The notes under the pieces are model-generated. The model made no database searches and was not told where the DNA came from. It saw only the letters and a program-made list of their open reading frames with translations. The translations under genes and the position numbers were made by a program. Shown one piece after another: positions 1 through 64,000 of a stretch of 64,000 nucleotides of DNA; positions within the stretch are counted from its first letter, which is position 1, and each line of letters begins with the position of its first letter. The DNA comes from a virus: the IMG/VR virus record IMGVR_UViG_3300033146_000946, positions 83,062-147,061 of that record, one strand, 5' to 3'.

Positions 1-1
1 A

Positions 2-829
2 TTAGAAAAATATAATGGTAAAGTTTCACCACAAGTTAAGATATTTATTAATTATCAAGAACAAGAAATAGATAGTGGACCATATTATACTTTAGATAAT
101 AGTTTAAATACAGTATGGTTTGACACATTTGCTCCTGATTCAGAAGTTAGATTTGAAATACAATTACCACCTTCATTAACTAAACGATTTAATTATATTA
201 GACTAGATCCATTTCCAATATTTGGATTTAATATTACAAAAATAACATATCAAGATTTATATGGAAATTATCATGATATAAATGAAGATATATATGGTAC
301 ACACGATCCTTTATTAAATAATAAAGCATATCCAACTAAGATATTTACATCTCCTAAAGAATTTAATGGAACTTTAATTATATATGGAAAAACTGATAGT
401 ACAGGTTATTTTGGATTTAGTAATATTGATATAGGTTTTATGGATTTTGATAATACAACTACTGAAGTTTTTGTTGAATATAATATATATGAAAAAGATA
501 ATAGTACTACTAGATCTCTTAAATTAGAAACGTGTGTATTAGATTATTATTTTGATGCAAAAGATGCTAAATCGTTATTAAATAATACTAATCCTGTACT
601 AGAAGCTAGATTAATATCTGGAACTAAACAATGTGTTAATAATAGTTGCACTATAGTTCCTGGTGCAGTCGATATTAAATTAGATATATCTGCTAATCAA
701 ATAATAGATATTAATAAGACAATAATATTAAGTCCTAATCAACGACTTTATTTAAAGTTAAGAATTAAAGAACATAATATGACAACCCCTGTATTTAGAG
801 GTTCTAAATTAAAATATGAGAAGGTTTAA
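2..829 (+). CDS. Hypothetical protein, 5'-truncated by the window (possibly virion-associated)
   Basis: The frame of ORF 440..829 reads open from base 2 (LEKYNGKVSPQVKIF...), so the Met at 440 is probably internal. Confidence 0.6.
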   Translation, partial: LEKYNGKVSPQVKIFINYQEQEIDSGPYYTLDNSLNTVWFDTFAPDSEVRFEIQLPPSLTKRFNYIRLDPFPIFGFNITKITYQDLYGNYHDINEDIYGTHDPLLNNKAYPTKIFTSPKEFNGTLIIYGKTDSTGYFGFSNIDIGFMDFDNTTTEVFVEYNIYEKDNSTTRSLKLETCVLDYYFDAKDAKSLLNNTNPVLEARLISGTKQCVNNSCTIVPGAVDIKLDISANQIIDINKTIILSPNQRLYLKLRIKEHNMTTPVFRGSKLKYEKV

Positions 830-831
830 TT

Positions 832-1185
832 ATGAATATAGTAGAAATGGAAAATAGAATTCTTGAATTAGAAACTGGATTAAGAAAAGTGCAAAATCAA
901 GTAAATTCATTAGAACGTGAATTAGGAAAATATGCAACACAAGGTCATTTAAAAACCTCAGAAGCTAATACAAAAAATCTTATTAATAAAAATAGTATGA
1001 TGATAAATAATTTGGAACAGAGATTGGAAACAATCTCCATTCCAGATGATACAAGATATTATTTAGAAGCAACTGAGATAGAAGATTTTAGAAGTAATTA
1101 TAAACGATTGATAGCTTTAATGGCTGATGCAGAAAAGATGTATCAAGCGTTAATTACTTATGTTAGTCAGTTTGAGCTAAAGTAA
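832..1185 (+). CDS. Coiled-coil hypothetical protein
   Basis: 117 aa with heptad-like pattern; starts 2 nt after the upstream stop. Confidence 0.7.
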   Translation: MNIVEMENRILELETGLRKVQNQVNSLERELGKYATQGHLKTSEANTKNLINKNSMMINNLEQRLETISIPDDTRYYLEATEIEDFRSNYKRLIALMADAEKMYQALITYVSQFELK

Positions 1186-2182
1186 TACCACTATCTGCCA
1201 TACATTTATCTTTAAAATTACAATAAGCACATTCCATATCACCGATTGGTTCGTGCTTTTTATAATGTTTATTATATTTGATTTTAGATATACGACCACA
1301 ATGGTATTGTAAATCTACATCTGAGTTATTATATATTAATTTATATGATGGATCTGGTAAATGTTGTTCTCTAACATAATTATAAACACTATCAAATTTT
1401 GCTATTATATCACGTAATGAAAATCTCAATTCAGCTAATCTAGATTGATCTTTAGTAGCAGTTGTAGAATGATGTAATAACTCATCAAACGAATCTACTT
1501 GTTGTAAATGAATTGTTTCAAATTCATTACCTGCTTCATCTACTGGAGTTATAATAGCATATTCTTCATCATCTAAATCAACCTTAAAATACATAAGACT
1601 ACCTGTACTTCTATCAATATATAAAAGATAAACTTCTTCTATATTTCTTTCTTTTCCATCACTACATAATACTGGTCCTTGTAAAGAACGTTTTTTATAA
1701 TGCATAGCTTGAATTAAATTTTTTGGCGCAGGTAATGGTATCTTTTTATTAGTACCAAATACAGAATCTACTTTATATGAAGATATAGATTTGATTTCAA
1801 TTCCAATATTTTTATTATTTTCATTGATTAATAAATCCATTTTACCAGAAGTTATAACTTTATGAATAGTATCTTCAGAAATATATTCCATTCGAACTTG
1901 TTCATCAACATATAAATTGTTTTTCTTAAATTCATTTATGATACTATCTTCATACATAATACCTGCATCACAAATATGTCGTACACGTACTGACATTGGA
2001 TTTGTATATTCTTGTCCTAGAAATTTATAAAATAAAGATCTTTGACATTCTCCTATTGTGATACCAGCACCTACTTCAGCAATGCCTTCACTTGCCCAAA
2101 TAACATTCTCTTCACGATATAAAGAACCTTTATCTGCGCTTACTTCATCTAATTTTTTCCCAAATAGTTTTTTGATAAACAT
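1163..2182 (-). CDS. Cas4-like PD-(D/E)XK exonuclease
   Basis: N-terminal Cys (GECQRSLFY), SGKMDLL...IEIKS nuclease motif, QAMHY, C-terminal CAYCNFKDKC cluster; SD AAGGAG upstream. Confidence 0.8.
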   Translation of the reverse strand: MFIKKLFGKKLDEVSADKGSLYREENVIWASEGIAEVGAGITIGECQRSLFYKFLGQEYTNPMSVRVRHICDAGIMYEDSIINEFKKNNLYVDEQVRMEYISEDTIHKVITSGKMDLLINENNKNIGIEIKSISSYKVDSVFGTNKKIPLPAPKNLIQAMHYKKRSLQGPVLCSDGKERNIEEVYLLYIDRSTGSLMYFKVDLDDEEYAIITPVDEAGNEFETIHLQQVDSFDELLHHSTTATKDQSRLAELRFSLRDIIAKFDSVYNYVREQHLPDPSYKLIYNNSDVDLQYHCGRISKIKYNKHYKKHEPIGDMECAYCNFKDKCMADSGITLAQTD

Positions 2183-2205
2183 ATTATCTCCTTCGTTATG
2201 TTTGT

Positions 2206-2234
2206 AATATAACTAAAAGTTGGAGATAAGTCAA
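2206..2234 (-). promoter_or_regulatory. Sigma70-type promoter of the Cas4-like gene
   Basis: TTGACT-N17-TATATT on the minus strand. Confidence 0.7.
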
Positions 2235-2407
2235 TAAAAAGTTTAATAAATAATAAATAATAATATATAAATATAATATATAATTATTTTAAAATAAATA
2301 TATATAATATATATAATAATATAATATTAATATTATATACTAAACCCTGTTAGGGTTTAGTTAAATATATAAATAAATATATAATAAATAATTTTTTTAA
2401 AAAAAAG
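2235..2407. other. Nearly pure-AT intergenic tract with central palindrome (candidate replication origin)
   Basis: ACTAAACCCT-gtt-AGGGTTTAGT at 2339-2361 inside about 170 nt almost devoid of G/C, between divergent promoters upstream of the replication genes. Confidence 0.45.
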
Positions 2408-2436
2408 TTGATTTTAATATTTAAATTAATTATATT
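2408..2436 (+). promoter_or_regulatory. Sigma70-type promoter
   Basis: TTGATT-N17-TATATT. Confidence 0.65.
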
Positions 2437-2470
2437 AGTGATAAGTTAATAAAAAGTTAAGGAGATAGTT

Positions 2471-3193
2471 ATGAAAACTATGACAACTCGAGTAATCGCT
2501 CAAAAGTCTAAAAGACTAAACAAAGATATTTTAAAGTATATCAGAAGACATAAAATAAAACACACGAAAACAACATACACGACAAAGAACAATAGAAAAG
2601 CGACTGAGTATATTTTAAATATCGATGATGCAGAGCGAATTATTAAACGTTTTAACAAAGATTACAAATCTATCAATGTTAACGTATCTTTGGATAAAAA
2701 TAATGTTGTAACATCTAAGAAAACTAAAAAGATTATTACAACTAAGAAGAATAGTGTACAGGTTACTAATGATAAGAAAGATACATATTTGAATATCTAT
2801 TCTAAATATGCTATTAATTCTAAGACCATTAGAAAAGTAGTATTAAGTCATATCTTTTCTCCTATGAAGAAAATGGATATGAGTATTGATGAATCATTTG
2901 AATTAATTGTAGATACAATAAATGCATTTAATTTACATGATTATATCAGTAATTATGCTTATAATTTAGGATCACATAAAAGTTATAAGTTCTTTTTAAA
3001 AAGTACATATTGGAATGTGATTAGAATGAAGCAATTACAAGATCATCCTATCTGTGCTATCTGTGGTGCAACTGAAAATTTAAGAGTTCATCATCCAGAT
3101 TATAAACAAGTTCCTAGAGGAACAGAATATAAGAATATGCATTTATTAACAACTGTATGTGATGAATGTCATTCAAATATTCATAATAAATAA
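2471..3193 (+). CDS. HNH endonuclease with basic N-terminal (DNA-binding) region
   Basis: C-terminal CAICG...LRVHH...VCDECHSNIH; SD TAAGGAG. Confidence 0.8.
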   Translation: MKTMTTRVIAQKSKRLNKDILKYIRRHKIKHTKTTYTTKNNRKATEYILNIDDAERIIKRFNKDYKSINVNVSLDKNNVVTSKKTKKIITTKKNSVQVTNDKKDTYLNIYSKYAINSKTIRKVVLSHIFSPMKKMDMSIDESFELIVDTINAFNLHDYISNYAYNLGSHKSYKFFLKSTYWNVIRMKQLQDHPICAICGATENLRVHHPDYKQVPRGTEYKNMHLLTTVCDECHSNIHNK

Positions 3194-3232
3194 TTATTTT
3201 AAAAAATAAATTGAATTAAATATATAAGGAGA

Positions 3233-3901
3233 TTGCAAATGCAAGATTTAAAAACTGTTAATATTAAAGGTAAAAATTATGTTGAAGTTAACGAAAGAAT
3301 TAAATACTTTCGTAAAGAAGATGCATATAAAGGTTGGTCATTAAGAACAGATATTATCGAATTAACTGATGAAAGATGTGTTCTTAAAGCAGTTATATCA
3401 GATACTGATGGAAGAATAATTGCTGAAGGTCTAGCTTATGAAAAAGCTGGAAGCTCATTTATTAATAAAACTAGTTATATTGAAAACTGTGAGACTTCAG
3501 CATGGGGTAGAGCACTTGGTAATTTAGGTATTGGTGTAGATGCGTCAGTAGCATCTGCTTTAGAAATAGCTAATGCTATTAATAATCAAACACAAAATAC
3601 TCAACAAAAAGTAGAAACTAAATCTAATGAGTATAAACCAAGTAATCCTAATAGATATAATAAAGATAAAGGTGGATCTAATGTAACATATACTAAATCT
3701 ACATCTATATCTGAAGCTACTATGAAAAGAATTAGTGCTTTAAGTAGAGATGGTAAACAAGGTAAAGTTGTATTATTAGATTATCTTGAAGATTATAATA
3801 AATTAAATAAAACAAAATTAGTTGCTAGTGATTTAACTACTGATGAAGTATTAAATCCATTAATTGATTTTATCGATAATCAACCACCAAAAGATCTTTA
3901 A
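3233..3901 (+). CDS. Rad52/Sak-like single-strand annealing protein
   Basis: IKGKNYVEVNERI and ENCETSAWGRALGNLGIG motifs. Confidence 0.7.
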   Translation: MQMQDLKTVNIKGKNYVEVNERIKYFRKEDAYKGWSLRTDIIELTDERCVLKAVISDTDGRIIAEGLAYEKAGSSFINKTSYIENCETSAWGRALGNLGIGVDASVASALEIANAINNQTQNTQQKVETKSNEYKPSNPNRYNKDKGGSNVTYTKSTSISEATMKRISALSRDGKQGKVVLLDYLEDYNKLNKTKLVASDLTTDEVLNPLIDFIDNQPPKDL

Positions 3902-3929
3902 TAATTATTTTAAAAAAATATGTATTATA

Positions 3930-3959
3930 AAGGGTAATTTAATTATTACCCTTTTTTTT
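3930..3959 (+). terminator. Intrinsic terminator
   Basis: AAGGGTAAT-loop-ATTACCCTT followed by a T run. Confidence 0.8.
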
Positions 3960-3960
3960 A

Positions 3961-3989
3961 TTGACTTTTTATAAAAATCATATTATATT
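3961..3989 (+). promoter_or_regulatory. Sigma70-type promoter of primase-helicase
   Basis: TTGACT-N17-TATATT. Confidence 0.75.
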
Positions 3990-4027
3990 ACTCGTAACAA
4001 TAAACAATAATCCAAAGGATTTAAAAC

Positions 4028-6457
4028 ATGAATACAAATAATACAAACTTAAATAATTTATCTGTTATACAAGAACTACGTAAAAAATTACCAGAATATT
4101 TAACATCACAAAATATAACTGTTAATGGTGCTGGTTTCTTTTCTTGTATACATCCAGATCACCTTGATAGAAATCCATCATGTTCTTTGAATTATGGTAA
4201 TCATTTAGAAAATGAAGTATTCCATTGTTTCTCTGGAACTGGTCATGATGGTAATATATTTACTGCTGCTCATTGGTTAGAAGGAATGCCATTAGTTGGT
4301 GCTGAATTTTGGGATGTAACTGTTAGAACTTTAGCACAGCGTTATAATATACCTTATAATCCAATGGAGATATCTGAAGATCAGAAAAGAAAATATCAAG
4401 CTTTAAGAGCTATTTCTGACGCAGTTAAGATAATATCAAGAATGTCTTTTAATCATGATAATGAGTTACGAGTTAATCATATTGGTATTAAACATTTAAT
4501 AGATAGAGGTATAACTGAAGAAACTATTAAAGAATGGAAGATTGGTGTACTTACATCTAAATCGGCTTTTAATGACGCTATGGATAAACTTGGTCATATA
4601 GATAAAGAATTTCTAGCATCAAAAGGTCTTCAGCATCATTCTATTTTAAATAGAGATGGATTTATATTACCTATAAATGATATTAATAGTCGACCTGTAG
4701 GATTTGTATCTAGAAATTGTAAAGTTGATGCTAATGAGCATGTTACACGTAAATATGCTAATAGTCCAAATAATGATGTTTATAAAAAAGGTGAAATACT
4801 TTTTGGTTATGATAAAGTTAAAAACATACCAGGACCATTATATATAGTAGAAGGTTATTTAGATGCTATTTATCTTCAACAAGAAGGTTTAAAGAAAACA
4901 GTAGCTTTAGGTTCAACAACTATTACAGAATATCATGTTGAAGAAATATTATATAAATATAATGAACAAGAAATTATTCTTGCATTAGATGGTGATCAAG
5001 GTGGTATTGATGGTACTAAATTAGCAATCGAACGTATTAGTCCATTCAGTATGTTTAATGTTAAAATATTAAATATACCAAAAGATTATGATCCAGATTC
5101 ATATGTTAGAGAATTTGGTTTAAAAGCATTTCAAGAATTAGAAAAACTAACTCCATTTGCATGGACTTTACAAAAATCTGATTACGATAAAGATATGCTT
5201 ACTATTGCTAAAAATATTATACCTACTATAGCATCTGAAGAAAGAGCAGTAGAAAGATTGAGTATGATAAAAGAATTATCTCAATTTACAGCTATTCCAG
5301 AAGCTGAAATTAAAAAAGATGTTGACCTTTTAGTTAATAAAAAAGAAGATAAATATCTTGATGAACTTGCTCATTTAAATAATTTTGTTCAAGTAAAATT
5401 AAATAAAGCAATGCCATCTGAAACAAGATCTATATTATCTAATGCTTTAGATAAACTAGAATCTATAGAAGATAAATATGAGAATGTTAAAGATGTTCAA
5501 TCATTAAGTCTTGATAATTTAATGTTATTAAGAAATGATATTCTTGAAGGTAATTATGAATATGGTTTAATTACACCTAATCATAGTTCATTTGAGAAAA
5601 AACTTAATGGAATACCTTATAAAGAAAAATTAATATATTTTGGAGGTAGAGGTTCAGCTGGTAAAACTGCATTTATGACTTCATTAGCATTAGATTTAAT
5701 AAAAGCAAATGCTGATGTAACTATATTTTATATGTCTATTGATGATAGTTTTTCATTTTTAGCAACTAAAATGCAAGCAGTATTAAGTGGTCTTGCTACT
5801 ACTGAAATACAAAATTATCAAAATTTAACTATAGATGATAAAGGTAAAGTTGATGAAGCATTTAATTTTGTTGCTAATTCTATGAAAGAAAAGAAATTAG
5901 TTATTATGGATTCATCTAGTGGTAATACTATTGAAATTATTGAAAATTATATGAGACAAATACAACGCGATTTTGCTGGACGTAAAGCTATATTTGTATT
6001 AGATAACTTTCATAAATTACAAATGGATGCAGGTCAAGGACAAAAACGAGATGCTATTAGTGACACATCTTCTAAATTAAAAGATTTAGCAACTAAATAT
6101 AAAGTGACTATTATGGCATCAGTAGAACTTAGAAAATTACAAAATGAAATATCTCGTCCTACAAGACAAGATATGCAAGGTTCTAATAAACTTGATTATG
6201 ATGCAGATGTAGTTTGTATGGTACATAATGATTTACAAGTTAATCCATCAACTAAAATCATTCATGAAAAAGAAGTTAATGGACAAATGGTTGTTATGCC
6301 TTGGGTTGAAATTAATATAGTTAAAAATAAAATAACTGGTCAACTTGGTGAATGTGTATTTAAATATAATGCAGTTAATATGAGTTTTGAAGAAGGAGAG
6401 TATTCATTATTTAAAAGACTCAGAGAATCTGGAACAACTAGAAAATTATCATTTTAA
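4028..6457 (+). CDS. Fused DnaG-type primase / DnaB-like helicase
   Basis: Zn-binding CIHPDH..PSC..HCF, KYANSP, TOPRIM VEGYLD and LALDGD, Walker A GGRGSAGKT, VLDNFH, DYDADVV. Confidence 0.93.
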   Translation: MNTNNTNLNNLSVIQELRKKLPEYLTSQNITVNGAGFFSCIHPDHLDRNPSCSLNYGNHLENEVFHCFSGTGHDGNIFTAAHWLEGMPLVGAEFWDVTVRTLAQRYNIPYNPMEISEDQKRKYQALRAISDAVKIISRMSFNHDNELRVNHIGIKHLIDRGITEETIKEWKIGVLTSKSAFNDAMDKLGHIDKEFLASKGLQHHSILNRDGFILPINDINSRPVGFVSRNCKVDANEHVTRKYANSPNNDVYKKGEILFGYDKVKNIPGPLYIVEGYLDAIYLQQEGLKKTVALGSTTITEYHVEEILYKYNEQEIILALDGDQGGIDGTKLAIERISPFSMFNVKILNIPKDYDPDSYVREFGLKAFQELEKLTPFAWTLQKSDYDKDMLTIAKNIIPTIASEERAVERLSMIKELSQFTAIPEAEIKKDVDLLVNKKEDKYLDELAHLNNFVQVKLNKAMPSETRSILSNALDKLESIEDKYENVKDVQSLSLDNLMLLRNDILEGNYEYGLITPNHSSFEKKLNGIPYKEKLIYFGGRGSAGKTAFMTSLALDLIKANADVTIFYMSIDDSFSFLATKMQAVLSGLATTEIQNYQNLTIDDKGKVDEAFNFVANSMKEKKLVIMDSSSGNTIEIIENYMRQIQRDFAGRKAIFVLDNFHKLQMDAGQGQKRDAISDTSSKLKDLATKYKVTIMASVELRKLQNEISRPTRQDMQGSNKLDYDADVVCMVHNDLQVNPSTKIIHEKEVNGQMVVMPWVEINIVKNKITGQLGECVFKYNAVNMSFEEGEYSLFKRLRESGTTRKLSF

Positions 6458-6471
6458 TAAAAGGAGCAATT

Positions 6472-7137
6472 ATGATAACATCTCATACTTTTGCAGAAAG
6501 ACTTTATAATTGCTCTAACTTTAAAGAGGAGAAAAATTATGGCAGTATTATTCAGAAACTTACCATGGAAATTATTAATGAAAGTATCGACAGTAGGAAA
6601 GATAATGACAACGTTAGTATCTTTACTCTTCTCTATCAAAAATTTATTGAATCCAAAACCTTACGGTTGGTGATGAAAGAAGATAAAGAATTAGTAGAAG
6701 ATATAATTATAGCATATGCTGAAAATATGAGTTATATTTTAAATAAGTTTAATCTTAATTTTACTGATGTTTATTATGAATATCGTTATAAGATATATGG
6801 TAATATTTTTGGTGTATTAGAAGGAGATCATAATTACAATTTTGATATTAGTTATCGATCTCCAACTGACACATTTTATCATTTATATTATTATAAGTTA
6901 AATTTCTTTTTATATAATAAAACTTATAATACAAAACGGGATGGGTTAGTTTTTATTTTATCTAATAAAACAGTATACTATATACCATATAATGAAGATG
7001 ACTATACTATAAATAGAGGATTTTTAGATTACAATATAAAGAATCGTGCTGTTAGACCAGGTCATCAATGTTTATATTGTTCAGTAAAAAATTGTAAACC
7101 AAGATTAATTACAAATATAGATAGATTTCTAATTTAA
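6472..7137 (+). CDS. Degenerate PD-(D/E)XK / Cas4-like protein
   Basis: C-terminal RPGHQCLYCSVKNC; catalytic motif not evident. Confidence 0.45.
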   Translation: MITSHTFAERLYNCSNFKEEKNYGSIIQKLTMEIINESIDSRKDNDNVSIFTLLYQKFIESKTLRLVMKEDKELVEDIIIAYAENMSYILNKFNLNFTDVYYEYRYKIYGNIFGVLEGDHNYNFDISYRSPTDTFYHLYYYKLNFFLYNKTYNTKRDGLVFILSNKTVYYIPYNEDDYTINRGFLDYNIKNRAVRPGHQCLYCSVKNCKPRLITNIDRFLI

Positions 7138-7149
7138 GGAGAATTTAAA

Positions 7150-7341
7150 ATGAGTATTGAAATTAAAAACAAAAATGGAAAGACAATAGGTCTTATTGAT
7201 CGAGAAGATGGTGAAGATTATGTTGTGGTAAAAAATAAAAAAGTCGCTTTATCAGATGTATATCAAGATAAAGAACTACTTAATGAATTTAATGATGAAA
7301 TCAAAAATTCAGAAGTAGAGTTAAATGATGATTCAGAGTAA
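7150..7341 (+). CDS. Hypothetical protein
   Basis: 63 aa; SD TAAGGAG. Confidence 0.7.
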   Translation: MSIEIKNKNGKTIGLIDREDGEDYVVVKNKKVALSDVYQDKELLNEFNDEIKNSEVELNDDSE

Positions 7342-7570
7342 TATAATAAACAATATAGATTTAGATAAATTACCAGAAGATGTACAATATACTATGTATG
7401 TTATTTTTAAAGAATTACCTTTAAAAGAACGCATGATTATATTATCTAAATTAACACATGGAACATTATTTAAATTAAATAAACAAGATATTATTAAATT
7501 ACAAAAAACTTCTGTATCAAAAATCTATAATAATTATATAGAATTAATTAAACAGGAGTTAGGAGAGTAA
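7325..7570 (+). CDS. Small protein resembling sigma70 region 4 HTH
   Basis: ELPLKERMII...TSVSKIYNNYIELIKQEL pattern. Confidence 0.4.
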   Translation: MMIQSNIINNIDLDKLPEDVQYTMYVIFKELPLKERMIILSKLTHGTLFKLNKQDIIKLQKTSVSKIYNNYIELIKQELGE

Positions 7571-7571
7571 T

Positions 7572-7733
7572 ATGAATTTAAGAAAATTAAAATATTTTGG
7601 CAATTTAATAAAAAATAGATTATATTTAAAGAATAAGATTTACTTCGAGTCTACAAAAACTCAACCATCTTTATTTTATAGAAAATGGTTAGAAGTAGAT
7701 TTATCAAACCAACAAGAACTTAATAACCTTTAA
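7572..7733 (+). CDS. 53-aa protein of the MNLR-start group (below the ORF-track cutoff)
   Basis: SD AGGAG; MNLRKLKYFGNLIK...ELNNL* fills the gap between neighbouring genes. Confidence 0.7.
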   Translation: MNLRKLKYFGNLIKNRLYLKNKIYFESTKTQPSLFYRKWLEVDLSNQQELNNL

Positions 7734-7746
7734 CATAGGATAAAAT

Positions 7747-9189
7747 ATGTCCAAAAGAATACTGATTATATCTGATAGTATTTTCAGACAAACAGGTTAT
7801 TCTACAGTTACCAATAATATTATAGAACATTTAAGTAAAGATTTTGAAGTGGCTCAAATGGGACTGGCTCATATGCCAGTCCCTAATTATAATAATACTT
7901 CTATAGATTATTATACTCCAATAATGAGCCATAGTAAATGTTGTGGTAAAGAATTATTAATTGAACATTATAACTCTAAAACTGGTAAAGTAGAATACAT
8001 TACACCTAATGTTGATTTAGATGTAATACAAAATGAATGTAATCGAGGATATCCAAATCAATCAGATCCATTTGGATTTGAATCAGCGTATTATATAATT
8101 GAACATTTTCGTCCAGATATTGTTATACCGATTAATGATATTTGGGGTATTTATAAATTAAACTTTTTAAAGAATAGAAAAAATTTCAAATTAGTACCAT
8201 ATCTTGCTATTGATAGTGAATGTTTTCCTGCTCAAATACAAACTAATGAAAATATAAATACTTTACAATTTTTAAAAATAACTGATAAATTAGTTGTATT
8301 TACTAATTGGGCTAAACATACTATAAATAAAACTTCTGAATTAATAATAGGAACTAAATTTAATAATATTGAAATTATTCCACATGGTGTTAATGCATCT
8401 AAATTTTTTAATTTAAATGCTAGAGATAGATTAATACATGAATTATTTAGATTAGATCCAAATAAAGTATTTATAATAGGTTCAGTTAATAGAAATCAAC
8501 CTAGAAAAAGATTGGATGCTATTTTTCAAATATTAAAAATATTAAAAAATAAATATGAAAAACCAAATGGTAAAAAATTTATGGTTCATTTTCATTGTGC
8601 TATCAAAGATAGTCATGGTTGGGATTTACCTTGGTTAGCTAAATATTATGGTGTAGAAGATAGAGTTATTTTAGATCAAAATTTAAAACCTGGAATAGGT
8701 GTTACTGATGAATTATTAAATATGATTATGAATACATATGATGTACATTTAGTACCAACTAATAGTGAAGGTTGGGGGTTGTCTATTCTTGAAACTATGG
8801 CTGTTGGTATCCCAAATGTAATATCTGATTATTCGGCTCATGGAGATTGGGCTAAAGATTATTCTCTTAAAATAAAATTAGCAGCAAAGATACATGAACC
8901 AATAACAAATCATATTAAAGGTATTATCGATGTAAATCATGCAGCGAAGCAAATATCTTTATTATATAATTCTAAAAAAATGTTAGAGTCATATAAAAAT
9001 AAAAGTATTAAATTAGCAAATAAATTGCAATGGGTAAATGTAGTTGAACAATGGAATATATTATTAAATAATATTGATATAAGTGATTTAAAAGAAAATA
9101 GATATCATGAAGGATATTTTGATGTTTATAATTTAAAACATGTACCAGAAAACCCAATAACTACTGAATTTGAATTACAAGAAATTTAA
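7747..9189 (+). CDS. GT-B (GT4-like) glycosyltransferase
   Basis: TGYSTV, IPHGV, VNRNQPRKR, SEGWGLSILETMAVGIP. Confidence 0.9.
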   Translation: MSKRILIISDSIFRQTGYSTVTNNIIEHLSKDFEVAQMGLAHMPVPNYNNTSIDYYTPIMSHSKCCGKELLIEHYNSKTGKVEYITPNVDLDVIQNECNRGYPNQSDPFGFESAYYIIEHFRPDIVIPINDIWGIYKLNFLKNRKNFKLVPYLAIDSECFPAQIQTNENINTLQFLKITDKLVVFTNWAKHTINKTSELIIGTKFNNIEIIPHGVNASKFFNLNARDRLIHELFRLDPNKVFIIGSVNRNQPRKRLDAIFQILKILKNKYEKPNGKKFMVHFHCAIKDSHGWDLPWLAKYYGVEDRVILDQNLKPGIGVTDELLNMIMNTYDVHLVPTNSEGWGLSILETMAVGIPNVISDYSAHGDWAKDYSLKIKLAAKIHEPITNHIKGIIDVNHAAKQISLLYNSKKMLESYKNKSIKLANKLQWVNVVEQWNILLNNIDISDLKENRYHEGYFDVYNLKHVPENPITTEFELQEI

Positions 9190-9204
9190 AAAAAGGATTG
9201 AATT

Positions 9205-9549
9205 ATGTCAGATAAAAAAATAGTTACTGAAACTAAAATGGAAACAGTTAAAACAGAATTAGAAAGAATGCATCCAGAAGAAGGAGATATTTTTATATTA
9301 AATGTTAATACTGATGATCCCGATATAATATATTCAGAAGAAATTGCTGAAAGTGTAGAACAATTATCAGAAATATTAAAAGATCTAACTGGTATAGATA
9401 TTCCTATTTTAGTATTTGGAACAGAACTAACTATGTCATTAATTAAAAAAGATGATCTTGAAAAATTATTAGATAGTATTGAAATAATTGATGATATAGA
9501 TGAAGAATTAGATAACGACGTAGAAAATATTAAAGATTTATTTAATTAA
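9205..9549 (+). CDS. Acidic hypothetical protein
   Basis: 114-aa ORF within the operon. Confidence 0.7.
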   Translation: MSDKKIVTETKMETVKTELERMHPEEGDIFILNVNTDDPDIIYSEEIAESVEQLSEILKDLTGIDIPILVFGTELTMSLIKKDDLEKLLDSIEIIDDIDEELDNDVENIKDLFN

Positions 9550-9561
9550 AGGATAATTAAA

Positions 9562-10713
9562 ATGAAGATCGTAATTAGAGGATATAAGAACCAAAGTGGA
9601 TTTGGTGTTGCTTTAATTAATTTATTAAAAGTTTTAGATAAATCTAAATATGATTTTAGATTTATCCCATTAAATGCTATACAAGAACAAGATGATTCAT
9701 CATTATCCAATGATACTCAAAACTTTATTAAAAGTATAACAATAAATGAAAATGATTCATTTATTAATGATTCTATATTTATTGATATTGGTTCTTTAAA
9801 TAGAGGTGAAATTTCAATTCGCCCTAAAAATGTAAAAAAATACATTTTATATACTACTACTGAAACAACTAGAATTGATCCATATTATTCAAATATCTTT
9901 AATAAGAAATTCGATGAAATATGGACTGCTAGTAGATTTAATAAAGCAACATTATATTCATCTGGAGTGGAAAAGCCTATTAAAATTTTACCACATGCTA
10001 TTGATACTGATATTTATATTCCTGGTTTACCAGAATATAAGATTACTAATAAAAGGAAATTTAATTTTTTAATTAATATTGATTTTTCTTTTAGAAAAGG
10101 TATACATAAATTATTGCCAGCTTGGTTAGAAGTATTTAATTCTACAGATGATGTTGCATTAATAATGAAATTATCTGAGTTTGATTTTAAAGATTCATCT
10201 AGACCATTAAAAAGTTTAAATAATTTATTATTTCAATTTGAATATACTGAAAAAGATCATGCTCCAATTATAGTTATGAGTGATTTAATTAATGAGAAAT
10301 ATATACCAAATATGTATTCAATTTGTGATGTTTATATTGCTCCAACATTAGGTGAAGGTTTTGGTTTTCCAATAGCTGAAGCTATGTCTTGTGGTAAACC
10401 TACTATTACTAGTGGTTGTTCTGCCCCATTAGATTATGTTACTAATGATAATGGTTTTATTATTGATTTAGATGATACTAAAATGATATCTAAAATAGTA
10501 AACGAAGAAGGTTTATTAATGAGAGATCAAAGATATAAAGATCATTATCTTTATGATATCTCTGTTGAATCTTTATCATATCAATTAGAAGAAGCATATA
10601 ATATGTCAAAAGAAGAATTAATAACTAAAGGAAGTATAGCTCGTAATGATATTATTGATAAATATTCATTACAATCTGTTGTGTCAATATTAACTCAACT
10701 ATTAGAGGAATAA
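9562..10713 (+). CDS. GT-B (GT4-like) glycosyltransferase
   Basis: SGFG, FDEIWTAS, RKG, GEGFGFPIAEAMSCGKP. Confidence 0.9.
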   Translation: MKIVIRGYKNQSGFGVALINLLKVLDKSKYDFRFIPLNAIQEQDDSSLSNDTQNFIKSITINENDSFINDSIFIDIGSLNRGEISIRPKNVKKYILYTTTETTRIDPYYSNIFNKKFDEIWTASRFNKATLYSSGVEKPIKILPHAIDTDIYIPGLPEYKITNKRKFNFLINIDFSFRKGIHKLLPAWLEVFNSTDDVALIMKLSEFDFKDSSRPLKSLNNLLFQFEYTEKDHAPIIVMSDLINEKYIPNMYSICDVYIAPTLGEGFGFPIAEAMSCGKPTITSGCSAPLDYVTNDNGFIIDLDDTKMISKIVNEEGLLMRDQRYKDHYLYDISVESLSYQLEEAYNMSKEELITKGSIARNDIIDKYSLQSVVSILTQLLEE

Positions 10714-10714
10714 A

Positions 10715-11830
10715 ATGAAATTAAATATTATAGGTACTACTGCTAAAGTAGGATTTGGTACTCATTGTAAAGGTATGCTTAAATCACTTGATAATATAGG
10801 TGTCGATATATCTTTTATGCCAATTGGTAATCTTGAAGAAGAAGATTCTGAATTATATAAAAAAATAACATCAAATCAATTCGATCCAGATGGTATATCA
10901 TTATATATATTTCATGATGCATTTTTAACTCAAAGATTTAGTAAAACAGTAATAATGTTTTATGTATTTGAAACAACTATAATTTCTGATCATGTTAAGA
11001 ATAAAATTGAAAATTATGTTGATATTCTTTTTACATCTACTGAAAAACATAAAGATATATTATTAAAAAATGGAATAACTAAACCTATTTATGTTATACA
11101 TGAAGGTATAGATCCAGAATTATTTAATATTAATAATAATAAAAAATTAATTGAAACAAATAATTACACATATTTAATATTAGGTAAAAGTGAAAAACGT
11201 AAAAATACTAATAAAGTATTTGCATCATTCTTTGAAACTATGCAATATGAAAATGTAAGTTTAATAGCTCATACTTATAATCATAGACATGAAGCTAATA
11301 TTATTTATAATTGGTTTGATTTTGATTTAAAAGATTTTGGTTATAGATTAATAGAAGATAATGATTTATATTTGAAATATTATAATTCATTTTCAACAAT
11401 ATATTTAACTAAACCTAAATTAACAGATGAGCAAATGACAGAATTATATAATTCTGCTAATATAGGACTATCTTATAGTTCAGCAGAAGGGTGGGGTTTA
11501 CCTGAAATGGAAATGATGACTTGTGGAAAACCTGTTATAATAACAAATGTTTTAGGTCATAATGAATATATAAATAATATCCCAATTTATAAAGAATTAA
11601 TAATAGAACCAATTGGAACAGAATTGGCTAAAGATATGGTTTATTTTGATGGATCAACTGGATATTGGTCTAAGTTAAATATTTCAGCATTAAAAGAAAA
11701 ATTAATATATACTTATAAACATAATATAGGATCGATAAAATCGGAAATTTTATCAGATTATTTTAAAAATAATTTTAGTTGGCATAATGCCGCAATAACA
11801 TTAAAACAAATACTCACAGAGGAGATTTAA
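10715..11830 (+). CDS. GT-B (GT4-like) glycosyltransferase
   Basis: GFG, GKSEKRKN, AEGWGLPEMEMMTCGKP, FSW. Confidence 0.9.
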   Translation: MKLNIIGTTAKVGFGTHCKGMLKSLDNIGVDISFMPIGNLEEEDSELYKKITSNQFDPDGISLYIFHDAFLTQRFSKTVIMFYVFETTIISDHVKNKIENYVDILFTSTEKHKDILLKNGITKPIYVIHEGIDPELFNINNNKKLIETNNYTYLILGKSEKRKNTNKVFASFFETMQYENVSLIAHTYNHRHEANIIYNWFDFDLKDFGYRLIEDNDLYLKYYNSFSTIYLTKPKLTDEQMTELYNSANIGLSYSSAEGWGLPEMEMMTCGKPVIITNVLGHNEYINNIPIYKELIIEPIGTELAKDMVYFDGSTGYWSKLNISALKEKLIYTYKHNIGSIKSEILSDYFKNNFSWHNAAITLKQILTEEI

Positions 11831-12145
11831 ATGAATGATCTTAATATTGAATTAGTAAAAGTTATCCAAGATAAACATATGGAAGTTAAATATAATGAAA
11901 AGTTTATTGTAATAAATAATAAACGAATACATATTGAGATGCAAGGAAAAATTAATTGTCCAGTATTAAATACTAAAATTTCATCTTTAACATGTAGTAA
12001 ATTTATGGAACAAAAAGGTTGGCCTAGACATATTGATAATCATATTTGTGATAGAGCTAATTGTAAAATTTATAAATCTATACAAAAAAATATGGCAAAT
12101 AGAAATGAAAATAAAACAAGAAAAAATAATAAAGAGACTAGATAA
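11831..12145 (+). CDS. Cys-containing hypothetical protein
   Basis: SD GAGGAG; four Cys. Confidence 0.65.
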   Translation: MNDLNIELVKVIQDKHMEVKYNEKFIVINNKRIHIEMQGKINCPVLNTKISSLTCSKFMEQKGWPRHIDNHICDRANCKIYKSIQKNMANRNENKTRKNNKETR

Positions 12146-12383
12146 AATATTAAAAATATATGATACTAAAGTTGAAATGTTAAATGAGATGCACCAATTA
12201 GGTGCATCTCGACATATTTGTATGATTACTGAATTATTATTATTAAATAAATCATATAAATCAATACAAAAAACTTTATTATTTACAGATAATGCTTTTG
12301 AAATATTAATTGAAGAATTGAATACGTTTTTTATTAATTATAAACAACTTAGAAAACGATATAAAAAATTAAGAGGGTTTTAA
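12105..12383 (+). CDS. Hypothetical protein
   Basis: ORF 12033..12383, ATG at 12105 preferred; ends in the terminator. Confidence 0.55.
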   Translation: MKIKQEKIIKRLDKILKIYDTKVEMLNEMHQLGASRHICMITELLLLNKSYKSIQKTLLFTDNAFEILIEELNTFFINYKQLRKRYKKLRGF

Positions 12384-12398
12384 TAAACCCTCTTTTTA
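12369..12398. terminator. Bidirectional terminator at the strand switch
   Basis: AAGAGGGTTT-loop-AAACCCTCTT hairpin between convergent genes. Confidence 0.8.
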
Positions 12399-12402
12399 AT
12401 TA

Positions 12403-12804
12403 TTATTTAATTTCTACTTTAGTTATATTATCATCATGTTCTTTATTAAATAATGTTATAGATAATATACCATCTTTAAATTCAGATTGAATAGAACTTA
12501 AATCATATTTATCAGATATATTAAATTCTAATCTATAAGATTTGGTGTTTTTATTTTTATCTGGTAAATCTATAACTATCATATTATTATTTTTTATAAC
12601 AAAAACCGATAATAAATCTTTATTAGCTCCAGCAAGATTAATTTTATAATTAATCTTATTATCTTGTTTATCATAATAAACAACATTAGTTTTATAATAT
12701 TTAATACCTTCTTGTGGTATTATACGTATTGTATTTTGTGTATCAGGTTTTTTATCATAGATGTTATAAACATCATTAATAAAATCATACATAGTTCTAA
12801 CCAT
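12403..12804 (-). CDS. Small heat-shock protein (Hsp20/alpha-crystallin)
   Basis: INLAGANKD, IQSEFKDGILSITL, C-terminal KVEIK. Confidence 0.85.
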   Translation of the reverse strand: MVRTMYDFINDVYNIYDKKPDTQNTIRIIPQEGIKYYKTNVVYYDKQDNKINYKINLAGANKDLLSVFVIKNNNMIVIDLPDKNKNTKSYRLEFNISDKYDLSSIQSEFKDGILSITLFNKEHDDNITKVEIK

Positions 12805-12873
12805 TTAAAACTCCTTGGTTAAAAATATCCGAATTAACGGATAAGTGTTATATATTCGCTTAATATATAACAA

Positions 12874-12906
12874 AAAGTATGCCAATCTTTTAAATCAGCA
12901 TACTTT
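12874..12906 (-). terminator. Intrinsic terminator after the sigma gene
   Basis: AAAGTATGC...GCATACTTT hairpin with U tail on minus. Confidence 0.65.
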
Positions 12907-12925
12907 AATAATTGATGTTTAAATT

Positions 12926-13747
12926 TTAATCTATATATGTTTTAACATAATACATTAAATTATTAATAAATTCATCATCTAAATTATAAATATATTTTAA
13001 TTCTTGTAAATCATAAGGTCTATCATACCCTATACCAAATCTCATTTTAATAATATTTAAATATTCTATAGGAATATATTTTAATTCATTTAATATATTT
13101 GTTTGAAATTCTAATAATGCAGCAAATGTATTATCATTAGATAAATCATCTATATTATTAGTTGTGAAACTTGAATCACTCATAGAGTTTAATTCTATTA
13201 ATGTTAATAATTGTATTATAATTTCTCTTTTTAATTCAATATTTCGATTTAATAATACATTTTGAATTTCTTCAACAGTAGGTTCAAAACCATTATTATT
13301 CATTGTCAATTCTTCTTTTATATCTGTTATATGTTTTATAAATCTAGCAATATTTCGATTAACTGATATAACTTTATTTTTCTTAATATAATCTATTAAA
13401 CATTTTTTAACATAATGATATGCGAATGTTGTAAAATTAACACCACGATAAACATCGAATCTATCTATTGCTTCTATTATACCCATTTGTGCTTGTTGAA
13501 ATAAATCATCAATAATATCACTATTATTTAATTTCTTACAATATGTTATTGCATATTTCATAGCAAAACCACCATTAGATAATATTAATATATTTCTCAA
13601 ATTATCATATTCTTCTTGATTATCTGGTAGATTTTCTCGCAATACATGCAATGTTTTAAATCTTTCTAAATTTTCATTTTTAGAAGGAAAAGGATATTTT
13701 TTAATATATCTATTTAATTGTATTTTTAATCGAACGAAACTATCCAT
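12926..13747 (-). CDS. Phage sigma70-family factor
   Basis: Region 2 DDLFQQAQMGIIEAIDRFDVYRGVNFTTFAYHYV, region 3 EPTVEEI, region 4 IIKMRFGI. Confidence 0.92.
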   Translation of the reverse strand: MDSFVRLKIQLNRYIKKYPFPSKNENLERFKTLHVLRENLPDNQEEYDNLRNILILSNGGFAMKYAITYCKKLNNSDIIDDLFQQAQMGIIEAIDRFDVYRGVNFTTFAYHYVKKCLIDYIKKNKVISVNRNIARFIKHITDIKEELTMNNNGFEPTVEEIQNVLLNRNIELKREIIIQLLTLIELNSMSDSSFTTNNIDDLSNDNTFAALLEFQTNILNELKYIPIEYLNIIKMRFGIGYDRPYDLQELKYIYNLDDEFINNLMYYVKTYID

Positions 13748-14103
13748 TAGTTAATCCTTTCAACATAATTAGCATATTTATTATTTCTTTTAAATAAATC
13801 AACTAATTTTTTATTGTTATCAATAAGAAAATCAACTGATGAATAATATGATTCATCTTTTATTTTATAATCCCAAATATATTCTGTTAAACCTACAGAA
13901 TCAATATATCGTTTCATAGTAAGTAGTGATTCAGTTTTAGACCAAACGTTAATAAATTGACCTAAACCTATAAGATATTTAAATTCAGTGGCTAATGCTT
14001 CTGGATTACTATTTTTAATAATTTCGAAATCAATATAAGTTTTAAATTTAATTTGAAATTTATCTAATAATACTTCTTTTTCATCTGTTTTGTTTTCACT
14101 CAT
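13747..14103 (-). CDS. Hypothetical protein
   Basis: 118 aa; TAATG coupling to neighbours. Confidence 0.7.
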   Translation of the reverse strand: MSENKTDEKEVLLDKFQIKFKTYIDFEIIKNSNPEALATEFKYLIGLGQFINVWSKTESLLTMKRYIDSVGLTEYIWDYKIKDESYYSSVDFLIDNNKKLVDLFKRNNKYANYVERIN

Positions 14104-14516
14104 TATCTTCTCCTTGGTCTTTTAAACATAAGAGAACCAGCTCTTAATTTAGATAAAAGATATTTTCCTTTATCTTCCCATTTTTTAATAAGATTTATTA
14201 GACCGTGATATTCTACATGTGTCATCTCACCTTTAGCATTATTACATTTAGAACAACAATAAGCAAGATTAGTTTCAGTAGTATCACCTCCACGAGAAAG
14301 AGGTATTTTATGATCAACAGATAAATTAGTACGAGTTAATTTAACTCCACAATATTCACATTTACCTTTTAATTTTTCTTTAATTATTTCTGCATATTCA
14401 ACACGTTTTGTTAAATAATTATATTTCTTTTTATATTTCTTGTGTCTTCTTTGAAAACCACCGATTAAACAATCAGCTTTCCATTTGAAGTAATCTGTTT
14501 TTTTATTATAAGCCAT
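14103..14516 (-). CDS. HNH endonuclease
   Basis: CEYCG...SVDHKIPLSRGG...NLAYCCSKCNNAKG; start MAYNKK after GGAG. Confidence 0.9.
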   Translation of the reverse strand: MAYNKKTDYFKWKADCLIGGFQRRHKKYKKKYNYLTKRVEYAEIIKEKLKGKCEYCGVKLTRTNLSVDHKIPLSRGGDTTETNLAYCCSKCNNAKGEMTHVEYHGLINLIKKWEDKGKYLLSKLRAGSLMFKRPRRR

Positions 14517-14576
14517 AATAAATCTCCCATGATATATTATATATAATATAACATAATTCACGGGAGATTGCAACAA

Positions 14577-14789
14577 TTAATTTATACAAATCGAATTTAT
14601 TTCTTCTTTAAGATTTTCATTTTCAGGACTTACACTCATAAATTCATGATCTTCATATATTCCGATAGTAGGAGTAAAAAATATTCTATTATATCTATTA
14701 CCTTCTTCATCTTCAGAATAAATAACATCTAGATCTCCAAACTCATTATAAGTTTGTTGTAGTTCATTAATTAATTTAGATAATTTCAT
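14577..14789 (-). CDS. Conserved small phage protein
   Basis: MKLSKLINEL...GDLDV..SEDEEGN; SD AGGAG. Confidence 0.7.
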   Translation of the reverse strand: MKLSKLINELQQTYNEFGDLDVIYSEDEEGNRYNRIFFTPTIGIYEDHEFMSVSPENENLKEEINSICIN

Positions 14790-14790
14790 A

Positions 14791-16212
14791 TTATTCTCCT
14801 TTTAAACCTAAAACCATATTTTGATTATTTATAATATCTTCAAGTGAATCAGCATCAGAATCATCTCTTAAAATTTTATATACTGGATGTAATAAAGAAT
14901 AATTTCCTTCTTTATCTTGTGATAAACCATTACATTTAATTTCAACAATTGAGTTTAATAATTCATCTCGACTATTCCATATTAAATCACGTTTATCATC
15001 TTTTATTCCACTAGCATCTGCTTTTAATAAACCATCAGATGATTCACATTGCAATGAACCTAAAGTGTTAGCGTATTTAGTTCCTTTTTTACCAGGATTA
15101 AATCCTACTATCTTTAAATTTATAGTAAATTCTAATTTCATTTTAATTTGATATACTGGTTTTTTATTTTCCCATATACCTTTTAAAGATTTAACAATTA
15201 CACCTTCTTCACCTTTATTTAAAAGTTCTTTAAAGTAAGTCATTATACCTTTATATGAATGTAAGAATTTATATTCAACTAATCTAATAACATCAGTTAA
15301 AACTGGCATAGATTTTTCTAAAATTTCTAATCGTTTTTTTCTTATTTTTTTCCAAGGCTTATTTTCTTTATAAAATTTATATGGTAAGAAATCCCAAACT
15401 GTAACATAAACTTTGTCAACTATTTTTTCAAAGTCACCATGTTTCTTTTTAAATTTTTCTAAATCTTTTTCAATATTTTCACCAGCTAATTCTTTTTCAG
15501 TTATTTTAATAATACTATTTAATATTCCATTAGCTTCATATCTAGAATAACCTTCTAACATTAATTCACCATTGAATACTATACCATCATCAATATTATT
15601 ATTTTTTGCTAAATATATCGCAGTATATTTAGCAGTATTTATCAATTTTTTATTATTAATAAATGATGGTTTTCCTTGTCTAGATACCATTTCTACAATA
15701 TTATCATGAACAATAATATTAACATATCTACCATCCATTTTAACATCTACTTCAACCATATCATTATCTTTTATAACATTTAATATTTTTTCTTTATCAA
15801 ACGTTACAGCACCCATATATGGTGTAACAGGTATAAGATTAGGAATAGCTTTATTAATAGTTGATATATTACAATCTAATTTTAAATTACGATCTAAAAT
15901 TCTTTTAATAACAACTTCGTCGTCATGATCTAATTTAGCTAACATATATCTAACTTGATCTATTGCTTTATTACCAACATATTTTCTATTAGATATATCT
16001 TCTAATAAATCTAAACCATTTAGTAATTCATATTCACCAGTAGATTTAATATCTATATCAACATCTTTAATTCGATATATATAATTTGGATCATATGCTA
16101 GTTTTAATACTCTAATAAATAATTTATTAGATTTATATTTTTTAATTAATTCTATTTTTTTATTTTTACTATTTTCTTCTGATATAATATTTAATATATC
16201 TAATATATTCAT
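14791..16212 (-). CDS. lig: ATP-dependent DNA ligase (T4-like)
   Basis: KMDGR motif I, SRQGK, FNGEL, EGVIVK, KMK, SLLHP. Confidence 0.93.
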   Translation of the reverse strand: MNILDILNIISEENSKNKKIELIKKYKSNKLFIRVLKLAYDPNYIYRIKDVDIDIKSTGEYELLNGLDLLEDISNRKYVGNKAIDQVRYMLAKLDHDDEVVIKRILDRNLKLDCNISTINKAIPNLIPVTPYMGAVTFDKEKILNVIKDNDMVEVDVKMDGRYVNIIVHDNIVEMVSRQGKPSFINNKKLINTAKYTAIYLAKNNNIDDGIVFNGELMLEGYSRYEANGILNSIIKITEKELAGENIEKDLEKFKKKHGDFEKIVDKVYVTVWDFLPYKFYKENKPWKKIRKKRLEILEKSMPVLTDVIRLVEYKFLHSYKGIMTYFKELLNKGEEGVIVKSLKGIWENKKPVYQIKMKLEFTINLKIVGFNPGKKGTKYANTLGSLQCESSDGLLKADASGIKDDKRDLIWNSRDELLNSIVEIKCNGLSQDKEGNYSLLHPVYKILRDDSDADSLEDIINNQNMVLGLKGE

Positions 16213-16303
16213 TATAAAATCCTTTCAATAAATGCTTTACATTTATTTTTAGTTATATAAATTTTTTTATCATTTTCATTTATTAATATAAACATATAGT
16301 CTC

Positions 16304-17404
16304 CTAAAATTTATCATGAATATGAGTAACACGTACAAATGTAGCACATTTACCAAAGTCTTTTATATCACCAGCACCAATATAGGTTCCAGTAGAACGA
16401 AGTCCACCTAATAAATCTTTTATAATATTATTAACAGATCCTTGATATTGTACAGTTGTTACTATTCCTTCAGATGCACGATAATCTTTTTTACCACCAA
16501 AATGTTGTTCTTGAGCATAATCAGAACTCATACCATAAAATACCATTTTTTGTTCAGTAATAATTTCATTTACCCATTTCCCATCTATCCATGTCATCGT
16601 TGGTAATTTAACATCTTCAGAAGATATTTCACCTTCTTGTTCATCTGTACCAGCAAACATACCACCTAACATTACCATGTCTGCATTAGCACAGAATGCT
16701 TTTGCCACATCACCAGGAGTTCGCATGCCTCCGTCCAATATAATACCCCCACCAAGACCATGGGCAGCATCTGCACATTCAATAGCAGCAGAAAGTTGAG
16801 GATACCCAACTCCAGTTTGTTTACGAGTAGTACATACTGAACCAGGTCCAATTCCAATTTTAACATAATCAGCTCCAGCTATAATTAATTCTTCTGTCAT
16901 TTCAGGTGTTGCAACATTTCCAGCTATAATAACATGATGTGAAAAATGTGATCTGACTTTTTTAACAAAGTCAGCAAAATTTTGAGTATAACCATTAGCT
17001 ATATCAATAACAATTTTAAGATGTTTTAAATCTTTAGAATTATTAGCATATATCTCATGTGCAAAATCACATAATGAATAAAATTCATCATCATTCATTC
17101 CAATTGTATAAAATCCATATTTTAATATATCTGAATTTTTTTTATATTCTTCTAACCATTGTTTATTATTATGTTTAGCAACTGCTACAAACATTTGTTC
17201 TTCTTTAAATGCTTTAACCATGGCAAATGAACCAGTAGCCATATTAGCTGCCATAATTGGTACACCTGAAAATTGATCACCATATTTTGGTTTAAATGTT
17301 TTAATAAGATTAACTTCTTTCCGACTAGATAAAGTTGATCTTTTTGGTTTTATAAGTACATCTGAAAAATCTAATTTTATATCATTTTCAATTATCATAA
17401 TCAA
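16304..17404 (-). CDS. guaC: GMP reductase
   Basis: KLDFSDVLIKPKRSTLSSR, IDIANGY, KIGIGPGSVCTTR, GVGYPQLSA, FYGMSS, YRASEG. Confidence 0.95.
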   Translation of the reverse strand: MIMIIENDIKLDFSDVLIKPKRSTLSSRKEVNLIKTFKPKYGDQFSGVPIMAANMATGSFAMVKAFKEEQMFVAVAKHNNKQWLEEYKKNSDILKYGFYTIGMNDDEFYSLCDFAHEIYANNSKDLKHLKIVIDIANGYTQNFADFVKKVRSHFSHHVIIAGNVATPEMTEELIIAGADYVKIGIGPGSVCTTRKQTGVGYPQLSAAIECADAAHGLGGGIILDGGMRTPGDVAKAFCANADMVMLGGMFAGTDEQEGEISSEDVKLPTMTWIDGKWVNEIITEQKMVFYGMSSDYAQEQHFGGKKDYRASEGIVTTVQYQGSVNNIIKDLLGGLRSTGTYIGAGDIKDFGKCATFVRVTHIHDKF

Positions 17405-17407
17405 TCC

Positions 17408-17635
17408 TTAATCGTTAAATTTATGAAATTCTTCTGTTGGCATCATTAAACAATCTTCTGAGTTTTCTGATATAAAAATAGTAGTACCTATTCTTAAATC
17501 TCTTTTTTCTGGTAAAAACTCACAACCATATTCAGTTAACCATTTAATTATATCTTCATAATTACTTGTATCTGTAACATCATGATAATATAATTTTAAT
17601 CCAAATGCATTAACTAATTTAAATATTTTACTCAT
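17408..17635 (-). CDS. Hypothetical protein
   Basis: ORF 17408..17692; likely start MSKIFK after GAGGAG. Confidence 0.6.
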   Translation of the reverse strand: MSKIFKLVNAFGLKLYYHDVTDTSNYEDIIKWLTEYGCEFLPEKRDLRIGTTIFISENSEDCLMMPTEEFHKFND

Positions 17636-17909
17636 CAAGCTCCTCATATGTTTTAAAAAAGATATCAGGTTTACATGCATAAAATTCACCATTTATACCT
17701 TTAATAATATAATCATTTTCAGTTGCTTTCATTGGGCCTTCTAAAGTATCTATAGTACATATTGCTAAACAATTTATACATTTAGGTATTAATAATGTAT
17801 GAGCTACATTATTAGTAAATGTTTTTATTTCATTCCAATTATCTCTAGTAAATTGAACTGCTTCAATTTTAATCGGTTTCTTCTGATAATGTTTTATCAT
17901 ATTCTTCAT
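17628..17909 (-). CDS. Conserved phage protein (KKP..IEAVQ / TLEG / CKPDIF family)
   Basis: YQKKPIKIEAVQF, IDTLEG, DYIIKGINGEFYACKPDIFFKTY. Confidence 0.85.
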   Translation of the reverse strand: MKNMIKHYQKKPIKIEAVQFTRDNWNEIKTFTNNVAHTLLIPKCINCLAICTIDTLEGPMKATENDYIIKGINGEFYACKPDIFFKTYEELDE

Positions 17910-18011
17910 CCAATCGTTGATGATAACCTAATAATATACCAAATGAAAATCCAATAGAAATACCTATTAATAGACATCCAATAATTATTCCAGGTAATAG
18001 TATATTCATAA

Positions 18012-18269
18012 TTATTTCCTTATCATTTTATCTATTTCATCCATCATTTTATTATAATTTTCGACATCATGTGGAAATGTACATGAACTACAATCTTTAT
18101 AACCAGATGGAAGATATTTTGCATCACCATTTAAAATTCCAGGACAATCTGTTTTAGTTTGTAATGGACAATAACAAAATAAACAATTTAAAACCTTACC
18201 ATTCATATCATGACAAGGATAATATTCGCAATTTTTATTAGTAAAAAATTGATAATGTTTTACTATCAT
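18012..18269 (-). CDS. Cysteine-rich small domain protein
   Basis: NKNCEYYPCH...NCLFCYCPL...KDCSSCTFPH. Confidence 0.8.
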   Translation of the reverse strand: MIVKHYQFFTNKNCEYYPCHDMNGKVLNCLFCYCPLQTKTDCPGILNGDAKYLPSGYKDCSSCTFPHDVENYNKMMDEIDKMIRK

Positions 18270-18527
18270 AATATATTAGTCCCAGTTATTATAGTATAGA
18301 CTGTGACCCAATTGATAAGATTTAATGGTGGAACTTTTTTAGTTTTATTATAATATTCACAACATTCTTGAGGTGTCATATTTATACCTCATCATTTAAT
18401 GTTATTACTATATCTTTATTAAAATATATTTTAGTTAATCTTTTAATTTCAGTAATATCCATATTATAAATATCACCAAAAGAAAATCCAGATTTTTCTG
18501 CTAATAATATACAAAATTCTTCTACAT

Positions 18528-18749
18528 TCATAGTATATCCTTTATATTTTGTTCAAATTTCATATCACATTTACAGCAATGATAATATATTTTTTTATTA
18601 CATTTATGTACTATTCTAATTTGATGTTTATGTTCTTTATTTTTCCAATATTCAAATTTTTTCATTTCATCAGATGTAAATGATTCTTCAAAATATCCTC
18701 TACCTTCTGTTCTACAATAACAAGGATATAAAGATAATTGTTTACTCAT
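18528..18749 (-). CDS. Small Cys/His-rich protein
   Basis: 73 aa, CCKC; N-terminal QLSLY. Confidence 0.55.
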   Translation of the reverse strand: MSKQLSLYPCYCRTEGRGYFEESFTSDEMKKFEYWKNKEHKHQIRIVHKCNKKIYYHCCKCDMKFEQNIKDIL

Positions 18750-18774
18750 ATATATTCCTTATTTTACATTCATA

Positions 18775-18799
18775 AAAATAGGGAGGATTACTCCTCCCA
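18775..18799 (-). terminator. Intrinsic terminator after nrdJ
   Basis: GGGAGG/CCTCCC hairpin with U tail on minus. Confidence 0.8.
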
Positions 18800-18804
18800 T
18801 TTAT

Positions 18805-19740
18805 TTAAATTGAACTAACTTCACAAGCTCCGCCTGAGCAAGCAAGTTCACCACTTAAATCGGTATTATCTTGTGTTTCAATTATATCATTAATATTAAA
18901 ATCCTTAATAGCATTATTTAATTTAGAAATTAAATCAGCATATTTAGCTTTTGATATATCTTCAAATGGCATTTGTGGATAAGTACCACCATCTAAAGGA
19001 AGAACTGAAATACCATGATAATGTTTTCTATTTTCCCACATCCAATTACCAACTTCTTCCCATTGATTTTTATCAATAGAAACAGTAACTGAAACATTAT
19101 GAGTATTAGCACCTTCTTTATGACCAGCTTTAATCCATTTATCGTGTACTAATTTAGTTCGTTCTAAAAGATCAATTGGACTTTCATTTCTAAAAATAGC
19201 ACCTTCAGGAGCAGCAATTGGTACTGTTAATACTGCTGTTGTATTAGGTGAGAAATAATCATCTTCTAAAAATTCTTTTGGAAGTAATTCAGAAAGATAT
19301 TTATAAATTGCTTCATCTTTATTAATTCGCATACGACGCACATAATAAGGAGCATGCCATGCATGTATACCAGATGAAGTTTTACCAACTAAACTAGCAG
19401 TTCCACTAGGTTTTACTGTTGTTATTCTTTTACCTGTATTAATACTAATTAATTCAGCAATTCTTTCATTTTCTTTTACAGCTTCTTTACCAGCTTCTTC
19501 CATATCTAATTTAAGTACATCACCAGAAGCAATACCTGTCATCGAAACACCTAATAAGGCATCATTATCAGCATTTTCTTTCCAATCAGATCTTAGATAA
19601 TGAAAGTTAGTATAACCAGCTTGCAATGTACCTAAAAATGCAGCAGCACGAGCTCTAGCATTATATTCTTCTTGAGAATCAATTCCAGATGCGATAATTT
19701 CTGTCAAATTACAATATCCTTTTGATTGTAAACTTATTTC
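18805..19740 (-). CDS. nrdJ: Class II (B12-dependent) ribonucleotide reductase, exon 2
   Basis: Frame opens EISLQSKGYCNLTEI; TTVKPSGTASL; C-terminal ELACSGGACEV. Confidence 0.92.
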   Translation of the reverse strand, partial: EISLQSKGYCNLTEIIASGIDSQEEYNARARAAAFLGTLQAGYTNFHYLRSDWKENADNDALLGVSMTGIASGDVLKLDMEEAGKEAVKENERIAELISINTGKRITTVKPSGTASLVGKTSSGIHAWHAPYYVRRMRINKDEAIYKYLSELLPKEFLEDDYFSPNTTAVLTVPIAAPEGAIFRNESPIDLLERTKLVHDKWIKAGHKEGANTHNVSVTVSIDKNQWEEVGNWMWENRKHYHGISVLPLDGGTYPQMPFEDISKAKYADLISKLNNAIKDFNINDIIETQDNTDLSGELACSGGACEVSSI

Positions 19741-20660
19741 CTATGAGCAGATAAACTAATATCTGACATTTCGACTATATCTTCAACTTTATATAACATA
19801 CATTTTGGTATATCAGATAAAAATGGTTTAATAAAATTATAAAAAAACTTTAAATCGTTTTCTTTACCTTTACATATAATAGATGTTCCATCTTCTCTAG
19901 CATCTATATCAAATGTTTTTAAAACATCAATAGCTTTTAATCTAAGTTTTTTATCACGTTTACAACATATTGAAATATTTTGATTATATGAACCATCATC
20001 TAAAAACCATAGTAACCAACCAAAATTGGTTAATTTAGTAATAGCTTCTAATTCAGATATAATATCTATATTTCCTAATGGTGTATAATAATCTCCATAA
20101 ATGTGACCTTGTTTATGTGTTCTTATATTAACAATTGAACTAGTTTTAGGATATGCTTTATTTAACATAGAAACTTTCCATTTTAAATATGGAATTTGTT
20201 TTTCTCCATGTATAATGCGTAATCCATGACTTTTCTTATTATAAGAACCATCTCCCAATAATTGAGAATAAATAATACTTCTATTATCTTCTCTAATAGG
20301 TACATAATTTGTATCTAATTTTTCACTTAAAATTTTTAATCTAGCTTTTTTAAAAGTAGATACTGAGAAATATCTATCAAATATACCTTTAGTTAAGTTA
20401 TTAGGTAAATTTAAAGTTTCAAAAAACATTTTACTATTTGATGATTCTAAAAGTATTTCAATTATTTCTTGTCTACTAGGAAATATATTTTTTATAATAT
20501 ATTCTCTTGGTGACATTTTAAAAATACTTTTAAATCTATTATAAATAGTTTTTTCACATACAGAATATTTATTTGTTAAATATTCTATTTTAGTAGCAAA
20601 ATAAGAATAGTCTTTCTTATTAATTGCTTCTTGTATAATTTTATTAAAATCATTTATCAT
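19734..20660 (-). CDS. Intron-encoded LAGLIDADG homing endonuclease
   Basis: SQLLGDGS and LWFLDDGS motifs; N-terminal HTH-like region; SD GAGG. Confidence 0.9.
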   Translation of the reverse strand: MINDFNKIIQEAINKKDYSYFATKIEYLTNKYSVCEKTIYNRFKSIFKMSPREYIIKNIFPSRQEIIEILLESSNSKMFFETLNLPNNLTKGIFDRYFSVSTFKKARLKILSEKLDTNYVPIREDNRSIIYSQLLGDGSYNKKSHGLRIIHGEKQIPYLKWKVSMLNKAYPKTSSIVNIRTHKQGHIYGDYYTPLGNIDIISELEAITKLTNFGWLLWFLDDGSYNQNISICCKRDKKLRLKAIDVLKTFDIDAREDGTSIICKGKENDLKFFYNFIKPFLSDIPKCMLYKVEDIVEMSDISLSAHRK

Positions 20661-20832
20661 TTTTATACCTCACATTATTATATAAAGTGCTTCGCACTAT
20701 TAGTCTGTGAACCTTCCTAATTTATAATTAGGCTTGGCTGCTGATTGTCCAACGCTTTCGCTTTAACAGAGTCCCAGCAGTTCACGAAGTTTTTTAACTT
20801 AGATCACTCTAAGCAGCTGCCAAATAATTCAA
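19741..20832 (-). mobile_element. Group I intron in nrdJ
   Basis: 5' exon ends in U within P1 (GCUGU/GCAGC, U.G pair); P GAACTGCTGGGA, Q AATCAGCAGC, R GTTCACAGACTA, S GAAGATATAGTC; terminal G at 19741; splicing restores NPCCEISL in frame. Confidence 0.93.
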
Positions 20833-21918
20833 ACAGCAAGGATTAGATCCTAATTCTTTATCATTAGTCCAATAAATACCAGGTTCACCAGCACCAGATG
20901 CTTTTACTTGTTTCCATATTTTATCAAATATATTTCTATCAACTTTATCATATTCAAGAACAATTGAATTATTTGCTCGACCTCTTTGTGGTTCAAAAAT
21001 ATACCAAGGTAATTTTTTTGATTCTTGATACTCAGTATATTGTGATTTAGAAATAAAAACTTCTTTTCTAACTCCATTATAAGAACCTTCAAGAATTACC
21101 ATGTCTCCTTCAAATCTAGGAGCCATAGTAGTTTCAAAATTAATATAACCTTTACAGTTTAACATTTCATTATCTTCAAGTGAAAATAAAGATATTAAAG
21201 CCGAACGTCTAATACCACCAGCTAATACTGCATCTGATATATAACATAATATGTCATGTACTTCTAACGGTGTTAAGTTAGTTTCACCTCGTGTTTCTAT
21301 AATTTTATCTAATTTTTCTGATACGATATCAATACATTCTTTTAATGGTTCTGGTCCAGGTGCTTTACCACCTGCTGTAACTAATTCAGTTCCTTTTGCT
21401 CTAATATCAGAATAATCAAAAACAATTCTTGATGAACCTTTAAAATATGATTTCATTAACATTTTAATTGACTCAGCCCAACCTTCTATTGAATCTCCAA
21501 TAAGATATCTTTTATGTTTTTTAGAAGATGGCGCTTTAACTGTAGGTAATTTTTCTACATGATGTTGTTGTACACTAAATCCAACACCAGATCCACCAAG
21601 TAAATTAAACATAGTTTCATTAAATACAGATGGATGATCAGCAGCAACATATGCACAATTATAAATTCGGTTTGGTGCTACTTCAATTGCTCTTCCAGCA
21701 AATTGTAAGCTTCTCATACTTGGAAATATTTTTTTTGGTATTACAAATTTTCCATATAATTCATATATTTCATCTGCAATATTAGGATATCGTTTTGCAT
21801 GCATATCAGCGTTTCTTTGACAAATCTCAATCCAGTTTTCTCGTCGTTGTAATGATTTATTATATTTAGCATATTTACTATAAATCACAATCTGTGATAA
21901 AAATTCTTTTGAATCCAT
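20833..21918 (-). CDS. nrdJ: Class II ribonucleotide reductase, exon 1
   Basis: PSMRSLQFAG, IYNCAY, GSGVGFSV, AGGIRRSALI, GEPG, SNPCC; spliced product 673 aa. Confidence 0.92.
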
Positions 21919-21937
21919 TAAACCTCCATAATAAAGA

Positions 21938-21961
21938 TAAAAAAAGGAACTTTTGTTCCTT
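21938..21961 (-). terminator. Probable terminator
   Basis: AAGGAAC/GTTCCTT hairpin with U tail on minus. Confidence 0.6.
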
Positions 21962-21991
21962 ATATTTTGAGTGAGTATTTTATAGTATACA

Positions 21992-22357
21992 TTATATTTT
22001 ATGTTTTTGCTGAATTATTTTTTGCTGTATACTACCATTTAATTGTGTGTCTAATTTTAACATTATTTTTTTTAAATTATCTAATTCGTTTTTAATATTA
22101 TTATAATCTTCTTTTAATTTAATATTTTCTTGTAATATTATTTTTAATTCTGCACCTGATAATTCATAATCTGGTTCAAATACAAAATGAGCATTATCAT
22201 TTATATATATTTGTTGAGTATATTCATTATTAAAAGCTGCTATATAACTTGGATTACTAATATATATTGAAGATAATAAATTATCATCTTGAGTTACTCT
22301 AATTTCACCACTTGGTATTATTTGTGAATTATCTATTTGTGGATTTCTAATATTCAT
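21992..22357 (-). CDS. Hypothetical protein with C-terminal coiled coil
   Basis: 121 aa; starts MNIR. Confidence 0.65.
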   Translation of the reverse strand: MNIRNPQIDNSQIIPSGEIRVTQDDNLLSSIYISNPSYIAAFNNEYTQQIYINDNAHFVFEPDYELSGAELKIILQENIKLKEDYNNIKNELDNLKKIMLKLDTQLNGSIQQKIIQQKHKI

Positions 22358-22359
22358 AT

Positions 22360-22701
22360 TTAATCCTTTATTAAATTATCTAAATTTCCATTACGCCATG
22401 TATCACAAAGTGTATAACCTTCTGATCTTTCAGTTTCATATTGTAAAACATAACCACCAGATGAAGGAATAATATTTTTTAATATAATATAATTTTTGGA
22501 TTTAATTGAATGGATACCTCTTTTAGTACCAGGAATATAAATTCGATTATGGCAATTAGGACATAAAGTGACAAGATTAAATTTATTATTCTTGCCACCT
22601 TGTGATTTTGGAATTATATGGTGAAAATGTATTTGATGTTTATCTAATGTTGTATAAACACAACCAGGTGCTTCACATTTATATACTGTTAATTCTTTCA
22701 T
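22360..22701 (-). CDS. HNH endonuclease
   Basis: HFHHIIPKSQGG...NLVTLCPNCH. Confidence 0.88.
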   Translation of the reverse strand: MKELTVYKCEAPGCVYTTLDKHQIHFHHIIPKSQGGKNNKFNLVTLCPNCHNRIYIPGTKRGIHSIKSKNYIILKNIIPSSGGYVLQYETERSEGYTLCDTWRNGNLDNLIKD

Positions 22702-23035
22702 CTAAATCTTCCCAAGGAATAAATAAAATTATACGTTGATCTTTTTCATGCATTACAAATTGAGCTCTATCTAAAATATTTTTTTCTTCTTTTGTTTCAG
22801 GAATTAACTTTACAAAATCTTCATAATCATTATCTTTATCAATATAATTTTCATCTTCATAATAATAATTAAAAGATATATATTCATTATCATCTATAGG
22901 AACATTTAAATAATAAGTAGTAGAATCAGGATATACATATTTATAAATTGTATTAATTATTAATTTTGGAAATTTTCCATCATAATCATAATGTGCAGAT
23001 TGAATAATTTTATTATTTTTTATTTTAAGTTTCAT
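22679..23035 (-). CDS. Hypothetical protein
   Basis: 118-aa ORF within the operon. Confidence 0.65.
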   Translation of the reverse strand: MKLKIKNNKIIQSAHYDYDGKFPKLIINTIYKYVYPDSTTYYLNVPIDDNEYISFNYYYEDENYIDKDNDYEDFVKLIPETKEEKNILDRAQFVMHEKDQRIILFIPWEDLDERINSI

Positions 23036-23043
23036 AATATATC

Positions 23044-23793
23044 CTAATGAATATGATAATCGTATAAGTTATTAATAACTCGATCATAATCTAAATGAAC
23101 TTTTTTAAACATAAATCTAAATCGATGCCACCAAGCACCAGGTAATTGCATAAGTTTAGAATTATAAGGATGTTCATAACCCATTTCAATAGGTGGAACA
23201 TCACATACTATATCATGTGTAAAAAATACTCGCAGATAATCGATTGAATTATTTACCAAATATTCAGCAAGATTTCTATCAGCTATTCTAGGTTGACCAT
23301 ATGTTGTAACATATAATGTTAAATGATCAGCATAGTTATTTAATTTTAACAAAGTAGCAGCCATTAATGCTAACGCTCCACCTCTAGAATGACCTATAAA
23401 ATTATTATCTTTTGCTGTATTTAATTTTTCTTTAATTAAATCTATTAATTTAATAGATTTTTTATTTTTAGTATTATATTTATATAAATCTAATAAAGAT
23501 AAATAAAAACCTTGATGAAATTTAATATCATTAATATTAATTCCTATAGCATCAAAATTATTAAGCCAATCTATAACATCATTAGATCCAAGAAATATAA
23601 AATTTATTTCTTTAGAATTTTCTGCGATATACATCACATCATTTCCTATAACGTATCTTTTAAAATGATATACATTATTTCTTTGATTTTTTAAATGTAA
23701 TTTGATAGTTGCAGCATGTGCTCCATCTGTATACATTTTTTGGGCAAAATGATAAAGTTGCCAATGATTAAATGTTCTATCTAATTTATTCAT
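23044..23793 (-). CDS. Lipase class 3 (alpha/beta hydrolase)
   Basis: FLGSNDVIDW, FHQGF, GHSRGG nucleophile elbow, TYGQPR, HDIV, C-terminal His. Confidence 0.88.
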   Translation of the reverse strand: MNKLDRTFNHWQLYHFAQKMYTDGAHAATIKLHLKNQRNNVYHFKRYVIGNDVMYIAENSKEINFIFLGSNDVIDWLNNFDAIGININDIKFHQGFYLSLLDLYKYNTKNKKSIKLIDLIKEKLNTAKDNNFIGHSRGGALALMAATLLKLNNYADHLTLYVTTYGQPRIADRNLAEYLVNNSIDYLRVFFTHDIVCDVPPIEMGYEHPYNSKLMQLPGAWWHRFRFMFKKVHLDYDRVINNLYDYHIH

Positions 23794-24514
23794 TTAATTC
23801 CTCATATTTATTTGATTTTTTAAGATTATCTTCAGCAGATAATATTTGCATATTAGTATAGTGAAAACATTTTTCTTGTTCTTCAGGTTTTGACAAATCA
23901 AACATTGAACAAGGTTTAATATGATCAATATGATATTCTTGTCCAGAATAATTATGTATATCAAAATCTAAGTATCCATTATCAATTGCTGTTTGTTGTA
24001 AATGATTTTTAAATTCTTCTATAAAACAACCTAATAATTTCATTGTTGATTTAGATTTAATATTATTTTTTAAAGTTTGGTTTATTCTTTGTCGTAATCT
24101 ATTACCTATAAGTATATTAACATTGTTTTTTCTTTTATTCATTTCATTACTATAACCATATTTTTTTCTAAATTTCATTTTATAAAAATATGATTCATTA
24201 TATACACATTGTTTACATTTCTTTGAAATATTAAAATATCTATAACGTGTATGCTTTGAATAAAAAAAATTATTTAATGATTTAATCTCCTTACATTGTT
24301 TACATTTAGCACCATTATGTTTTATGAAATTAATTCTATCTATTACATAATTTGGAAAATTTTGTTTTATTCTATATTTAACTTTACTAAGTTTAGATAT
24401 ATCATTAATATTGTAATACTCTCTTATAGCTGCAGTTAATGTTGAATATTTAAGTGTTATAAATAATTGATATATATTATATAAATCTTCTTTTTTAAAT
24501 GTTTCATTATACAT
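23786..24514 (-). CDS. HNH-type homing endonuclease
   Basis: CKQC...CKQC; STMKLLGC; HIDHIKPCSMFDL...CFHYTNMQIL...NLKKSNK. Confidence 0.85.
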   Translation of the reverse strand: MYNETFKKEDLYNIYQLFITLKYSTLTAAIREYYNINDISKLSKVKYRIKQNFPNYVIDRINFIKHNGAKCKQCKEIKSLNNFFYSKHTRYRYFNISKKCKQCVYNESYFYKMKFRKKYGYSNEMNKRKNNVNILIGNRLRQRINQTLKNNIKSKSTMKLLGCFIEEFKNHLQQTAIDNGYLDFDIHNYSGQEYHIDHIKPCSMFDLSKPEEQEKCFHYTNMQILSAEDNLKKSNKYEELNE

Positions 24515-24523
24515 AATATACTC

Positions 24524-25177
24524 CTAATGTTTTCTAAAAGCTATATTATATTTTTTGTCTACCATACATAAATTACAAGATTTACAACTACCAGGACATA
24601 ATTTATATCCTTCTGGTATTTCTTCATTTTTATCTAATATAGTTGTCATACCATTATTACCTTTATTATGTCCAGAACCTTTAACTAAAAAAGATACATT
24701 TTTAAAATTAAGATCTTTTCTAGATGTATAACCATAAACTACAATTCCAAAATTTCTTAATTTTTTAGCAATAACATCTAGTTTTTTAATATCATGTTGA
24801 TCCCAAAAATCTCCAGCTTCATTAAATCTAATATATTTAATAGGTATACTAGATTTTTTATCAGCTATTTTTTTAATAATATCATTAGATATAGTAGTAG
24901 CTGAATTATTTCTCCAATAATTAAATTGTCTTTGTCGATAAGGTTCAACTTGTTTATATAATTGTTCTGCTTTTAAAGCATAACATTTAGCACCATTTTT
25001 AACAGCATTACACATTCCAAGTTCTTTACTTGGACAATTAGTAGCTGATCCCATATTTAAAATTAAAGTATTTTTACCAAGTTTAGTATTACCTATTGAT
25101 ATTTCTAATATATTTGAATCATTTGTAACTAATGCCATTTTTTTTAAAAGTTTATTTATTTTTTGTAATTTATTCAT
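24524..25177 (-). CDS. Gp88-like (radical-SAM-related) phage protein
   Basis: CP...C...CYA, IRFNEAGDF, YGYT, CPGSCKSCNLC. Confidence 0.7.
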   Translation of the reverse strand: MNKLQKINKLLKKMALVTNDSNILEISIGNTKLGKNTLILNMGSATNCPSKELGMCNAVKNGAKCYALKAEQLYKQVEPYRQRQFNYWRNNSATTISNDIIKKIADKKSSIPIKYIRFNEAGDFWDQHDIKKLDVIAKKLRNFGIVVYGYTSRKDLNFKNVSFLVKGSGHNKGNNGMTTILDKNEEIPEGYKLCPGSCKSCNLCMVDKKYNIAFRKH

Positions 25178-25178
25178 T

Positions 25179-25529
25179 TTATTTTTCCTTATATAATTCT
25201 TTTAATTTTGATATTATATCTAAAATTTCAATTAATTTTTTATGTATTTTCATAGATAGTATTTTTTTTATTATTTTTATATGTTTAAATAATTTAAATA
25301 CTTTAAATATAGGTAATAATAATATAATATCAAACCAATAATTTTTAAAAAAATCTTTTTTATTATTATATATAATAAAAAGATATATTAATTCTATTAT
25401 ATAATAGAATGAAATAATATATAAAATATTATGTATAATATTATTTTTAAATTTAAATGATAAAAAAAATACTATTACCCATATTATAAATATTATATAT
25501 TTGATAATTTTATTAAATTTTAAATTCAT
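25179..25529 (-). CDS. Membrane protein resembling an ion-channel voltage-sensor fragment
   Basis: Hydrophobic helices, then FFKNYWFDIILLLPIFKVFKLFKHIKIIK with a basic residue every third position. Confidence 0.5.
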   Translation of the reverse strand: MNLKFNKIIKYIIFIIWVIVFFLSFKFKNNIIHNILYIISFYYIIELIYLFIIYNNKKDFFKNYWFDIILLLPIFKVFKLFKHIKIIKKILSMKIHKKLIEILDIISKLKELYKEK

Positions 25530-25857
25530 TACAATTTATTATTTTTATAGTTATATTTAATTTTTTTATTTTATTTACATATTTTAACATTTTAGCTTTA
25601 TTAAAATCATGTTTAGTAAAACATAATAAAAATATACCTGGTTTTTTTCCAGTAAATGTACTATATGCTAATGCTTGACCGATTGCTTCATACCATTTAC
25701 AAGCAAAATCTACTTCATATGCATGCGACTTTGTAATTATATCAACACTTAATCCATTATCTAATTTATATTCAATTTTACCATTAATAATATCAGCTAA
25801 TTTGATCTGATATTGTTGTTCTGATAATTCTTTTTTTTTAGTATTATTAATAATCAT
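25513..25857 (-). CDS. Small PD-(D/E)XK-like nuclease domain
   Basis: VDII...YEVD...KWYEAIGQALAY. Confidence 0.65.
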   Translation of the reverse strand: MIINNTKKKELSEQQYQIKLADIINGKIEYKLDNGLSVDIITKSHAYEVDFACKWYEAIGQALAYSTFTGKKPGIFLLCFTKHDFNKAKMLKYVNKIKKLNITIKIINCNEFKI

Positions 25858-25859
25858 AA

Positions 25860-26267
25860 TTAAATCTCATAATATTTTAATACTTTAATTAATTCTTTTT
25901 TTAATTCGCAAATATCGTTAATAGAAGTGATAGAATGTTTAGTTTCATTTCTATTTTCATCAAATGTACCAATATACATTTTAGATGATTCTAAATATAA
26001 TCTAGCAAGTGGTTTTCTATTATTATCATCTAATAATATACCACAATATTTTATTTTATCTCTTAAAATAATTCTAGAAGGATTAATTTTTGAAGATAAT
26101 AATCCAATAATTATTCCATATGAAATCAATTCTTCATCAGTTGTTTGTATTCTAACTTCTGATTCTTGTTGTACTTCAATTTCATCTATTTCTTCTTCTG
26201 CTATAATTCCTTCTATATTATTAATATTATCAGTATTTTTTTTAAAAAGTTTTTTAAAAATCTCCAT
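25860..26267 (-). CDS. Stand-alone C-terminal domain of the HsdR-N-type endonuclease family
   Basis: IQTTDEEL...RD...YCGILLDDNNRKPLARLY, recalled as the C-terminus of that family. Confidence 0.6.
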   Translation of the reverse strand: MEIFKKLFKKNTDNINNIEGIIAEEEIDEIEVQQESEVRIQTTDEELISYGIIIGLLSSKINPSRIILRDKIKYCGILLDDNNRKPLARLYLESSKMYIGTFDENRNETKHSITSINDICELKKELIKVLKYYEI

Positions 26268-26278
26268 TTAATTCTCCT

Positions 26279-26722
26279 TTACCAACTACTGATATAATAC
26301 AATGTATCTATTTCAAAATTTACTGGTTCTATAATACCATCTCCAAATGTTTCTTGTAATTCTTCACCATTTAAAATTTTATATATTTTATCATAAGTAT
26401 TTACAATATCTTCAATAAAATATTCATCTATATCTGTTGAACCAAAAAAGAATCCAGCAGTTGGTGGTAAATTTTCATTTATATAATCCAAATCATCTGA
26501 ATTATCTTTTATATATTTTAATATATCTAATAATGTTTCAAGAATATCTCTTGTTAATTTATAATAATTACAGTCATCAATATTATCTTGTACATTTCTA
26601 ACAAACCAATTATGTAATGCATTGAATTTTCGCCAATAAGCTATTTCTTCAAGATCATCATAATTGGGTTCAGATTTATTAGTTTGTTGATGTTCACGAT
26701 ACATCATCATATCTAAACCCAT
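26279..26722 (-). CDS. Conserved phage protein (MGLD/YWRK family)
   Basis: MGLDM, YWRKFNALHNWF, LPPTAGFFFG, YISSW. Confidence 0.8.
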   Translation of the reverse strand: MGLDMMMYREHQQTNKSEPNYDDLEEIAYWRKFNALHNWFVRNVQDNIDDCNYYKLTRDILETLLDILKYIKDNSDDLDYINENLPPTAGFFFGSTDIDEYFIEDIVNTYDKIYKILNGEELQETFGDGIIEPVNFEIDTLYYISSW

Positions 26723-26731
26723 ATTATCTCC

Positions 26732-29700
26732 TTATTCAAAATCATGATTAACTTTATCTAATTTAACTTTATCTGGAATATCATCTAAACCAATATCGAT
26801 AAATAAAGATTGTTGTTTAACACGAGAGATGTTAAATTTATTTAACATCTTATCTATTTGTTTATTATAATAACTAATATCTATTTCAGATATGTCCTTA
26901 GCTAATTTAATAAATTTATAATTTTCACCAGTTTTTTTCTCATAAAACTTTTTAAATTTTGGATCAGTTAAAGGTTTACACGTAATAATGTAAGGAATAG
27001 TTGTATCAACTGCAGGTTTAGAATGAGTAAGATGTTCATATTGAGCTGCTAAAAATGCAACTTGACCAGTTTTATCATCGTATTCATCTAAATCTTTATT
27101 TAATCTAATCCTATATTCAAAATCCTTTAATTCTAATCCAGTAAAATCATATGCTTCTCTAATAACTTCTTCCATTGGTTTATTATTAAACCAATATTCA
27201 ATAGCTAAATCACGAGCCCTATCTTGTACATAACAATTACGAGATGATTTTAATGAAGATCCATGTAAGTGAGTATGTCCTTCAATTTCAACAACATAAT
27301 TTTTCATAGCACAAAAATAAGCTGGTCCTACAATATCTAGTTCCATTTGCATATAATTTTCATCAATACCAAATTGATTAATCATTAATTGATCTAACCA
27401 TTTATTAGTTTCTTCTTCAGAAATCCATTTATCAATAGCAAGACCATCAGTATTATGTAAAACTATATTACCTAATGCTGTAACAAAAGTTCCATCATCA
27501 GTTGATATATCATAAACATATGTATCATTTTTATTAGATATTATTATATTATTTTTAATAACTAAACCATTAGAATAATCTTCATCATTATATCTAACAC
27601 ATCTATATGTATTACCATTATTAACTAAATATATTTTACAATCATTAAATATAAATTGTATACCAGCAGCTAATGTTTTAGATGAGGTATCAATATATCT
27701 ATTTTTACGCATACTATAAGGTTTAATTGCATACGTTGAATCAGCTAATAAACCACCAATAAATGCATCACCTTTTTCGACATTGTTTATAATATCAATA
27801 GGCACTTTACTATATCCATTTTTTGTATATAATTTTTTAATTAAAAACTCATATATTTTAAAACTATTTTTACCCCAAGGTATAAGTTCATAATGATTTC
27901 TAAATTCTGTTGTTCTAAATCTACATTCAAATTTTGAACCAATATATAAATTTAGTAATTTAACAATGTTTGTTTTTATATGTTTATATTTTTTACTTAA
28001 AATTAATTTTGTTTTTAAAGTTCTAAATCTAGTTTTATATGTATCTATTTTAATATTATTAAGTAAAAATCCATATAACCATGCTAATTCATTATTTATA
28101 AAATTATTATTTGGTATATAAAAATAATCAGTTAATTCAATATGACTTTTATTTACGATAATATCTTTTGGTGTTAATTCTTCTTCATTATTATTAAATA
28201 AAGAATGATCTTCTGTTATATCAACAAAACCATTTTTTATTCTAGTTCTATATATATTTTTTGATACTTCATGTCGTTTCGTATAATTAATATCAGCCCA
28301 ACCATGTCTAGTTAAAGCTTTAATAGGTTCAACTACTTCATAATTTTTAGCATCACCTCTATGTATATCTTCAATAGGAATTATATCTACCATATTCATA
28401 AATTTATTTTTAACCCAAATAGGAGTATCACCAGTTACACTATCGAGTTCTACTAATTCATCTTCGTATTTAACAATAGTTTTACCAGTAGTATATCTAC
28501 ACATTGCTGTAATAGTTGCACCAGTTATAGTATCACCATATGTTGAACTTTTTAAACCTTGAATACCATAAATAGAATTCAAAATAATTTTAATAGCAAG
28601 CTGTTGAGAATCAAGCATAGGAACTAATTCAGGATTAGTTTTAGCTGCTTCTTTCATCTCTTTTTTAATAGCTTTACGTTCAGCCCAAAGCATCTTAATT
28701 TCTTTTTTAAGAATACCTTCAATATCATTTCTAACACGAACTACGAGATCTACACCAAAGTTTTTATCTGGAAATGAATGCCAATCATATTTAGCAGTCT
28801 TTTTAAATTTGTATTTACCAGTATAAGGTCTAACTTCAATTAATTTAGTTGTATCAGGTCCTAAATTAAAAGTACATATAGCAGAAGGATACATAGATGT
28901 AAAGTCAAGTTTATATGTATCTTCAAATTTACCATATTTATATAAACCAACGAGTGCACCTTGATATTTTAATTCTTTATTATCATATTTTCTAAATTGA
29001 TATCTAGTACCAGTTCTAGAATTATATTTACTAAAATTAGTTTCAGTAGATATAAGTTTATTTTTATAAAAGTTACGAGCTAAAAATATTTTAGGTATAA
29101 AAGATGGATAACTATTCATAGTATCATTTAAAGATACTTGAACTTTTTCAGCAAGTGTTATATCATTTCTAATATAAACAGCACCTACATGTTCAGTTCT
29201 AATAACATCTGCTTTTTGATATGACCATAATAAATCTGGATTTTCAGTTCTAACTTTTTCAGTATTTCTAATAGCATCTTCAAGTTCAACATCAGCATCT
29301 TTATCAAGTGGTACTTTATAATGTCGTGCTAATGTTTTTAATGATTTATTTTTAAGACCATATAATGATTGATCTTTAAGAACTTTAAGATACATATCAT
29401 AATGTATTCTACCATTAATAAATATTTGACCTCTGTCATTTATAAATGGAGATTTATTTTCTCGAGCAAAACCTTGCATAGATACTTTTCTAATTTTACA
29501 TCGATTATAAAAATAAGGAAAGTCAAATATTTCTGAGTTATATCCAGCTAATATATCAACATCCCATTTTCTCATAGCTTCTACAAAATCTTGTAGAATA
29601 AATAAATCTGTTTTATCTTCGTCATAATTATTAAGTAATGTATAATTTAACTTTTCCTTTGATCCATCAGGATGATAATCCCAAATAGAAAATCCTATAC

Positions 29701-30124
29701 AAATAATAGGTTGTTTTTCTGGTTTTGGGAATACATCATCACCAACAGTTCTAGTCTCAATATCCCAGAACATTATTCTAATTTTTTCTTCATGAGGAAA
29801 TTTTAAAATAAAATCTGGATCACTAATATATAATTGTTCGACATAACTATTATTATAAATTTGATTTATTTTATCTTTATGTCTATCAAGAAATTCTCGT
29901 TGTTGAGCCGTATCATTAAATACGACTCTTTTATAATTAGTTAATTCATCATCTGGGATTTTAGTCCATTTTTCAATAGCTTTATTTGAGACAGAAACTT
30001 CTGGAAAAGCTGACTCTTCCAGAAGATTAAAAGGTTTAAAAGGAAAATTTGTATATACAAATTTATTATTATGAAAGATCCTCAGATTCGTTTTCGTTGC
30101 TTTCAACAGTAGCGGTACTTTCAT
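26732..30124 (-). CDS. polB: Family B DNA polymerase with intein
   Basis: Exonuclease WDIET and GYNSEIFDFPY; Pol A LDFTSMYPS; Pol B KIILNSIYG; Pol C D|TDG interrupted. Confidence 0.95.
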   Translation of the reverse strand: MKVPLLLKATKTNLRIFHNNKFVYTNFPFKPFNLLEESAFPEVSVSNKAIEKWTKIPDDELTNYKRVVFNDTAQQREFLDRHKDKINQIYNNSYVEQLYISDPDFILKFPHEEKIRIMFWDIETRTVGDDVFPKPEKQPIICIGFSIWDYHPDGSKEKLNYTLLNNYDEDKTDLFILQDFVEAMRKWDVDILAGYNSEIFDFPYFYNRCKIRKVSMQGFARENKSPFINDRGQIFINGRIHYDMYLKVLKDQSLYGLKNKSLKTLARHYKVPLDKDADVELEDAIRNTEKVRTENPDLLWSYQKADVIRTEHVGAVYIRNDITLAEKVQVSLNDTMNSYPSFIPKIFLARNFYKNKLISTETNFSKYNSRTGTRYQFRKYDNKELKYQGALVGLYKYGKFEDTYKLDFTSMYPSAICTFNLGPDTTKLIEVRPYTGKYKFKKTAKYDWHSFPDKNFGVDLVVRVRNDIEGILKKEIKMLWAERKAIKKEMKEAAKTNPELVPMLDSQQLAIKIILNSIYGIQGLKSSTYGDTITGATITAMCRYTTGKTIVKYEDELVELDSVTGDTPIWVKNKFMNMVDIIPIEDIHRGDAKNYEVVEPIKALTRHGWADINYTKRHEVSKNIYRTRIKNGFVDITEDHSLFNNNEEELTPKDIIVNKSHIELTDYFYIPNNNFINNELAWLYGFLLNNIKIDTYKTRFRTLKTKLILSKKYKHIKTNIVKLLNLYIGSKFECRFRTTEFRNHYELIPWGKNSFKIYEFLIKKLYTKNGYSKVPIDIINNVEKGDAFIGGLLADSTYAIKPYSMRKNRYIDTSSKTLAAGIQFIFNDCKIYLVNNGNTYRCVRYNDEDYSNGLVIKNNIIISNKNDTYVYDISTDDGTFVTALGNIVLHNTDGLAIDKWISEEETNKWLDQLMINQFGIDENYMQMELDIVGPAYFCAMKNYVVEIEGHTHLHGSSLKSSRNCYVQDRARDLAIEYWFNNKPMEEVIREAYDFTGLELKDFEYRIRLNKDLDEYDDKTGQVAFLAAQYEHLTHSKPAVDTTIPYIITCKPLTDPKFKKFYEKKTGENYKFIKLAKDISEIDISYYNKQIDKMLNKFNISRVKQQSLFIDIGLDDIPDKVKLDKVNHDFE
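27452..28441 (-). mobile_element. Intein (330 aa) in polymerase motif C
   Basis: SVTGDTP start, block B DITEDHSL, VYDIST...IVLHN end, +1 Thr; degenerate LAGLIDADG blocks. Confidence 0.93.
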
Positions 30125-30491
30125 TTTCAGCTTCCTCTTGTTTTTGCATATAAGTGTTTAGTCTTTCTGTAAGACTTCTAATATCATCATTGTCTATTGA
30201 TTTACCAATATTAGTGATAATACTAATTGTGTCATTAGAAATGGTATCCAATTCATCTAAGATATTTTTATTATCTTTATAATCATTTAGCAATTTAGCA
30301 TTAACAATCATTTTAGATAGAATATCAAATAGTTCATTGAATCCCATACTAGTAGCAGCAAGAAGTGCACTTGTAATTTGATCATCATTAAGATCTTTTG
30401 TTTCTAATTCATTGATAACATTTTCATAAATTTCACCAATTTTTGGGTTTTCTGATACACTATGATACATAGTATTGTTGTTTTTACTCAT
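30069..30491 (-). CDS. Acidic helical hypothetical protein
   Basis: 140-aa ORF overlapping the polB start. Confidence 0.7.
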   Translation of the reverse strand: MSKNNNTMYHSVSENPKIGEIYENVINELETKDLNDDQITSALLAATSMGFNELFDILSKMIVNAKLLNDYKDNKNILDELDTISNDTISIITNIGKSIDNDDIRSLTERLNTYMQKQEEAENESTATVESNENESEDLS

Positions 30492-30915
30492 CTTTTAATT
30501 CCTTTAGTTTAAGTAAGATATTAACCAATTCATCATTTAAATCAGTTGTAATATTATTAACAGATTGTTCAATATATTTTCTAGATAATGTCATAGATAT
30601 TTTAGCAAGATCGTCATAATCAAGATTAGAATCTTTAATTATTTTTTCAATTGCTAAAATTAATTTATAAGAATATTCTAATTGCCCAATTGCATTAGTC
30701 AATAATTGTAAACTCATTGCATATGTAGTTCCAATCATATCTTTTTGCGTTTCTTCATCAGGTAATATACCTTCATCGTTAACAAATTGCGATTTAAATA
30801 AATTATAATATTCATCAAATTCAGTTCTAACTTTTTCACCCAGAGTAGAATAATCGACATTTTTTAAATTTTCAATAATGTCATCTATCTCAACAGGTTC
30901 TGTTACGTCTATCAT
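30484..30915 (-). CDS. Acidic helical hypothetical protein
   Basis: 143-aa ORF; SD AAGGA. Confidence 0.7.
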   Translation of the reverse strand: MIDVTEPVEIDDIIENLKNVDYSTLGEKVRTEFDEYYNLFKSQFVNDEGILPDEETQKDMIGTTYAMSLQLLTNAIGQLEYSYKLILAIEKIIKDSNLDYDDLAKISMTLSRKYIEQSVNNITTDLNDELVNILLKLKELKDE

Positions 30916-30925
30916 ATAATATCCT

Positions 30926-31336
30926 TTATATTAAAGCCCAATCTCGAATATTCTTAGAATATTTAAGTTTCTTTTTATTAGTATTTAGTTCTCGTAAAAT
31001 CGCTTCATCTGATATAGAATCATATCCTATACATTTAAATCTTTTACCAGTTTTAACATTAAAATAATCTTGTCCTTTATGAAAATTTGCATGTGTTAAA
31101 ATTAATCTTTTATGAGAATCATATTTAGCATTTGTTCTATATAAAATAAAATCTTCACCTATATTATCTCTTAATTTTTCAACTAATTTTCTAGAATTAG
31201 TTAATAAATAAATTTCATCAAATAAAATTTCACGTCCAGTTTCATCATTTAATGTTACATAATCGAAATGTGATACAGTAAATTCCATATTAGTGCTCCT
31301 ATTATAAATACTATTTAATGATATGTAATCTTTCAA
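30926..31336 (-). CDS. Hypothetical protein
   Basis: 136-aa ORF; start uncertain. Confidence 0.6.
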   Translation of the reverse strand: MKDYISLNSIYNRSTNMEFTVSHFDYVTLNDETGREILFDEIYLLTNSRKLVEKLRDNIGEDFILYRTNAKYDSHKRLILTHANFHKGQDYFNVKTGKRFKCIGYDSISDEAILRELNTNKKKLKYSKNIRDWALI

Positions 31337-31832
31337 AACTAAGAGTTTCTCTTAGTTCTTCAATCATATCATTTATATATACATTATTTTTATATAAAGT
31401 ATTCTCTTTATCTATCATTAATTTAATAATATTAACTAAATGTATTACAACACCTTCTGTCAATATTAAATCATTAATATCAGATTTAGCATGAGTAACT
31501 GTTATATAATATAGTATATATAAAATTGAATCAATTTTCAAGTTATTTTCATAATTATTCGATATTATATATTTTATAATAGAATTATAGATATAACTGT
31601 AAGGTAAAGCATTTACGATTTTTGATTTATTATTAATTTTAGATTTTAATAAACATATTTTATTATCATCTATTAAAATATTAAAATTATTATTATTTAA
31701 TTCAGTAGAATATGTAGATAGAATCAAATCTAAATCAATATCATTAATAATAGTTATCCCAGAATTTTTTAAAAAAATTGATCTAGGATAACCATAATCT
31801 GCTATAAAATCAATTAATGAACTAATGTTCAT
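31311..31832 (-). CDS. Hypothetical protein
   Basis: 173 aa; starts 2 nt after the Ubl stop. Confidence 0.65.
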   Translation of the reverse strand: MNISSLIDFIADYGYPRSIFLKNSGITIINDIDLDLILSTYSTELNNNNFNILIDDNKICLLKSKINNKSKIVNALPYSYIYNSIIKYIISNNYENNLKIDSILYILYYITVTHAKSDINDLILTEGVVIHLVNIIKLMIDKENTLYKNNVYINDMIEELRETLSFERLHIIK

Positions 31833-31834
31833 TA

Positions 31835-32053
31835 TTAACCACCAATTAATTGATTCATAATAGTAATAGTTTTTGCATCCTGAAGTTCATCTTCTAATAC
31901 AAAATCTTTCATATAAGGTGAACCATTAATATAAATTGTCTTATTATTTCTTTTTTCAGAATTAATAAAATCAATTGCTTCTTTTAAATCGTAATCTTTT
32001 ACAACTGGGCCATTTGTATCAATCATTTCGATTGTAATTTTTTTGTTACTCAT
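31835..32053 (-). CDS. Ubiquitin-like / ThiS-MoaD-like beta-grasp protein
   Basis: 72 aa, IYING...TITIMNQLIGG-stop with free C-terminal diglycine; same operon as an E1. Confidence 0.75.
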   Translation of the reverse strand: MSNKKITIEMIDTNGPVVKDYDLKEAIDFINSEKRNNKTIYINGSPYMKDFVLEDELQDAKTITIMNQLIGG

Positions 32054-32334
32054 TATTCATCTCCTAATATAATTAAAATGTCAGACTCATCCATTATTAA
32101 ATATTTTTTATCTCTTAATTCAATTTCAGTTCCAGCATACTTCCCATGTAATACTGTATCACCTATTACTGCGGTCATATCATAATCAGATGTACCTGGA
32201 CCAGTAGCAATCACTTTTGCTAATTGTGGTCTATCTTGAGCTTGATCTGGAATATAAATTCCACCTTTAGTAATTGTTTCTTTTTCGATAGGTTCTAATA
32301 AAATTTTAGAACCTAATAATGTTACATTTTTCAT
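32053..32334 (-). CDS. groES: Co-chaperonin GroES
   Basis: TKGGIYIPD mobile loop, VIATGPG, GDTVLHGKYAGTEI, IMDESDIL. Confidence 0.95.
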   Translation of the reverse strand: MKNVTLLGSKILLEPIEKETITKGGIYIPDQAQDRPQLAKVIATGPGTSDYDMTAVIGDTVLHGKYAGTEIELRDKKYLIMDESDILIILGDE

Positions 32335-32337
32335 AAA

Positions 32338-34641
32338 TTAACCTTTATTTAATTCATCTTCTAAATTATAAATTGAACTAGCAATTACACTATCATTTTT
32401 AAGTGAAAGAAGTTTAGATACAACTGTATCATAACCAACCGTTGATTTCATTTTTGATTGATCAATCATACATATATATGTACCATTAATATATATTTCT
32501 TTATCTGTTTCAGCAACAATATTATCTAATTCTGGATTCATAAAAACAAATGATTCTTTTAAATTATATGCTATAACATAATTTTTACCAGATAATCCTG
32601 TAACTTTAATACCATCATATTCAACTTTATTTTGTTTATCAAAATATTTCACATAATTACAATCTAAATCTTCAACTTTTTTAGTTAAAAATTCTTTCGA
32701 TTTATCAATATATAATTGATATGATTTATCAATCATAATTTTATATTTAATATAATCAAATTTAGTTTCACATGATTTAAATACATGATTATTAATATAT
32801 TCCATATTGCTAATTGATGATCTGTAACTACTATCTCTAGTTTTTAATATACAAATATTATATAATGTATTAAATACTTTTTTGCCTTTAATTTTAATAT
32901 CAACACCATCAATATTCATTTCATATATATTTGTTTTATCAGTTGTTTTAAATTTAAAATAATTTTTATCTATAAAATAACCTGAACTTAAACCAATAAA
33001 TACTGACAAACCTTTTTTTGTAATATTATCAATGAATAATTGAGCAGATGCTTGTGAATTATAACATGACATTTCTTTTAATACATTTATAATTTCATTT
33101 TTATTAATTCGTTTTTCATTAATATATGTAAAATTACTACCATTCTTATATAATTCAATTTTAATATTTACTGTATTATTAAACTCAATAAATATATCAC
33201 GTGATTCTTTAGTATAAGTAATTACCGATTCCAGATGATTAAATATTTTTCTAGTTAATTGTTCAATTATTTCATCTTCATTTGTTTGTTTTCTAAAATA
33301 TAATACCATATATTCATTTGCTAATGTATATAATCTTTCTTTTAATGATTCATCATTAAATTGAATAGCAAAATCGTTATATGAAATTTTACCTTTTTCA
33401 TGTTCATATAAAATATCATCTGTAATTTTAACATCATCACCAGTTGATTTTTGTTTTTTAATTACATATAAATATTCATTAGATAAATTCTTTAAACCTT
33501 TTAAAACATCTTTAAAAGTATGTTTATATTTATGTGAAGGTAAATATGTGCTTAAACGTAATGTTTTATCTGAACCTTCAAAATATAAATTATCTATTTT
33601 AATATTTTCACTCAAAATTTTATTTAGAGATTTATCTATAACTTCTTCGATATCAAAAGTATGAACTTTTGGATCAGATGTAATAGTAGTAAATTGAAAT
33701 TTACTACCATCACCAAATGAAATTATATATCTACCTTCATCTAAATAATTAAAAGGTACACCTCTAAAAAGAACATTAACATAATTAATAGAATTTAACA
33801 TAATAAAATCATTAGCATTATGATATAAGTCCATTGTATCAGAACTATTATTAGTTGCTTTATCAGAATGTACAGATTTAACAATACGTTCAGAATCAGG
33901 ATCTTTAAAATATGATGTTACCATACAATATCTTTTATTTTCAATATTAAATATTTTATCTATTTTAGATATTATTAATATATTATCAGTTCTATAAGAA
34001 TCAGTAGAAGGATTATTTAAATTAATATCTATAAATTCTAATGGATTTACAAATGATAATTTTAATTTTTTCGCAGTATTATTAAATTTTTTAATAATAT
34101 TATTTTTAATTTCAAGTTCTTTATTAAAAGTAAATTTAGCTAAATTTGTTAAAGTATCATTACTTATAATATCATCATTATATTTATCCATTAAGTCTTT
34201 AAGTTCATATACTTTTTGTTTATTAATTTTATAACTTAAAGTTGTTTTAGTAATCATTAATGTTACTATTTCATTTATAGTTAATGGTGAATTTTCTGAT
34301 ATTTCTGTAATAAATTCATATAAATTTTCAGTTGATGTTTGTTCTAATTTATAATTAAATCCAGTATCAATAGCTTTAGTTTTTTCAATAATAAATCCGA
34401 AATTATATGAATAAGTATCTTCTGTATATGATATAATTAAAATTAAATAACTTTTCTTTTTTATATCAATTGAAAATAAACTAAAACCATTTCTGGTATT
34501 TAATATATCTGATATATCATTAGTAAATTTTTCTACTACATCATAATTATTTTTAACTTCATCTAAATTTAAATAATTAAAAAATAATAGATCAAAAAAT
34601 TCTTTATCTGAATTTTGTCCAGACGTACTAAATGTTTTCAT
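32338..34641 (-). CDS. Large hypothetical protein with Cys-containing C-terminal domain
   Basis: 767 aa; C-terminal VTGLSGKNY...YICMID...DTVVSKLLSLKND. Confidence 0.75.
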   Translation of the reverse strand: MKTFSTSGQNSDKEFFDLLFFNYLNLDEVKNNYDVVEKFTNDISDILNTRNGFSLFSIDIKKKSYLILIISYTEDTYSYNFGFIIEKTKAIDTGFNYKLEQTSTENLYEFITEISENSPLTINEIVTLMITKTTLSYKINKQKVYELKDLMDKYNDDIISNDTLTNLAKFTFNKELEIKNNIIKKFNNTAKKLKLSFVNPLEFIDINLNNPSTDSYRTDNILIISKIDKIFNIENKRYCMVTSYFKDPDSERIVKSVHSDKATNNSSDTMDLYHNANDFIMLNSINYVNVLFRGVPFNYLDEGRYIISFGDGSKFQFTTITSDPKVHTFDIEEVIDKSLNKILSENIKIDNLYFEGSDKTLRLSTYLPSHKYKHTFKDVLKGLKNLSNEYLYVIKKQKSTGDDVKITDDILYEHEKGKISYNDFAIQFNDESLKERLYTLANEYMVLYFRKQTNEDEIIEQLTRKIFNHLESVITYTKESRDIFIEFNNTVNIKIELYKNGSNFTYINEKRINKNEIINVLKEMSCYNSQASAQLFIDNITKKGLSVFIGLSSGYFIDKNYFKFKTTDKTNIYEMNIDGVDIKIKGKKVFNTLYNICILKTRDSSYRSSISNMEYINNHVFKSCETKFDYIKYKIMIDKSYQLYIDKSKEFLTKKVEDLDCNYVKYFDKQNKVEYDGIKVTGLSGKNYVIAYNLKESFVFMNPELDNIVAETDKEIYINGTYICMIDQSKMKSTVGYDTVVSKLLSLKNDSVIASSIYNLEDELNKG

Positions 34642-34653
34642 TTTTTTATCCTT

Positions 34654-35226
34654 TTAAAATATATGATTTAATTCTGTTGGTAAAATATTTTTTCTACTGT
34701 ATGTTAATAGAGCTTGTGCTAAAATTTGAGCAATAATTCTATTGCCTAATTCAATTTCATTTTTTTCTAATTGATAAGGAAATTGACAACTGAAACTTTC
34801 AGTAGAATCATCGATTGTATTTAGATAATCATTTGTATCTGAACTAAATAAACCAACTGCTCTACCATTAGATCTAGAGTCAATAAATGGAATATTATTT
34901 TCCTTATAATTTTTGAAAACTTCTCTTCTAATAATATTATTATCAGCACAAATAAGAATTAAATTATATTCTTGTAAGTCAGAATAATTAACTCGTTTTA
35001 CTTCATATTCCAAGTTAAAATATCTTTCTTCTAATGCTTCTACTTTATAAGAATCAATATCACTAGATTCGAAATTTTGATATCTAATATTTTTCATTTC
35101 AACATTATCATCATCGACAGCAATAAACTCCCAATCTGATTCAAATTGATCATTATCTATTAGATTATCAAGTGTTTCTATAAAATAAGAACCGATACCA
35201 CCAGCTCCTATAATTAATACTTTCAT
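34654..35226 (-). CDS. ThiF/E1-like adenylyltransferase
   Basis: IIGAGGIGS, DDDNVEMKNIRYQ, CADNNIIRR, IDSR, FSCQ. Confidence 0.9.
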   Translation of the reverse strand: MKVLIIGAGGIGSYFIETLDNLIDNDQFESDWEFIAVDDDNVEMKNIRYQNFESSDIDSYKVEALEERYFNLEYEVKRVNYSDLQEYNLILICADNNIIRREVFKNYKENNIPFIDSRSNGRAVGLFSSDTNDYLNTIDDSTESFSCQFPYQLEKNEIELGNRIIAQILAQALLTYSRKNILPTELNHIF

Positions 35227-35235
35227 TTTTATCTC

Positions 35236-35850
35236 CTAATACTTAATTGTTGTATATTCATTTATTTTTCCATCAATTATTTTATTTGTAATTCTTATAT
35301 TACAAGAACCATTGATTATTGTGTAATTTAAAAATCCACTACATGAAAATTGTGATGTTTCTTCTGTTTTATATAAATTAGTAACATCATATTTATCATC
35401 TAATATAAAAAATAAATGATAACCTTGTCTTTTACTAATAGGATTTTTAGAAGAAATAAATAATTTATAATCGATTAATTTATCACCTAATAATTTTTTA
35501 TAAAATTTATATACTAAATCTAATCTATACATATCTGTATCATTAAATTTTTTATTTTTTGCATCTTTTCTTATTATATAATTTAAATTAGAATGATATA
35601 TTTTATTAATATTATCTATATCTAATACAAATAAATTAGTATTTTTTATATCTGTCAATATTCCAAAACTATATGATTTAGTAATTGGACTAATATTATG
35701 ATTAAGTATTTCATCTAATGTAACTTGTTTATATAATCTATATTCACTATATTCATGTTCTATATCATATTGTACTAATGTATAATTATATTTATTTATT
35801 AAATCTAAATGTATATCAGAAACCAACATCGTATTTATCCTCTTTATCAT
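35236..35850 (-). CDS. Prim-pol/AEP-like protein
   Basis: FVLDID, S...GYHLFF, NIRI motifs. Confidence 0.5.
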   Translation of the reverse strand: MIKRINTMLVSDIHLDLINKYNYTLVQYDIEHEYSEYRLYKQVTLDEILNHNISPITKSYSFGILTDIKNTNLFVLDIDNINKIYHSNLNYIIRKDAKNKKFNDTDMYRLDLVYKFYKKLLGDKLIDYKLFISSKNPISKRQGYHLFFILDDKYDVTNLYKTEETSQFSCSGFLNYTIINGSCNIRITNKIIDGKINEYTTIKY

Positions 35851-36406
35851 TATTTAAAATAGATTTATTTTTAACAGATATATATTTTCTAACATAATTT
35901 GACATGAGATTAGTTTCAATACATATCCTATTTAATTTATAATTTTTAATACTTGATTTAGTTATTATATATTGTTTATATTCATGTTCTTCATTATAAT
36001 TTAAATAAAATATATTTAATATATTAATAGGAATACCTTCAGATATTGGTTTAGAACTAATATCTAAATTTGTTACAAATTCTATTTTAACTAATTCATT
36101 AAAATTTAACTTCGATAATTTATCTAATAATTTAGTTTTATCATATGAAATTAATAATGGAACGTTTAATATATAAATATTACTTTTATTAATAACTTTA
36201 TGTCTTAAATTAATTTTACTAACTTTAGTATCTTTTTTAAAATATAAAGTTAGATTGTCGATATTATATCCATTAAATACATTTAAATATGTTGTATTTT
36301 GTGTTCGTTTTAATAATAAACTAACTGGTTCATTTGATTTTTCATTACTATATAATATAAAATTAGGTATACCAATTAATTTTGATATTTCATTTATAAT
36401 AGACAT
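35816..36406 (-). CDS. Hypothetical protein
   Basis: 196-aa ORF within the operon. Confidence 0.6.
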   Translation of the reverse strand: MSIINEISKLIGIPNFILYSNEKSNEPVSLLLKRTQNTTYLNVFNGYNIDNLTLYFKKDTKVSKINLRHKVINKSNIYILNVPLLISYDKTKLLDKLSKLNFNELVKIEFVTNLDISSKPISEGIPINILNIFYLNYNEEHEYKQYIITKSSIKNYKLNRICIETNLMSNYVRKYISVKNKSILNNDKEDKYDVGF

Positions 36407-36408
36407 AA

Positions 36409-36999
36409 TTAACTCTCAATCAAAGTGTTATAATAATTAGAAATAATTTCCCAATCTTCTTTTAAAATACTAAGTTTATAATTATCATCTTCATATCCAG
36501 TTCTTTTATTATAATAATCAATATTATAAGTTAATATAACTGGTATATCATCATAATTATATACAACTTTACCATGATCCTCTATAATGTTAGGTTTTTG
36601 ATTCATAAATAATTCAGCTGAACTATCATCAAATGTAACTATTAATTTAGGACCAATTATTTCAATTAAATCGTAAAATATTTCTCTTGATTTTTTTATA
36701 GTTTTTCTAGCAGCACCAAAACTTTTAGATGGTTGCGCATAACATATAATATAATTAGTTATATTATATTTATCTAATATTGATATAAAAAATTGTTTCT
36801 CAAAATCAGCATTAAAAAAACCATGATTAGTTATAAATGGAAAAATAAATAATACACAATTATTAAAATTTTTTTTATTACCTTTTATAATTGTAAATTT
36901 ACCTTTACCATTTTGATCTACTTCTAATAATTTTTTATATTTTTCTTTCATTTCATTTAATCTTTGATTAACTGATAAATTACTACTAAACAAATCCAT
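36409..36999 (-). CDS. Uracil-DNA-glycosylase family-4-like fold, probably inactive
   Basis: IEIIGPKLIVTFD..SA, HGKV...IPVILTYN; catalytic GExP and HP absent; start MDLFSS after GGAG. Confidence 0.55.
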   Translation of the reverse strand: MDLFSSNLSVNQRLNEMKEKYKKLLEVDQNGKGKFTIIKGNKKNFNNCVLFIFPFITNHGFFNADFEKQFFISILDKYNITNYIICYAQPSKSFGAARKTIKKSREIFYDLIEIIGPKLIVTFDDSSAELFMNQKPNIIEDHGKVVYNYDDIPVILTYNIDYYNKRTGYEDDNYKLSILKEDWEIISNYYNTLIES

Positions 37000-37306
37000 T
37001 TTCTCTCCATATTTTAAATGCTTTATTAAGATTAACACAATCATTTTTAGTTAACATTATTTCTGATTCATCATTTTCATCAGTTGATTTAACTATATTT
37101 ATTAAATTATCTAAAACATCAACTGTTTTATCCCATAATAATTCACCTATAATTTCGTGTAATGTAGATATTTTAATTGTTACCATTTTATATAGATAAT
37201 AACAATCTATAATAACAACTAAATCATAAATAGTTTTTATCATTTTAATATCGTATCTTGGTGTGTTTATTATAGGTTTATATAATAATTTTCTAAAATT
37301 AATCAT
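36986..37306 (-). CDS. Hypothetical protein (starts MINFRK)
   Basis: ORF within the operon; start overlaps the upstream gene end. Confidence 0.6.
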   Translation of the reverse strand: MINFRKLLYKPIINTPRYDIKMIKTIYDLVVIIDCYYLYKMVTIKISTLHEIIGELLWDKTVDVLDNLINIVKSTDENDESEIMLTKNDCVNLNKAFKIWRENGFV

Positions 37307-37736
37307 TTTTAGTTCCATTTAAAAATTTTGATAGTGCAAGATATTCTCTATAAGTTATATTTTTATAATTTTGTTGTGTTATAAAATAATTATTATTATT
37401 AATATCTATATCATTATAATTAAGTGTAATATTAAATAAATATTTATTAAACATACCTATTATAGCATTATTATTTATAATTGATCTATCATCATTTGAA
37501 TTAGTATGAATTGAATATATTTTATATAATAAATCATTTAATAAATTACTTTCAATTATAAAATAATAATAAGCATAATTATTACAACCATCACAAACTT
37601 TGAATTCAGGTAAATTAATTTTTAAATCATCATAACTTAAAATATAATATTGTATTGTTTGCATAGTAGAATTAAATTTTAAACCACATACATCACAATA
37701 TTTAGATTGTTTTAATTTACCATATCTCAAATTCAT
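37299..37736 (-). CDS. Zn-finger protein of the MNLR-start group
   Basis: MNLRY; CDVC...CDGC. Confidence 0.65.
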   Translation of the reverse strand: MNLRYGKLKQSKYCDVCGLKFNSTMQTIQYYILSYDDLKINLPEFKVCDGCNNYAYYYFIIESNLLNDLLYKIYSIHTNSNDDRSIINNNAIIGMFNKYLFNITLNYNDIDINNNNYFITQQNYKNITYREYLALSKFLNGTKND

Positions 37737-39472
37737 AATCCCATTTCCTTAACAAATTGAGGTTTTTTATTACCAGAATAAGTTATATATAATCGTTCTT
37801 TTGCTCTAGTTATACCTACATAAAATAATCTACGTTCACTTTCAACCACATCAGCAACTCTCTCATCTAATTTCATTTTCCAATTAGCGAAAGGTATAAT
37901 GACCATTTCTGATTCTCCACCTTTAGCACCATGAATAGTTGATAACATTATTTTAGCATCTTCATTTTGTACTTCTTCTTTACCATCTAATCCAAAATTA
38001 TTACATAATTCTTTAATTGAATCAGTTGTTATTTCATAATCTTCAGCGATATCTATTAAAAAATCAGAAATAGCTTGAGGTACATCAAATGATTTAATCA
38101 TATAATCTGGAAAGATTTTTAATAATTCATCTAATGATTTATTTTTTTCAGCTAATTTACAAAATTCACTTTGTAATTTAAAAGCTTGTATCATTCCTCT
38201 TTTAATTTTTTTATTAGCATCAGCTAGTCGAGATACTTGAGAATAAAATGGTTCATCTTCTACAATAACATCGAACATATTTAATTGTGGTGAATCACTT
38301 ATACTTTCAACTATATTATTAGTTTTTTGTTTAATTAATTCAACAGTTGTAGTACCTAATGCTTTCATACCTTTAGCTGCAATTTCTAAATCATAAATAT
38401 CATAATCTTTTGCTGCTATTTTCATAATAGCAATATAAACTCGAAAAGCAGATCTATCAACTAATTCAGTAGAATCATTAACTGTGTAATTTAATCTTGC
38501 TTTTTTTAATTGATATTCTAATTGCATTTTATTAGTTCTATCACGATATAATATTAATATATCTCTATTTCTATTAGTTCTACATAAAGATACTATATAA
38601 TCTATTTCAGATAAAGGATGATTAGTTTGATAGACATGTACTATTCCATCTGTTTTATCATATGCTCTTAAATCTATTTTAGAATGAGTTATATTATGTT
38701 CAATAAGATTTCTTGAATATTTAACTATATTATTTTTAGATCTAAAATTTAATCCTAAATTAACAACATTACATTTAAATAATTTAATAAATTTATCAAC
38801 ATTTCGAGGTTTAGCTCCTCGAAATTCATATATAGCTTGTGACTTATCAGCAACACCAATCATATGAGATTCATAATTATAATATAATTGTTTTAAAAAT
38901 TCTAATTGTGCTAATGATGTATCTTGTAATTCATCAACTAAAATATGTGTATATGTAAATTCAGGTTGTTTTTCTTTAATAAATTCAATACCATTAAAAA
39001 TAATATCATCGAAATCGTACATATTATATTTTTCTAATTCGTTATTATATTGTTCAGTATATTCACATGATCTTTGAGGATAATTAGATTTTGTAATACT
39101 AATTTCATTTTTAATTCTTTCAAATTCAGACTTATCTTTTTTACAATCAAATATTTTTCTTATAATCATATTAGATTTATTTGTATCACAAATATTAAAA
39201 GATATTCCGTTTTGACGCATTAGTCTATAAGCAATTGAATGAAAGGTTCCACCTGAAATTCTATCAGAATTACCAGCTTTATCAATAATATCTTTTGCCG
39301 ATTTATTAGTAAAAGTAATTAATAATACTTTATTATTAGAATTTTGTTGTAATATTAATCTAGCTATTTCTGCAAGTGTTGTACTTTTACCACTTCCAGG
39401 ACCAGCCATAATATATGTATTTTGTTTTAGTGAGCTTTCTATAGCTTCTTGTTGTTCTTTAGTAAATTGCAT
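37733..39472 (-). CDS. uvrD: UvrD/PcrA superfamily 1 helicase
   Basis: AGPGSGKS, TFTNKSA, GTFHS, VDELQD, QAIYEFRGA, NFRS, STIHGAKG, ERRLFYVGITRAK. Confidence 0.95.
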   Translation of the reverse strand: MQFTKEQQEAIESSLKQNTYIMAGPGSGKSTTLAEIARLILQQNSNNKVLLITFTNKSAKDIIDKAGNSDRISGGTFHSIAYRLMRQNGISFNICDTNKSNMIIRKIFDCKKDKSEFERIKNEISITKSNYPQRSCEYTEQYNNELEKYNMYDFDDIIFNGIEFIKEKQPEFTYTHILVDELQDTSLAQLEFLKQLYYNYESHMIGVADKSQAIYEFRGAKPRNVDKFIKLFKCNVVNLGLNFRSKNNIVKYSRNLIEHNITHSKIDLRAYDKTDGIVHVYQTNHPLSEIDYIVSLCRTNRNRDILILYRDRTNKMQLEYQLKKARLNYTVNDSTELVDRSAFRVYIAIMKIAAKDYDIYDLEIAAKGMKALGTTTVELIKQKTNNIVESISDSPQLNMFDVIVEDEPFYSQVSRLADANKKIKRGMIQAFKLQSEFCKLAEKNKSLDELLKIFPDYMIKSFDVPQAISDFLIDIAEDYEITTDSIKELCNNFGLDGKEEVQNEDAKIMLSTIHGAKGGESEMVIIPFANWKMKLDERVADVVESERRLFYVGITRAKERLYITYSGNKKPQFVKEMGL

Positions 39473-39735
39473 TACATTAATCCTATTTTGAGAGAATAAT
39501 CTATTTCATTAATAGTCATATAAATATAAATTATACTATCCTGTTTTTTAACATCAAATTTATTAAAATTAGTATTTTGATGTTTTGTTAATATTATAAT
39601 TACATCATCAATAATATTATTTTTTATATTGTCATCCATATAAAGACCAATATATTTAAACTCTAATAAATCAAATATATCTTTTGATATAGATTTTAAT
39701 AATTCATTTGTTTTTGGTTTTCTTAAATTAATCAT
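39472..39735 (-). CDS. Hypothetical protein (starts MINLRK)
   Basis: 87 aa; coupled to uvrD. Confidence 0.65.
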   Translation of the reverse strand: MINLRKPKTNELLKSISKDIFDLLEFKYIGLYMDDNIKNNIIDDVIIILTKHQNTNFNKFDVKKQDSIIYIYMTINEIDYSLKIGLM

Positions 39736-39880
39736 TTATTTCATCCAAGAATAAAAGTTTATTCAATGTTGTTATATGTTTATTATTTTGTCTTCCAACT
39801 TTAACAGTCCAAATTTGAGTTTTTGTATTATAAGTAATTTTATTATTATTTAATTTATATTTAATCTTTCTTAGATTCAT
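39728..39880 (-). CDS. Small protein (starts MNLRKIKY)
   Basis: Internal ATG at 39880 of ORF 39728..39964. Confidence 0.6.
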   Translation of the reverse strand: MNLRKIKYKLNNNKITYNTKTQIWTVKVGRQNNKHITTLNKLLFLDEIND

Positions 39881-40253
39881 TTTGTTGTTCTTTTTCAAGA
39901 TAATATAAAAACATAGCGTTAACTGCGATGGCTGCCAGATGTTGTCCAAATGGATAATCTTCATCTGTTAATTGACCACTTAAATATTTTAACATATGTC
40001 TAAAAAGACTATTTTTAATTCTATCGATTTCTAATTTTTGCCAATTATAATCACCATGAACTTTAGCACCTTCAGTTAAAATATAAGCCATTTCTTCTAA
40101 AAATTCTGGATTAATTAATGCAGGTCTAATTTTACCAGCATCATTTTTAGTTCCACCTTTTTCATTTTTAGGCATTTCTTTTCTAAGTTTTTCAAAATAT
40201 TCTTTTGAAAAATGTTGTTTATTAAATTTTAAATCTTCTTTATCTTTTTCCAT
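39861..40253 (-). CDS. dATP/dGTP diphosphohydrolase domain protein (DUF5664-like)
   Basis: KNDAGKIRPALI, LTEGAKVHGDYNW, RH, HLAAIAVNAMFL. Confidence 0.85.
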   Translation of the reverse strand: MEKDKEDLKFNKQHFSKEYFEKLRKEMPKNEKGGTKNDAGKIRPALINPEFLEEMAYILTEGAKVHGDYNWQKLEIDRIKNSLFRHMLKYLSGQLTDEDYPFGQHLAAIAVNAMFLYYLEKEQQNESKKD

Positions 40254-40323
40254 AATTTCTCCTATTTATAAAAACAGGTTTGCTGCTCCCAAAATTTTTA
40301 AATTTATAATAAGAGCAACGCAC

Positions 40324-40521
40324 CTATACGACAGTTGTATTATGTCTATTAATAAAATCAGCAATACGATTATATGCTTCTTCATTAGTAAGTACATCAT
40401 GATGTAATCGACTAGGTTGTAAAGGTGATAATGTAATTTCACCACAAGGATTTTGTATTATTTTTGTTATTTTTTTTTTTGGTACATAATTTTGTTTATA
40501 TTTTATAAATCTTAAATTCAT
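40324..40521 (-). CDS. Small protein (starts MNLRF)
   Basis: 65 aa; ATGA overlap. Confidence 0.6.
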   Translation of the reverse strand: MNLRFIKYKQNYVPKKKITKIIQNPCGEITLSPLQPSRLHHDVLTNEEAYNRIADFINRHNTTVV

Positions 40522-40835
40522 ATCATATTTACCTTACCATGAATATCTAATTGTCGTTGATGATATAAAGTATGATATTCAGTAATATATTTTGGAATAT
40601 TCACATATTGTAAATCTTCCCGTGGTATAAAAACACATATTCTCCATTTAGAAGATTTATAATGATAATTTTTAGTTAAACCATAATATTTACCATTAGC
40701 ACTAGTTTGTATAATAAAAACTTCTGATGTATCTAATGTTTCATATTTAATTTTTAATGCTTTAATTAAAATATCAAATTCGTTTTTATATCTATTTTTT
40801 ATATTAAAAGTAATAGCTATTAATCTTAAATTCAT
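40518..40835 (-). CDS. Hypothetical protein (starts MNLRL)
   Basis: 105-aa ORF. Confidence 0.65.
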   Translation of the reverse strand: MNLRLIAITFNIKNRYKNEFDILIKALKIKYETLDTSEVFIIQTSANGKYYGLTKNYHYKSSKWRICVFIPREDLQYVNIPKYITEYHTLYHQRQLDIHGKVNMI

Positions 40836-40837
40836 AA

Positions 40838-41002
40838 TTATTCTTCAATATCATATATTTCTTCAAAATCATCAGGTATAATAAAACATTCAAATGTACC
40901 TTTACATGAATTACATTCAATTATAATATTTACACCACCATCTTGTTCTTGAATATTACTTTTATTAACAGGTATATTTTTATTACATTTTGGGCATTGC
41001 AT
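40838..41002 (-). CDS. Zinc-ribbon protein (54 aa, not in the ORF track)
   Basis: SD TAAGGAG; MQCPKC...ECNSC. Confidence 0.7.
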   Translation of the reverse strand: MQCPKCNKNIPVNKSNIQEQDGGVNIIIECNSCKGTFECFIIPDDFEEIYDIEE

Positions 41003-41012
41003 AATTTACTCC

Positions 41013-42161
41013 TTAATCATCTAATACAGATAAATCCAAATCATCATTATTGTCATCTTTAATATCATCAATTTCTTTATTAGCTAATTCTAAAAATTTT
41101 GGTTCTAATAAAGTTTCTAAATAATTAATAGCTTCATTAGGTAATCCTCTATTTTCACTTTCAATCATTTCTTTTAAACCCCGAGCTTTATATTCTATAT
41201 CATTTCCATCAGTATCTTTATAAATCACAGTTTTACCATCATGTAAACCTAAATCTTTAGCTATAGCTATAATATTAAATCTTTTATCAAATTTACCTTT
41301 ATAAAAATAACCTTTTAAAGTTAATCCTTTATATCTATTAGCACCTTTAATTTTATCGATTTTATATGTAACTACATAACTATGAGGTGGAAGTTTTGGA
41401 ACAGAATATGGCCATTGTGTTGCTGATTCTGATTTAGTCATTTTTACAATTAAATTACAATAATGTTTAATAGCATTACCACCAGTCATACCATCAAATG
41501 GCATACCGCCACCAATACCAGCTGTTCTAATTTGTGATACAAGCATAATAGATAAACCTGTATTTAAAGAAGTATACATTCTAAAAAATTGTGAATATAA
41601 TCTTGGAATAAGAGCCATTGTATTATCTGATACAGATTTAGTATCTTTACCTTTATATAATTCACCTTCAGGAGCTAAAGCTTGTAATGTATCAATAGTT
41701 AGAATATCAACAGGAACTTCCCCAGTCGCAGCTTTATTACACATATCTAATGATTGTTCTACAGTTTCAAATTCAGCAACTTGAATCTGATCAAATTTTA
41801 CACCAGCTTGATCCCAATAATTTCTATCCATAGTTTTTTCTTGATTCATATATAAATGAAAAGCGTCATATTCTTTTTGAGTATATGCAACCATATCTCT
41901 AATAAAAGTTGATTTACCAACTCCAGGACCACCATAGATAACATTTACTAAACCTTGAAAATTACCACCTGTTAATATATCATATGCTATATTACCAGTT
42001 TTATATTGTTCGATAATTCCAATATCTTCGTTTTCTGATAAAATACCAATTTTAACATTTGGATTATCTTCTAATTTATATTTTTTAATAAATGATTTAT
42101 TTGAACTTTTTATCTTTCTTTTCTTTTCAGCATTAGAAAGATTATTTTTTCTTAAAGACAT
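41013..42161 (-). CDS. recA: RecA/UvsX-like recombinase
   Basis: TGNIAYDILTGG, YGGPGVGKST, IDTLQAL, SQIR, GGNAIKHY; start MSLRK after GAGGAG. Confidence 0.88.
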   Translation of the reverse strand: MSLRKNNLSNAEKKRKIKSSNKSFIKKYKLEDNPNVKIGILSENEDIGIIEQYKTGNIAYDILTGGNFQGLVNVIYGGPGVGKSTFIRDMVAYTQKEYDAFHLYMNQEKTMDRNYWDQAGVKFDQIQVAEFETVEQSLDMCNKAATGEVPVDILTIDTLQALAPEGELYKGKDTKSVSDNTMALIPRLYSQFFRMYTSLNTGLSIMLVSQIRTAGIGGGMPFDGMTGGNAIKHYCNLIVKMTKSESATQWPYSVPKLPPHSYVVTYKIDKIKGANRYKGLTLKGYFYKGKFDKRFNIIAIAKDLGLHDGKTVIYKDTDGNDIEYKARGLKEMIESENRGLPNEAINYLETLLEPKFLELANKEIDDIKDDNNDDLDLSVLDD

Positions 42162-42678
42162 TATTATTCTCCTCAAAAAGATTATATTGACGATTATTTA
42201 TTTCTTCTAATTCTTTATTTAAAGATTCTTCTAATTCTTTAAATTTTTCATTATATTTTGATTTAATTGCATCTATAATTTTTATAGATCGTTTTATTAA
42301 TTTTTTATATTCGTATCGTTCTGTTTTAGATTTACATGATGATATATTTGATTCTACAAAACGCATCAATGACATACCTACGATAATATGAAGTACATCT
42401 TTAAATATAATACTATCTGGAATAGATAATAATTTTATTCCTTTATTTTCTGTTATAAATAAAGGAATCTTTTTTTGTAAATTAGCAGCATCAATTAATC
42501 TATCAATATCTTTACGCAATATAGAAATATTTTTAGTTTCTGAAAATTTACATTGTGTTATAGTAGATAAACCAATTACATCTTCTTCACCTTTTCCATT
42601 ACCTGAACCAGGAACAGTTTCAGCTTTATCTAATAACAATAATTCTGTCATTAGATCTTCAAGATTTTGCCATGACAT
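42142..42678 (-). CDS. Holliday-junction-resolvase-like nuclease
   Basis: VPGSGNG...EDV...QCK; KIPLF. Confidence 0.6.
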   Translation of the reverse strand: MSWQNLEDLMTELLLLDKAETVPGSGNGKGEEDVIGLSTITQCKFSETKNISILRKDIDRLIDAANLQKKIPLFITENKGIKLLSIPDSIIFKDVLHIIVGMSLMRFVESNISSCKSKTERYEYKKLIKRSIKIIDAIKSKYNEKFKELEESLNKELEEINNRQYNLFEENNNVFKKK

Positions 42679-42681
42679 AAT

Positions 42682-43002
42682 TTATCCTTTAACTAAATAT
42701 TTATATATTCCAAAATATTTACATAGTGTATAACCTGATTTAGCTAATTCATTTTTACTATCTTTTTTAAATGTATCTCTAAATTCAATTGCTATTTCTT
42801 TTATTTTATCAATATCTTCTTCATGCATTAATTCGATAACTTTTTTATTTAAAAAATCTCTACCAGTTGTTAAAGCATCATCAAAATTACATTCATTTTC
42901 AATTTGTAAAACTCGTACTAATTGAATTAATTGTGAATCTATAGCATTTGCTACATGACCAGAATTAATCGTAATATTGTCCATAAAATTCCTCATTTTC
43001 AT
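42682..43002 (-). CDS. Hypothetical protein
   Basis: ORF within the operon. Confidence 0.6.
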   Translation of the reverse strand: MKMRNFMDNITINSGHVANAIDSQLIQLVRVLQIENECNFDDALTTGRDFLNKKVIELMHEEDIDKIKEIAIEFRDTFKKDSKNELAKSGYTLCKYFGIYKYLVKG

Positions 43003-43237
43003 TTGGAGATAAAATAGTAGATATAGTATTAACTGTGGATTCTAATTCTGCCATTATATCTTGAATTTCTGATTTATTAGAATCATCTAATAATGTTATT
43101 TCTAATTGCAAAAATCCTAATGATTTAATTACATAATTTTTTAATTCTGTTATTCTTTCATCAGTACAATTATCATTATATTCTAATTTTACTGTATGTT
43201 TCATTTCAGAATTAGTTAATGATATTATTTGTTTCAT
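42965..43237 (-). CDS. Hypothetical protein
   Basis: 90 aa; SD GAGG. Confidence 0.6.
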   Translation of the reverse strand: MKQIISLTNSEMKHTVKLEYNDNCTDERITELKNYVIKSLGFLQLEITLLDDSNKSEIQDIMAELESTVNTISTILSPNENEEFYGQYYD

Positions 43238-43245
43238 ACTAACCT

Positions 43246-43839
43246 CTAGAATTCAATATCGTTAGAATCTATATCTACTGTTTTCTTTTTAGATTTTTTT
43301 AATAATTCTTTTGATTTTTTAATAGGTTCAATTGCTGTTGGAGTAATAACAGATAAATCTGATTTTTTAATCAAATCTTTTTTCTTATATTTTAAATATT
43401 CTTGATAACCTTGATATATTAATGATGATGTATCTGGATTAGATTCCAAATAAGTTTTTGCTCTATCATAATATTCTTCATCAGCTAAACCAAGTAAATA
43501 TTTAATTTTAAAATTTTCTTCTAATTCTTCTTTAGCATCTTCAAATGATACATCAATAATATCATTAACAATAAGTGTATCAGCGATCATATTTACAGCA
43601 GATAACTTAATTGTATCTTTAAATAATTTATTTAATTTGGTTGATGTTAAATTATCATCTTCCATAATTTGCTCAATATCTTCAGTAATATCGATATTTT
43701 TAATATGTTCATTAGCAATATTAATAAAAATTGGTGAGTTTATAATATTGTTAATATATACTTTATATAAAGAAGTATTTTTAAGTTCTTTAAATTTTTT
43801 AACATCATTTACTGAAATAGAATATTGTTTATTATTCAT
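43246..43839 (-). CDS. Hypothetical protein
   Basis: Likely start MNNKQY after GGAG. Confidence 0.65.
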   Translation of the reverse strand: MNNKQYSISVNDVKKFKELKNTSLYKVYINNIINSPIFINIANEHIKNIDITEDIEQIMEDDNLTSTKLNKLFKDTIKLSAVNMIADTLIVNDIIDVSFEDAKEELEENFKIKYLLGLADEEYYDRAKTYLESNPDTSSLIYQGYQEYLKYKKKDLIKKSDLSVITPTAIEPIKKSKELLKKSKKKTVDIDSNDIEF

Positions 43840-44221
43840 TATTTTCTCCATTTGATTTTTGTTTGTTTTTCCATTTTGTATGAGAATCTTCTTGTTGTTG
43901 TCTATGTTCATGCAACATTTTAGAATATTTACTGATTTCATTTTTATTTAGTTCAGTATAATAAATTCTCATAACATATAATTTATCACCAGATAAATCT
44001 AATACATCTGTATCTTTAAAATTAAAAGCGGTTATATAACCTCTTTCATTTTTTCTATCAACAACAACTGTTGTTTCTTCACATTCACCATTAGCGGCTA
44101 ATTGTAATAATTCATCTACTGATGAACATTCAAAAAATAATGTTGATCTTTCGCCAAGATGTTCTTTTGCCATTACTTGTAATGGCTTTGGTAAATTACC
44201 TTTATTTGTGATTTCTTGCAT
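43832..44221 (-). CDS. Hypothetical protein
   Basis: 129 aa; SD AGGAG. Confidence 0.7.
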   Translation of the reverse strand: MQEITNKGNLPKPLQVMAKEHLGERSTLFFECSSVDELLQLAANGECEETTVVVDRKNERGYITAFNFKDTDVLDLSGDKLYVMRIYYTELNKNEISKYSKMLHEHRQQQEDSHTKWKNKQKSNGENNE

Positions 44222-44472
44222 TATTTCTCCTGATATATTATTAGATAACTATAATTGTGATATGTATAATTTTGTAAAGGTTCATTACCTGAATAATCAT
44301 AACCATAATTAATATTATCTAATTGTTGTATTATATCTAATATAATTAATGTATTTTGATAATTGTTAATAAAATTTTTAATATCATCAATACTATAAAA
44401 TATATCAGATAATATAGGTTTATCTAAATTTTGAGCTGTTAGTTTTGGTAATGGAACTCGTCTTAAATTCAT
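44221..44472 (-). CDS. Small protein (starts MNLRR)
   Basis: 83 aa; ATGA overlap. Confidence 0.65.
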   Translation of the reverse strand: MNLRRVPLPKLTAQNLDKPILSDIFYSIDDIKNFINNYQNTLIILDIIQQLDNINYGYDYSGNEPLQNYTYHNYSYLIIYQEK

Positions 44473-45071
44473 GTAATAAATCCTTGTTTTCTATCAAAAT
44501 TTAATATGCTCCTATATTGATATTTATTACCTATTCTATATTTATCATATATATCAATATATTTTCTATTTAAAAATTTATTTGGTTCATTTACTTTACG
44601 AATCCATATCGAACAATCAAATAATAATCCATTAAATTGTTTATTCCATTCTTCTACAGTAGAATATGGTTTTGAATTATTTGGATTAATTCTTAATTGT
44701 GAAGTACATATAAGCTTTATATTATAATTACTTAATAATTTAATTAAATTATATAACTTATCCTTATTAAGAATATCTGCAGTATCTATAAATATATAAT
44801 CAAATATTGATAAATTTCTATTTATATTAGAAATATAATTCATAAAATCTTCATAAGATCCTTGAAAAATAAATACAAAATTATATATACCAAAATAATA
44901 TTTTTTTAAATATTCTCTGTTTAATTGATTACCAGTATCAAATAATAAAATTAATTTACTATTAATAGCTAATTCATTACATATATAATATAATAAATTT
45001 GTTGAACCTTCACCAGGTGCAGATGTTATTATTGTATTTTTATTTTCTATTGATGATATAAAATTAGACAT
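44469..45071 (-). CDS. RecA-like P-loop fold protein with degenerate Walker A
   Basis: SAPGEGST (no Lys), YIFIDTA, TSQLR. Confidence 0.6.
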   Translation of the reverse strand: MSNFISSIENKNTIITSAPGEGSTNLLYYICNELAINSKLILLFDTGNQLNREYLKKYYFGIYNFVFIFQGSYEDFMNYISNINRNLSIFDYIFIDTADILNKDKLYNLIKLLSNYNIKLICTSQLRINPNNSKPYSTVEEWNKQFNGLLFDCSIWIRKVNEPNKFLNRKYIDIYDKYRIGNKYQYRSILNFDRKQGFIT

Positions 45072-45087
45072 AAATATTCCTTATAAA

Positions 45088-45350
45088 TATAGAACAGGGT
45101 TATAGGAGACCCCTGTGAACTCCCCAGCTTACGATCTGGTCACTACATTTATTATAGAAGTGTATACCCTTCTTATAACAGGGAAGAATGAAGTTACGAT
45201 CTACTCGTCAGTAGCTAATTTAAAAAAAACCTTATGATTTGAGCTATTAAGAAGCTTATAAGGTGTTCTATAAAATAATCTACAAAAGGTTGCCATCCTT
45301 CTAAGGACTGAACTCAGTAATGGCTAATTACCTTATCAGTCTTATAGATT
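45088..45350 (-). ncRNA. Unclassified structured RNA (two domains, putative pseudoknots)
   Basis: GC-enriched ORF-free gap; multiple helices with G.U pairs favouring the minus strand. Confidence 0.6.
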
Positions 45351-45359
45351 TATATTTAT

Positions 45360-45560
45360 TTAACCAAGCTCATTATAAACTGGATCGGGATTCTCATAAA
45401 GATATCTTTCAGCAGTATCTTCTGTATGTTCAACAGTTCCAAGTGCCATTTCGATATCTTTAATGATATCACAACCTTCACCAATAAATCCACTTGTTTC
45501 AAAAGACATTACACCTGAACCATCTTTTTTAATTTTGATTTTTACTACTTCTTCTGCCAT
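45360..45560 (-). CDS. DUF2997-family protein
   Basis: IKIKKDG..FETSGFIGEGC..IEMALG...T.E.Y. Confidence 0.8.
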   Translation of the reverse strand: MAEEVVKIKIKKDGSGVMSFETSGFIGEGCDIIKDIEMALGTVEHTEDTAERYLYENPDPVYNELG

Positions 45561-45700
45561 TTTGACTTTCTCCTATTTTATTTTCAAAAATAAATTTTGT
45601 AATTTGTATTTGTTGAATTCTAATAATAATAATTAAATATGTATTAAATATTATTAATCCTAATATTAGAGCTAATAATATTATTATATACATATACATT

Positions 45701-46114
45701 TTAAGACCATCTTGTAAATGTATATTCAACTTCACCAGATGTATCATTAACTTCAGGATTCATTGTAAATCCTAGAGCCATGAGTCTATCATTAACTTCT
45801 TCTTTTTTAGCTTCTACTGTAAGAGTATTAGTAAGTTCTTGTGCACTAAGTCCACGAGCAAAATAATAATCTCCTGTACAAGTATATGTACCATCTTCTT
45901 GTTCTTGAATACCAATTTCGTCATTAGTATTATGACCATTAGGAAGTTCAGTAATTAAAATATCAACAGCACTTTTAGTAGATCCATAATATCCACGAGT
46001 TGTGAGTTTTTTACCTTCTTCTGCAACTTGAAATTTATATCCAAGATTTTTCAATGCTTTAATAATATATTCTTTATTATTAAGTTTTGTTTTAACGTCA
46101 GTTTTGTGGCTCAT
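45701..46114 (-). CDS. DUF1257 / Ycf35-like protein
   Basis: MSH...KTKL...ALKNLGY, RGYYG, IG...DGTY...GD. Confidence 0.8.
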   Translation of the reverse strand: MSHKTDVKTKLNNKEYIIKALKNLGYKFQVAEEGKKLTTRGYYGSTKSAVDILITELPNGHNTNDEIGIQEQEDGTYTCTGDYYFARGLSAQELTNTLTVEAKKEEVNDRLMALGFTMNPEVNDTSGEVEYTFTRWS

Positions 46115-46129
46115 ACCATTCTCCTTCTA

Positions 46130-47869
46130 TTAATCGAAATCTACTTCGAGATTTTTTAAATTAATTTTTTTAGATTTATTTTTTCTTTTAGTTTTTACTT
46201 CAATTGGTTTTTTAGATACATTAACAGCATTATCTTTTGCCCATTTACGCATATTTTGAATATGTTTATCACCAACTTTTACAATTGGTACAACATCTTT
46301 CAATCTTTCAGCAATTGCTTTTGTTGTTATATCAGATTTTGAATTAATCTTTACAATTTTTTTAGATTTACCATTTAATTGTTTAGCAAGATTATATTGA
46401 ATTGCTTCTTTAATAGCATGTTCAATTTCAGCACCTGTATAATCATATATACCACCATTTGAATCAGTATGTCTAATTTCAGCTAGTTCATCTAGATCAA
46501 ACTTTTCAGAATTTCTTCCACGTTTTTCTAAATGAATTTTAAAAATTTCTTTTCTTTCTTCTTTAGAAGGAATATCTGAGAAAAATATATTATCAAATCT
46601 ACCCTTTCTAAGAAGCTCAGGGTGGCTATTTCTAATAGCAGTGATATCATTAGCTGTCGCAATGATAAATACGCCAGGATGAGGCTCCTGCATCCATGTA
46701 AGAAGCGTTCCAATAACACGTTTTGTTGTACCACCATCTGTTTTATCAGAACTACCAGCACCAGCCAAAGATTTATCAAGCTCATCAATAATAACAATAC
46801 CACCAGCTGCTTCTGCTTGTGCTAATGCAAGTCTCATTCTTTTTTCAGATTCACCAACAAGACCAGCAAATACTTTACCTGTATCAAATTTAATTACAGA
46901 CATACCTGATTCTTTAGCCGCTGCTTTAGCAATTGCTGTTTTACCTGAACCTTGAACTCCAAGTAGCATACAACCTTTTGGATGTTCAGCTTTAAAATCA
47001 TTAGCAATTTCAGGATTATCCATAATAGCTTTTTGAACTGTAAACCATTCTTTAAAGTTTTCAAAACCACCTACAGTGTTCAATCCACCTTCACATGGCC
47101 AAAATTCAAGAATATCATTTTTATTAATAATATTTTTCTTTTCTTGAATGATAACATCTTCATCCAAACGTTTCTTTGTTTGTAGAGAATAATTACAAGC
47201 GTTAAAGATTTCATCTTCTGTCAAACCCATACAAGCATTTGCAATTTTATTTAGATCAAAATCAGTATCGATTTTATCTTCATCATTCACAGTTTCTTTA
47301 TTATGAAGTTTCATTAAAGCTGCAATATTTTTAGTAATAATATCATCTTTAATTTCTTCTCGAGTTGGAAGACCAAGTTCAATATATGCTGAATCTTTTT
47401 CAAGTTCAGTTGGTACTTTTAATGCTGGTCCAGAAATAAGTATAGGTGAACCTGCAGTAGCAGCTAAATATACAATATCTCTAATTTTTCTAATAACCAT
47501 AGGATTATTAAAAAACTTATCAGCATCTCTTAAAATATATATATTTCTTTTAAAATCTTCAAAATCATCAGTTAGTTTTGTTTGACAATCATGTTCAATT
47601 ATATCTAATGCTGTAAGAATATTACCGACAGATGATGCACCTTTAACTGTTTTTCTAGCTGAATCAGAATTATAATTATGTGGAGTAACATCTTTATCAT
47701 TATCAGATAATTGATGTAATCCTTGTGTTGCTGACCAGAATTCTACTTTATCATCTTTAAAATTCTTTTTAAGTTCACGGATAAGTTTTGTTTCTTCAAA
47801 AGTATTAACAAATACTAATCCACTATTTGATTCTATTCTATCAAATAGTTCTTGGTAACTGATATGCAT
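46130..47869 (-). CDS. Ycf46-like AAA+ ATPase
   Basis: GVQGSGKT, GLVGESE, IIDELDK, ATAN, PELLRKGRFD, TGAEIE. Confidence 0.9.
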   Translation of the reverse strand: MHISYQELFDRIESNSGLVFVNTFEETKLIRELKKNFKDDKVEFWSATQGLHQLSDNDKDVTPHNYNSDSARKTVKGASSVGNILTALDIIEHDCQTKLTDDFEDFKRNIYILRDADKFFNNPMVIRKIRDIVYLAATAGSPILISGPALKVPTELEKDSAYIELGLPTREEIKDDIITKNIAALMKLHNKETVNDEDKIDTDFDLNKIANACMGLTEDEIFNACNYSLQTKKRLDEDVIIQEKKNIINKNDILEFWPCEGGLNTVGGFENFKEWFTVQKAIMDNPEIANDFKAEHPKGCMLLGVQGSGKTAIAKAAAKESGMSVIKFDTGKVFAGLVGESEKRMRLALAQAEAAGGIVIIDELDKSLAGAGSSDKTDGGTTKRVIGTLLTWMQEPHPGVFIIATANDITAIRNSHPELLRKGRFDNIFFSDIPSKEERKEIFKIHLEKRGRNSEKFDLDELAEIRHTDSNGGIYDYTGAEIEHAIKEAIQYNLAKQLNGKSKKIVKINSKSDITTKAIAERLKDVVPIVKVGDKHIQNMRKWAKDNAVNVSKKPIEVKTKRKNKSKKINLKNLEVDFD

Positions 47870-47885
47870 TATATCACTCCATTCT

Positions 47886-48749
47886 TTAAGTTATTGATGT
47901 AATCAATTCATTTTTCATAATAGGTAATTTTACGTTTTTAAAATATCCATTTATAATTGGATTAAACATACCAACAGTAGCATATTCTCCTACTATTGGA
48001 CTTGGATTACAGATATACAAAATCTTTTTTACTTTTCCATTAATATCATATCTTGTATCACTAAAAGCAAAATCTCTATGATAATGTCCTGTTATATAAA
48101 CATCAGCATTAATCAAAGATTTTTTTTCTTTAAAATGATTTAATAATGTACTATCTGAAATAGTTGTAGAATTTGATAATCTATGGGTGATATATAATCT
48201 ATATGTCTTTGATAATTTTTTAGATTTATTAGTTAATTTTAAATTAACAAGACAATGAATACCACCATCTACTACACCTTTACCACCATATAATTGTTTA
48301 TTTAACCAAGTTCCACTTGCAATACGGCTTCGATATTCATGATTTCCTATCACACCGATTCTTCTTGCGTTCTTGGTATTTTTTCTATTACATGATTGCA
48401 TTGTATTATAATTTGATCCATATAAATCTTTATCTAAATCTTCATATAATTTTAATGCAGTAGTTAATTGTTCAGCTGGATCAGCTATTGATAATTCATT
48501 AGTTGAACCAGTACTAGTTTTTAATATATTTTCAATCATATCACCTGTATTAACTACAAACATATGATCTTTATATTTTTGTTGTTCTTTTAATAATATT
48601 TGTTTCATATCATTAATATTTAATGATTTATGACCAATATGTTCATCACCTCTGACTTGTAATATAACATAATCAGTTGTAATTGGCATTTCAATATTAT
48701 ATACAGGAATACTTTGATTTATAGTTTCTGAATGTTCCCATTGTGCCAT
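47886..48749 (-). CDS. Calcineurin-like metallophosphoesterase
   Basis: GDEHIG, TGDM, GNHE, ITH, GHYH. Confidence 0.85.
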   Translation of the reverse strand: MAQWEHSETINQSIPVYNIEMPITTDYVILQVRGDEHIGHKSLNINDMKQILLKEQQKYKDHMFVVNTGDMIENILKTSTGSTNELSIADPAEQLTTALKLYEDLDKDLYGSNYNTMQSCNRKNTKNARRIGVIGNHEYRSRIASGTWLNKQLYGGKGVVDGGIHCLVNLKLTNKSKKLSKTYRLYITHRLSNSTTISDSTLLNHFKEKKSLINADVYITGHYHRDFAFSDTRYDINGKVKKILYICNPSPIVGEYATVGMFNPIINGYFKNVKLPIMKNELITSIT

Positions 48750-49513
48750 TATTCCTCCTGATAAAATAATTTATGCCAAATACAATTAGGAGTAAATGGT
48801 ATATCAAACATTTCGTCAGGATTATTATAATTTATATCATGACTTTCATTAGAAAAAGGACAACGTCTGACTGTACCATCATATCTTAAATCAATGTAAT
48901 TTTCAGCATAAACACATTTATTATTTAATAAATAGTTTTCAAGACAACTATCTAAGGATATATTATATTTAACTTTATCACAAGAATTCCAAAATTTAAT
49001 TAATGTCCAAAGATCTTTTTGATTATCTTCTGCCCATTTATGATAAATAGGAAAATGAATATTTTTAAATTCATTTGTTTTAAGATTTTCAAAAACTTCA
49101 ATTGCTATATCAAAAGTTTCTTTATCTTTAATTAAAAAGAATTTTGTGTAATCGGTAAGTTCTTCATCTTTTAATTTATCTAATGAATAAACTGTAATAG
49201 ACACATCTTTTTTTATTACATCACCTGCAAAACTTAATAATGATGGATAAACATTTTCTGATATAGTTAAAAATTTAAATTCATCATCATGAATAAATCG
49301 TCCATATTCTAGTAATGTATTAATTACACTACATCCTGAATAATAAACTTTTTTATTATCAATTTTTTCAAGTAATATTTCAAATTCATCTGATGATAAT
49401 TGTTCATCTTTATGTTCACTATTTAAGAAATAACAAATATCTGCATGTTCACAAGGTGATGTACATTTTTCATAATGAACTGAAACTTGTTTAGTCATAA
49501 TCGGAATCCACAC
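48749..49513 (-). CDS. Degenerate radical-SAM/SPASM-like protein
   Basis: CTSPC....CYF; YIDLRYDGTVRRCPF. Confidence 0.5.
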   Translation of the reverse strand: MWIPIMTKQVSVHYEKCTSPCEHADICYFLNSEHKDEQLSSDEFEILLEKIDNKKVYYSGCSVINTLLEYGRFIHDDEFKFLTISENVYPSLLSFAGDVIKKDVSITVYSLDKLKDEELTDYTKFFLIKDKETFDIAIEVFENLKTNEFKNIHFPIYHKWAEDNQKDLWTLIKFWNSCDKVKYNISLDSCLENYLLNNKCVYAENYIDLRYDGTVRRCPFSNESHDINYNNPDEMFDIPFTPNCIWHKLFYQEE

Positions 49514-49919
49514 TTCTCATATTTAAAGGAATATCACTAATATCTAATTCATCAGATTTGATTTTTTCTAAAAGATCTTCAAGCATTTCAACTGTTTTAT
49601 CTTTAATTTCATCAGTATCTAATTGATCTACTTCTGTAACTACATGTAATTTAATTTTATTTTTATGTTCATAAGTCATTAAAATTTTATTAATAACCCA
49701 TCCCATCATAAATGCAGTTCCACGATAATGATCTCCAAGAATAGCAGCACCAAAATCAATTATTTTTTCAAGTTTTTCTTTTTGATTATCAATGGTATCT
49801 TTAAAAATATTTCGAAGAGTATCCATATCAAATTCTTCACCATCATCATCTTTAATTATGATATTAACATATTCTAAATTATTATCATCATTTTTTCTAT
49901 AAAATCCTGTATCAGACAT
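49491..49919 (-). CDS. Acidic hypothetical protein
   Basis: 142 aa; SD AAGGAG. Confidence 0.7.
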   Translation of the reverse strand: MSDTGFYRKNDDNNLEYVNIIIKDDDGEEFDMDTLRNIFKDTIDNQKEKLEKIIDFGAAILGDHYRGTAFMMGWVINKILMTYEHKNKIKLHVVTEVDQLDTDEIKDKTVEMLEDLLEKIKSDELDISDIPLNMRSVDSDYD

Positions 49920-49928
49920 TTCGTCTCC

Positions 49929-50393
49929 TTAAAAATATTTTGTTCTAGTTTTAATTTCAATATTAATATTTGGTTTTTCATTTTCATTTTCAATAAATTC
50001 AAGTGGATTAGGAATACCACAAGAATCAATATCTAATTCTTTTCTTAACTTAATCAAATAATTAATATTTTGTTTTACAATACTTAATGTATTAGAAGGT
50101 TCTAATGTAAATATATTATTTACAATAGCAGTTTCAATTGAAGTATGATTATTTAATAGTAATTTAAAACTTGTAGTTTTATCTGATACTTCTATATAAA
50201 CATCAAATTTTTTACCTTTAAATTCATCTTTAACATAATCACTAATAACACTTTTTAATTTATTATTAATAGTATCTGTGTCAATTGAAGTTTTTTTTCT
50301 TTGTTCAATAATCTTTTTTCTTTTAACATTAAAGGACTTAATCGTATCAATTAAGTCCTGTGTTTTATTAAGACGAACATTTATATTACCCAT
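49929..50393 (-). CDS. Hypothetical protein
   Basis: 154 aa; SD AAGGA. Confidence 0.7.
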   Translation of the reverse strand: MGNINVRLNKTQDLIDTIKSFNVKRKKIIEQRKKTSIDTDTINNKLKSVISDYVKDEFKGKKFDVYIEVSDKTTSFKLLLNNHTSIETAIVNNIFTLEPSNTLSIVKQNINYLIKLRKELDIDSCGIPNPLEFIENENEKPNINIEIKTRTKYF

Positions 50394-50407
50394 TTTTAGT
50401 TTCCTTT

Positions 50408-50842
50408 CTAAAATGGTAGATCTGAAGCTGATAAATTATTAGTTGATTGAGATTGTTCTGGTTCCTGTTGTCTAACAGAATCTATACCTTTTGATATAGG
50501 TGTTATTCCAGATACAATAATATTTGTATAATATTTATCTGTTTTTTTATCTTTAGTTCTGGATTCATATCCTTCAATTTCAACTATTGTTCCAAGTTGT
50601 ATAGTATTTTTTAAATCATCAACTGCTTGTTGTGTTTTTGCAAATACTGTACATCTTTCAAATAATCTCATTTTAGATTCAGCTGAATCTTTAACTTTTG
50701 TTTCAACATTAAATGATATAATGTATGAACTAAAATCAGAATCAGATTTAGGTGGAATAACTCGTAAAATTTCATCTGAATCATTACTGTTATATTTATA
50801 AAATGGTATAACAGTAGCATTAGTAAGTGTTACTTTTTTCAT
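50408..50842 (-). CDS. ssb: Single-stranded DNA-binding protein
   Basis: OB-fold pattern (G.IVEIEG, YYTNIIV), Q/S-rich tail ending DLPF. Confidence 0.8.
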   Translation of the reverse strand: MKKVTLTNATVIPFYKYNSNDSDEILRVIPPKSDSDFSSYIISFNVETKVKDSAESKMRLFERCTVFAKTQQAVDDLKNTIQLGTIVEIEGYESRTKDKKTDKYYTNIIVSGITPISKGIDSVRQQEPEQSQSTNNLSASDLPF

Positions 50843-52812
50843 TAACTTTCCTCTTTCTTTGTTTGATTGAAAATCATTTTAGGTACAATTGATGTTAAAT
50901 TAGTTATAACATCTGATCCATTTTTACTATTTTTTAATACTTCGCTTTTTAATTCTTTTTTATCAATATTAACATCTGAATATACATTTAATACATTATC
51001 AATATTTTTATTAAAGATTTCTTCTAAATCTTTTTTAGATAAATCATTAAATTTAATAATAGAATCAACTGAATTTAAAATAGTTTTATTTATTACTTGT
51101 TCTAAATTAGAAGTTGATGTAGAATCAGAACCAAAACCAAAACCCATAGCTTTAGTATTAATTGCTTTATTTTCATTTTCTTCTAATGATACAGAAAAAA
51201 TAATAATTGTATTATTTAAACTAACTTCTCTTTCAGCACTATCAATCATTTTACCATTTTTAATACTAGTAAGAAGATATTCAGATATAGATTGGTGACA
51301 TTTATTAATATGTCTCAAGTATAAAATACTTTGTGGATTATTTCTTAAATCTTTAATAAGTTTACCAGACTTTTGATAACCAACATATCCTGGAGGTGCA
51401 CCTTTAAGTTCTGTTAATTGGAACTCTTGAGTATATTGAGCTAAATCATATTCAATAATATTATCTTGTGTACCATAAAGACTTTCTGATAATAATTGAA
51501 CAGATTTAGTTTTACCTACTCCATGACTACCAACTAATAATAAAATACTAATTGGTCTTGTTCTTACAGAATTGATATGTTGCATTATATTACTAACATT
51601 TGCTAATTCTGTTACTGGATCATTTTGATTAACAATTTCTTCGTTCATTTTATCAACAATAGCTTTATAATTCAAACTATTTTTAATATAATTATAATCA
51701 ATATTTCCGATATCAGATATAGCTAAATCAATATGTCTTTTAGTTAAAGTTCTTTTACCTGAAACAGTTTTAGTAGTTTTAATAATATTAATATCTTTAT
51801 CAATATGTAAAAAATCTTTATTACTACTATCATCATATTCATCATGAATATCTTTAATATTCATAATAGAACAAGACTTATCAAGTATATCAAATGACTT
51901 ATCTGGATTCTTTCTATGTCCAAGAAATCTAGATCCATTTTCAACAAGATATTCACATATTTCTTTATTAATAGAACAATTATGATAATCTTCAAAAACA
52001 CTTTTAGTATTATATACCATTTTAATTGTTTCATCAATAGATGGTTCATTAATATTAACTAATGTAAATCTACGTTCTATTGCTTTATCTTCAGTTATAA
52101 TATTATGATATTCATCTACAGTAGTAGCACCAATAAATCTAATTGTACCTGTAAGATATGGTTTAAGAATATCATTAAATTTTTCATTAAGAAGTTGATG
52201 TACTTCGTCAATAAAAAGAATATGTTTTGGATCTTCAGAAGCTTTTTCAAGAATATCTACAATTTTACTAATTGGATCTTCTTTATAATGAGTGAAGAGA
52301 TATGGAATATCTAAATGATGTAGTTTAGCATTTTTAAGTGGAAATGGAACTGTTCCATTTATTAATCTAGTATTAATTTCATTAACAATAGCTGTTTTAC
52401 CAGTACCTGCTTCACCAACTATAATAACACCACGTTTATTTTTTCTAGCTAATGTTATTAGAATTTGTTCAACTTCTTTATCTCGACCAGTTATAATATT
52501 ACCACTATTATAACTTAATTTTTTACAAGCATTAAATTCTTTATAATTTCTTGTAATAGGTGAAAATGAAACTATATTAGTAGTATTCTTTTTAGATATA
52601 TCTTTAAGAATTGTAATAAGATCATCAGTTTTTTTATAAATTCCATCAGGTATTTGAGATATTAATTTCTCATAATTTTTGATATTATATTTTTTTGGTG
52701 TTTTACTTTTTCTTTTAAGTAATTCATAATTTTCTTCTGATGAAAAAATATCATCAGTTTTGTTAGCCAATTTTTTTAATTGGTTTTTAATACTATTAGA
52801 AAGTATCAACAT
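50842..52812 (-). CDS. ClpA/C-like AAA+ unfoldase lacking the Clp N-domain
   Basis: GRDKE, GEAGTGKTAIV, FIDEVH, GATT..EY, ERRF, PDK; second module GSHGVGKT, GAPPGYVGY, MGF loop. Confidence 0.92.
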   Translation of the reverse strand: MLILSNSIKNQLKKLANKTDDIFSSEENYELLKRKSKTPKKYNIKNYEKLISQIPDGIYKKTDDLITILKDISKKNTTNIVSFSPITRNYKEFNACKKLSYNSGNIITGRDKEVEQILITLARKNKRGVIIVGEAGTGKTAIVNEINTRLINGTVPFPLKNAKLHHLDIPYLFTHYKEDPISKIVDILEKASEDPKHILFIDEVHQLLNEKFNDILKPYLTGTIRFIGATTVDEYHNIITEDKAIERRFTLVNINEPSIDETIKMVYNTKSVFEDYHNCSINKEICEYLVENGSRFLGHRKNPDKSFDILDKSCSIMNIKDIHDEYDDSSNKDFLHIDKDINIIKTTKTVSGKRTLTKRHIDLAISDIGNIDYNYIKNSLNYKAIVDKMNEEIVNQNDPVTELANVSNIMQHINSVRTRPISILLLVGSHGVGKTKSVQLLSESLYGTQDNIIEYDLAQYTQEFQLTELKGAPPGYVGYQKSGKLIKDLRNNPQSILYLRHINKCHQSISEYLLTSIKNGKMIDSAEREVSLNNTIIIFSVSLEENENKAINTKAMGFGFGSDSTSTSNLEQVINKTILNSVDSIIKFNDLSKKDLEEIFNKNIDNVLNVYSDVNIDKKELKSEVLKNSKNGSDVITNLTSIVPKMIFNQTKKEES

Positions 52813-52814
52813 AA

Positions 52815-53204
52815 TTAAATCCTTGCGATTGAGTTATACCAATGAATAAAAGATGTATTATTAACATTTAAATTACATCCAGGTTGAAGATCAGTAACCA
52901 TATCATAAATTTTTGGATATTCTTTAATAGTATTACTAATACATAAAATTCGTTTACACATAAAAGATGCTAATGCTATTTCAGCTATACTTAATTCATT
53001 AATTTCATGTATTACTAAAATTTCAACATTAGGATCCATTATTAATCCAGTTATATATCTTATATTCCATTTATCTTTATCTCTAATTATAAAAGATACA
53101 TTACCTAATTCCTTGGTTATATCTTGTATAATATAATCATCTGCTTTATCAGTATAAATATACACTTTATTTGAAGATGTATCATCTAATGATTCTAAAT
53201 TCAT
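52815..53204 (-). CDS. Possible nucleoside-deoxyribosyltransferase-like fold protein
   Basis: ILVI...SIAEIALASFMCKRILCI; weak match. Confidence 0.35.
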   Translation of the reverse strand: MNLESLDDTSSNKVYIYTDKADDYIIQDITKELGNVSFIIRDKDKWNIRYITGLIMDPNVEILVIHEINELSIAEIALASFMCKRILCISNTIKEYPKIYDMVTDLQPGCNLNVNNTSFIHWYNSIARI

Positions 53205-53205
53205 A

Positions 53206-53622
53206 TTAAAACCTTTTAATTTTATTTCGTTTAAACAATATTTTAGCAATATCTGAAATATTATTAAAATTTTTTATTTCTAATTTTTGTCTTTTTAGTG
53301 GAAAATAAATAGTTATTTTAAAATTTGAAGTATCAATAAATGCCATATATAATTTATCAAATATCATATCACTATTTAATAGTTTTGCTATTTGTAAATT
53401 AATTTTAGCTTTATTAATTAGATTTGATTGAATAAATTTAGTATTATTACTATAAGTAGTATTTAAGTAATAAAAACGATTATAATATTTTTCAATAATA
53501 CCGTAATTTATTAATTTATAAATTTCTTTTTTTGCTTTGTAATAACTAATTTTATTTTTATTAGCAAATTCTTTTATTGTTATGAAGTCACCCTTATTCT
53601 TCAAAATGTGTTTCATAATCAT
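53206..53622 (-). CDS. Winged-helix DNA-binding protein
   Basis: ITIKEFANKNKISYYKAKKEIYKLINYGIIE. Confidence 0.6.
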   Translation of the reverse strand: MIMKHILKNKGDFITIKEFANKNKISYYKAKKEIYKLINYGIIEKYYNRFYYLNTTYSNNTKFIQSNLINKAKINLQIAKLLNSDMIFDKLYMAFIDTSNFKITIYFPLKRQKLEIKNFNNISDIAKILFKRNKIKRF

Positions 53623-53762
53623 TCCATTCTTCTAAAGTATTTTGATATATACCTGATTGTACTAAAAGTTCATCTTTGTGAAAACCACATAATTCACAAT
53701 AATTTTCTTTATCAAATTTATGAGTATGTGTATTTAACCATTGCACATAATCACTCATAATA

Positions 53763-54035
53763 TTACCTTCTTAAATTAATTCGTTTTTGTTTAGTTTTGA
53801 TTATTGTAACTAATTCATTTATATCATGTTCACCTGAAAATAATGAATCGAATGCTTCAGCATGTTTTTCACATACTGGAATACTATTATAAATAAAACA
53901 ATCTTTATTATTAGATATAATAGTTCTTGTTACATCTATTGAACCAAAATTAAATTGTGCCTTTTCTTCACAGAAAAAGCACGTATGTTTTATAGATGGA
54001 ATATCACCTTCAGTAATATCTATTATAGATTCCAT
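53763..54035 (-). CDS. Zn-finger protein
   Basis: CFFC...VCEKH; ends INLRR. Confidence 0.65.
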   Translation of the reverse strand: MESIIDITEGDIPSIKHTCFFCEEKAQFNFGSIDVTRTIISNNKDCFIYNSIPVCEKHAEAFDSLFSGEHDINELVTIIKTKQKRINLRR

Positions 54036-54236
54036 TTAAATTTCTCCATGTATTTTAATCCAATTTTCTCTAAATTCTGCTGCATATTGAGTTATCCACA
54101 TTGTACTTATTTCTTCTAATGTATAAAGTTCTAATGGATCTTTATGAAGTATTTCACCTAGATACCATTTAAATTTATATATCTCTTCAATTTCATCATT
54201 AAGAAATTCTTTAAATTTAATAGTATTATGTATCAT
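54036..54236 (-). CDS. DUF4032-like small protein
   Basis: EIEEIYKFKWYLGE...D...WI..YA..FR. Confidence 0.6.
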   Translation of the reverse strand: MIHNTIKFKEFLNDEIEEIYKFKWYLGEILHKDPLELYTLEEISTMWITQYAAEFRENWIKIHGEI

Positions 54237-54252
54237 AAAAGACCCACTAAAA

Positions 54253-54618
54253 TTAATCCATTAATTCTTTTAATTTAGTACTATTAATAACTTTTTTAGC
54301 ATTATCAGAAAATTTTCTTGTTAGAAACCAGTTTTCCATTCTATAACTATAATCTAAAATAGATTCTAATCTACTTTTATTAATAGTACCAATAAATCGT
54401 TTTAATGCATATTTACCTTTTGCATTAAGTTTATATTTATTAATAACCTTATTATATAGTTTAGTAATTTCTACACTTTTTTCTTTTTGTTTTTCAACAT
54501 TAAGTTCATGTCGAAGTTGTTTTGCTTCTTTATTCTTTTGTCTATGATGTTCAGAAGCATAACGTTTATATTTTGCTTGATATCCTGCACGTCCACGACG
54601 TTTACGTTTGTTAGGCAT
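54253..54618 (-). CDS. Very basic hypothetical protein
   Basis: MPNKRKRRGRAG...; SD GAGGT. Confidence 0.65.
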   Translation of the reverse strand: MPNKRKRRGRAGYQAKYKRYASEHHRQKNKEAKQLRHELNVEKQKEKSVEITKLYNKVINKYKLNAKGKYALKRFIGTINKSRLESILDYSYRMENWFLTRKFSDNAKKVINSTKLKELMD

Positions 54619-54634
54619 AACCTACCTCTTTCTA

Positions 54635-54988
54635 TTAAATTTTACCATAAAAAATTGTTTCTACATCACTACTATCAATTCTTGTAACTTGAACTGATCT
54701 TTTATCTTTTCCACCAGATGTATAATCATTTTGAAGTGAATATAAATCTTGAGCAGTTTTTTTAATTTCATTTACATTAGTACCAGTAATCATAATTTCA
54801 ACTTTTTTCATAAATACTCGTTTAGGAGTTCTAGCTTTTCTTCCATTATTTTTTGTGATTCTATGATTTTTTCTTCCTAATGTTGGTTTTAATTTAGATT
54901 TTTGTTTTTTCATTTTAACTACTTTAATATTACTTTTAGTTTTACCTTCTGTAATTTCTAAATACTTTTTACTTTTTCTTGCTTCCAT
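54635..54988 (-). CDS. Very basic hypothetical protein
   Basis: Lys/Arg-rich N-terminal half. Confidence 0.65.
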   Translation of the reverse strand: MEARKSKKYLEITEGKTKSNIKVVKMKKQKSKLKPTLGRKNHRITKNNGRKARTPKRVFMKKVEIMITGTNVNEIKKTAQDLYSLQNDYTSGGKDKRSVQVTRIDSSDVETIFYGKI

Positions 54989-54990
54989 AA

Positions 54991-55698
54991 TTATTTTCCT
55001 ATTAAAAGTTCATTGAAAAATGGTAATTGTTCTAATTCTTCACACATCATATGCCAAAAATGTAATCTATGTGTTTTTCTTAAAAGATATAATCCTCTTA
55101 ATGATTGATAACTAAAAGCTTTAATTCTTCTTTGTAACCAACCTTCAGGTAATGCTGATTTAAGAACATCAATTGGAATATCTTTTACTTCTGTTCCATA
55201 TTTATTCACTAATATTTGTAATGTTAATTTAAAATTATCAATTACAACTTGTTCAGTAAATTTATCAAACATAGATGCATTAATTTCATCTATATTATTA
55301 ATTTCTTTTCTTAATGTATACATTGTTGAAGTTGAACTTGTTGGACTCACACCAACTACATATGTATCTAATTCAGACCATATTTTTCTTGGAGCTGTAA
55401 TATCTAACCAAACTATAATACCTCTTTGAAATTTACCATGTACATTTCCTTGAAATATTTCATCATCTTCATTATCTGACCAATGAACTTTTTCTTTTTT
55501 ATTTAAAAGATGTTTAGCAAGTTTAGCATCATTTGGTCCTAACTTAAAAGTTGTTTTAGTTATTAATTCTAATGTTTCTTTATTAAAATCGTATTCAAAA
55601 TTAATATTAGAATCATTATCTGTTTGAGTTGGTAAACGCATACCAGTAATTGCTGGATTAAAACCTTCTATTCCAACTATTTTAATTTGTTCTTTCAT
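54991..55698 (-). CDS. ThyX-like (flavin-dependent thymidylate synthase-related) phage protein
   Basis: AITGMRLP, HGKFQR, DITAP..IWSELDTY, STSTM, LPEGWLQRR, RKTHRL. Confidence 0.65.
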   Translation of the reverse strand: MKEQIKIVGIEGFNPAITGMRLPTQTDNDSNINFEYDFNKETLELITKTTFKLGPNDAKLAKHLLNKKEKVHWSDNEDDEIFQGNVHGKFQRGIIVWLDITAPRKIWSELDTYVVGVSPTSSTSTMYTLRKEINNIDEINASMFDKFTEQVVIDNFKLTLQILVNKYGTEVKDIPIDVLKSALPEGWLQRRIKAFSYQSLRGLYLLRKTHRLHFWHMMCEELEQLPFFNELLIGK

Positions 55699-56343
55699 TT
55701 AAATTTCTCCATATAATCCAACAACTTGACTAATTGTATATCTATTTCTTCTATTACTTAACAATATTTGAATATTTGTCAAATTATTATTATAATTAGT
55801 ATTTAATTTAGACATTATATCATCATTTAATAATAATGGTACTATTTGCCAATTTTGATCTTCAAATTTAATTTTAAATTCTAATTCAGGATTTTTAAAA
55901 TATTCAATTAAATTAGGTAATGATATTGGCATAAATATATAATCATTATATAAATCACTTTTAAAATAAATATAAAAATATTTATTATTTCTTGTATATT
56001 TAGTAAATTTAGTATTCCAAAAATGTGATAATTCATGATAACTTAATTGTGTAAGATCATCTAAATTATCTAAAATAAATTTATATGGATTATATCTTAA
56101 TAATAATTCATTATCATTAAAAAGTATTTTCAAATGATTAACATGATATCTATTTTCTGGTGTAACAGATACTTCATTTATTTTATGTTGTAATTCACCA
56201 ATAGTATAATTTAATGATAACTCTGTTATTTTAAATTCTTTTTTTGATAATTTTACAATAGATTCATATGATTGTCCACAATATTCACAACCATAACCTG
56301 GTGAATATTTATGTAATACTTTACAATTTGTACAAAAATACAT
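55699..56343 (-). CDS. Hypothetical protein with N-terminal Zn ribbon
   Basis: CTNC...CEYCG. Confidence 0.65.
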   Translation of the reverse strand: MYFCTNCKVLHKYSPGYGCEYCGQSYESIVKLSKKEFKITELSLNYTIGELQHKINEVSVTPENRYHVNHLKILFNDNELLLRYNPYKFILDNLDDLTQLSYHELSHFWNTKFTKYTRNNKYFYIYFKSDLYNDYIFMPISLPNLIEYFKNPELEFKIKFEDQNWQIVPLLLNDDIMSKLNTNYNNNLTNIQILLSNRRNRYTISQVVGLYGEI

Positions 56344-56351
56344 TTTATCTC

Positions 56352-56576
56352 CTAATCGAAATATTTATTAATATCTATTGGTTCTTGTTCTTGTTGTATA
56401 TTATTAGATGTAGCATTTATTGTTGTATAATAATTATATAATTTAATTATATCATCACCTTTTATATGATATATAATGCCATCTTTATCTTGAAAGGCAA
56501 TTTGTCCTATTTCTCTTATAGAAGGAGCTATATTTTGTATATCTGATATACTAATTTCTGCTGAAATAATTTTCAT
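56352..56576 (-). CDS. Hypothetical protein
   Basis: 74 aa; SD AGGAG. Confidence 0.6.
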   Translation of the reverse strand: MKIISAEISISDIQNIAPSIREIGQIAFQDKDGIIYHIKGDDIIKLYNYYTTINATSNNIQQEQEPIDINKYFD

Positions 56577-56578
56577 TT

Positions 56579-57268
56579 TTATTCTCCTAATAAAACTATA
56601 TCATGATATAATGCATGATAATTTTTATAATCTTTATCTTTATGCCAATGACCAAAATAAAATTTTTTAAAAGTTATTCGTTTTTCAAGTTCTTTAAAAT
56701 ATAAAGCTACTGGATCTTCTATTAACCATCTAGGTTTAAACATTTGTTCAATTGCAGTTTGTGATGTTGTATGACCTAATACATAATCAACTTTATTTCC
56801 TATATTTATTAAATTATCTAAGCCATATTCATATTCTTCTTTTGATGGTAATTCTGCTTCCCACCAAGATTTATCTAAAATTCTAACTGAACGATCAATT
56901 GAAAATGCTCCACCCATAACAAAAAAAGTATTATTATTTATAATATATACTTCTCCACGTTTTAAATGAAATATTGAATCAGATACTTTACCAACTCTAC
57001 CATTAAATTTTTTTTCAATTGGTAGACTATATAACCTATCATGATTTTCATGATTACCATCTAAAAATAAAGTTGTCCATGGTTTTCTATTTAACCAATC
57101 GATCCAATATTTTTCATTAGCATCTGGTTCATCTTTCCATAATAAACCAAAATCACCTAATATAATTAGATAATCATCTTTAGTTAAAGTTTTACCTTCT
57201 GGCCATCTTGTACTAGCTAATTTAGTTATGGTATCGTGACCATGTATATCACCTGTTAAATATATCAT
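56579..57268 (-). CDS. Calcineurin-like metallophosphoesterase
   Basis: TGDIHG, LGDFG, DGNHEN, GGAFSID, FGHWH. Confidence 0.92.
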   Translation of the reverse strand: MIYLTGDIHGHDTITKLASTRWPEGKTLTKDDYLIILGDFGLLWKDEPDANEKYWIDWLNRKPWTTLFLDGNHENHDRLYSLPIEKKFNGRVGKVSDSIFHLKRGEVYIINNNTFFVMGGAFSIDRSVRILDKSWWEAELPSKEEYEYGLDNLINIGNKVDYVLGHTTSQTAIEQMFKPRWLIEDPVALYFKELEKRITFKKFYFGHWHKDKDYKNYHALYHDIVLLGE

Positions 57269-57310
57269 TGTATTTGTAAAAGTCCTTTAATATAAATATA
57301 TAACTTAAGT

Positions 57311-58519
57311 TTAATAATCTTTAGTTGTTTCATATAAATAATAATATAAAATATCATTATTTATAAAATATTCTTTACATTTTAGTTCTGTTAATTTATT
57401 AAATAACTTATCAGAATATAATTTATCTTCACCATTTGAAATATCCTCATAATCAATCATTAAAGCAATATCTTTTCTTATAGGATTTAAATGATTAGGA
57501 CATCTATAATAAATATTGTTTTTATTATACCAATGATCATATTGTAATGAATGAATAAATTCTACTGGATTTAAATTATTAGTAGTCATTATACCTTTAA
57601 AACCTATAACATCTGCACCTGATTTTATTCCATATAAAATATGTTTTATATAATTTTCAGATACTAAATCATCATCATCAATAAATGTTACATATAATCC
57701 ATTAGCATTATTTAATAAATTAGATCTTTTTTTACCAATAGAAATATCTAAGGTATCATCAATTAGTATTTCTGTTGTTTGTAATAATTGTTTATTTAAT
57801 ACAGATAATAATCTATTTAATTTTGTTTTTCTAACTGGAATTGAACAAATCAATATACTAAGAATTTTTAAATTCAATTTATCTAATATATTTAAATGTT
57901 TTCTAGATAAGTATATTTGTTTATCAAATATTTCTTGAGAAATAATAAATTTATCTATATTATCTATTTTTCTATTATGTGAAGAATGGTGATTATGTTT
58001 AAATATAGGTGATACAAATCGTTTATCTTTTAATAATTTTAATTCTAATAATATATCCCATAATTCATTATCTGAATACGTGTGAGTATAAATTGGATGA
58101 TATATTATTCCATTTAATTTTTTTAAAGTTATAATATCCATAATAGGTAATGTTATAATAGGACCTGAATTAAGACCATCATTATATCTAACACAACCAG
58201 TAAAATCTTTAAAATCTTCTAAAATAATAGTATCCCAGTGTTTAGGTGGAAACATATCATCAGATGCTAAAATAACGATATCTGTATCTGGTAAATTTAA
58301 TGTCAATAAATATTTTGATAATACAGTACATGCATTCGTTACACCTTTTATATTTCCTGTAAGTATACTATTATATTTTGATAATTCTGTTTTATGTTCT
58401 TCTATATTAACACCAGTATAAATTTGTATATTATCGATATTATCTGCTGTATTTAACCATTCATTATAAACTGATTTAAATACATTAGGTCTAATAGTTG
58501 GCCATAAAATATGTATCAT
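57311..58519 (-). CDS. Two-domain GT-A (GT2-like) glycosyltransferase
   Basis: ASDDMFP...WD; LSILICSI..R, IGKKR, FIDDDD, GED. Confidence 0.85.
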   Translation of the reverse strand: MIHILWPTIRPNVFKSVYNEWLNTADNIDNIQIYTGVNIEEHKTELSKYNSILTGNIKGVTNACTVLSKYLLTLNLPDTDIVILASDDMFPPKHWDTIILEDFKDFTGCVRYNDGLNSGPIITLPIMDIITLKKLNGIIYHPIYTHTYSDNELWDILLELKLLKDKRFVSPIFKHNHHSSHNRKIDNIDKFIISQEIFDKQIYLSRKHLNILDKLNLKILSILICSIPVRKTKLNRLLSVLNKQLLQTTEILIDDTLDISIGKKRSNLLNNANGLYVTFIDDDDLVSENYIKHILYGIKSGADVIGFKGIMTTNNLNPVEFIHSLQYDHWYNKNNIYYRCPNHLNPIRKDIALMIDYEDISNGEDKLYSDKLFNKLTELKCKEYFINNDILYYYLYETTKDY

Positions 58520-58521
58520 AC

Positions 58522-59244
58522 TTAATCCTTATATTTAAAATTATTAATTATTTCAGTAGACATAATTAAATCTTTAAATTGTTTATAATTATTTGGACGA
58601 GCATATGTACCCCATTCACCAATTGTATTTGTTCTAGATGTTTCAGGAATAGCTTCTAATAAATTATTATTATTTAAATATCTTGTAATATTACAATCCC
58701 ATCCTTCTTCTTTATGAGGTCCATAAGGTGAAATATCAAACCAATGATTTCTAATATGATTTAACCAAGTATCTTTAGAAATACACCATCCTAATCCATC
58801 AAAATAATTTTTAGTAATTATTGTATCAATACCTGATTTTTTAAATACACTTCTATTACATAATCCATAAATTATAACATTATCTTTTTGATTATTATAA
58901 TACCAATCAGCTAATTCAAATGCATCTGGTGCAAATATTAAATCATCTTCAATATGTATATTCCATTCACTGCCTGCAATAAATGCACGTTCAATACAAT
59001 TAAAAGGATTTTGTTGAACTCCTAATTGTCTATGATGTATCTGAATATTCATTTTTACAAAATCTTGTGATTCTAAATATTTTTTTGTATTTATTGTATC
59101 ATTTGATATTTTTCCTGGATTCATAAAACCAGTTTCTATATTAACAAATAAAGTATAATCAGATAAATCAAATTGTTTTAATGATTCAATTGTTTGTTCT
59201 AAATATTCTAATCTATTATTAGTTGGTAATGTTATTGTTTTCAT
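58522..59244 (-). CDS. GT-A fold glycosyltransferase
   Basis: LPTNNRLEYLEQTIESL, HIEDDL, GWD, SRTNTIG. Confidence 0.8.
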   Translation of the reverse strand: MKTITLPTNNRLEYLEQTIESLKQFDLSDYTLFVNIETGFMNPGKISNDTINTKKYLESQDFVKMNIQIHHRQLGVQQNPFNCIERAFIAGSEWNIHIEDDLIFAPDAFELADWYYNNQKDNVIIYGLCNRSVFKKSGIDTIITKNYFDGLGWCISKDTWLNHIRNHWFDISPYGPHKEEGWDCNITRYLNNNNLLEAIPETSRTNTIGEWGTYARPNNYKQFKDLIMSTEIINNFKYKD

Positions 59245-59277
59245 AATAATCCTTAATTGTTTTCATAATAATCCTTA
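59234..59277. repeat. Perfect 22-bp tandem duplication of the RBS and start codon
   Basis: ATTGTTTTCATAATAATCCTTA x2. Confidence 0.9.
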
Positions 59278-59283
59278 AATGAT

Positions 59284-59306
59284 GGTGGGATAAATTTTAT
59301 CCCACC
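59284..59306 (-). terminator. Hairpin, probable terminator
   Basis: GGTGGGATAA-ATT-TTATCCCACC just after the 59316 stop. Confidence 0.65.
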
Positions 59307-59315
59307 AATTTTTAA

Positions 59316-60302
59316 TTAAAGTCCAACACCATTAGCAATTCTTTGAATTACTAGATTAGCATCAGCATTGCCATTTGTAGAACTATCTACATCAACAATT
59401 GCTTGAACTTCTACAGTCATTTCTTGATCTTCTGGTACTACGAGTGTAACACCTTGTGCAAGTGATACATCACCACCTTGACCTGCAAGAATATGTGAAG
59501 CACTAAAACTTGATGGATAATCAACACCATCTACTACAAACTTACCTTTAAAGTTAAGACTTGTTGATGTTTGTGTTTCAATAGTCATTGCATAATCAAG
59601 TTTGTATACACCTGATTTAAGTGTTGCTTTTGTACCATCCCAAGATACATAACTAGGAATAGTATTAAGTCTAATAGTATCCATATTTACAATAGCCCAA
59701 GATGTAGGAATTGTAACTGTACCAAGATCAGAAAGATAAACTTCAAAAACACCATCACCTTCAGGATTTGGTTTTTTATCACATTCTTTTTCATATTCAA
59801 CTACTACTGAAATTTCACAAGCAGGTTTGAACATTCCAGGTTTACGAGCTTCAAAATCTTCAATTGTTCTACAACCAGCAGGTAATTCGATGATATTCAA
59901 AACATCACAATCACAAAATTTTTCTTTAATTGGAATACATTTTGTACCATGATCTTTACCATCAATATGAATAAATTCTACTGGTCTACCATTTTTTGTA
60001 AGTGCTAAAATTTCATTAGTTTCACCTTTCCAGACTACTTTAATATATTTAGCTTTTCCATCATTTACAGCATAACCAAGATATGTATTTCCTGCTGTTC
60101 TAAGAGGAGTAAATGGATGTTGTAGACATTCTATTCTTCCAAATAGATAATTACTTGTATCACAATAATTAAGATCTACATGACAATCATTGTGATCACC
60201 ACAATCATGGTGTTTAGGTTTTTCTTCATGCACTGGAGTAACTTCTGTTTCTGGCATTACTTCTCCTTTTATTAATTGTTTAAGAAATTGAGTAATATTC
60301 AT
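59316..60302 (-). CDS. Cys/His-rich protein with C-terminal C1q/BclA-like beta-sandwich
   Basis: HHDCGDHNDCH; C-terminal ATLKSGVYKLDY...TVEVQA...ANLVIQRI. Confidence 0.55.
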   Translation of the reverse strand: MNITQFLKQLIKGEVMPETEVTPVHEEKPKHHDCGDHNDCHVDLNYCDTSNYLFGRIECLQHPFTPLRTAGNTYLGYAVNDGKAKYIKVVWKGETNEILALTKNGRPVEFIHIDGKDHGTKCIPIKEKFCDCDVLNIIELPAGCRTIEDFEARKPGMFKPACEISVVVEYEKECDKKPNPEGDGVFEVYLSDLGTVTIPTSWAIVNMDTIRLNTIPSYVSWDGTKATLKSGVYKLDYAMTIETQTSTSLNFKGKFVVDGVDYPSSFSASHILAGQGGDVSLAQGVTLVVPEDQEMTVEVQAIVDVDSSTNGNADANLVIQRIANGVGL

Positions 60303-60317
60303 TTATCCTCAATATTG

Positions 60318-60956
60318 TTAAATTTTATTTAATAAATCTATTATAGTTTGATATTTAATATCATTATAATAGATACGAAATGTTTCTTCTGATTTATCAA
60401 GTAAAATATTTTTTAATTTTTTTCGTAATGTTGTTACAACTGCATTAGGTGATTTTTTAGATTTAATCTTATTACAATGTATAAAATTTCTATTTTTAAC
60501 AGAATTTTCAATTTGTGAATCAATTTCATTATTATTTTCAATAGACTGATAAAACCAACCTAAATTTAGATAATAATTAGATTTATCATGTTTACCTAAA
60601 TAATAATACATTTGATTATTAGCGCTAAATAATATATCACCTGGTTTAACATTACGTTTTAATTTTCTTAATTCTTCTAATCGTTTTTTTATTTTAATAT
60701 CTTGTTCAATATTTATTTCTTTAGAATCATTATTAGAAATTATATTTGATGATATTAATTCTTTTTTATTTTCAATATTATCTATATTAAAATTAGATAG
60801 GTTTAATATAGCATCATACTTTCCAGTAGTACTAATATAATTTCCATCTATAGTATATTTAATTGAATTACTATATGATTTTAATACTACAGCTACATAA
60901 TTATTATATAGTATAATATCGTTTGGTTTTATTTCAACACCTAACATATCATTCAT
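60318..60956 (-). CDS. Hypothetical protein (paralog of 60968..61558)
   Basis: DMLGVEIKPND, VKPGD...YYYLGK. Confidence 0.7.
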   Translation of the reverse strand: MNDMLGVEIKPNDIILYNNYVAVVLKSYSNSIKYTIDGNYISTTGKYDAILNLSNFNIDNIENKKELISSNIISNNDSKEINIEQDIKIKKRLEELRKLKRNVKPGDILFSANNQMYYYLGKHDKSNYYLNLGWFYQSIENNNEIDSQIENSVKNRNFIHCNKIKSKKSPNAVVTTLRKKLKNILLDKSEETFRIYYNDIKYQTIIDLLNKI

Positions 60957-60967
60957 TATTTATTCTC

Positions 60968-61558
60968 CTATAATAATTTTTTAAAATTAGTTTTAATATA
61001 ATTTATAACTTCAGATGAATTTCTTGCTGTATAAGAAGAATTATTAATACTATTTAAAATATCAATTAGTCTAATATTATCAATTTTTTCATAAACTGTT
61101 TTTCTTGATTTTTGTTTTATATAAAATTCATAAGGTAAACGTATTATATTATTATATTGAGTAAATACTATATGATGTTCAAATCCATCATATTTCCCAA
61201 GATATAATACATTATATCTATTAGTTTTATAACAATTTCCAGGTTTCATATTCTTTTTTAATTCTCGTTTATTTTTATCTAATTCTTCTTTTTTCTTTTT
61301 TAAATCAGCAACTCTTTTATTTACTGTAGTTATATTATTTTCGATATCATCTATTTTATTTATAGGTATCATATTGCTTGGTATTTTAACTAATTGAAAA
61401 TCTCTTAATTCTATGTAACTATAACTAGTATTAGTTACAATATAATTAATGGAACTATTATTTTCATATTTAATACTAACAATTTTACCTATAGACATAG
61501 AATATGTTCCAAATGTAACATAATCATCTACACTAATTTGTTGATTTAAACAATCCAT
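60968..61558 (-). CDS. Hypothetical protein (paralog of 60318..60956)
   Basis: DCLNQQISVDD, MKPGN...LYLGK. Confidence 0.7.
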   Translation of the reverse strand: MDCLNQQISVDDYVTFGTYSMSIGKIVSIKYENNSSINYIVTNTSYSYIELRDFQLVKIPSNMIPINKIDDIENNITTVNKRVADLKKKKEELDKNKRELKKNMKPGNCYKTNRYNVLYLGKYDGFEHHIVFTQYNNIIRLPYEFYIKQKSRKTVYEKIDNIRLIDILNSINNSSYTARNSSEVINYIKTNFKKLL

Positions 61559-61579
61559 ATTTATCCTTTTTTTTTAAAT

Positions 61580-61607
61580 AAAAAATGGGTGAGTAAAAAC
61601 TCACCCA
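61580..61607 (-). terminator. Intrinsic terminator
   Basis: TGGGTGAG-loop-CTCACCCA with U tail on minus. Confidence 0.85.
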
Positions 61608-61609
61608 CC

Positions 61610-61685
61610 TATAAAGGAGTTAAACATTTCGCACAATGTAATGCTTAACAGATATTGACGGGTAAAATATCTTTGGTCCCTTTAT
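61610..61685 (-). ncRNA. Unclassified three-way-junction RNA
   Basis: P1 UAUAAAGG/CCUUUAUA; P2 AGAUAUU/AAUAUCU; P3 GUUAAGCAUU/AAUGUUUAAC. Confidence 0.5.
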
Positions 61686-61686
61686 A

Positions 61687-62061
61687 TTAAAATAATTCTA
61701 TTGTGTATACTTCGTAGATATCATTATTAATATCTATAAATGTTATTTTATCGGAAAATTTCATTATACTAAAATTAATATTATTTTCGTTATCTTTAAC
61801 TATTAATTGTTTAATTATAATATTATTAATTTCAATTTCATTAATTTTAATAATAGTATAACTTTTTCCAATTTGTTTTTTATTCTTCATTCCTCTTAAT
61901 GATATATAATAATCAGTTATTATTATTTCAGATATAGAAGATGAAAGAGGGCGTTGACCACCAAAATTATTGATATCAACGCCATCATAACTTAATACTT
62001 TATATCTATCTTGACCAAATAATATACTAACTAAGAGCAATAAAGATAATATTATTTTCAT
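61687..62061 (-). CDS. Secreted protein with signal peptide
   Basis: MKIILSLLLLVSILFG|Q; SD AAGGAGGT. Confidence 0.75.
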   Translation of the reverse strand: MKIILSLLLLVSILFGQDRYKVLSYDGVDINNFGGQRPLSSSISEIIITDYYISLRGMKNKKQIGKSYTIIKINEIEINNIIIKQLIVKDNENNINFSIMKFSDKITFIDINNDIYEVYTIELF

Positions 62062-62091
62062 AATACCTCCTTTATGCTATTTAGTATAGTA

Positions 62092-62196
62092 TCAATTCCT
62101 GTAATTATTACTCAATTTAAATGACATAATTACAATATTGATTGCGTAAGAAAGTATAGAAAGTACCAGTTTTAATTTAAAGAATACATTTAGCAT
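62092..62196 (-). CDS. 34-aa hydrophobic peptide (not in the ORF track)
   Basis: SD TAAGGAG; MLNVFFKLKLVLSILSYAINIVIMSFKLSNNYRN*. Confidence 0.55.
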   Translation of the reverse strand: MLNVFFKLKLVLSILSYAINIVIMSFKLSNNYRN

Positions 62197-62283
62197 ATAT
62201 TAGCTCCTTATTTAAGTGAACTAATATATAAATAAGATAGTATATATACTAATATGTCGCTGCCGCGACGTTGGTACACTTTA

Positions 62284-62312
62284 AATATATATCATAATTT
62301 AAATATTGTCAA
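62284..62312 (-). promoter_or_regulatory. Sigma70-type promoter
   Basis: TTGACA-N17-TATATT. Confidence 0.75.
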
Positions 62313-62590
62313 GTATTATTTTCAAATTGTTTTACTAAATTTTTATCTCTTATTGCTGTATATTTATTTTCATCTATTAATTTAACTATTATAGCTTTTT
62401 CATTTTCAGTCATTACAAATTTATAATATTTATCAGTTAATTTTATAGGAATAGCTTTATAAAAATTATCCATATTTTTTGTAGTTACATTAAATAATTT
62501 TGATTTATTTTTTTGAATCCAAATAATATCTTCTGGACGTTCAATTTTAGTATTAGTTACTTTATTAATACGTCGTAGATTCATATTCAT
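62309..62590 (-). CDS. Small protein (starts MNMNLRR)
   Basis: 93-aa ORF. Confidence 0.65.
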   Translation of the reverse strand: MNMNLRRINKVTNTKIERPEDIIWIQKNKSKLFNVTTKNMDNFYKAIPIKLTDKYYKFVMTENEKAIIVKLIDENKYTAIRDKNLVKQFENNT

Positions 62591-62846
62591 TCCATTCAGT
62601 TAAATTTTTATAATTTCTAGATTTTAATTCAATTCTAATATTATGTATAATATCAATACATTGATTATAATATATTTTATTAAATTCTGCTATTTCATCT
62701 GAAATAAGATCATTTAAATAACTTAATATTAAAATTAAATCTTCTGTAGAAGCTGTACTTGTATAATATTCTTTTCCATTATAAATAAATTTAAAATCTT
62801 TTGATTTGTTGTTAATTAAATTATATTTTATTTTTCTAAGATTCAT
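62565..62846 (-). CDS. Small protein (starts MNLRKIKY)
   Basis: 93-aa ORF. Confidence 0.65.
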   Translation of the reverse strand: MNLRKIKYNLINNKSKDFKFIYNGKEYYTSTASTEDLILILSYLNDLISDEIAEFNKIYYNQCIDIIHNIRIELKSRNYKNLTEWNEYESTTY

Positions 62847-63219
62847 TTATTTTAACTTGAACTTTAATAATTGTATCTTTTATATTATTTTTATATAATA
62901 CTTGAATACTATCTACATATGCAGAATCACTCTGTCTAAACAATAATGATGAATCTGTATATGTATATTTATTGAGAACAACTATTGATATGTTATTCCT
63001 ATGTTCAATAGGAACAGTTGTACGATTAATTGTATTATATGTTGTGTACTTGCTTTTATTATATACTGAATGTGTACCATTAGCAATTACACCAAATATA
63101 AACATTAACAGAAACGATAAACTTATCCCATCAGCATTACCATCTTGTATAGCCATTATAAATAATCCTATAAATAGTATAAAAGCTATGTATAAAATTG
63201 TTAAAAGTATTATTATCAT
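62836..63219 (-). CDS. Membrane protein with two N-terminal TM helices
   Basis: Hydrophobic N-terminus; SD AGGAG. Confidence 0.7.
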   Translation of the reverse strand: MIIILLTILYIAFILFIGLFIMAIQDGNADGISLSFLLMFIFGVIANGTHSVYNKSKYTTYNTINRTTVPIEHRNNISIVVLNKYTYTDSSLLFRQSDSAYVDSIQVLYKNNIKDTIIKVQVKINES

Positions 63220-63230
63220 TTACAACTCCT

Positions 63231-63470
63231 TTAATAAGCACACTCATAACAAGTGTATGGATATTTGTCATAGTTATCGTTATCACCCTTTTTAATAATC
63301 CCCTTACCACACAGGGTTTTATCTTTCCACGAGACACATCGATGTCTTTTACCATCTACACCAATACAATCTATAATGTTCATAGACTCTATCATAGACA
63401 AATCGTAATGATGTTCTAAATCTTTTTGATAATCTTTTTCGGTGTAATCATCATCAAACCAACTATCCAT
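63231..63470 (-). CDS. Cys-rich small protein
   Basis: HRC...TLCG...CYEC. Confidence 0.6.
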   Translation of the reverse strand: MDSWFDDDYTEKDYQKDLEHHYDLSMIESMNIIDCIGVDGKRHRCVSWKDKTLCGKGIIKKGDNDNYDKYPYTCYECAY

Positions 63471-63496
63471 GATATATATCCCTTACAGTTTTTAAT

Positions 63497-63763
63497 TTAT
63501 TTATTAGATTTCATCCAATCATCAGTAATCTTTTCAACTTTATCTTTGGCTATATTCTTTATCCACATACCTGTTCTGACCAAAAATAATATAGGTATAA
63601 ACAAAAACCATATTATTGATAATAAAATTATAACTCCAATATAACCACTGAATTTTTCCATATTGTTATCAACAATATCCCAAACGATTTCACTAAATAC
63701 TACAGACATTATCACTAATAGTGTTAAAGTCCCAACAGCTCCAACTATATACAATTCTATCAT
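63497..63763 (-). CDS. Membrane protein
   Basis: Two hydrophobic segments. Confidence 0.65.
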   Translation of the reverse strand: MIELYIVGAVGTLTLLVIMSVVFSEIVWDIVDNNMEKFSGYIGVIILLSIIWFLFIPILFLVRTGMWIKNIAKDKVEKITDDWMKSNK

Positions 63764-64000
63764 AGGTATTCTCTTTCTAATCTAATTTAAAACTTCTATA
63801 CTTACCATTCTTTTTATTCTTTTGTATAATCATAATGAATTGAGTTTTACTTCCATCAGAACGAGTTTTTGTCCATACAGTAGATACATTTTTAAGATTG
63901 ACATCTTCCCAATTTGAACCATTATTATTGAATATCAAAATCAATGATAGAACAACCACAAGAACGCCTAAAATAAATGTCAGTTTGTTTTCTTTAATTG

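What the first reader, a model, noticed from the sequence alone, without database searches (positions are those of the whole stretch)
7572..62846. About ten unrelated small proteins share an N-terminal M(I)NLR tag
Seen: starts at 7572+ (MNLRKLKY), 37736- (MNLRYGK), 39735- (MINLRKPK), 39880- (MNLRKIKY), 40521- (MNLRFIKY), 40835- (MNLRLI), 44472- (MNLRRVP), 62584- (MNLRRINK) and 62846- (MNLRKIKY). Variants occur at 37306- (MINFRKL), 22357- (MNIR), 25529- (MNLK) and RecA 42161- (MSLRK), and a C-terminal INLRR ends ORF 53763. Sequences after the tag are unrelated. Leu is encoded by TTA, TTG, CTA and CTT and Arg by AGA and CGA, so the conservation is at the peptide level. ATGA stop-start overlap could explain M-N but not L-R. 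Inference: a shared short linear motif such as a capsid-packaging signal (cf. the T4 capsid targeting sequence), a degron for the phage Clp/AAA ATPases or Ubl system, or a docking tag for a hub protein.
Basis: partly seen in the sequence, partly recalled or inferred. Interest (0 to 1): 0.82.

Follow-up and report, generated by a model that had tools for sequence, protein, structure and literature searches.

The report
Shared NLR end-tag on phage proteins
About one in five small genes of this uncultured, very AT-rich phage, and of its relatives, start (or sometimes end) with the same four-residue peptide, hydrophobic-Asn-Leu/Ile-Arg. Selection keeps it at the protein level, so it is most likely a common address tag, but its reader is still unknown.

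Summary
All listed starts exist. The 147-kb genome has 7 MNLR and 2 MINLR starts against 0.35 expected, and NLR is the top terminal tripeptide in an unbiased scan (P 1e-14).

The bodies are unrelated: 32 BLAST families among 38 tagged proteins. The tag uses six Leu, three Ile and both Asn codons. Orthologues only 24-57% identical keep it.

It marks a whole clade (RecA 39% identity or more, GC 25-40%, including two complete 213-230 kb genomes). There it sits 0-5 residues after Met1 or within 12 residues of the C-terminus. Sixteen in-clade metagenome loci carry 31 terminal tags in 322 genes. Fourteen out-of-clade loci carry 1 in 287, and the six AT-rich ones have no N-terminal tag.

Conserved bearers include the disordered C-tail of a p97/Cdc48-like tandem AAA ATPase, a 154-aa core protein and a Cas4-like nuclease.

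My reading is a terminal short linear motif read by one common partner. The best guess for that partner is the phage's AAA+ machinery (ClpC-like or p97-like).

The scan found the same tag before on other DNA (e1-5376970). I found no published description.

The parts
7572..7733 (+). 53-aa ORF starting MNLRKLKY
   Evidence: first ATG 3 codons after an in-frame stop; AGGAG upstream
37299..37736 (-). 145-aa ORF starting MNLRYGK (Cys-rich, possibly a zinc finger); its start overlaps the UvrD stop (ATGA)
36986..37306 (-). 106-aa ORF starting MINFRKLL (Phe variant, tag offset by one residue)
39472..39735 (-). 87-aa ORF starting MINLRKPK
39728..39880 (-). 50-aa ORF starting MNLRKIKY. This is the least certain start: an alternative ATG lies at 39964, the start overlaps the upstream gene by 20 nt, and there is no Shine-Dalgarno-like sequence
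40324..40521 (-). 65-aa ORF starting MNLRFIKY; its body holds a ribonucleotide-reductase fragment (NPCGEITL)
   Evidence: phrog_367, E 0.002
40518..40835 (-). 105-aa ORF starting MNLRLIAI. Orthologues at 19-75% identity keep MN[LI]R. In the model a helix starts at residue 3
44221..44472 (-). 83-aa ORF starting MNLRRVPL; orthologues at 24-42% identity keep MNLR invariant
62309..62584 (-). 91-aa ORF starting MNLRRINK (or MNMNLRR from 62590)
62565..62846 (-). 93-aa ORF starting MNLRKIKY
21992..22357 (-). 121-aa ORF starting MNIRNPQI (Ile variant, common in relatives)
49929..50393 (-). Conserved 154-aa core protein starting MGNINVRL. [ILF]-N-V-R is kept near the N-terminus in all relatives, and paralogues in L001 and L002 start (V/M)NIR
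53763..54035 (-). 90-aa ORF ending ...KQKRINLRR* (C-terminal copy of the tag, nt 53769-53780)
46130..47869 (-). 579-aa p97/Cdc48-like tandem AAA ATPase. Its disordered C-tail (residues 551-579) carries K-K-I-N-L-K (nt 46154-46165). In more distant relatives the tail reads VNLR, LNLR, INVR or LNIR
35816..36406 (-). Conserved 196-aa protein with an internal K-I-N-L-R-H-K (residues 65-68, nt 36203-36214), kept in orthologues (SINLRH, FNIRR, VNLRR)
50842..52812 (-). ClpC/ClpE-like double-ring ATPase with a short divergent N-region (1-105), an MGF loop at the position of ClpC's ClpP-docking loop, and a degenerate D2 Walker B. It is a candidate reader only; nothing was shown

Best explanation
What it is. 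Phi-N-[L/I/V/F]-R is a clade-specific short linear peptide motif. Phi is a hydrophobic residue, and in this genome it is usually Met1 itself. The motif sits next to a protein end and is kept by selection on the protein, not on the DNA or mRNA.

Who carries it. A rapidly changing set of small accessory proteins of unknown function carries it. So do a few conserved proteins: the disordered C-tail of a p97-like AAA ATPase, a 154-aa core protein, a roughly 196-aa protein, and, in relatives, a Cas4-like nuclease and a 220-aa protein encoded near the terminase.

How it most likely works (inferred). The motif is a common address or docking tag. One reader binds the exposed end, often next to a basic stretch, and so handles many unlike proteins as one group.

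I favour the phage's own AAA+ protein-handling machinery: the ClpC-like unfoldase with a ClpP-docking-type loop, and/or the p97-like ATPase. The tag would then recruit adaptors or mark proteins for unfolding or removal. A host protein is equally possible.

Shown: the enrichment, the peptide-level conservation, the clade restriction, the position at protein ends, and the disorder of the AAA tail in a model. Inferred: that a reader exists, and which protein it is. The confidence given (0.5) is for the general claim of a tag read by one common partner.
For: Enrichment. Over 377 proteins there are 45 N-terminal tags against 0.6 expected, and 9 C-terminal tags against 0.9 expected.

Peptide level:
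- Asn uses AAT and AAC at the background ratio. Six Leu codons, three Ile codons and TTT are used.
- Within one orthologue group the tag changes by AAT/AAC, AGA/CGT and Leu-to-Ile.
- In the complete relatives G001 and G002 the tag sits at variable offsets from Met1 (MAINLRK, MSTLNIRK, MSNAVNLR) and at C-termini. This rules out an element at fixed spacing from the start codon.

Retention with turnover:
- Orthologue groups at 24-57% identity keep the tag while the neighbouring residues vary.
- The N-tagged accessory proteins of this genome have no homologues in G001 or G002, which carry other tagged proteins instead.

Clade restriction: 31 tags in 322 genes of 16 in-clade loci, against 1 in 287 genes of 14 out-of-clade loci (Fisher P 3e-8). 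The six AT-rich out-of-clade loci (142 genes, GC 0.30 or less) have no N-terminal tag. The distant 190-kb relative G004 has none.

Accessibility: the AAA C-tail has pLDDT 50-68 in an otherwise confident model with mean pLDDT 89.5.

AAA+ context: the ClpC-like ATPase with an MGF loop and the p97-like tandem AAA are conserved throughout the tagged clade.

Established knowledge: recognition signals of AAA+ unfoldases typically lie at either protein end (ssrA, the lambda O N-terminus, the five ClpX signal classes). Cofactors of p97 and Vps4 share short motifs.
Against: - No reader was identified and no binding was shown.
- No ClpP gene lies in the held 147 kb, although the record is estimated to be only 64% complete.
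- In this subclade the AAA tail has K, T or N in place of the otherwise invariant Arg. The tail may therefore be a related motif rather than the same one.
- In the one tagged protein modelled, the tag sits at the tip of a long helix (residues 3-33, first-ten pLDDT 73) and not in a clearly disordered tail.
- Arg in the tag is almost always AGA or CGA (25 of 26 in relatives, 63% expected). A minor nucleotide-level preference therefore also exists.
- The gene calls are heuristic.
Confidence: 0.5

Rival explanations
1. Virion or capsid-targeting signal, like the T4 capsid targeting sequence or encapsulin cargo peptides. The tag would bind the prohead interior, scaffold or portal, so that tagged proteins are packed and delivered with the DNA.
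For: - The tag is a shared leader on unrelated small proteins, as in T4.
- Encapsulin cargo peptides work at either protein end.
- A 220-aa tagged protein is encoded next to the terminase in three genomes.
- The terminase of relative G002 ends ...SNLNLRRGNF.
- The phage appears to eject large proteins (earlier notes on this genome; not tested here).
Against: - No conserved protease-site residues follow the tag. Positions 5-9 are only weakly patterned.
- The terminase tail motif is absent from the G000 and G001 orthologues.
- The conserved bearers are a p97-like ATPase, a Cas4-like nuclease and replication-module proteins.
- Most tagged genes lie inside the replication and recombination module.
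Confidence: 0.1
2. Recognition motif (degron) for the phage's ubiquitin-like conjugation module: the ThiF-type E1, the 72-aa protein ending in GG, and the 767-aa protein. The Lys-rich flank would serve as the acceptor.
For: - The E1, the GG-ended small protein and the 735-785-aa protein are conserved through the tagged clade.
- Flanks are rich in Lys: N-terminal tags have K at positions 7, 9 and 13-15, and C-terminal tags are preceded by K/R runs.
- Established knowledge: eukaryotic ubiquitin ligases read N- and C-terminal degrons.
- A p97-like ATPase is present.
Against: - The tag-free relative G004 still encodes a ThiF-type E1.
- No E2 or E3 fold was recognised, and the 767-aa protein could not be modelled or assigned.
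- Lys is abundant in these AT-rich proteomes in any case.
Confidence: 0.1
3. Docking motif for a replication or recombination hub, or a nucleic-acid-binding arm. The hub could be a clamp-like factor, SSB, RecA or another ATPase. The invariant Asn and Arg would contact the hub or DNA.
For: - Tagged genes cluster between SSB, RecA, the UvrD helicase and PolB.
- Bearers include a nuclease.
- Established knowledge: clamp- and PCNA-binding motifs sit at either protein end beside basic residues. The Arc and Mnt repressors read DNA with an F-N-L/F-R strand.
Against: - No clamp family was found in the held genome part.
- The motif does not match QL[SD]LF or PIP consensus sequences.
- No ribbon-helix-helix family hit was found, and the one modelled tagged protein starts with a helix.
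- The apparent PolB motif is not conserved.
Confidence: 0.1
4. There is no reader. The tag would be a by-product of helix capping (Met as N-prime, Asn as N-cap, a hydrophobic staple to residue 6), of selection for efficient translation starts, or of shared descent of the 5' ends of genes.
For: - Asn is the commonest second residue genome-wide (30 of 161), which is linked to ATGA stop-start overlaps.
- Position 6 is hydrophobic in 19 of 35 tags.
- The modelled helix begins at residue 3.
- The Arg codon is biased towards NGA.
- Three or four proteins share MNLRKIKY.
Against: - C-terminal and internal copies exist, and the offset from Met1 varies.
- Arg is invariant, although a positive charge at a helix N-terminus is unfavourable (established knowledge).
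- Codons vary at synonymous sites.
- Equally AT-rich unrelated phage loci have no such starts.
- The tag persists while the genes that carry it turn over.
Confidence: 0.07

Closest known systems
Terminal recognition signals and tethering peptides of AAA+ unfoldases (ssrA tag, lambda O N-terminal signal, the N- and C-terminal ClpX signal classes, the SspB C-terminal XB peptide)
   Same: Both are very short peptides at either protein end on unrelated proteins. A ClpC-like unfoldase with a ClpP-docking-type loop is encoded by every member of the tagged clade examined.
   Different: The sequence Phi-N-L-R matches none of the described classes. The unfoldase here is phage-encoded. No binding or degradation was shown.
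Cofactor motifs of p97/Cdc48 and Vps4 (VIM, VBM, SHP box; MIM motifs at ESCRT-III C-termini; the disordered p97 C-tail bound by PUB/PUL domains)
   Same: Many unlike proteins share a short motif that plugs into one AAA machine. The phage has a p97-like tandem AAA whose own disordered C-tail carries the motif.
   Different: The phage ATPase lacks a p97-type N-domain. The direction of reading is unknown: the tail may be a bearer, not a reader. There is no sequence similarity to these motifs.
T4 capsid targeting sequence of internal proteins IPI-III and Alt
   Same: Both are short N-terminal leaders shared by unrelated phage proteins.
   Different: The T4 sequence is about 10 residues long and ends in the prohead-protease site L/I-x-E. 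It is only N-terminal and marks virion proteins. Here the core is 4 residues with no cleavage motif, it also occurs at C-termini, and its bearers are replication-module proteins.
Earlier finding of this scan, e1-5376970 ([I/L/M]-N-L-R at the very start or end of unrelated proteins in uncultivated 200-kb phages)
   Same: It is the same four-residue motif, with the same start-or-end placement and the same conclusion of protein-level selection. The 213-230 kb relatives I analysed may belong to the same group; I could not check this.
   Different: This genome belongs to a more AT-rich subclade in which Met1 itself serves as the hydrophobic residue and C-terminal copies are rare.

Membership tests
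T4-type capsid targeting sequence | Short N-terminal leader shared by otherwise unrelated proteins | tested here: met
T4-type capsid targeting sequence | The leader ends in a prohead-protease cleavage motif (L/I-x-E in T4) | tested here: not met
   Positions 5-9 show only weak K/L/R and hydrophobic preferences and no conserved acidic residue
T4-type capsid targeting sequence | Exclusively N-terminal, on proteins found in the virion | tested here: not met
   C-terminal and internal copies exist. Presence in the virion cannot be tested with these tools
AAA+ unfoldase recognition or tethering signal | Located at an exposed N- or C-terminus | tested here: met
   45 N-terminal and 9 C-terminal copies, with internal copies at background level. 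The AAA tail is disordered in the model. One N-terminal tag sits at a helix tip
AAA+ unfoldase recognition or tethering signal | A cognate unfoldase is present in the same system | tested here: met
   ClpC/ClpE-like ATPase, E 4e-68 to ClpC, with an MGF loop. p97-like tandem AAA. Both are conserved in the clade
AAA+ unfoldase recognition or tethering signal | The tag is necessary and sufficient for binding to, or processing by, the unfoldase | not testable with these tools
   This needs binding and stability assays
Sliding-clamp binding motif (QL[SD]LF, PIP box) | Match to the consensus, and a clamp in the system | tested here: not met
   Phi-N-L-R-x-Phi does not fit the consensus: position 5 is K, R or N in about half of the tags. 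No beta-clamp, PCNA or gp45 family was found in the held 147 kb, but the record is incomplete
Ribbon-helix-helix repressors (Arc/Mnt F-N-L/F-R strand) | N-terminal beta-strand followed by two helices; family profile match | tested here: not met
   No ribbon-helix-helix or Arc hit even at E up to 5. The modelled tagged protein has a helix from residue 3
One paralogous gene family | Detectable similarity beyond the shared end | tested here: not met
   32 BLASTP families among 38 tagged proteins; lengths range from 50 to 199 aa. Remote homology was not tested by profile or fold for most of them

The most novel reading that the evidence does not exclude
Phi-N-L-R is the address label of a virus-encoded protein-handling pathway. 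The pathway would consist of a p97/Cdc48-like ATPase, a ClpC-like unfoldase and a ubiquitin-like conjugation set. A clade of large phages would use it to recruit, remodel or remove dozens of its own fast-evolving accessory proteins, or host targets bound by them. That would make it a phage counterpart of degron-based proteostasis, with a degron defined by the phage itself.
Probability: 0.2. Interest if true: 0.85.

Novelty: new variant of a known kind. Interest (0 to 1): 0.62.

Why it matters
Short shared end-tags are how cells and a few model phages sort, dock or destroy groups of unlike proteins. This tag marks about a fifth of the small, fast-evolving genes of unknown function in a widespread clade of large uncultured phages. 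It also marks a p97-like ATPase and a nuclease.

Finding its reader would assign a common pathway to dozens of orphan genes at once. It could also reveal a phage-run protein-handling system.

In practice the tag is a simple sequence marker for start-codon annotation and for picking candidate host-takeover or regulated proteins in this clade.

Tried and rejected
Complex prediction. I ran complex prediction with the ClpC-like ATPase (residues 1-340) and the tagged 105-aa protein. The verdict was 'no answer' (score 0.00). This is no evidence either way.

Leads that did not hold:
- ClpS-like adaptor encoded next to the Clp gene: rejected. The 144-aa neighbour is an SSB ending in DLPF.
- ClpP gene: none in the held 147 kb.
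- Clamp families: none found.
- Ribbon-helix-helix idea, based on the Arc/Mnt FNLR strand: no support.
- PolB N-terminal TNLR: not conserved.
- NLR in the terminase C-tail: present only in G002.
- UvrD LNFRS: this is helicase motif III, not a tag.
- RecA MSLRK and the MNLK start: not kept in relatives.
- AAA tail docking onto its own protein: not seen in the model.

Phylogenetic profiling:
- The tag-free relative G004 shares only 20 genes with this genome, which leaves 56 candidate readers.
- ThiF is present in G004. DUF2997 is present in G003, where only a 21-kb locus was checked for tags and it had none. Neither gene tracks the tag.

Searches that gave nothing useful:
- Profile searches of the 137-aa and 200-aa neighbours against PDB sequences.
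- ESM Atlas search for the 767-aa protein.
- Foldseek search for the tagged 105-aa protein.
- Literature searches for MNLR, DUF2997 and capsid targeting sequence.
- Searches with single sequences: RecA found no relative in the viral contig collection, and the 105-aa tagged protein found only two close homologues in the protein collection.

Full report
**Setting.** The window is bases 83,062-147,061 of a 147,061-bp virus record. GC is about 23-25% and CheckV estimates the record to be 64% complete. The window holds the replication and recombination module of a large tailed phage:
- primase-helicase, ligase and family-B polymerase, plus a ribonucleotide reductase split by a LAGLIDADG gene;
- SSB and an exonuclease;
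- RecA and a UvrD helicase (its orthologues);
- a ClpC-like ATPase, a second AAA ATPase, DUF2997, a ThiF-type E1 and a 767-aa protein.

**Check of the observation.** In 7 of the 9 core cases the ATG is the first possible start, 0-6 codons after an in-frame stop. The exceptions are 39880 and 62584, which have alternative ATGs.
- In a heuristic call of 161 genes for the whole genome, 7 start MNLR and 2 start MINLR. The expectation is 0.35 from position-specific frequencies. None of 20,000 column shuffles reached 7. Internal NLR is at background (9 against 10.6).
- At the DNA level, ATGAAYYTNMGA occurs 9 times in the window against 1.03 expected, and 8 of these are ORF starts.
- An unbiased scan of all tripeptides at protein ends puts NLR first, with P 1e-14.
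- Including the 50-aa ORF at 39728-39880, which my gene call dropped, 13 of about 60 small genes (160 aa or less) in the window carry the tag.

**Unrelated bodies.** With the first 10 residues removed, 38 tagged proteins from this genome and six related loci form 32 BLASTP families. None matches PHROGs or Pfam convincingly. One 65-aa tagged ORF contains a ribonucleotide-reductase fragment.

**Relatives.** The RecA-like protein has metagenomic relatives at 40-82% identity. Their contigs show the same gene order. They again carry many small genes that start MN[L/I/F]R, mostly between RecA and the UvrD helicase and just after the helicase.
- More distant members have both N-terminal tags and C-terminal ones, such as ...RRLNLRG*...RTINLRRR*...SSLNLRS* and ...HRINLRGD*.
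- Two complete 230-kb and 213-kb genomes with terminal repeats (G001, G002) have 9 and 6 N-terminal tags and 4 C-terminal tags each, against expectations below 0.6. In these genomes the tag lies 0-5 residues after Met1 (MAINLRK, MSTLNIRK, MSNAVNLR).
- A distant 190-kb relative (G004) has none, and no other tripeptide stands out at its protein ends.
- Among 30 metagenome loci of 5 kb or more, found with a RecA profile, 16 share the conserved module. These hold 31 terminal tags in 322 genes. The other 14 hold 1 in 287 (Fisher P 3e-8). Six of those 14 are equally AT-rich (GC 0.30 or less, 142 genes) and have no N-terminal tag.
- AT-richness therefore does not create the pattern. It is a trait of one clade.

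**Protein level or nucleic-acid level.** Codons in the tag follow the background synonymous usage. The AAT:AAC ratio is 19:7 against a background of 0.78:0.22. Six Leu codons, three Ile codons and TTT all occur. Inside single orthologue groups the tag differs by AAT/AAC, AGA/CGT and Leu/Ile, while the surrounding residues diverge.
- The variable offset from Met1 and the C-terminal copies exclude an element tied to the start codon.
- One nucleotide-level bias remains: Arg is AGA or CGA in 25 of 26 tags in relatives, where 63% is expected. This fits the usual preference for A-rich gene starts.

**Retention and turnover.** Orthologues at 24-57% identity keep the tag. In contrast, the N-tagged accessory proteins of this genome have no homologues in G001 or G002, which carry other tagged proteins. 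Some orthologues have lost or altered the tag:
- the Cas4-like nuclease is tagged in G001 and G002 but not here;
- variants ICLR, VQLR and LKIR occur.

**Conserved bearers.**
1. The 579-aa AAA ATPase. Its model (pLDDT 89.5) is a tandem AAA fold closest to p97/Cdc48/Rix7 (Foldseek E about 1e-20), with a degenerate first module. Its C-tail (residues 551-579, pLDDT 50-68) reads basic run, then Phi-N-Phi-R, then an acidic-hydrophobic end in distant relatives (KVNLRTDDIVI, KLNLRTDDVNI, NINVRNLNL). In this subclade it reads KINL[K/T/N]. More distant bacterial-type homologues lack this tail.
2. A 154-aa core protein with [I/L/F]-N-V-R at residues 3-9, and paralogues that start (V/M)NIR.
3. A roughly 196-aa protein with an internal, conserved Phi-N-Phi-R-[H/R].
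4. A 220-aa protein encoded near the terminase: MSNAVNLR, MTVNLR, and MSKDTNLRK in this genome. Its G004 orthologue is untagged.

**Shape of the motif.** After M-N-[L/I/F]-R, position 5 is K, L, R, F or Y in 25 of 35 tags. Position 6 is usually I, L, V or M, and positions 7 and 9 are often K. C-terminal copies are preceded by K/R runs. In the one tagged protein modelled (pLDDT 78.8), a 31-residue helix starts at residue 3, so the tag sits at its tip.

**Interpretation.** The data fit a short linear motif near a protein end that one partner reads. The partner is unknown.
- Signals at either protein end are the rule for AAA+ unfoldases.
- The clade always encodes a ClpC/ClpE-like ATPase (E 4e-68 to ClpC). 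It has an MGF loop where ClpC has its ClpP-docking loop, a degenerate D2 Walker B and a short divergent N-region. The clade also always encodes the p97-like ATPase.
- I therefore rank an AAA+ recruitment or removal tag first. This step is inference only.
- A ubiquitin-like route, a virion-targeting signal, a replisome or DNA hub, and a reader-free structural or translational cause are the rivals. The last is the least compatible with the C-terminal copies, the invariant Arg and the AT-rich controls.

**What failed.** The single complex prediction allowed (ClpC-like residues 1-340 with a tagged protein) gave no answer. Profile, fold and literature searches gave no lead.

**Novelty.** I found no published description. 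The scan has already reported the same motif, at starts or ends of proteins, in uncultivated 200-kb phages (e1-5376970). This window extends it to a more AT-rich subclade and adds four things: the conserved bearers, the p97-like fold of the tail-bearing ATPase, the clade boundary, and the AT-rich controls.

Noticed in passing
window 40324-40521 (-): The 65-aa tagged ORF contains a ribonucleotide-reductase active-site fragment (NPCGEITL; phrog_367, E 0.002). It lies 20 kb from the real, split reductase gene. It may be a remnant of a homing event or a decoy.
   Followed up: no
window 18805-21918 (-): The ribonucleotide reductase is split into 369-aa and 300-aa parts by a LAGLIDADG endonuclease gene (19734-20660). 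Relatives carry inteins in the AAA ATPase (939-1060 aa forms), the terminase (984 aa in G002) and PolB.
   Followed up: partly
window 46130-47869 (-): The 'Ycf46-like' AAA ATPase folds as a p97/Cdc48/Rix7-like tandem AAA with a degenerate first module. Across the clade it is always followed by a 137-aa protein (phrog_20456) and DUF2997. In one relative (L009) DUF2997 ends in GG; in this genome and in L008 it ends in a single Gly.
   Followed up: partly
window 50842-52812 (-): The ClpC/ClpE-like ATPase has LRHINKCH in place of the D2 Walker B DEIEKAH, but keeps GYVG and an MGF loop. No ClpP gene lies in the held part of the genome.
   Followed up: partly
window 36409-36999 (-): A conserved 196-aa protein starts MDLFSS in all relatives (MDLFSSGL, MDLFMSSM, MLDLFSQG). 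This resembles a beta-clamp-binding QL[SD]LF-type end motif and could be a second terminal motif in the same module.
   Followed up: no
window 50408-50842 (-): The 144-aa SSB-like protein ends in ...SASDLPF, the classical SSB C-terminal tip. Orthologues end in DELPF or DDDLPF.
   Followed up: no
window 44469-45071 (-): A conserved 200-aa protein has a P-loop-like PGxGSTS and an IVIDTAD Walker-B-like motif. It may be a small RecA/DnaB-type ATPase. It has no PDB or Pfam match.
   Followed up: partly
tags in L001-L006 and G000: Arg in the tag is encoded almost only by AGA or CGA (25 of 26 in relatives, against 63% expected), while the other tag codons follow the background usage.
   Followed up: partly
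L009:8513-9131 and G001:37043-37777: Several proteins end in ...ICLR[Y/Q/H]. At least the G001 protein is an orthologue of one ending in ...LNLR. A Cys variant of the same end-tag therefore seems to exist.
   Followed up: no
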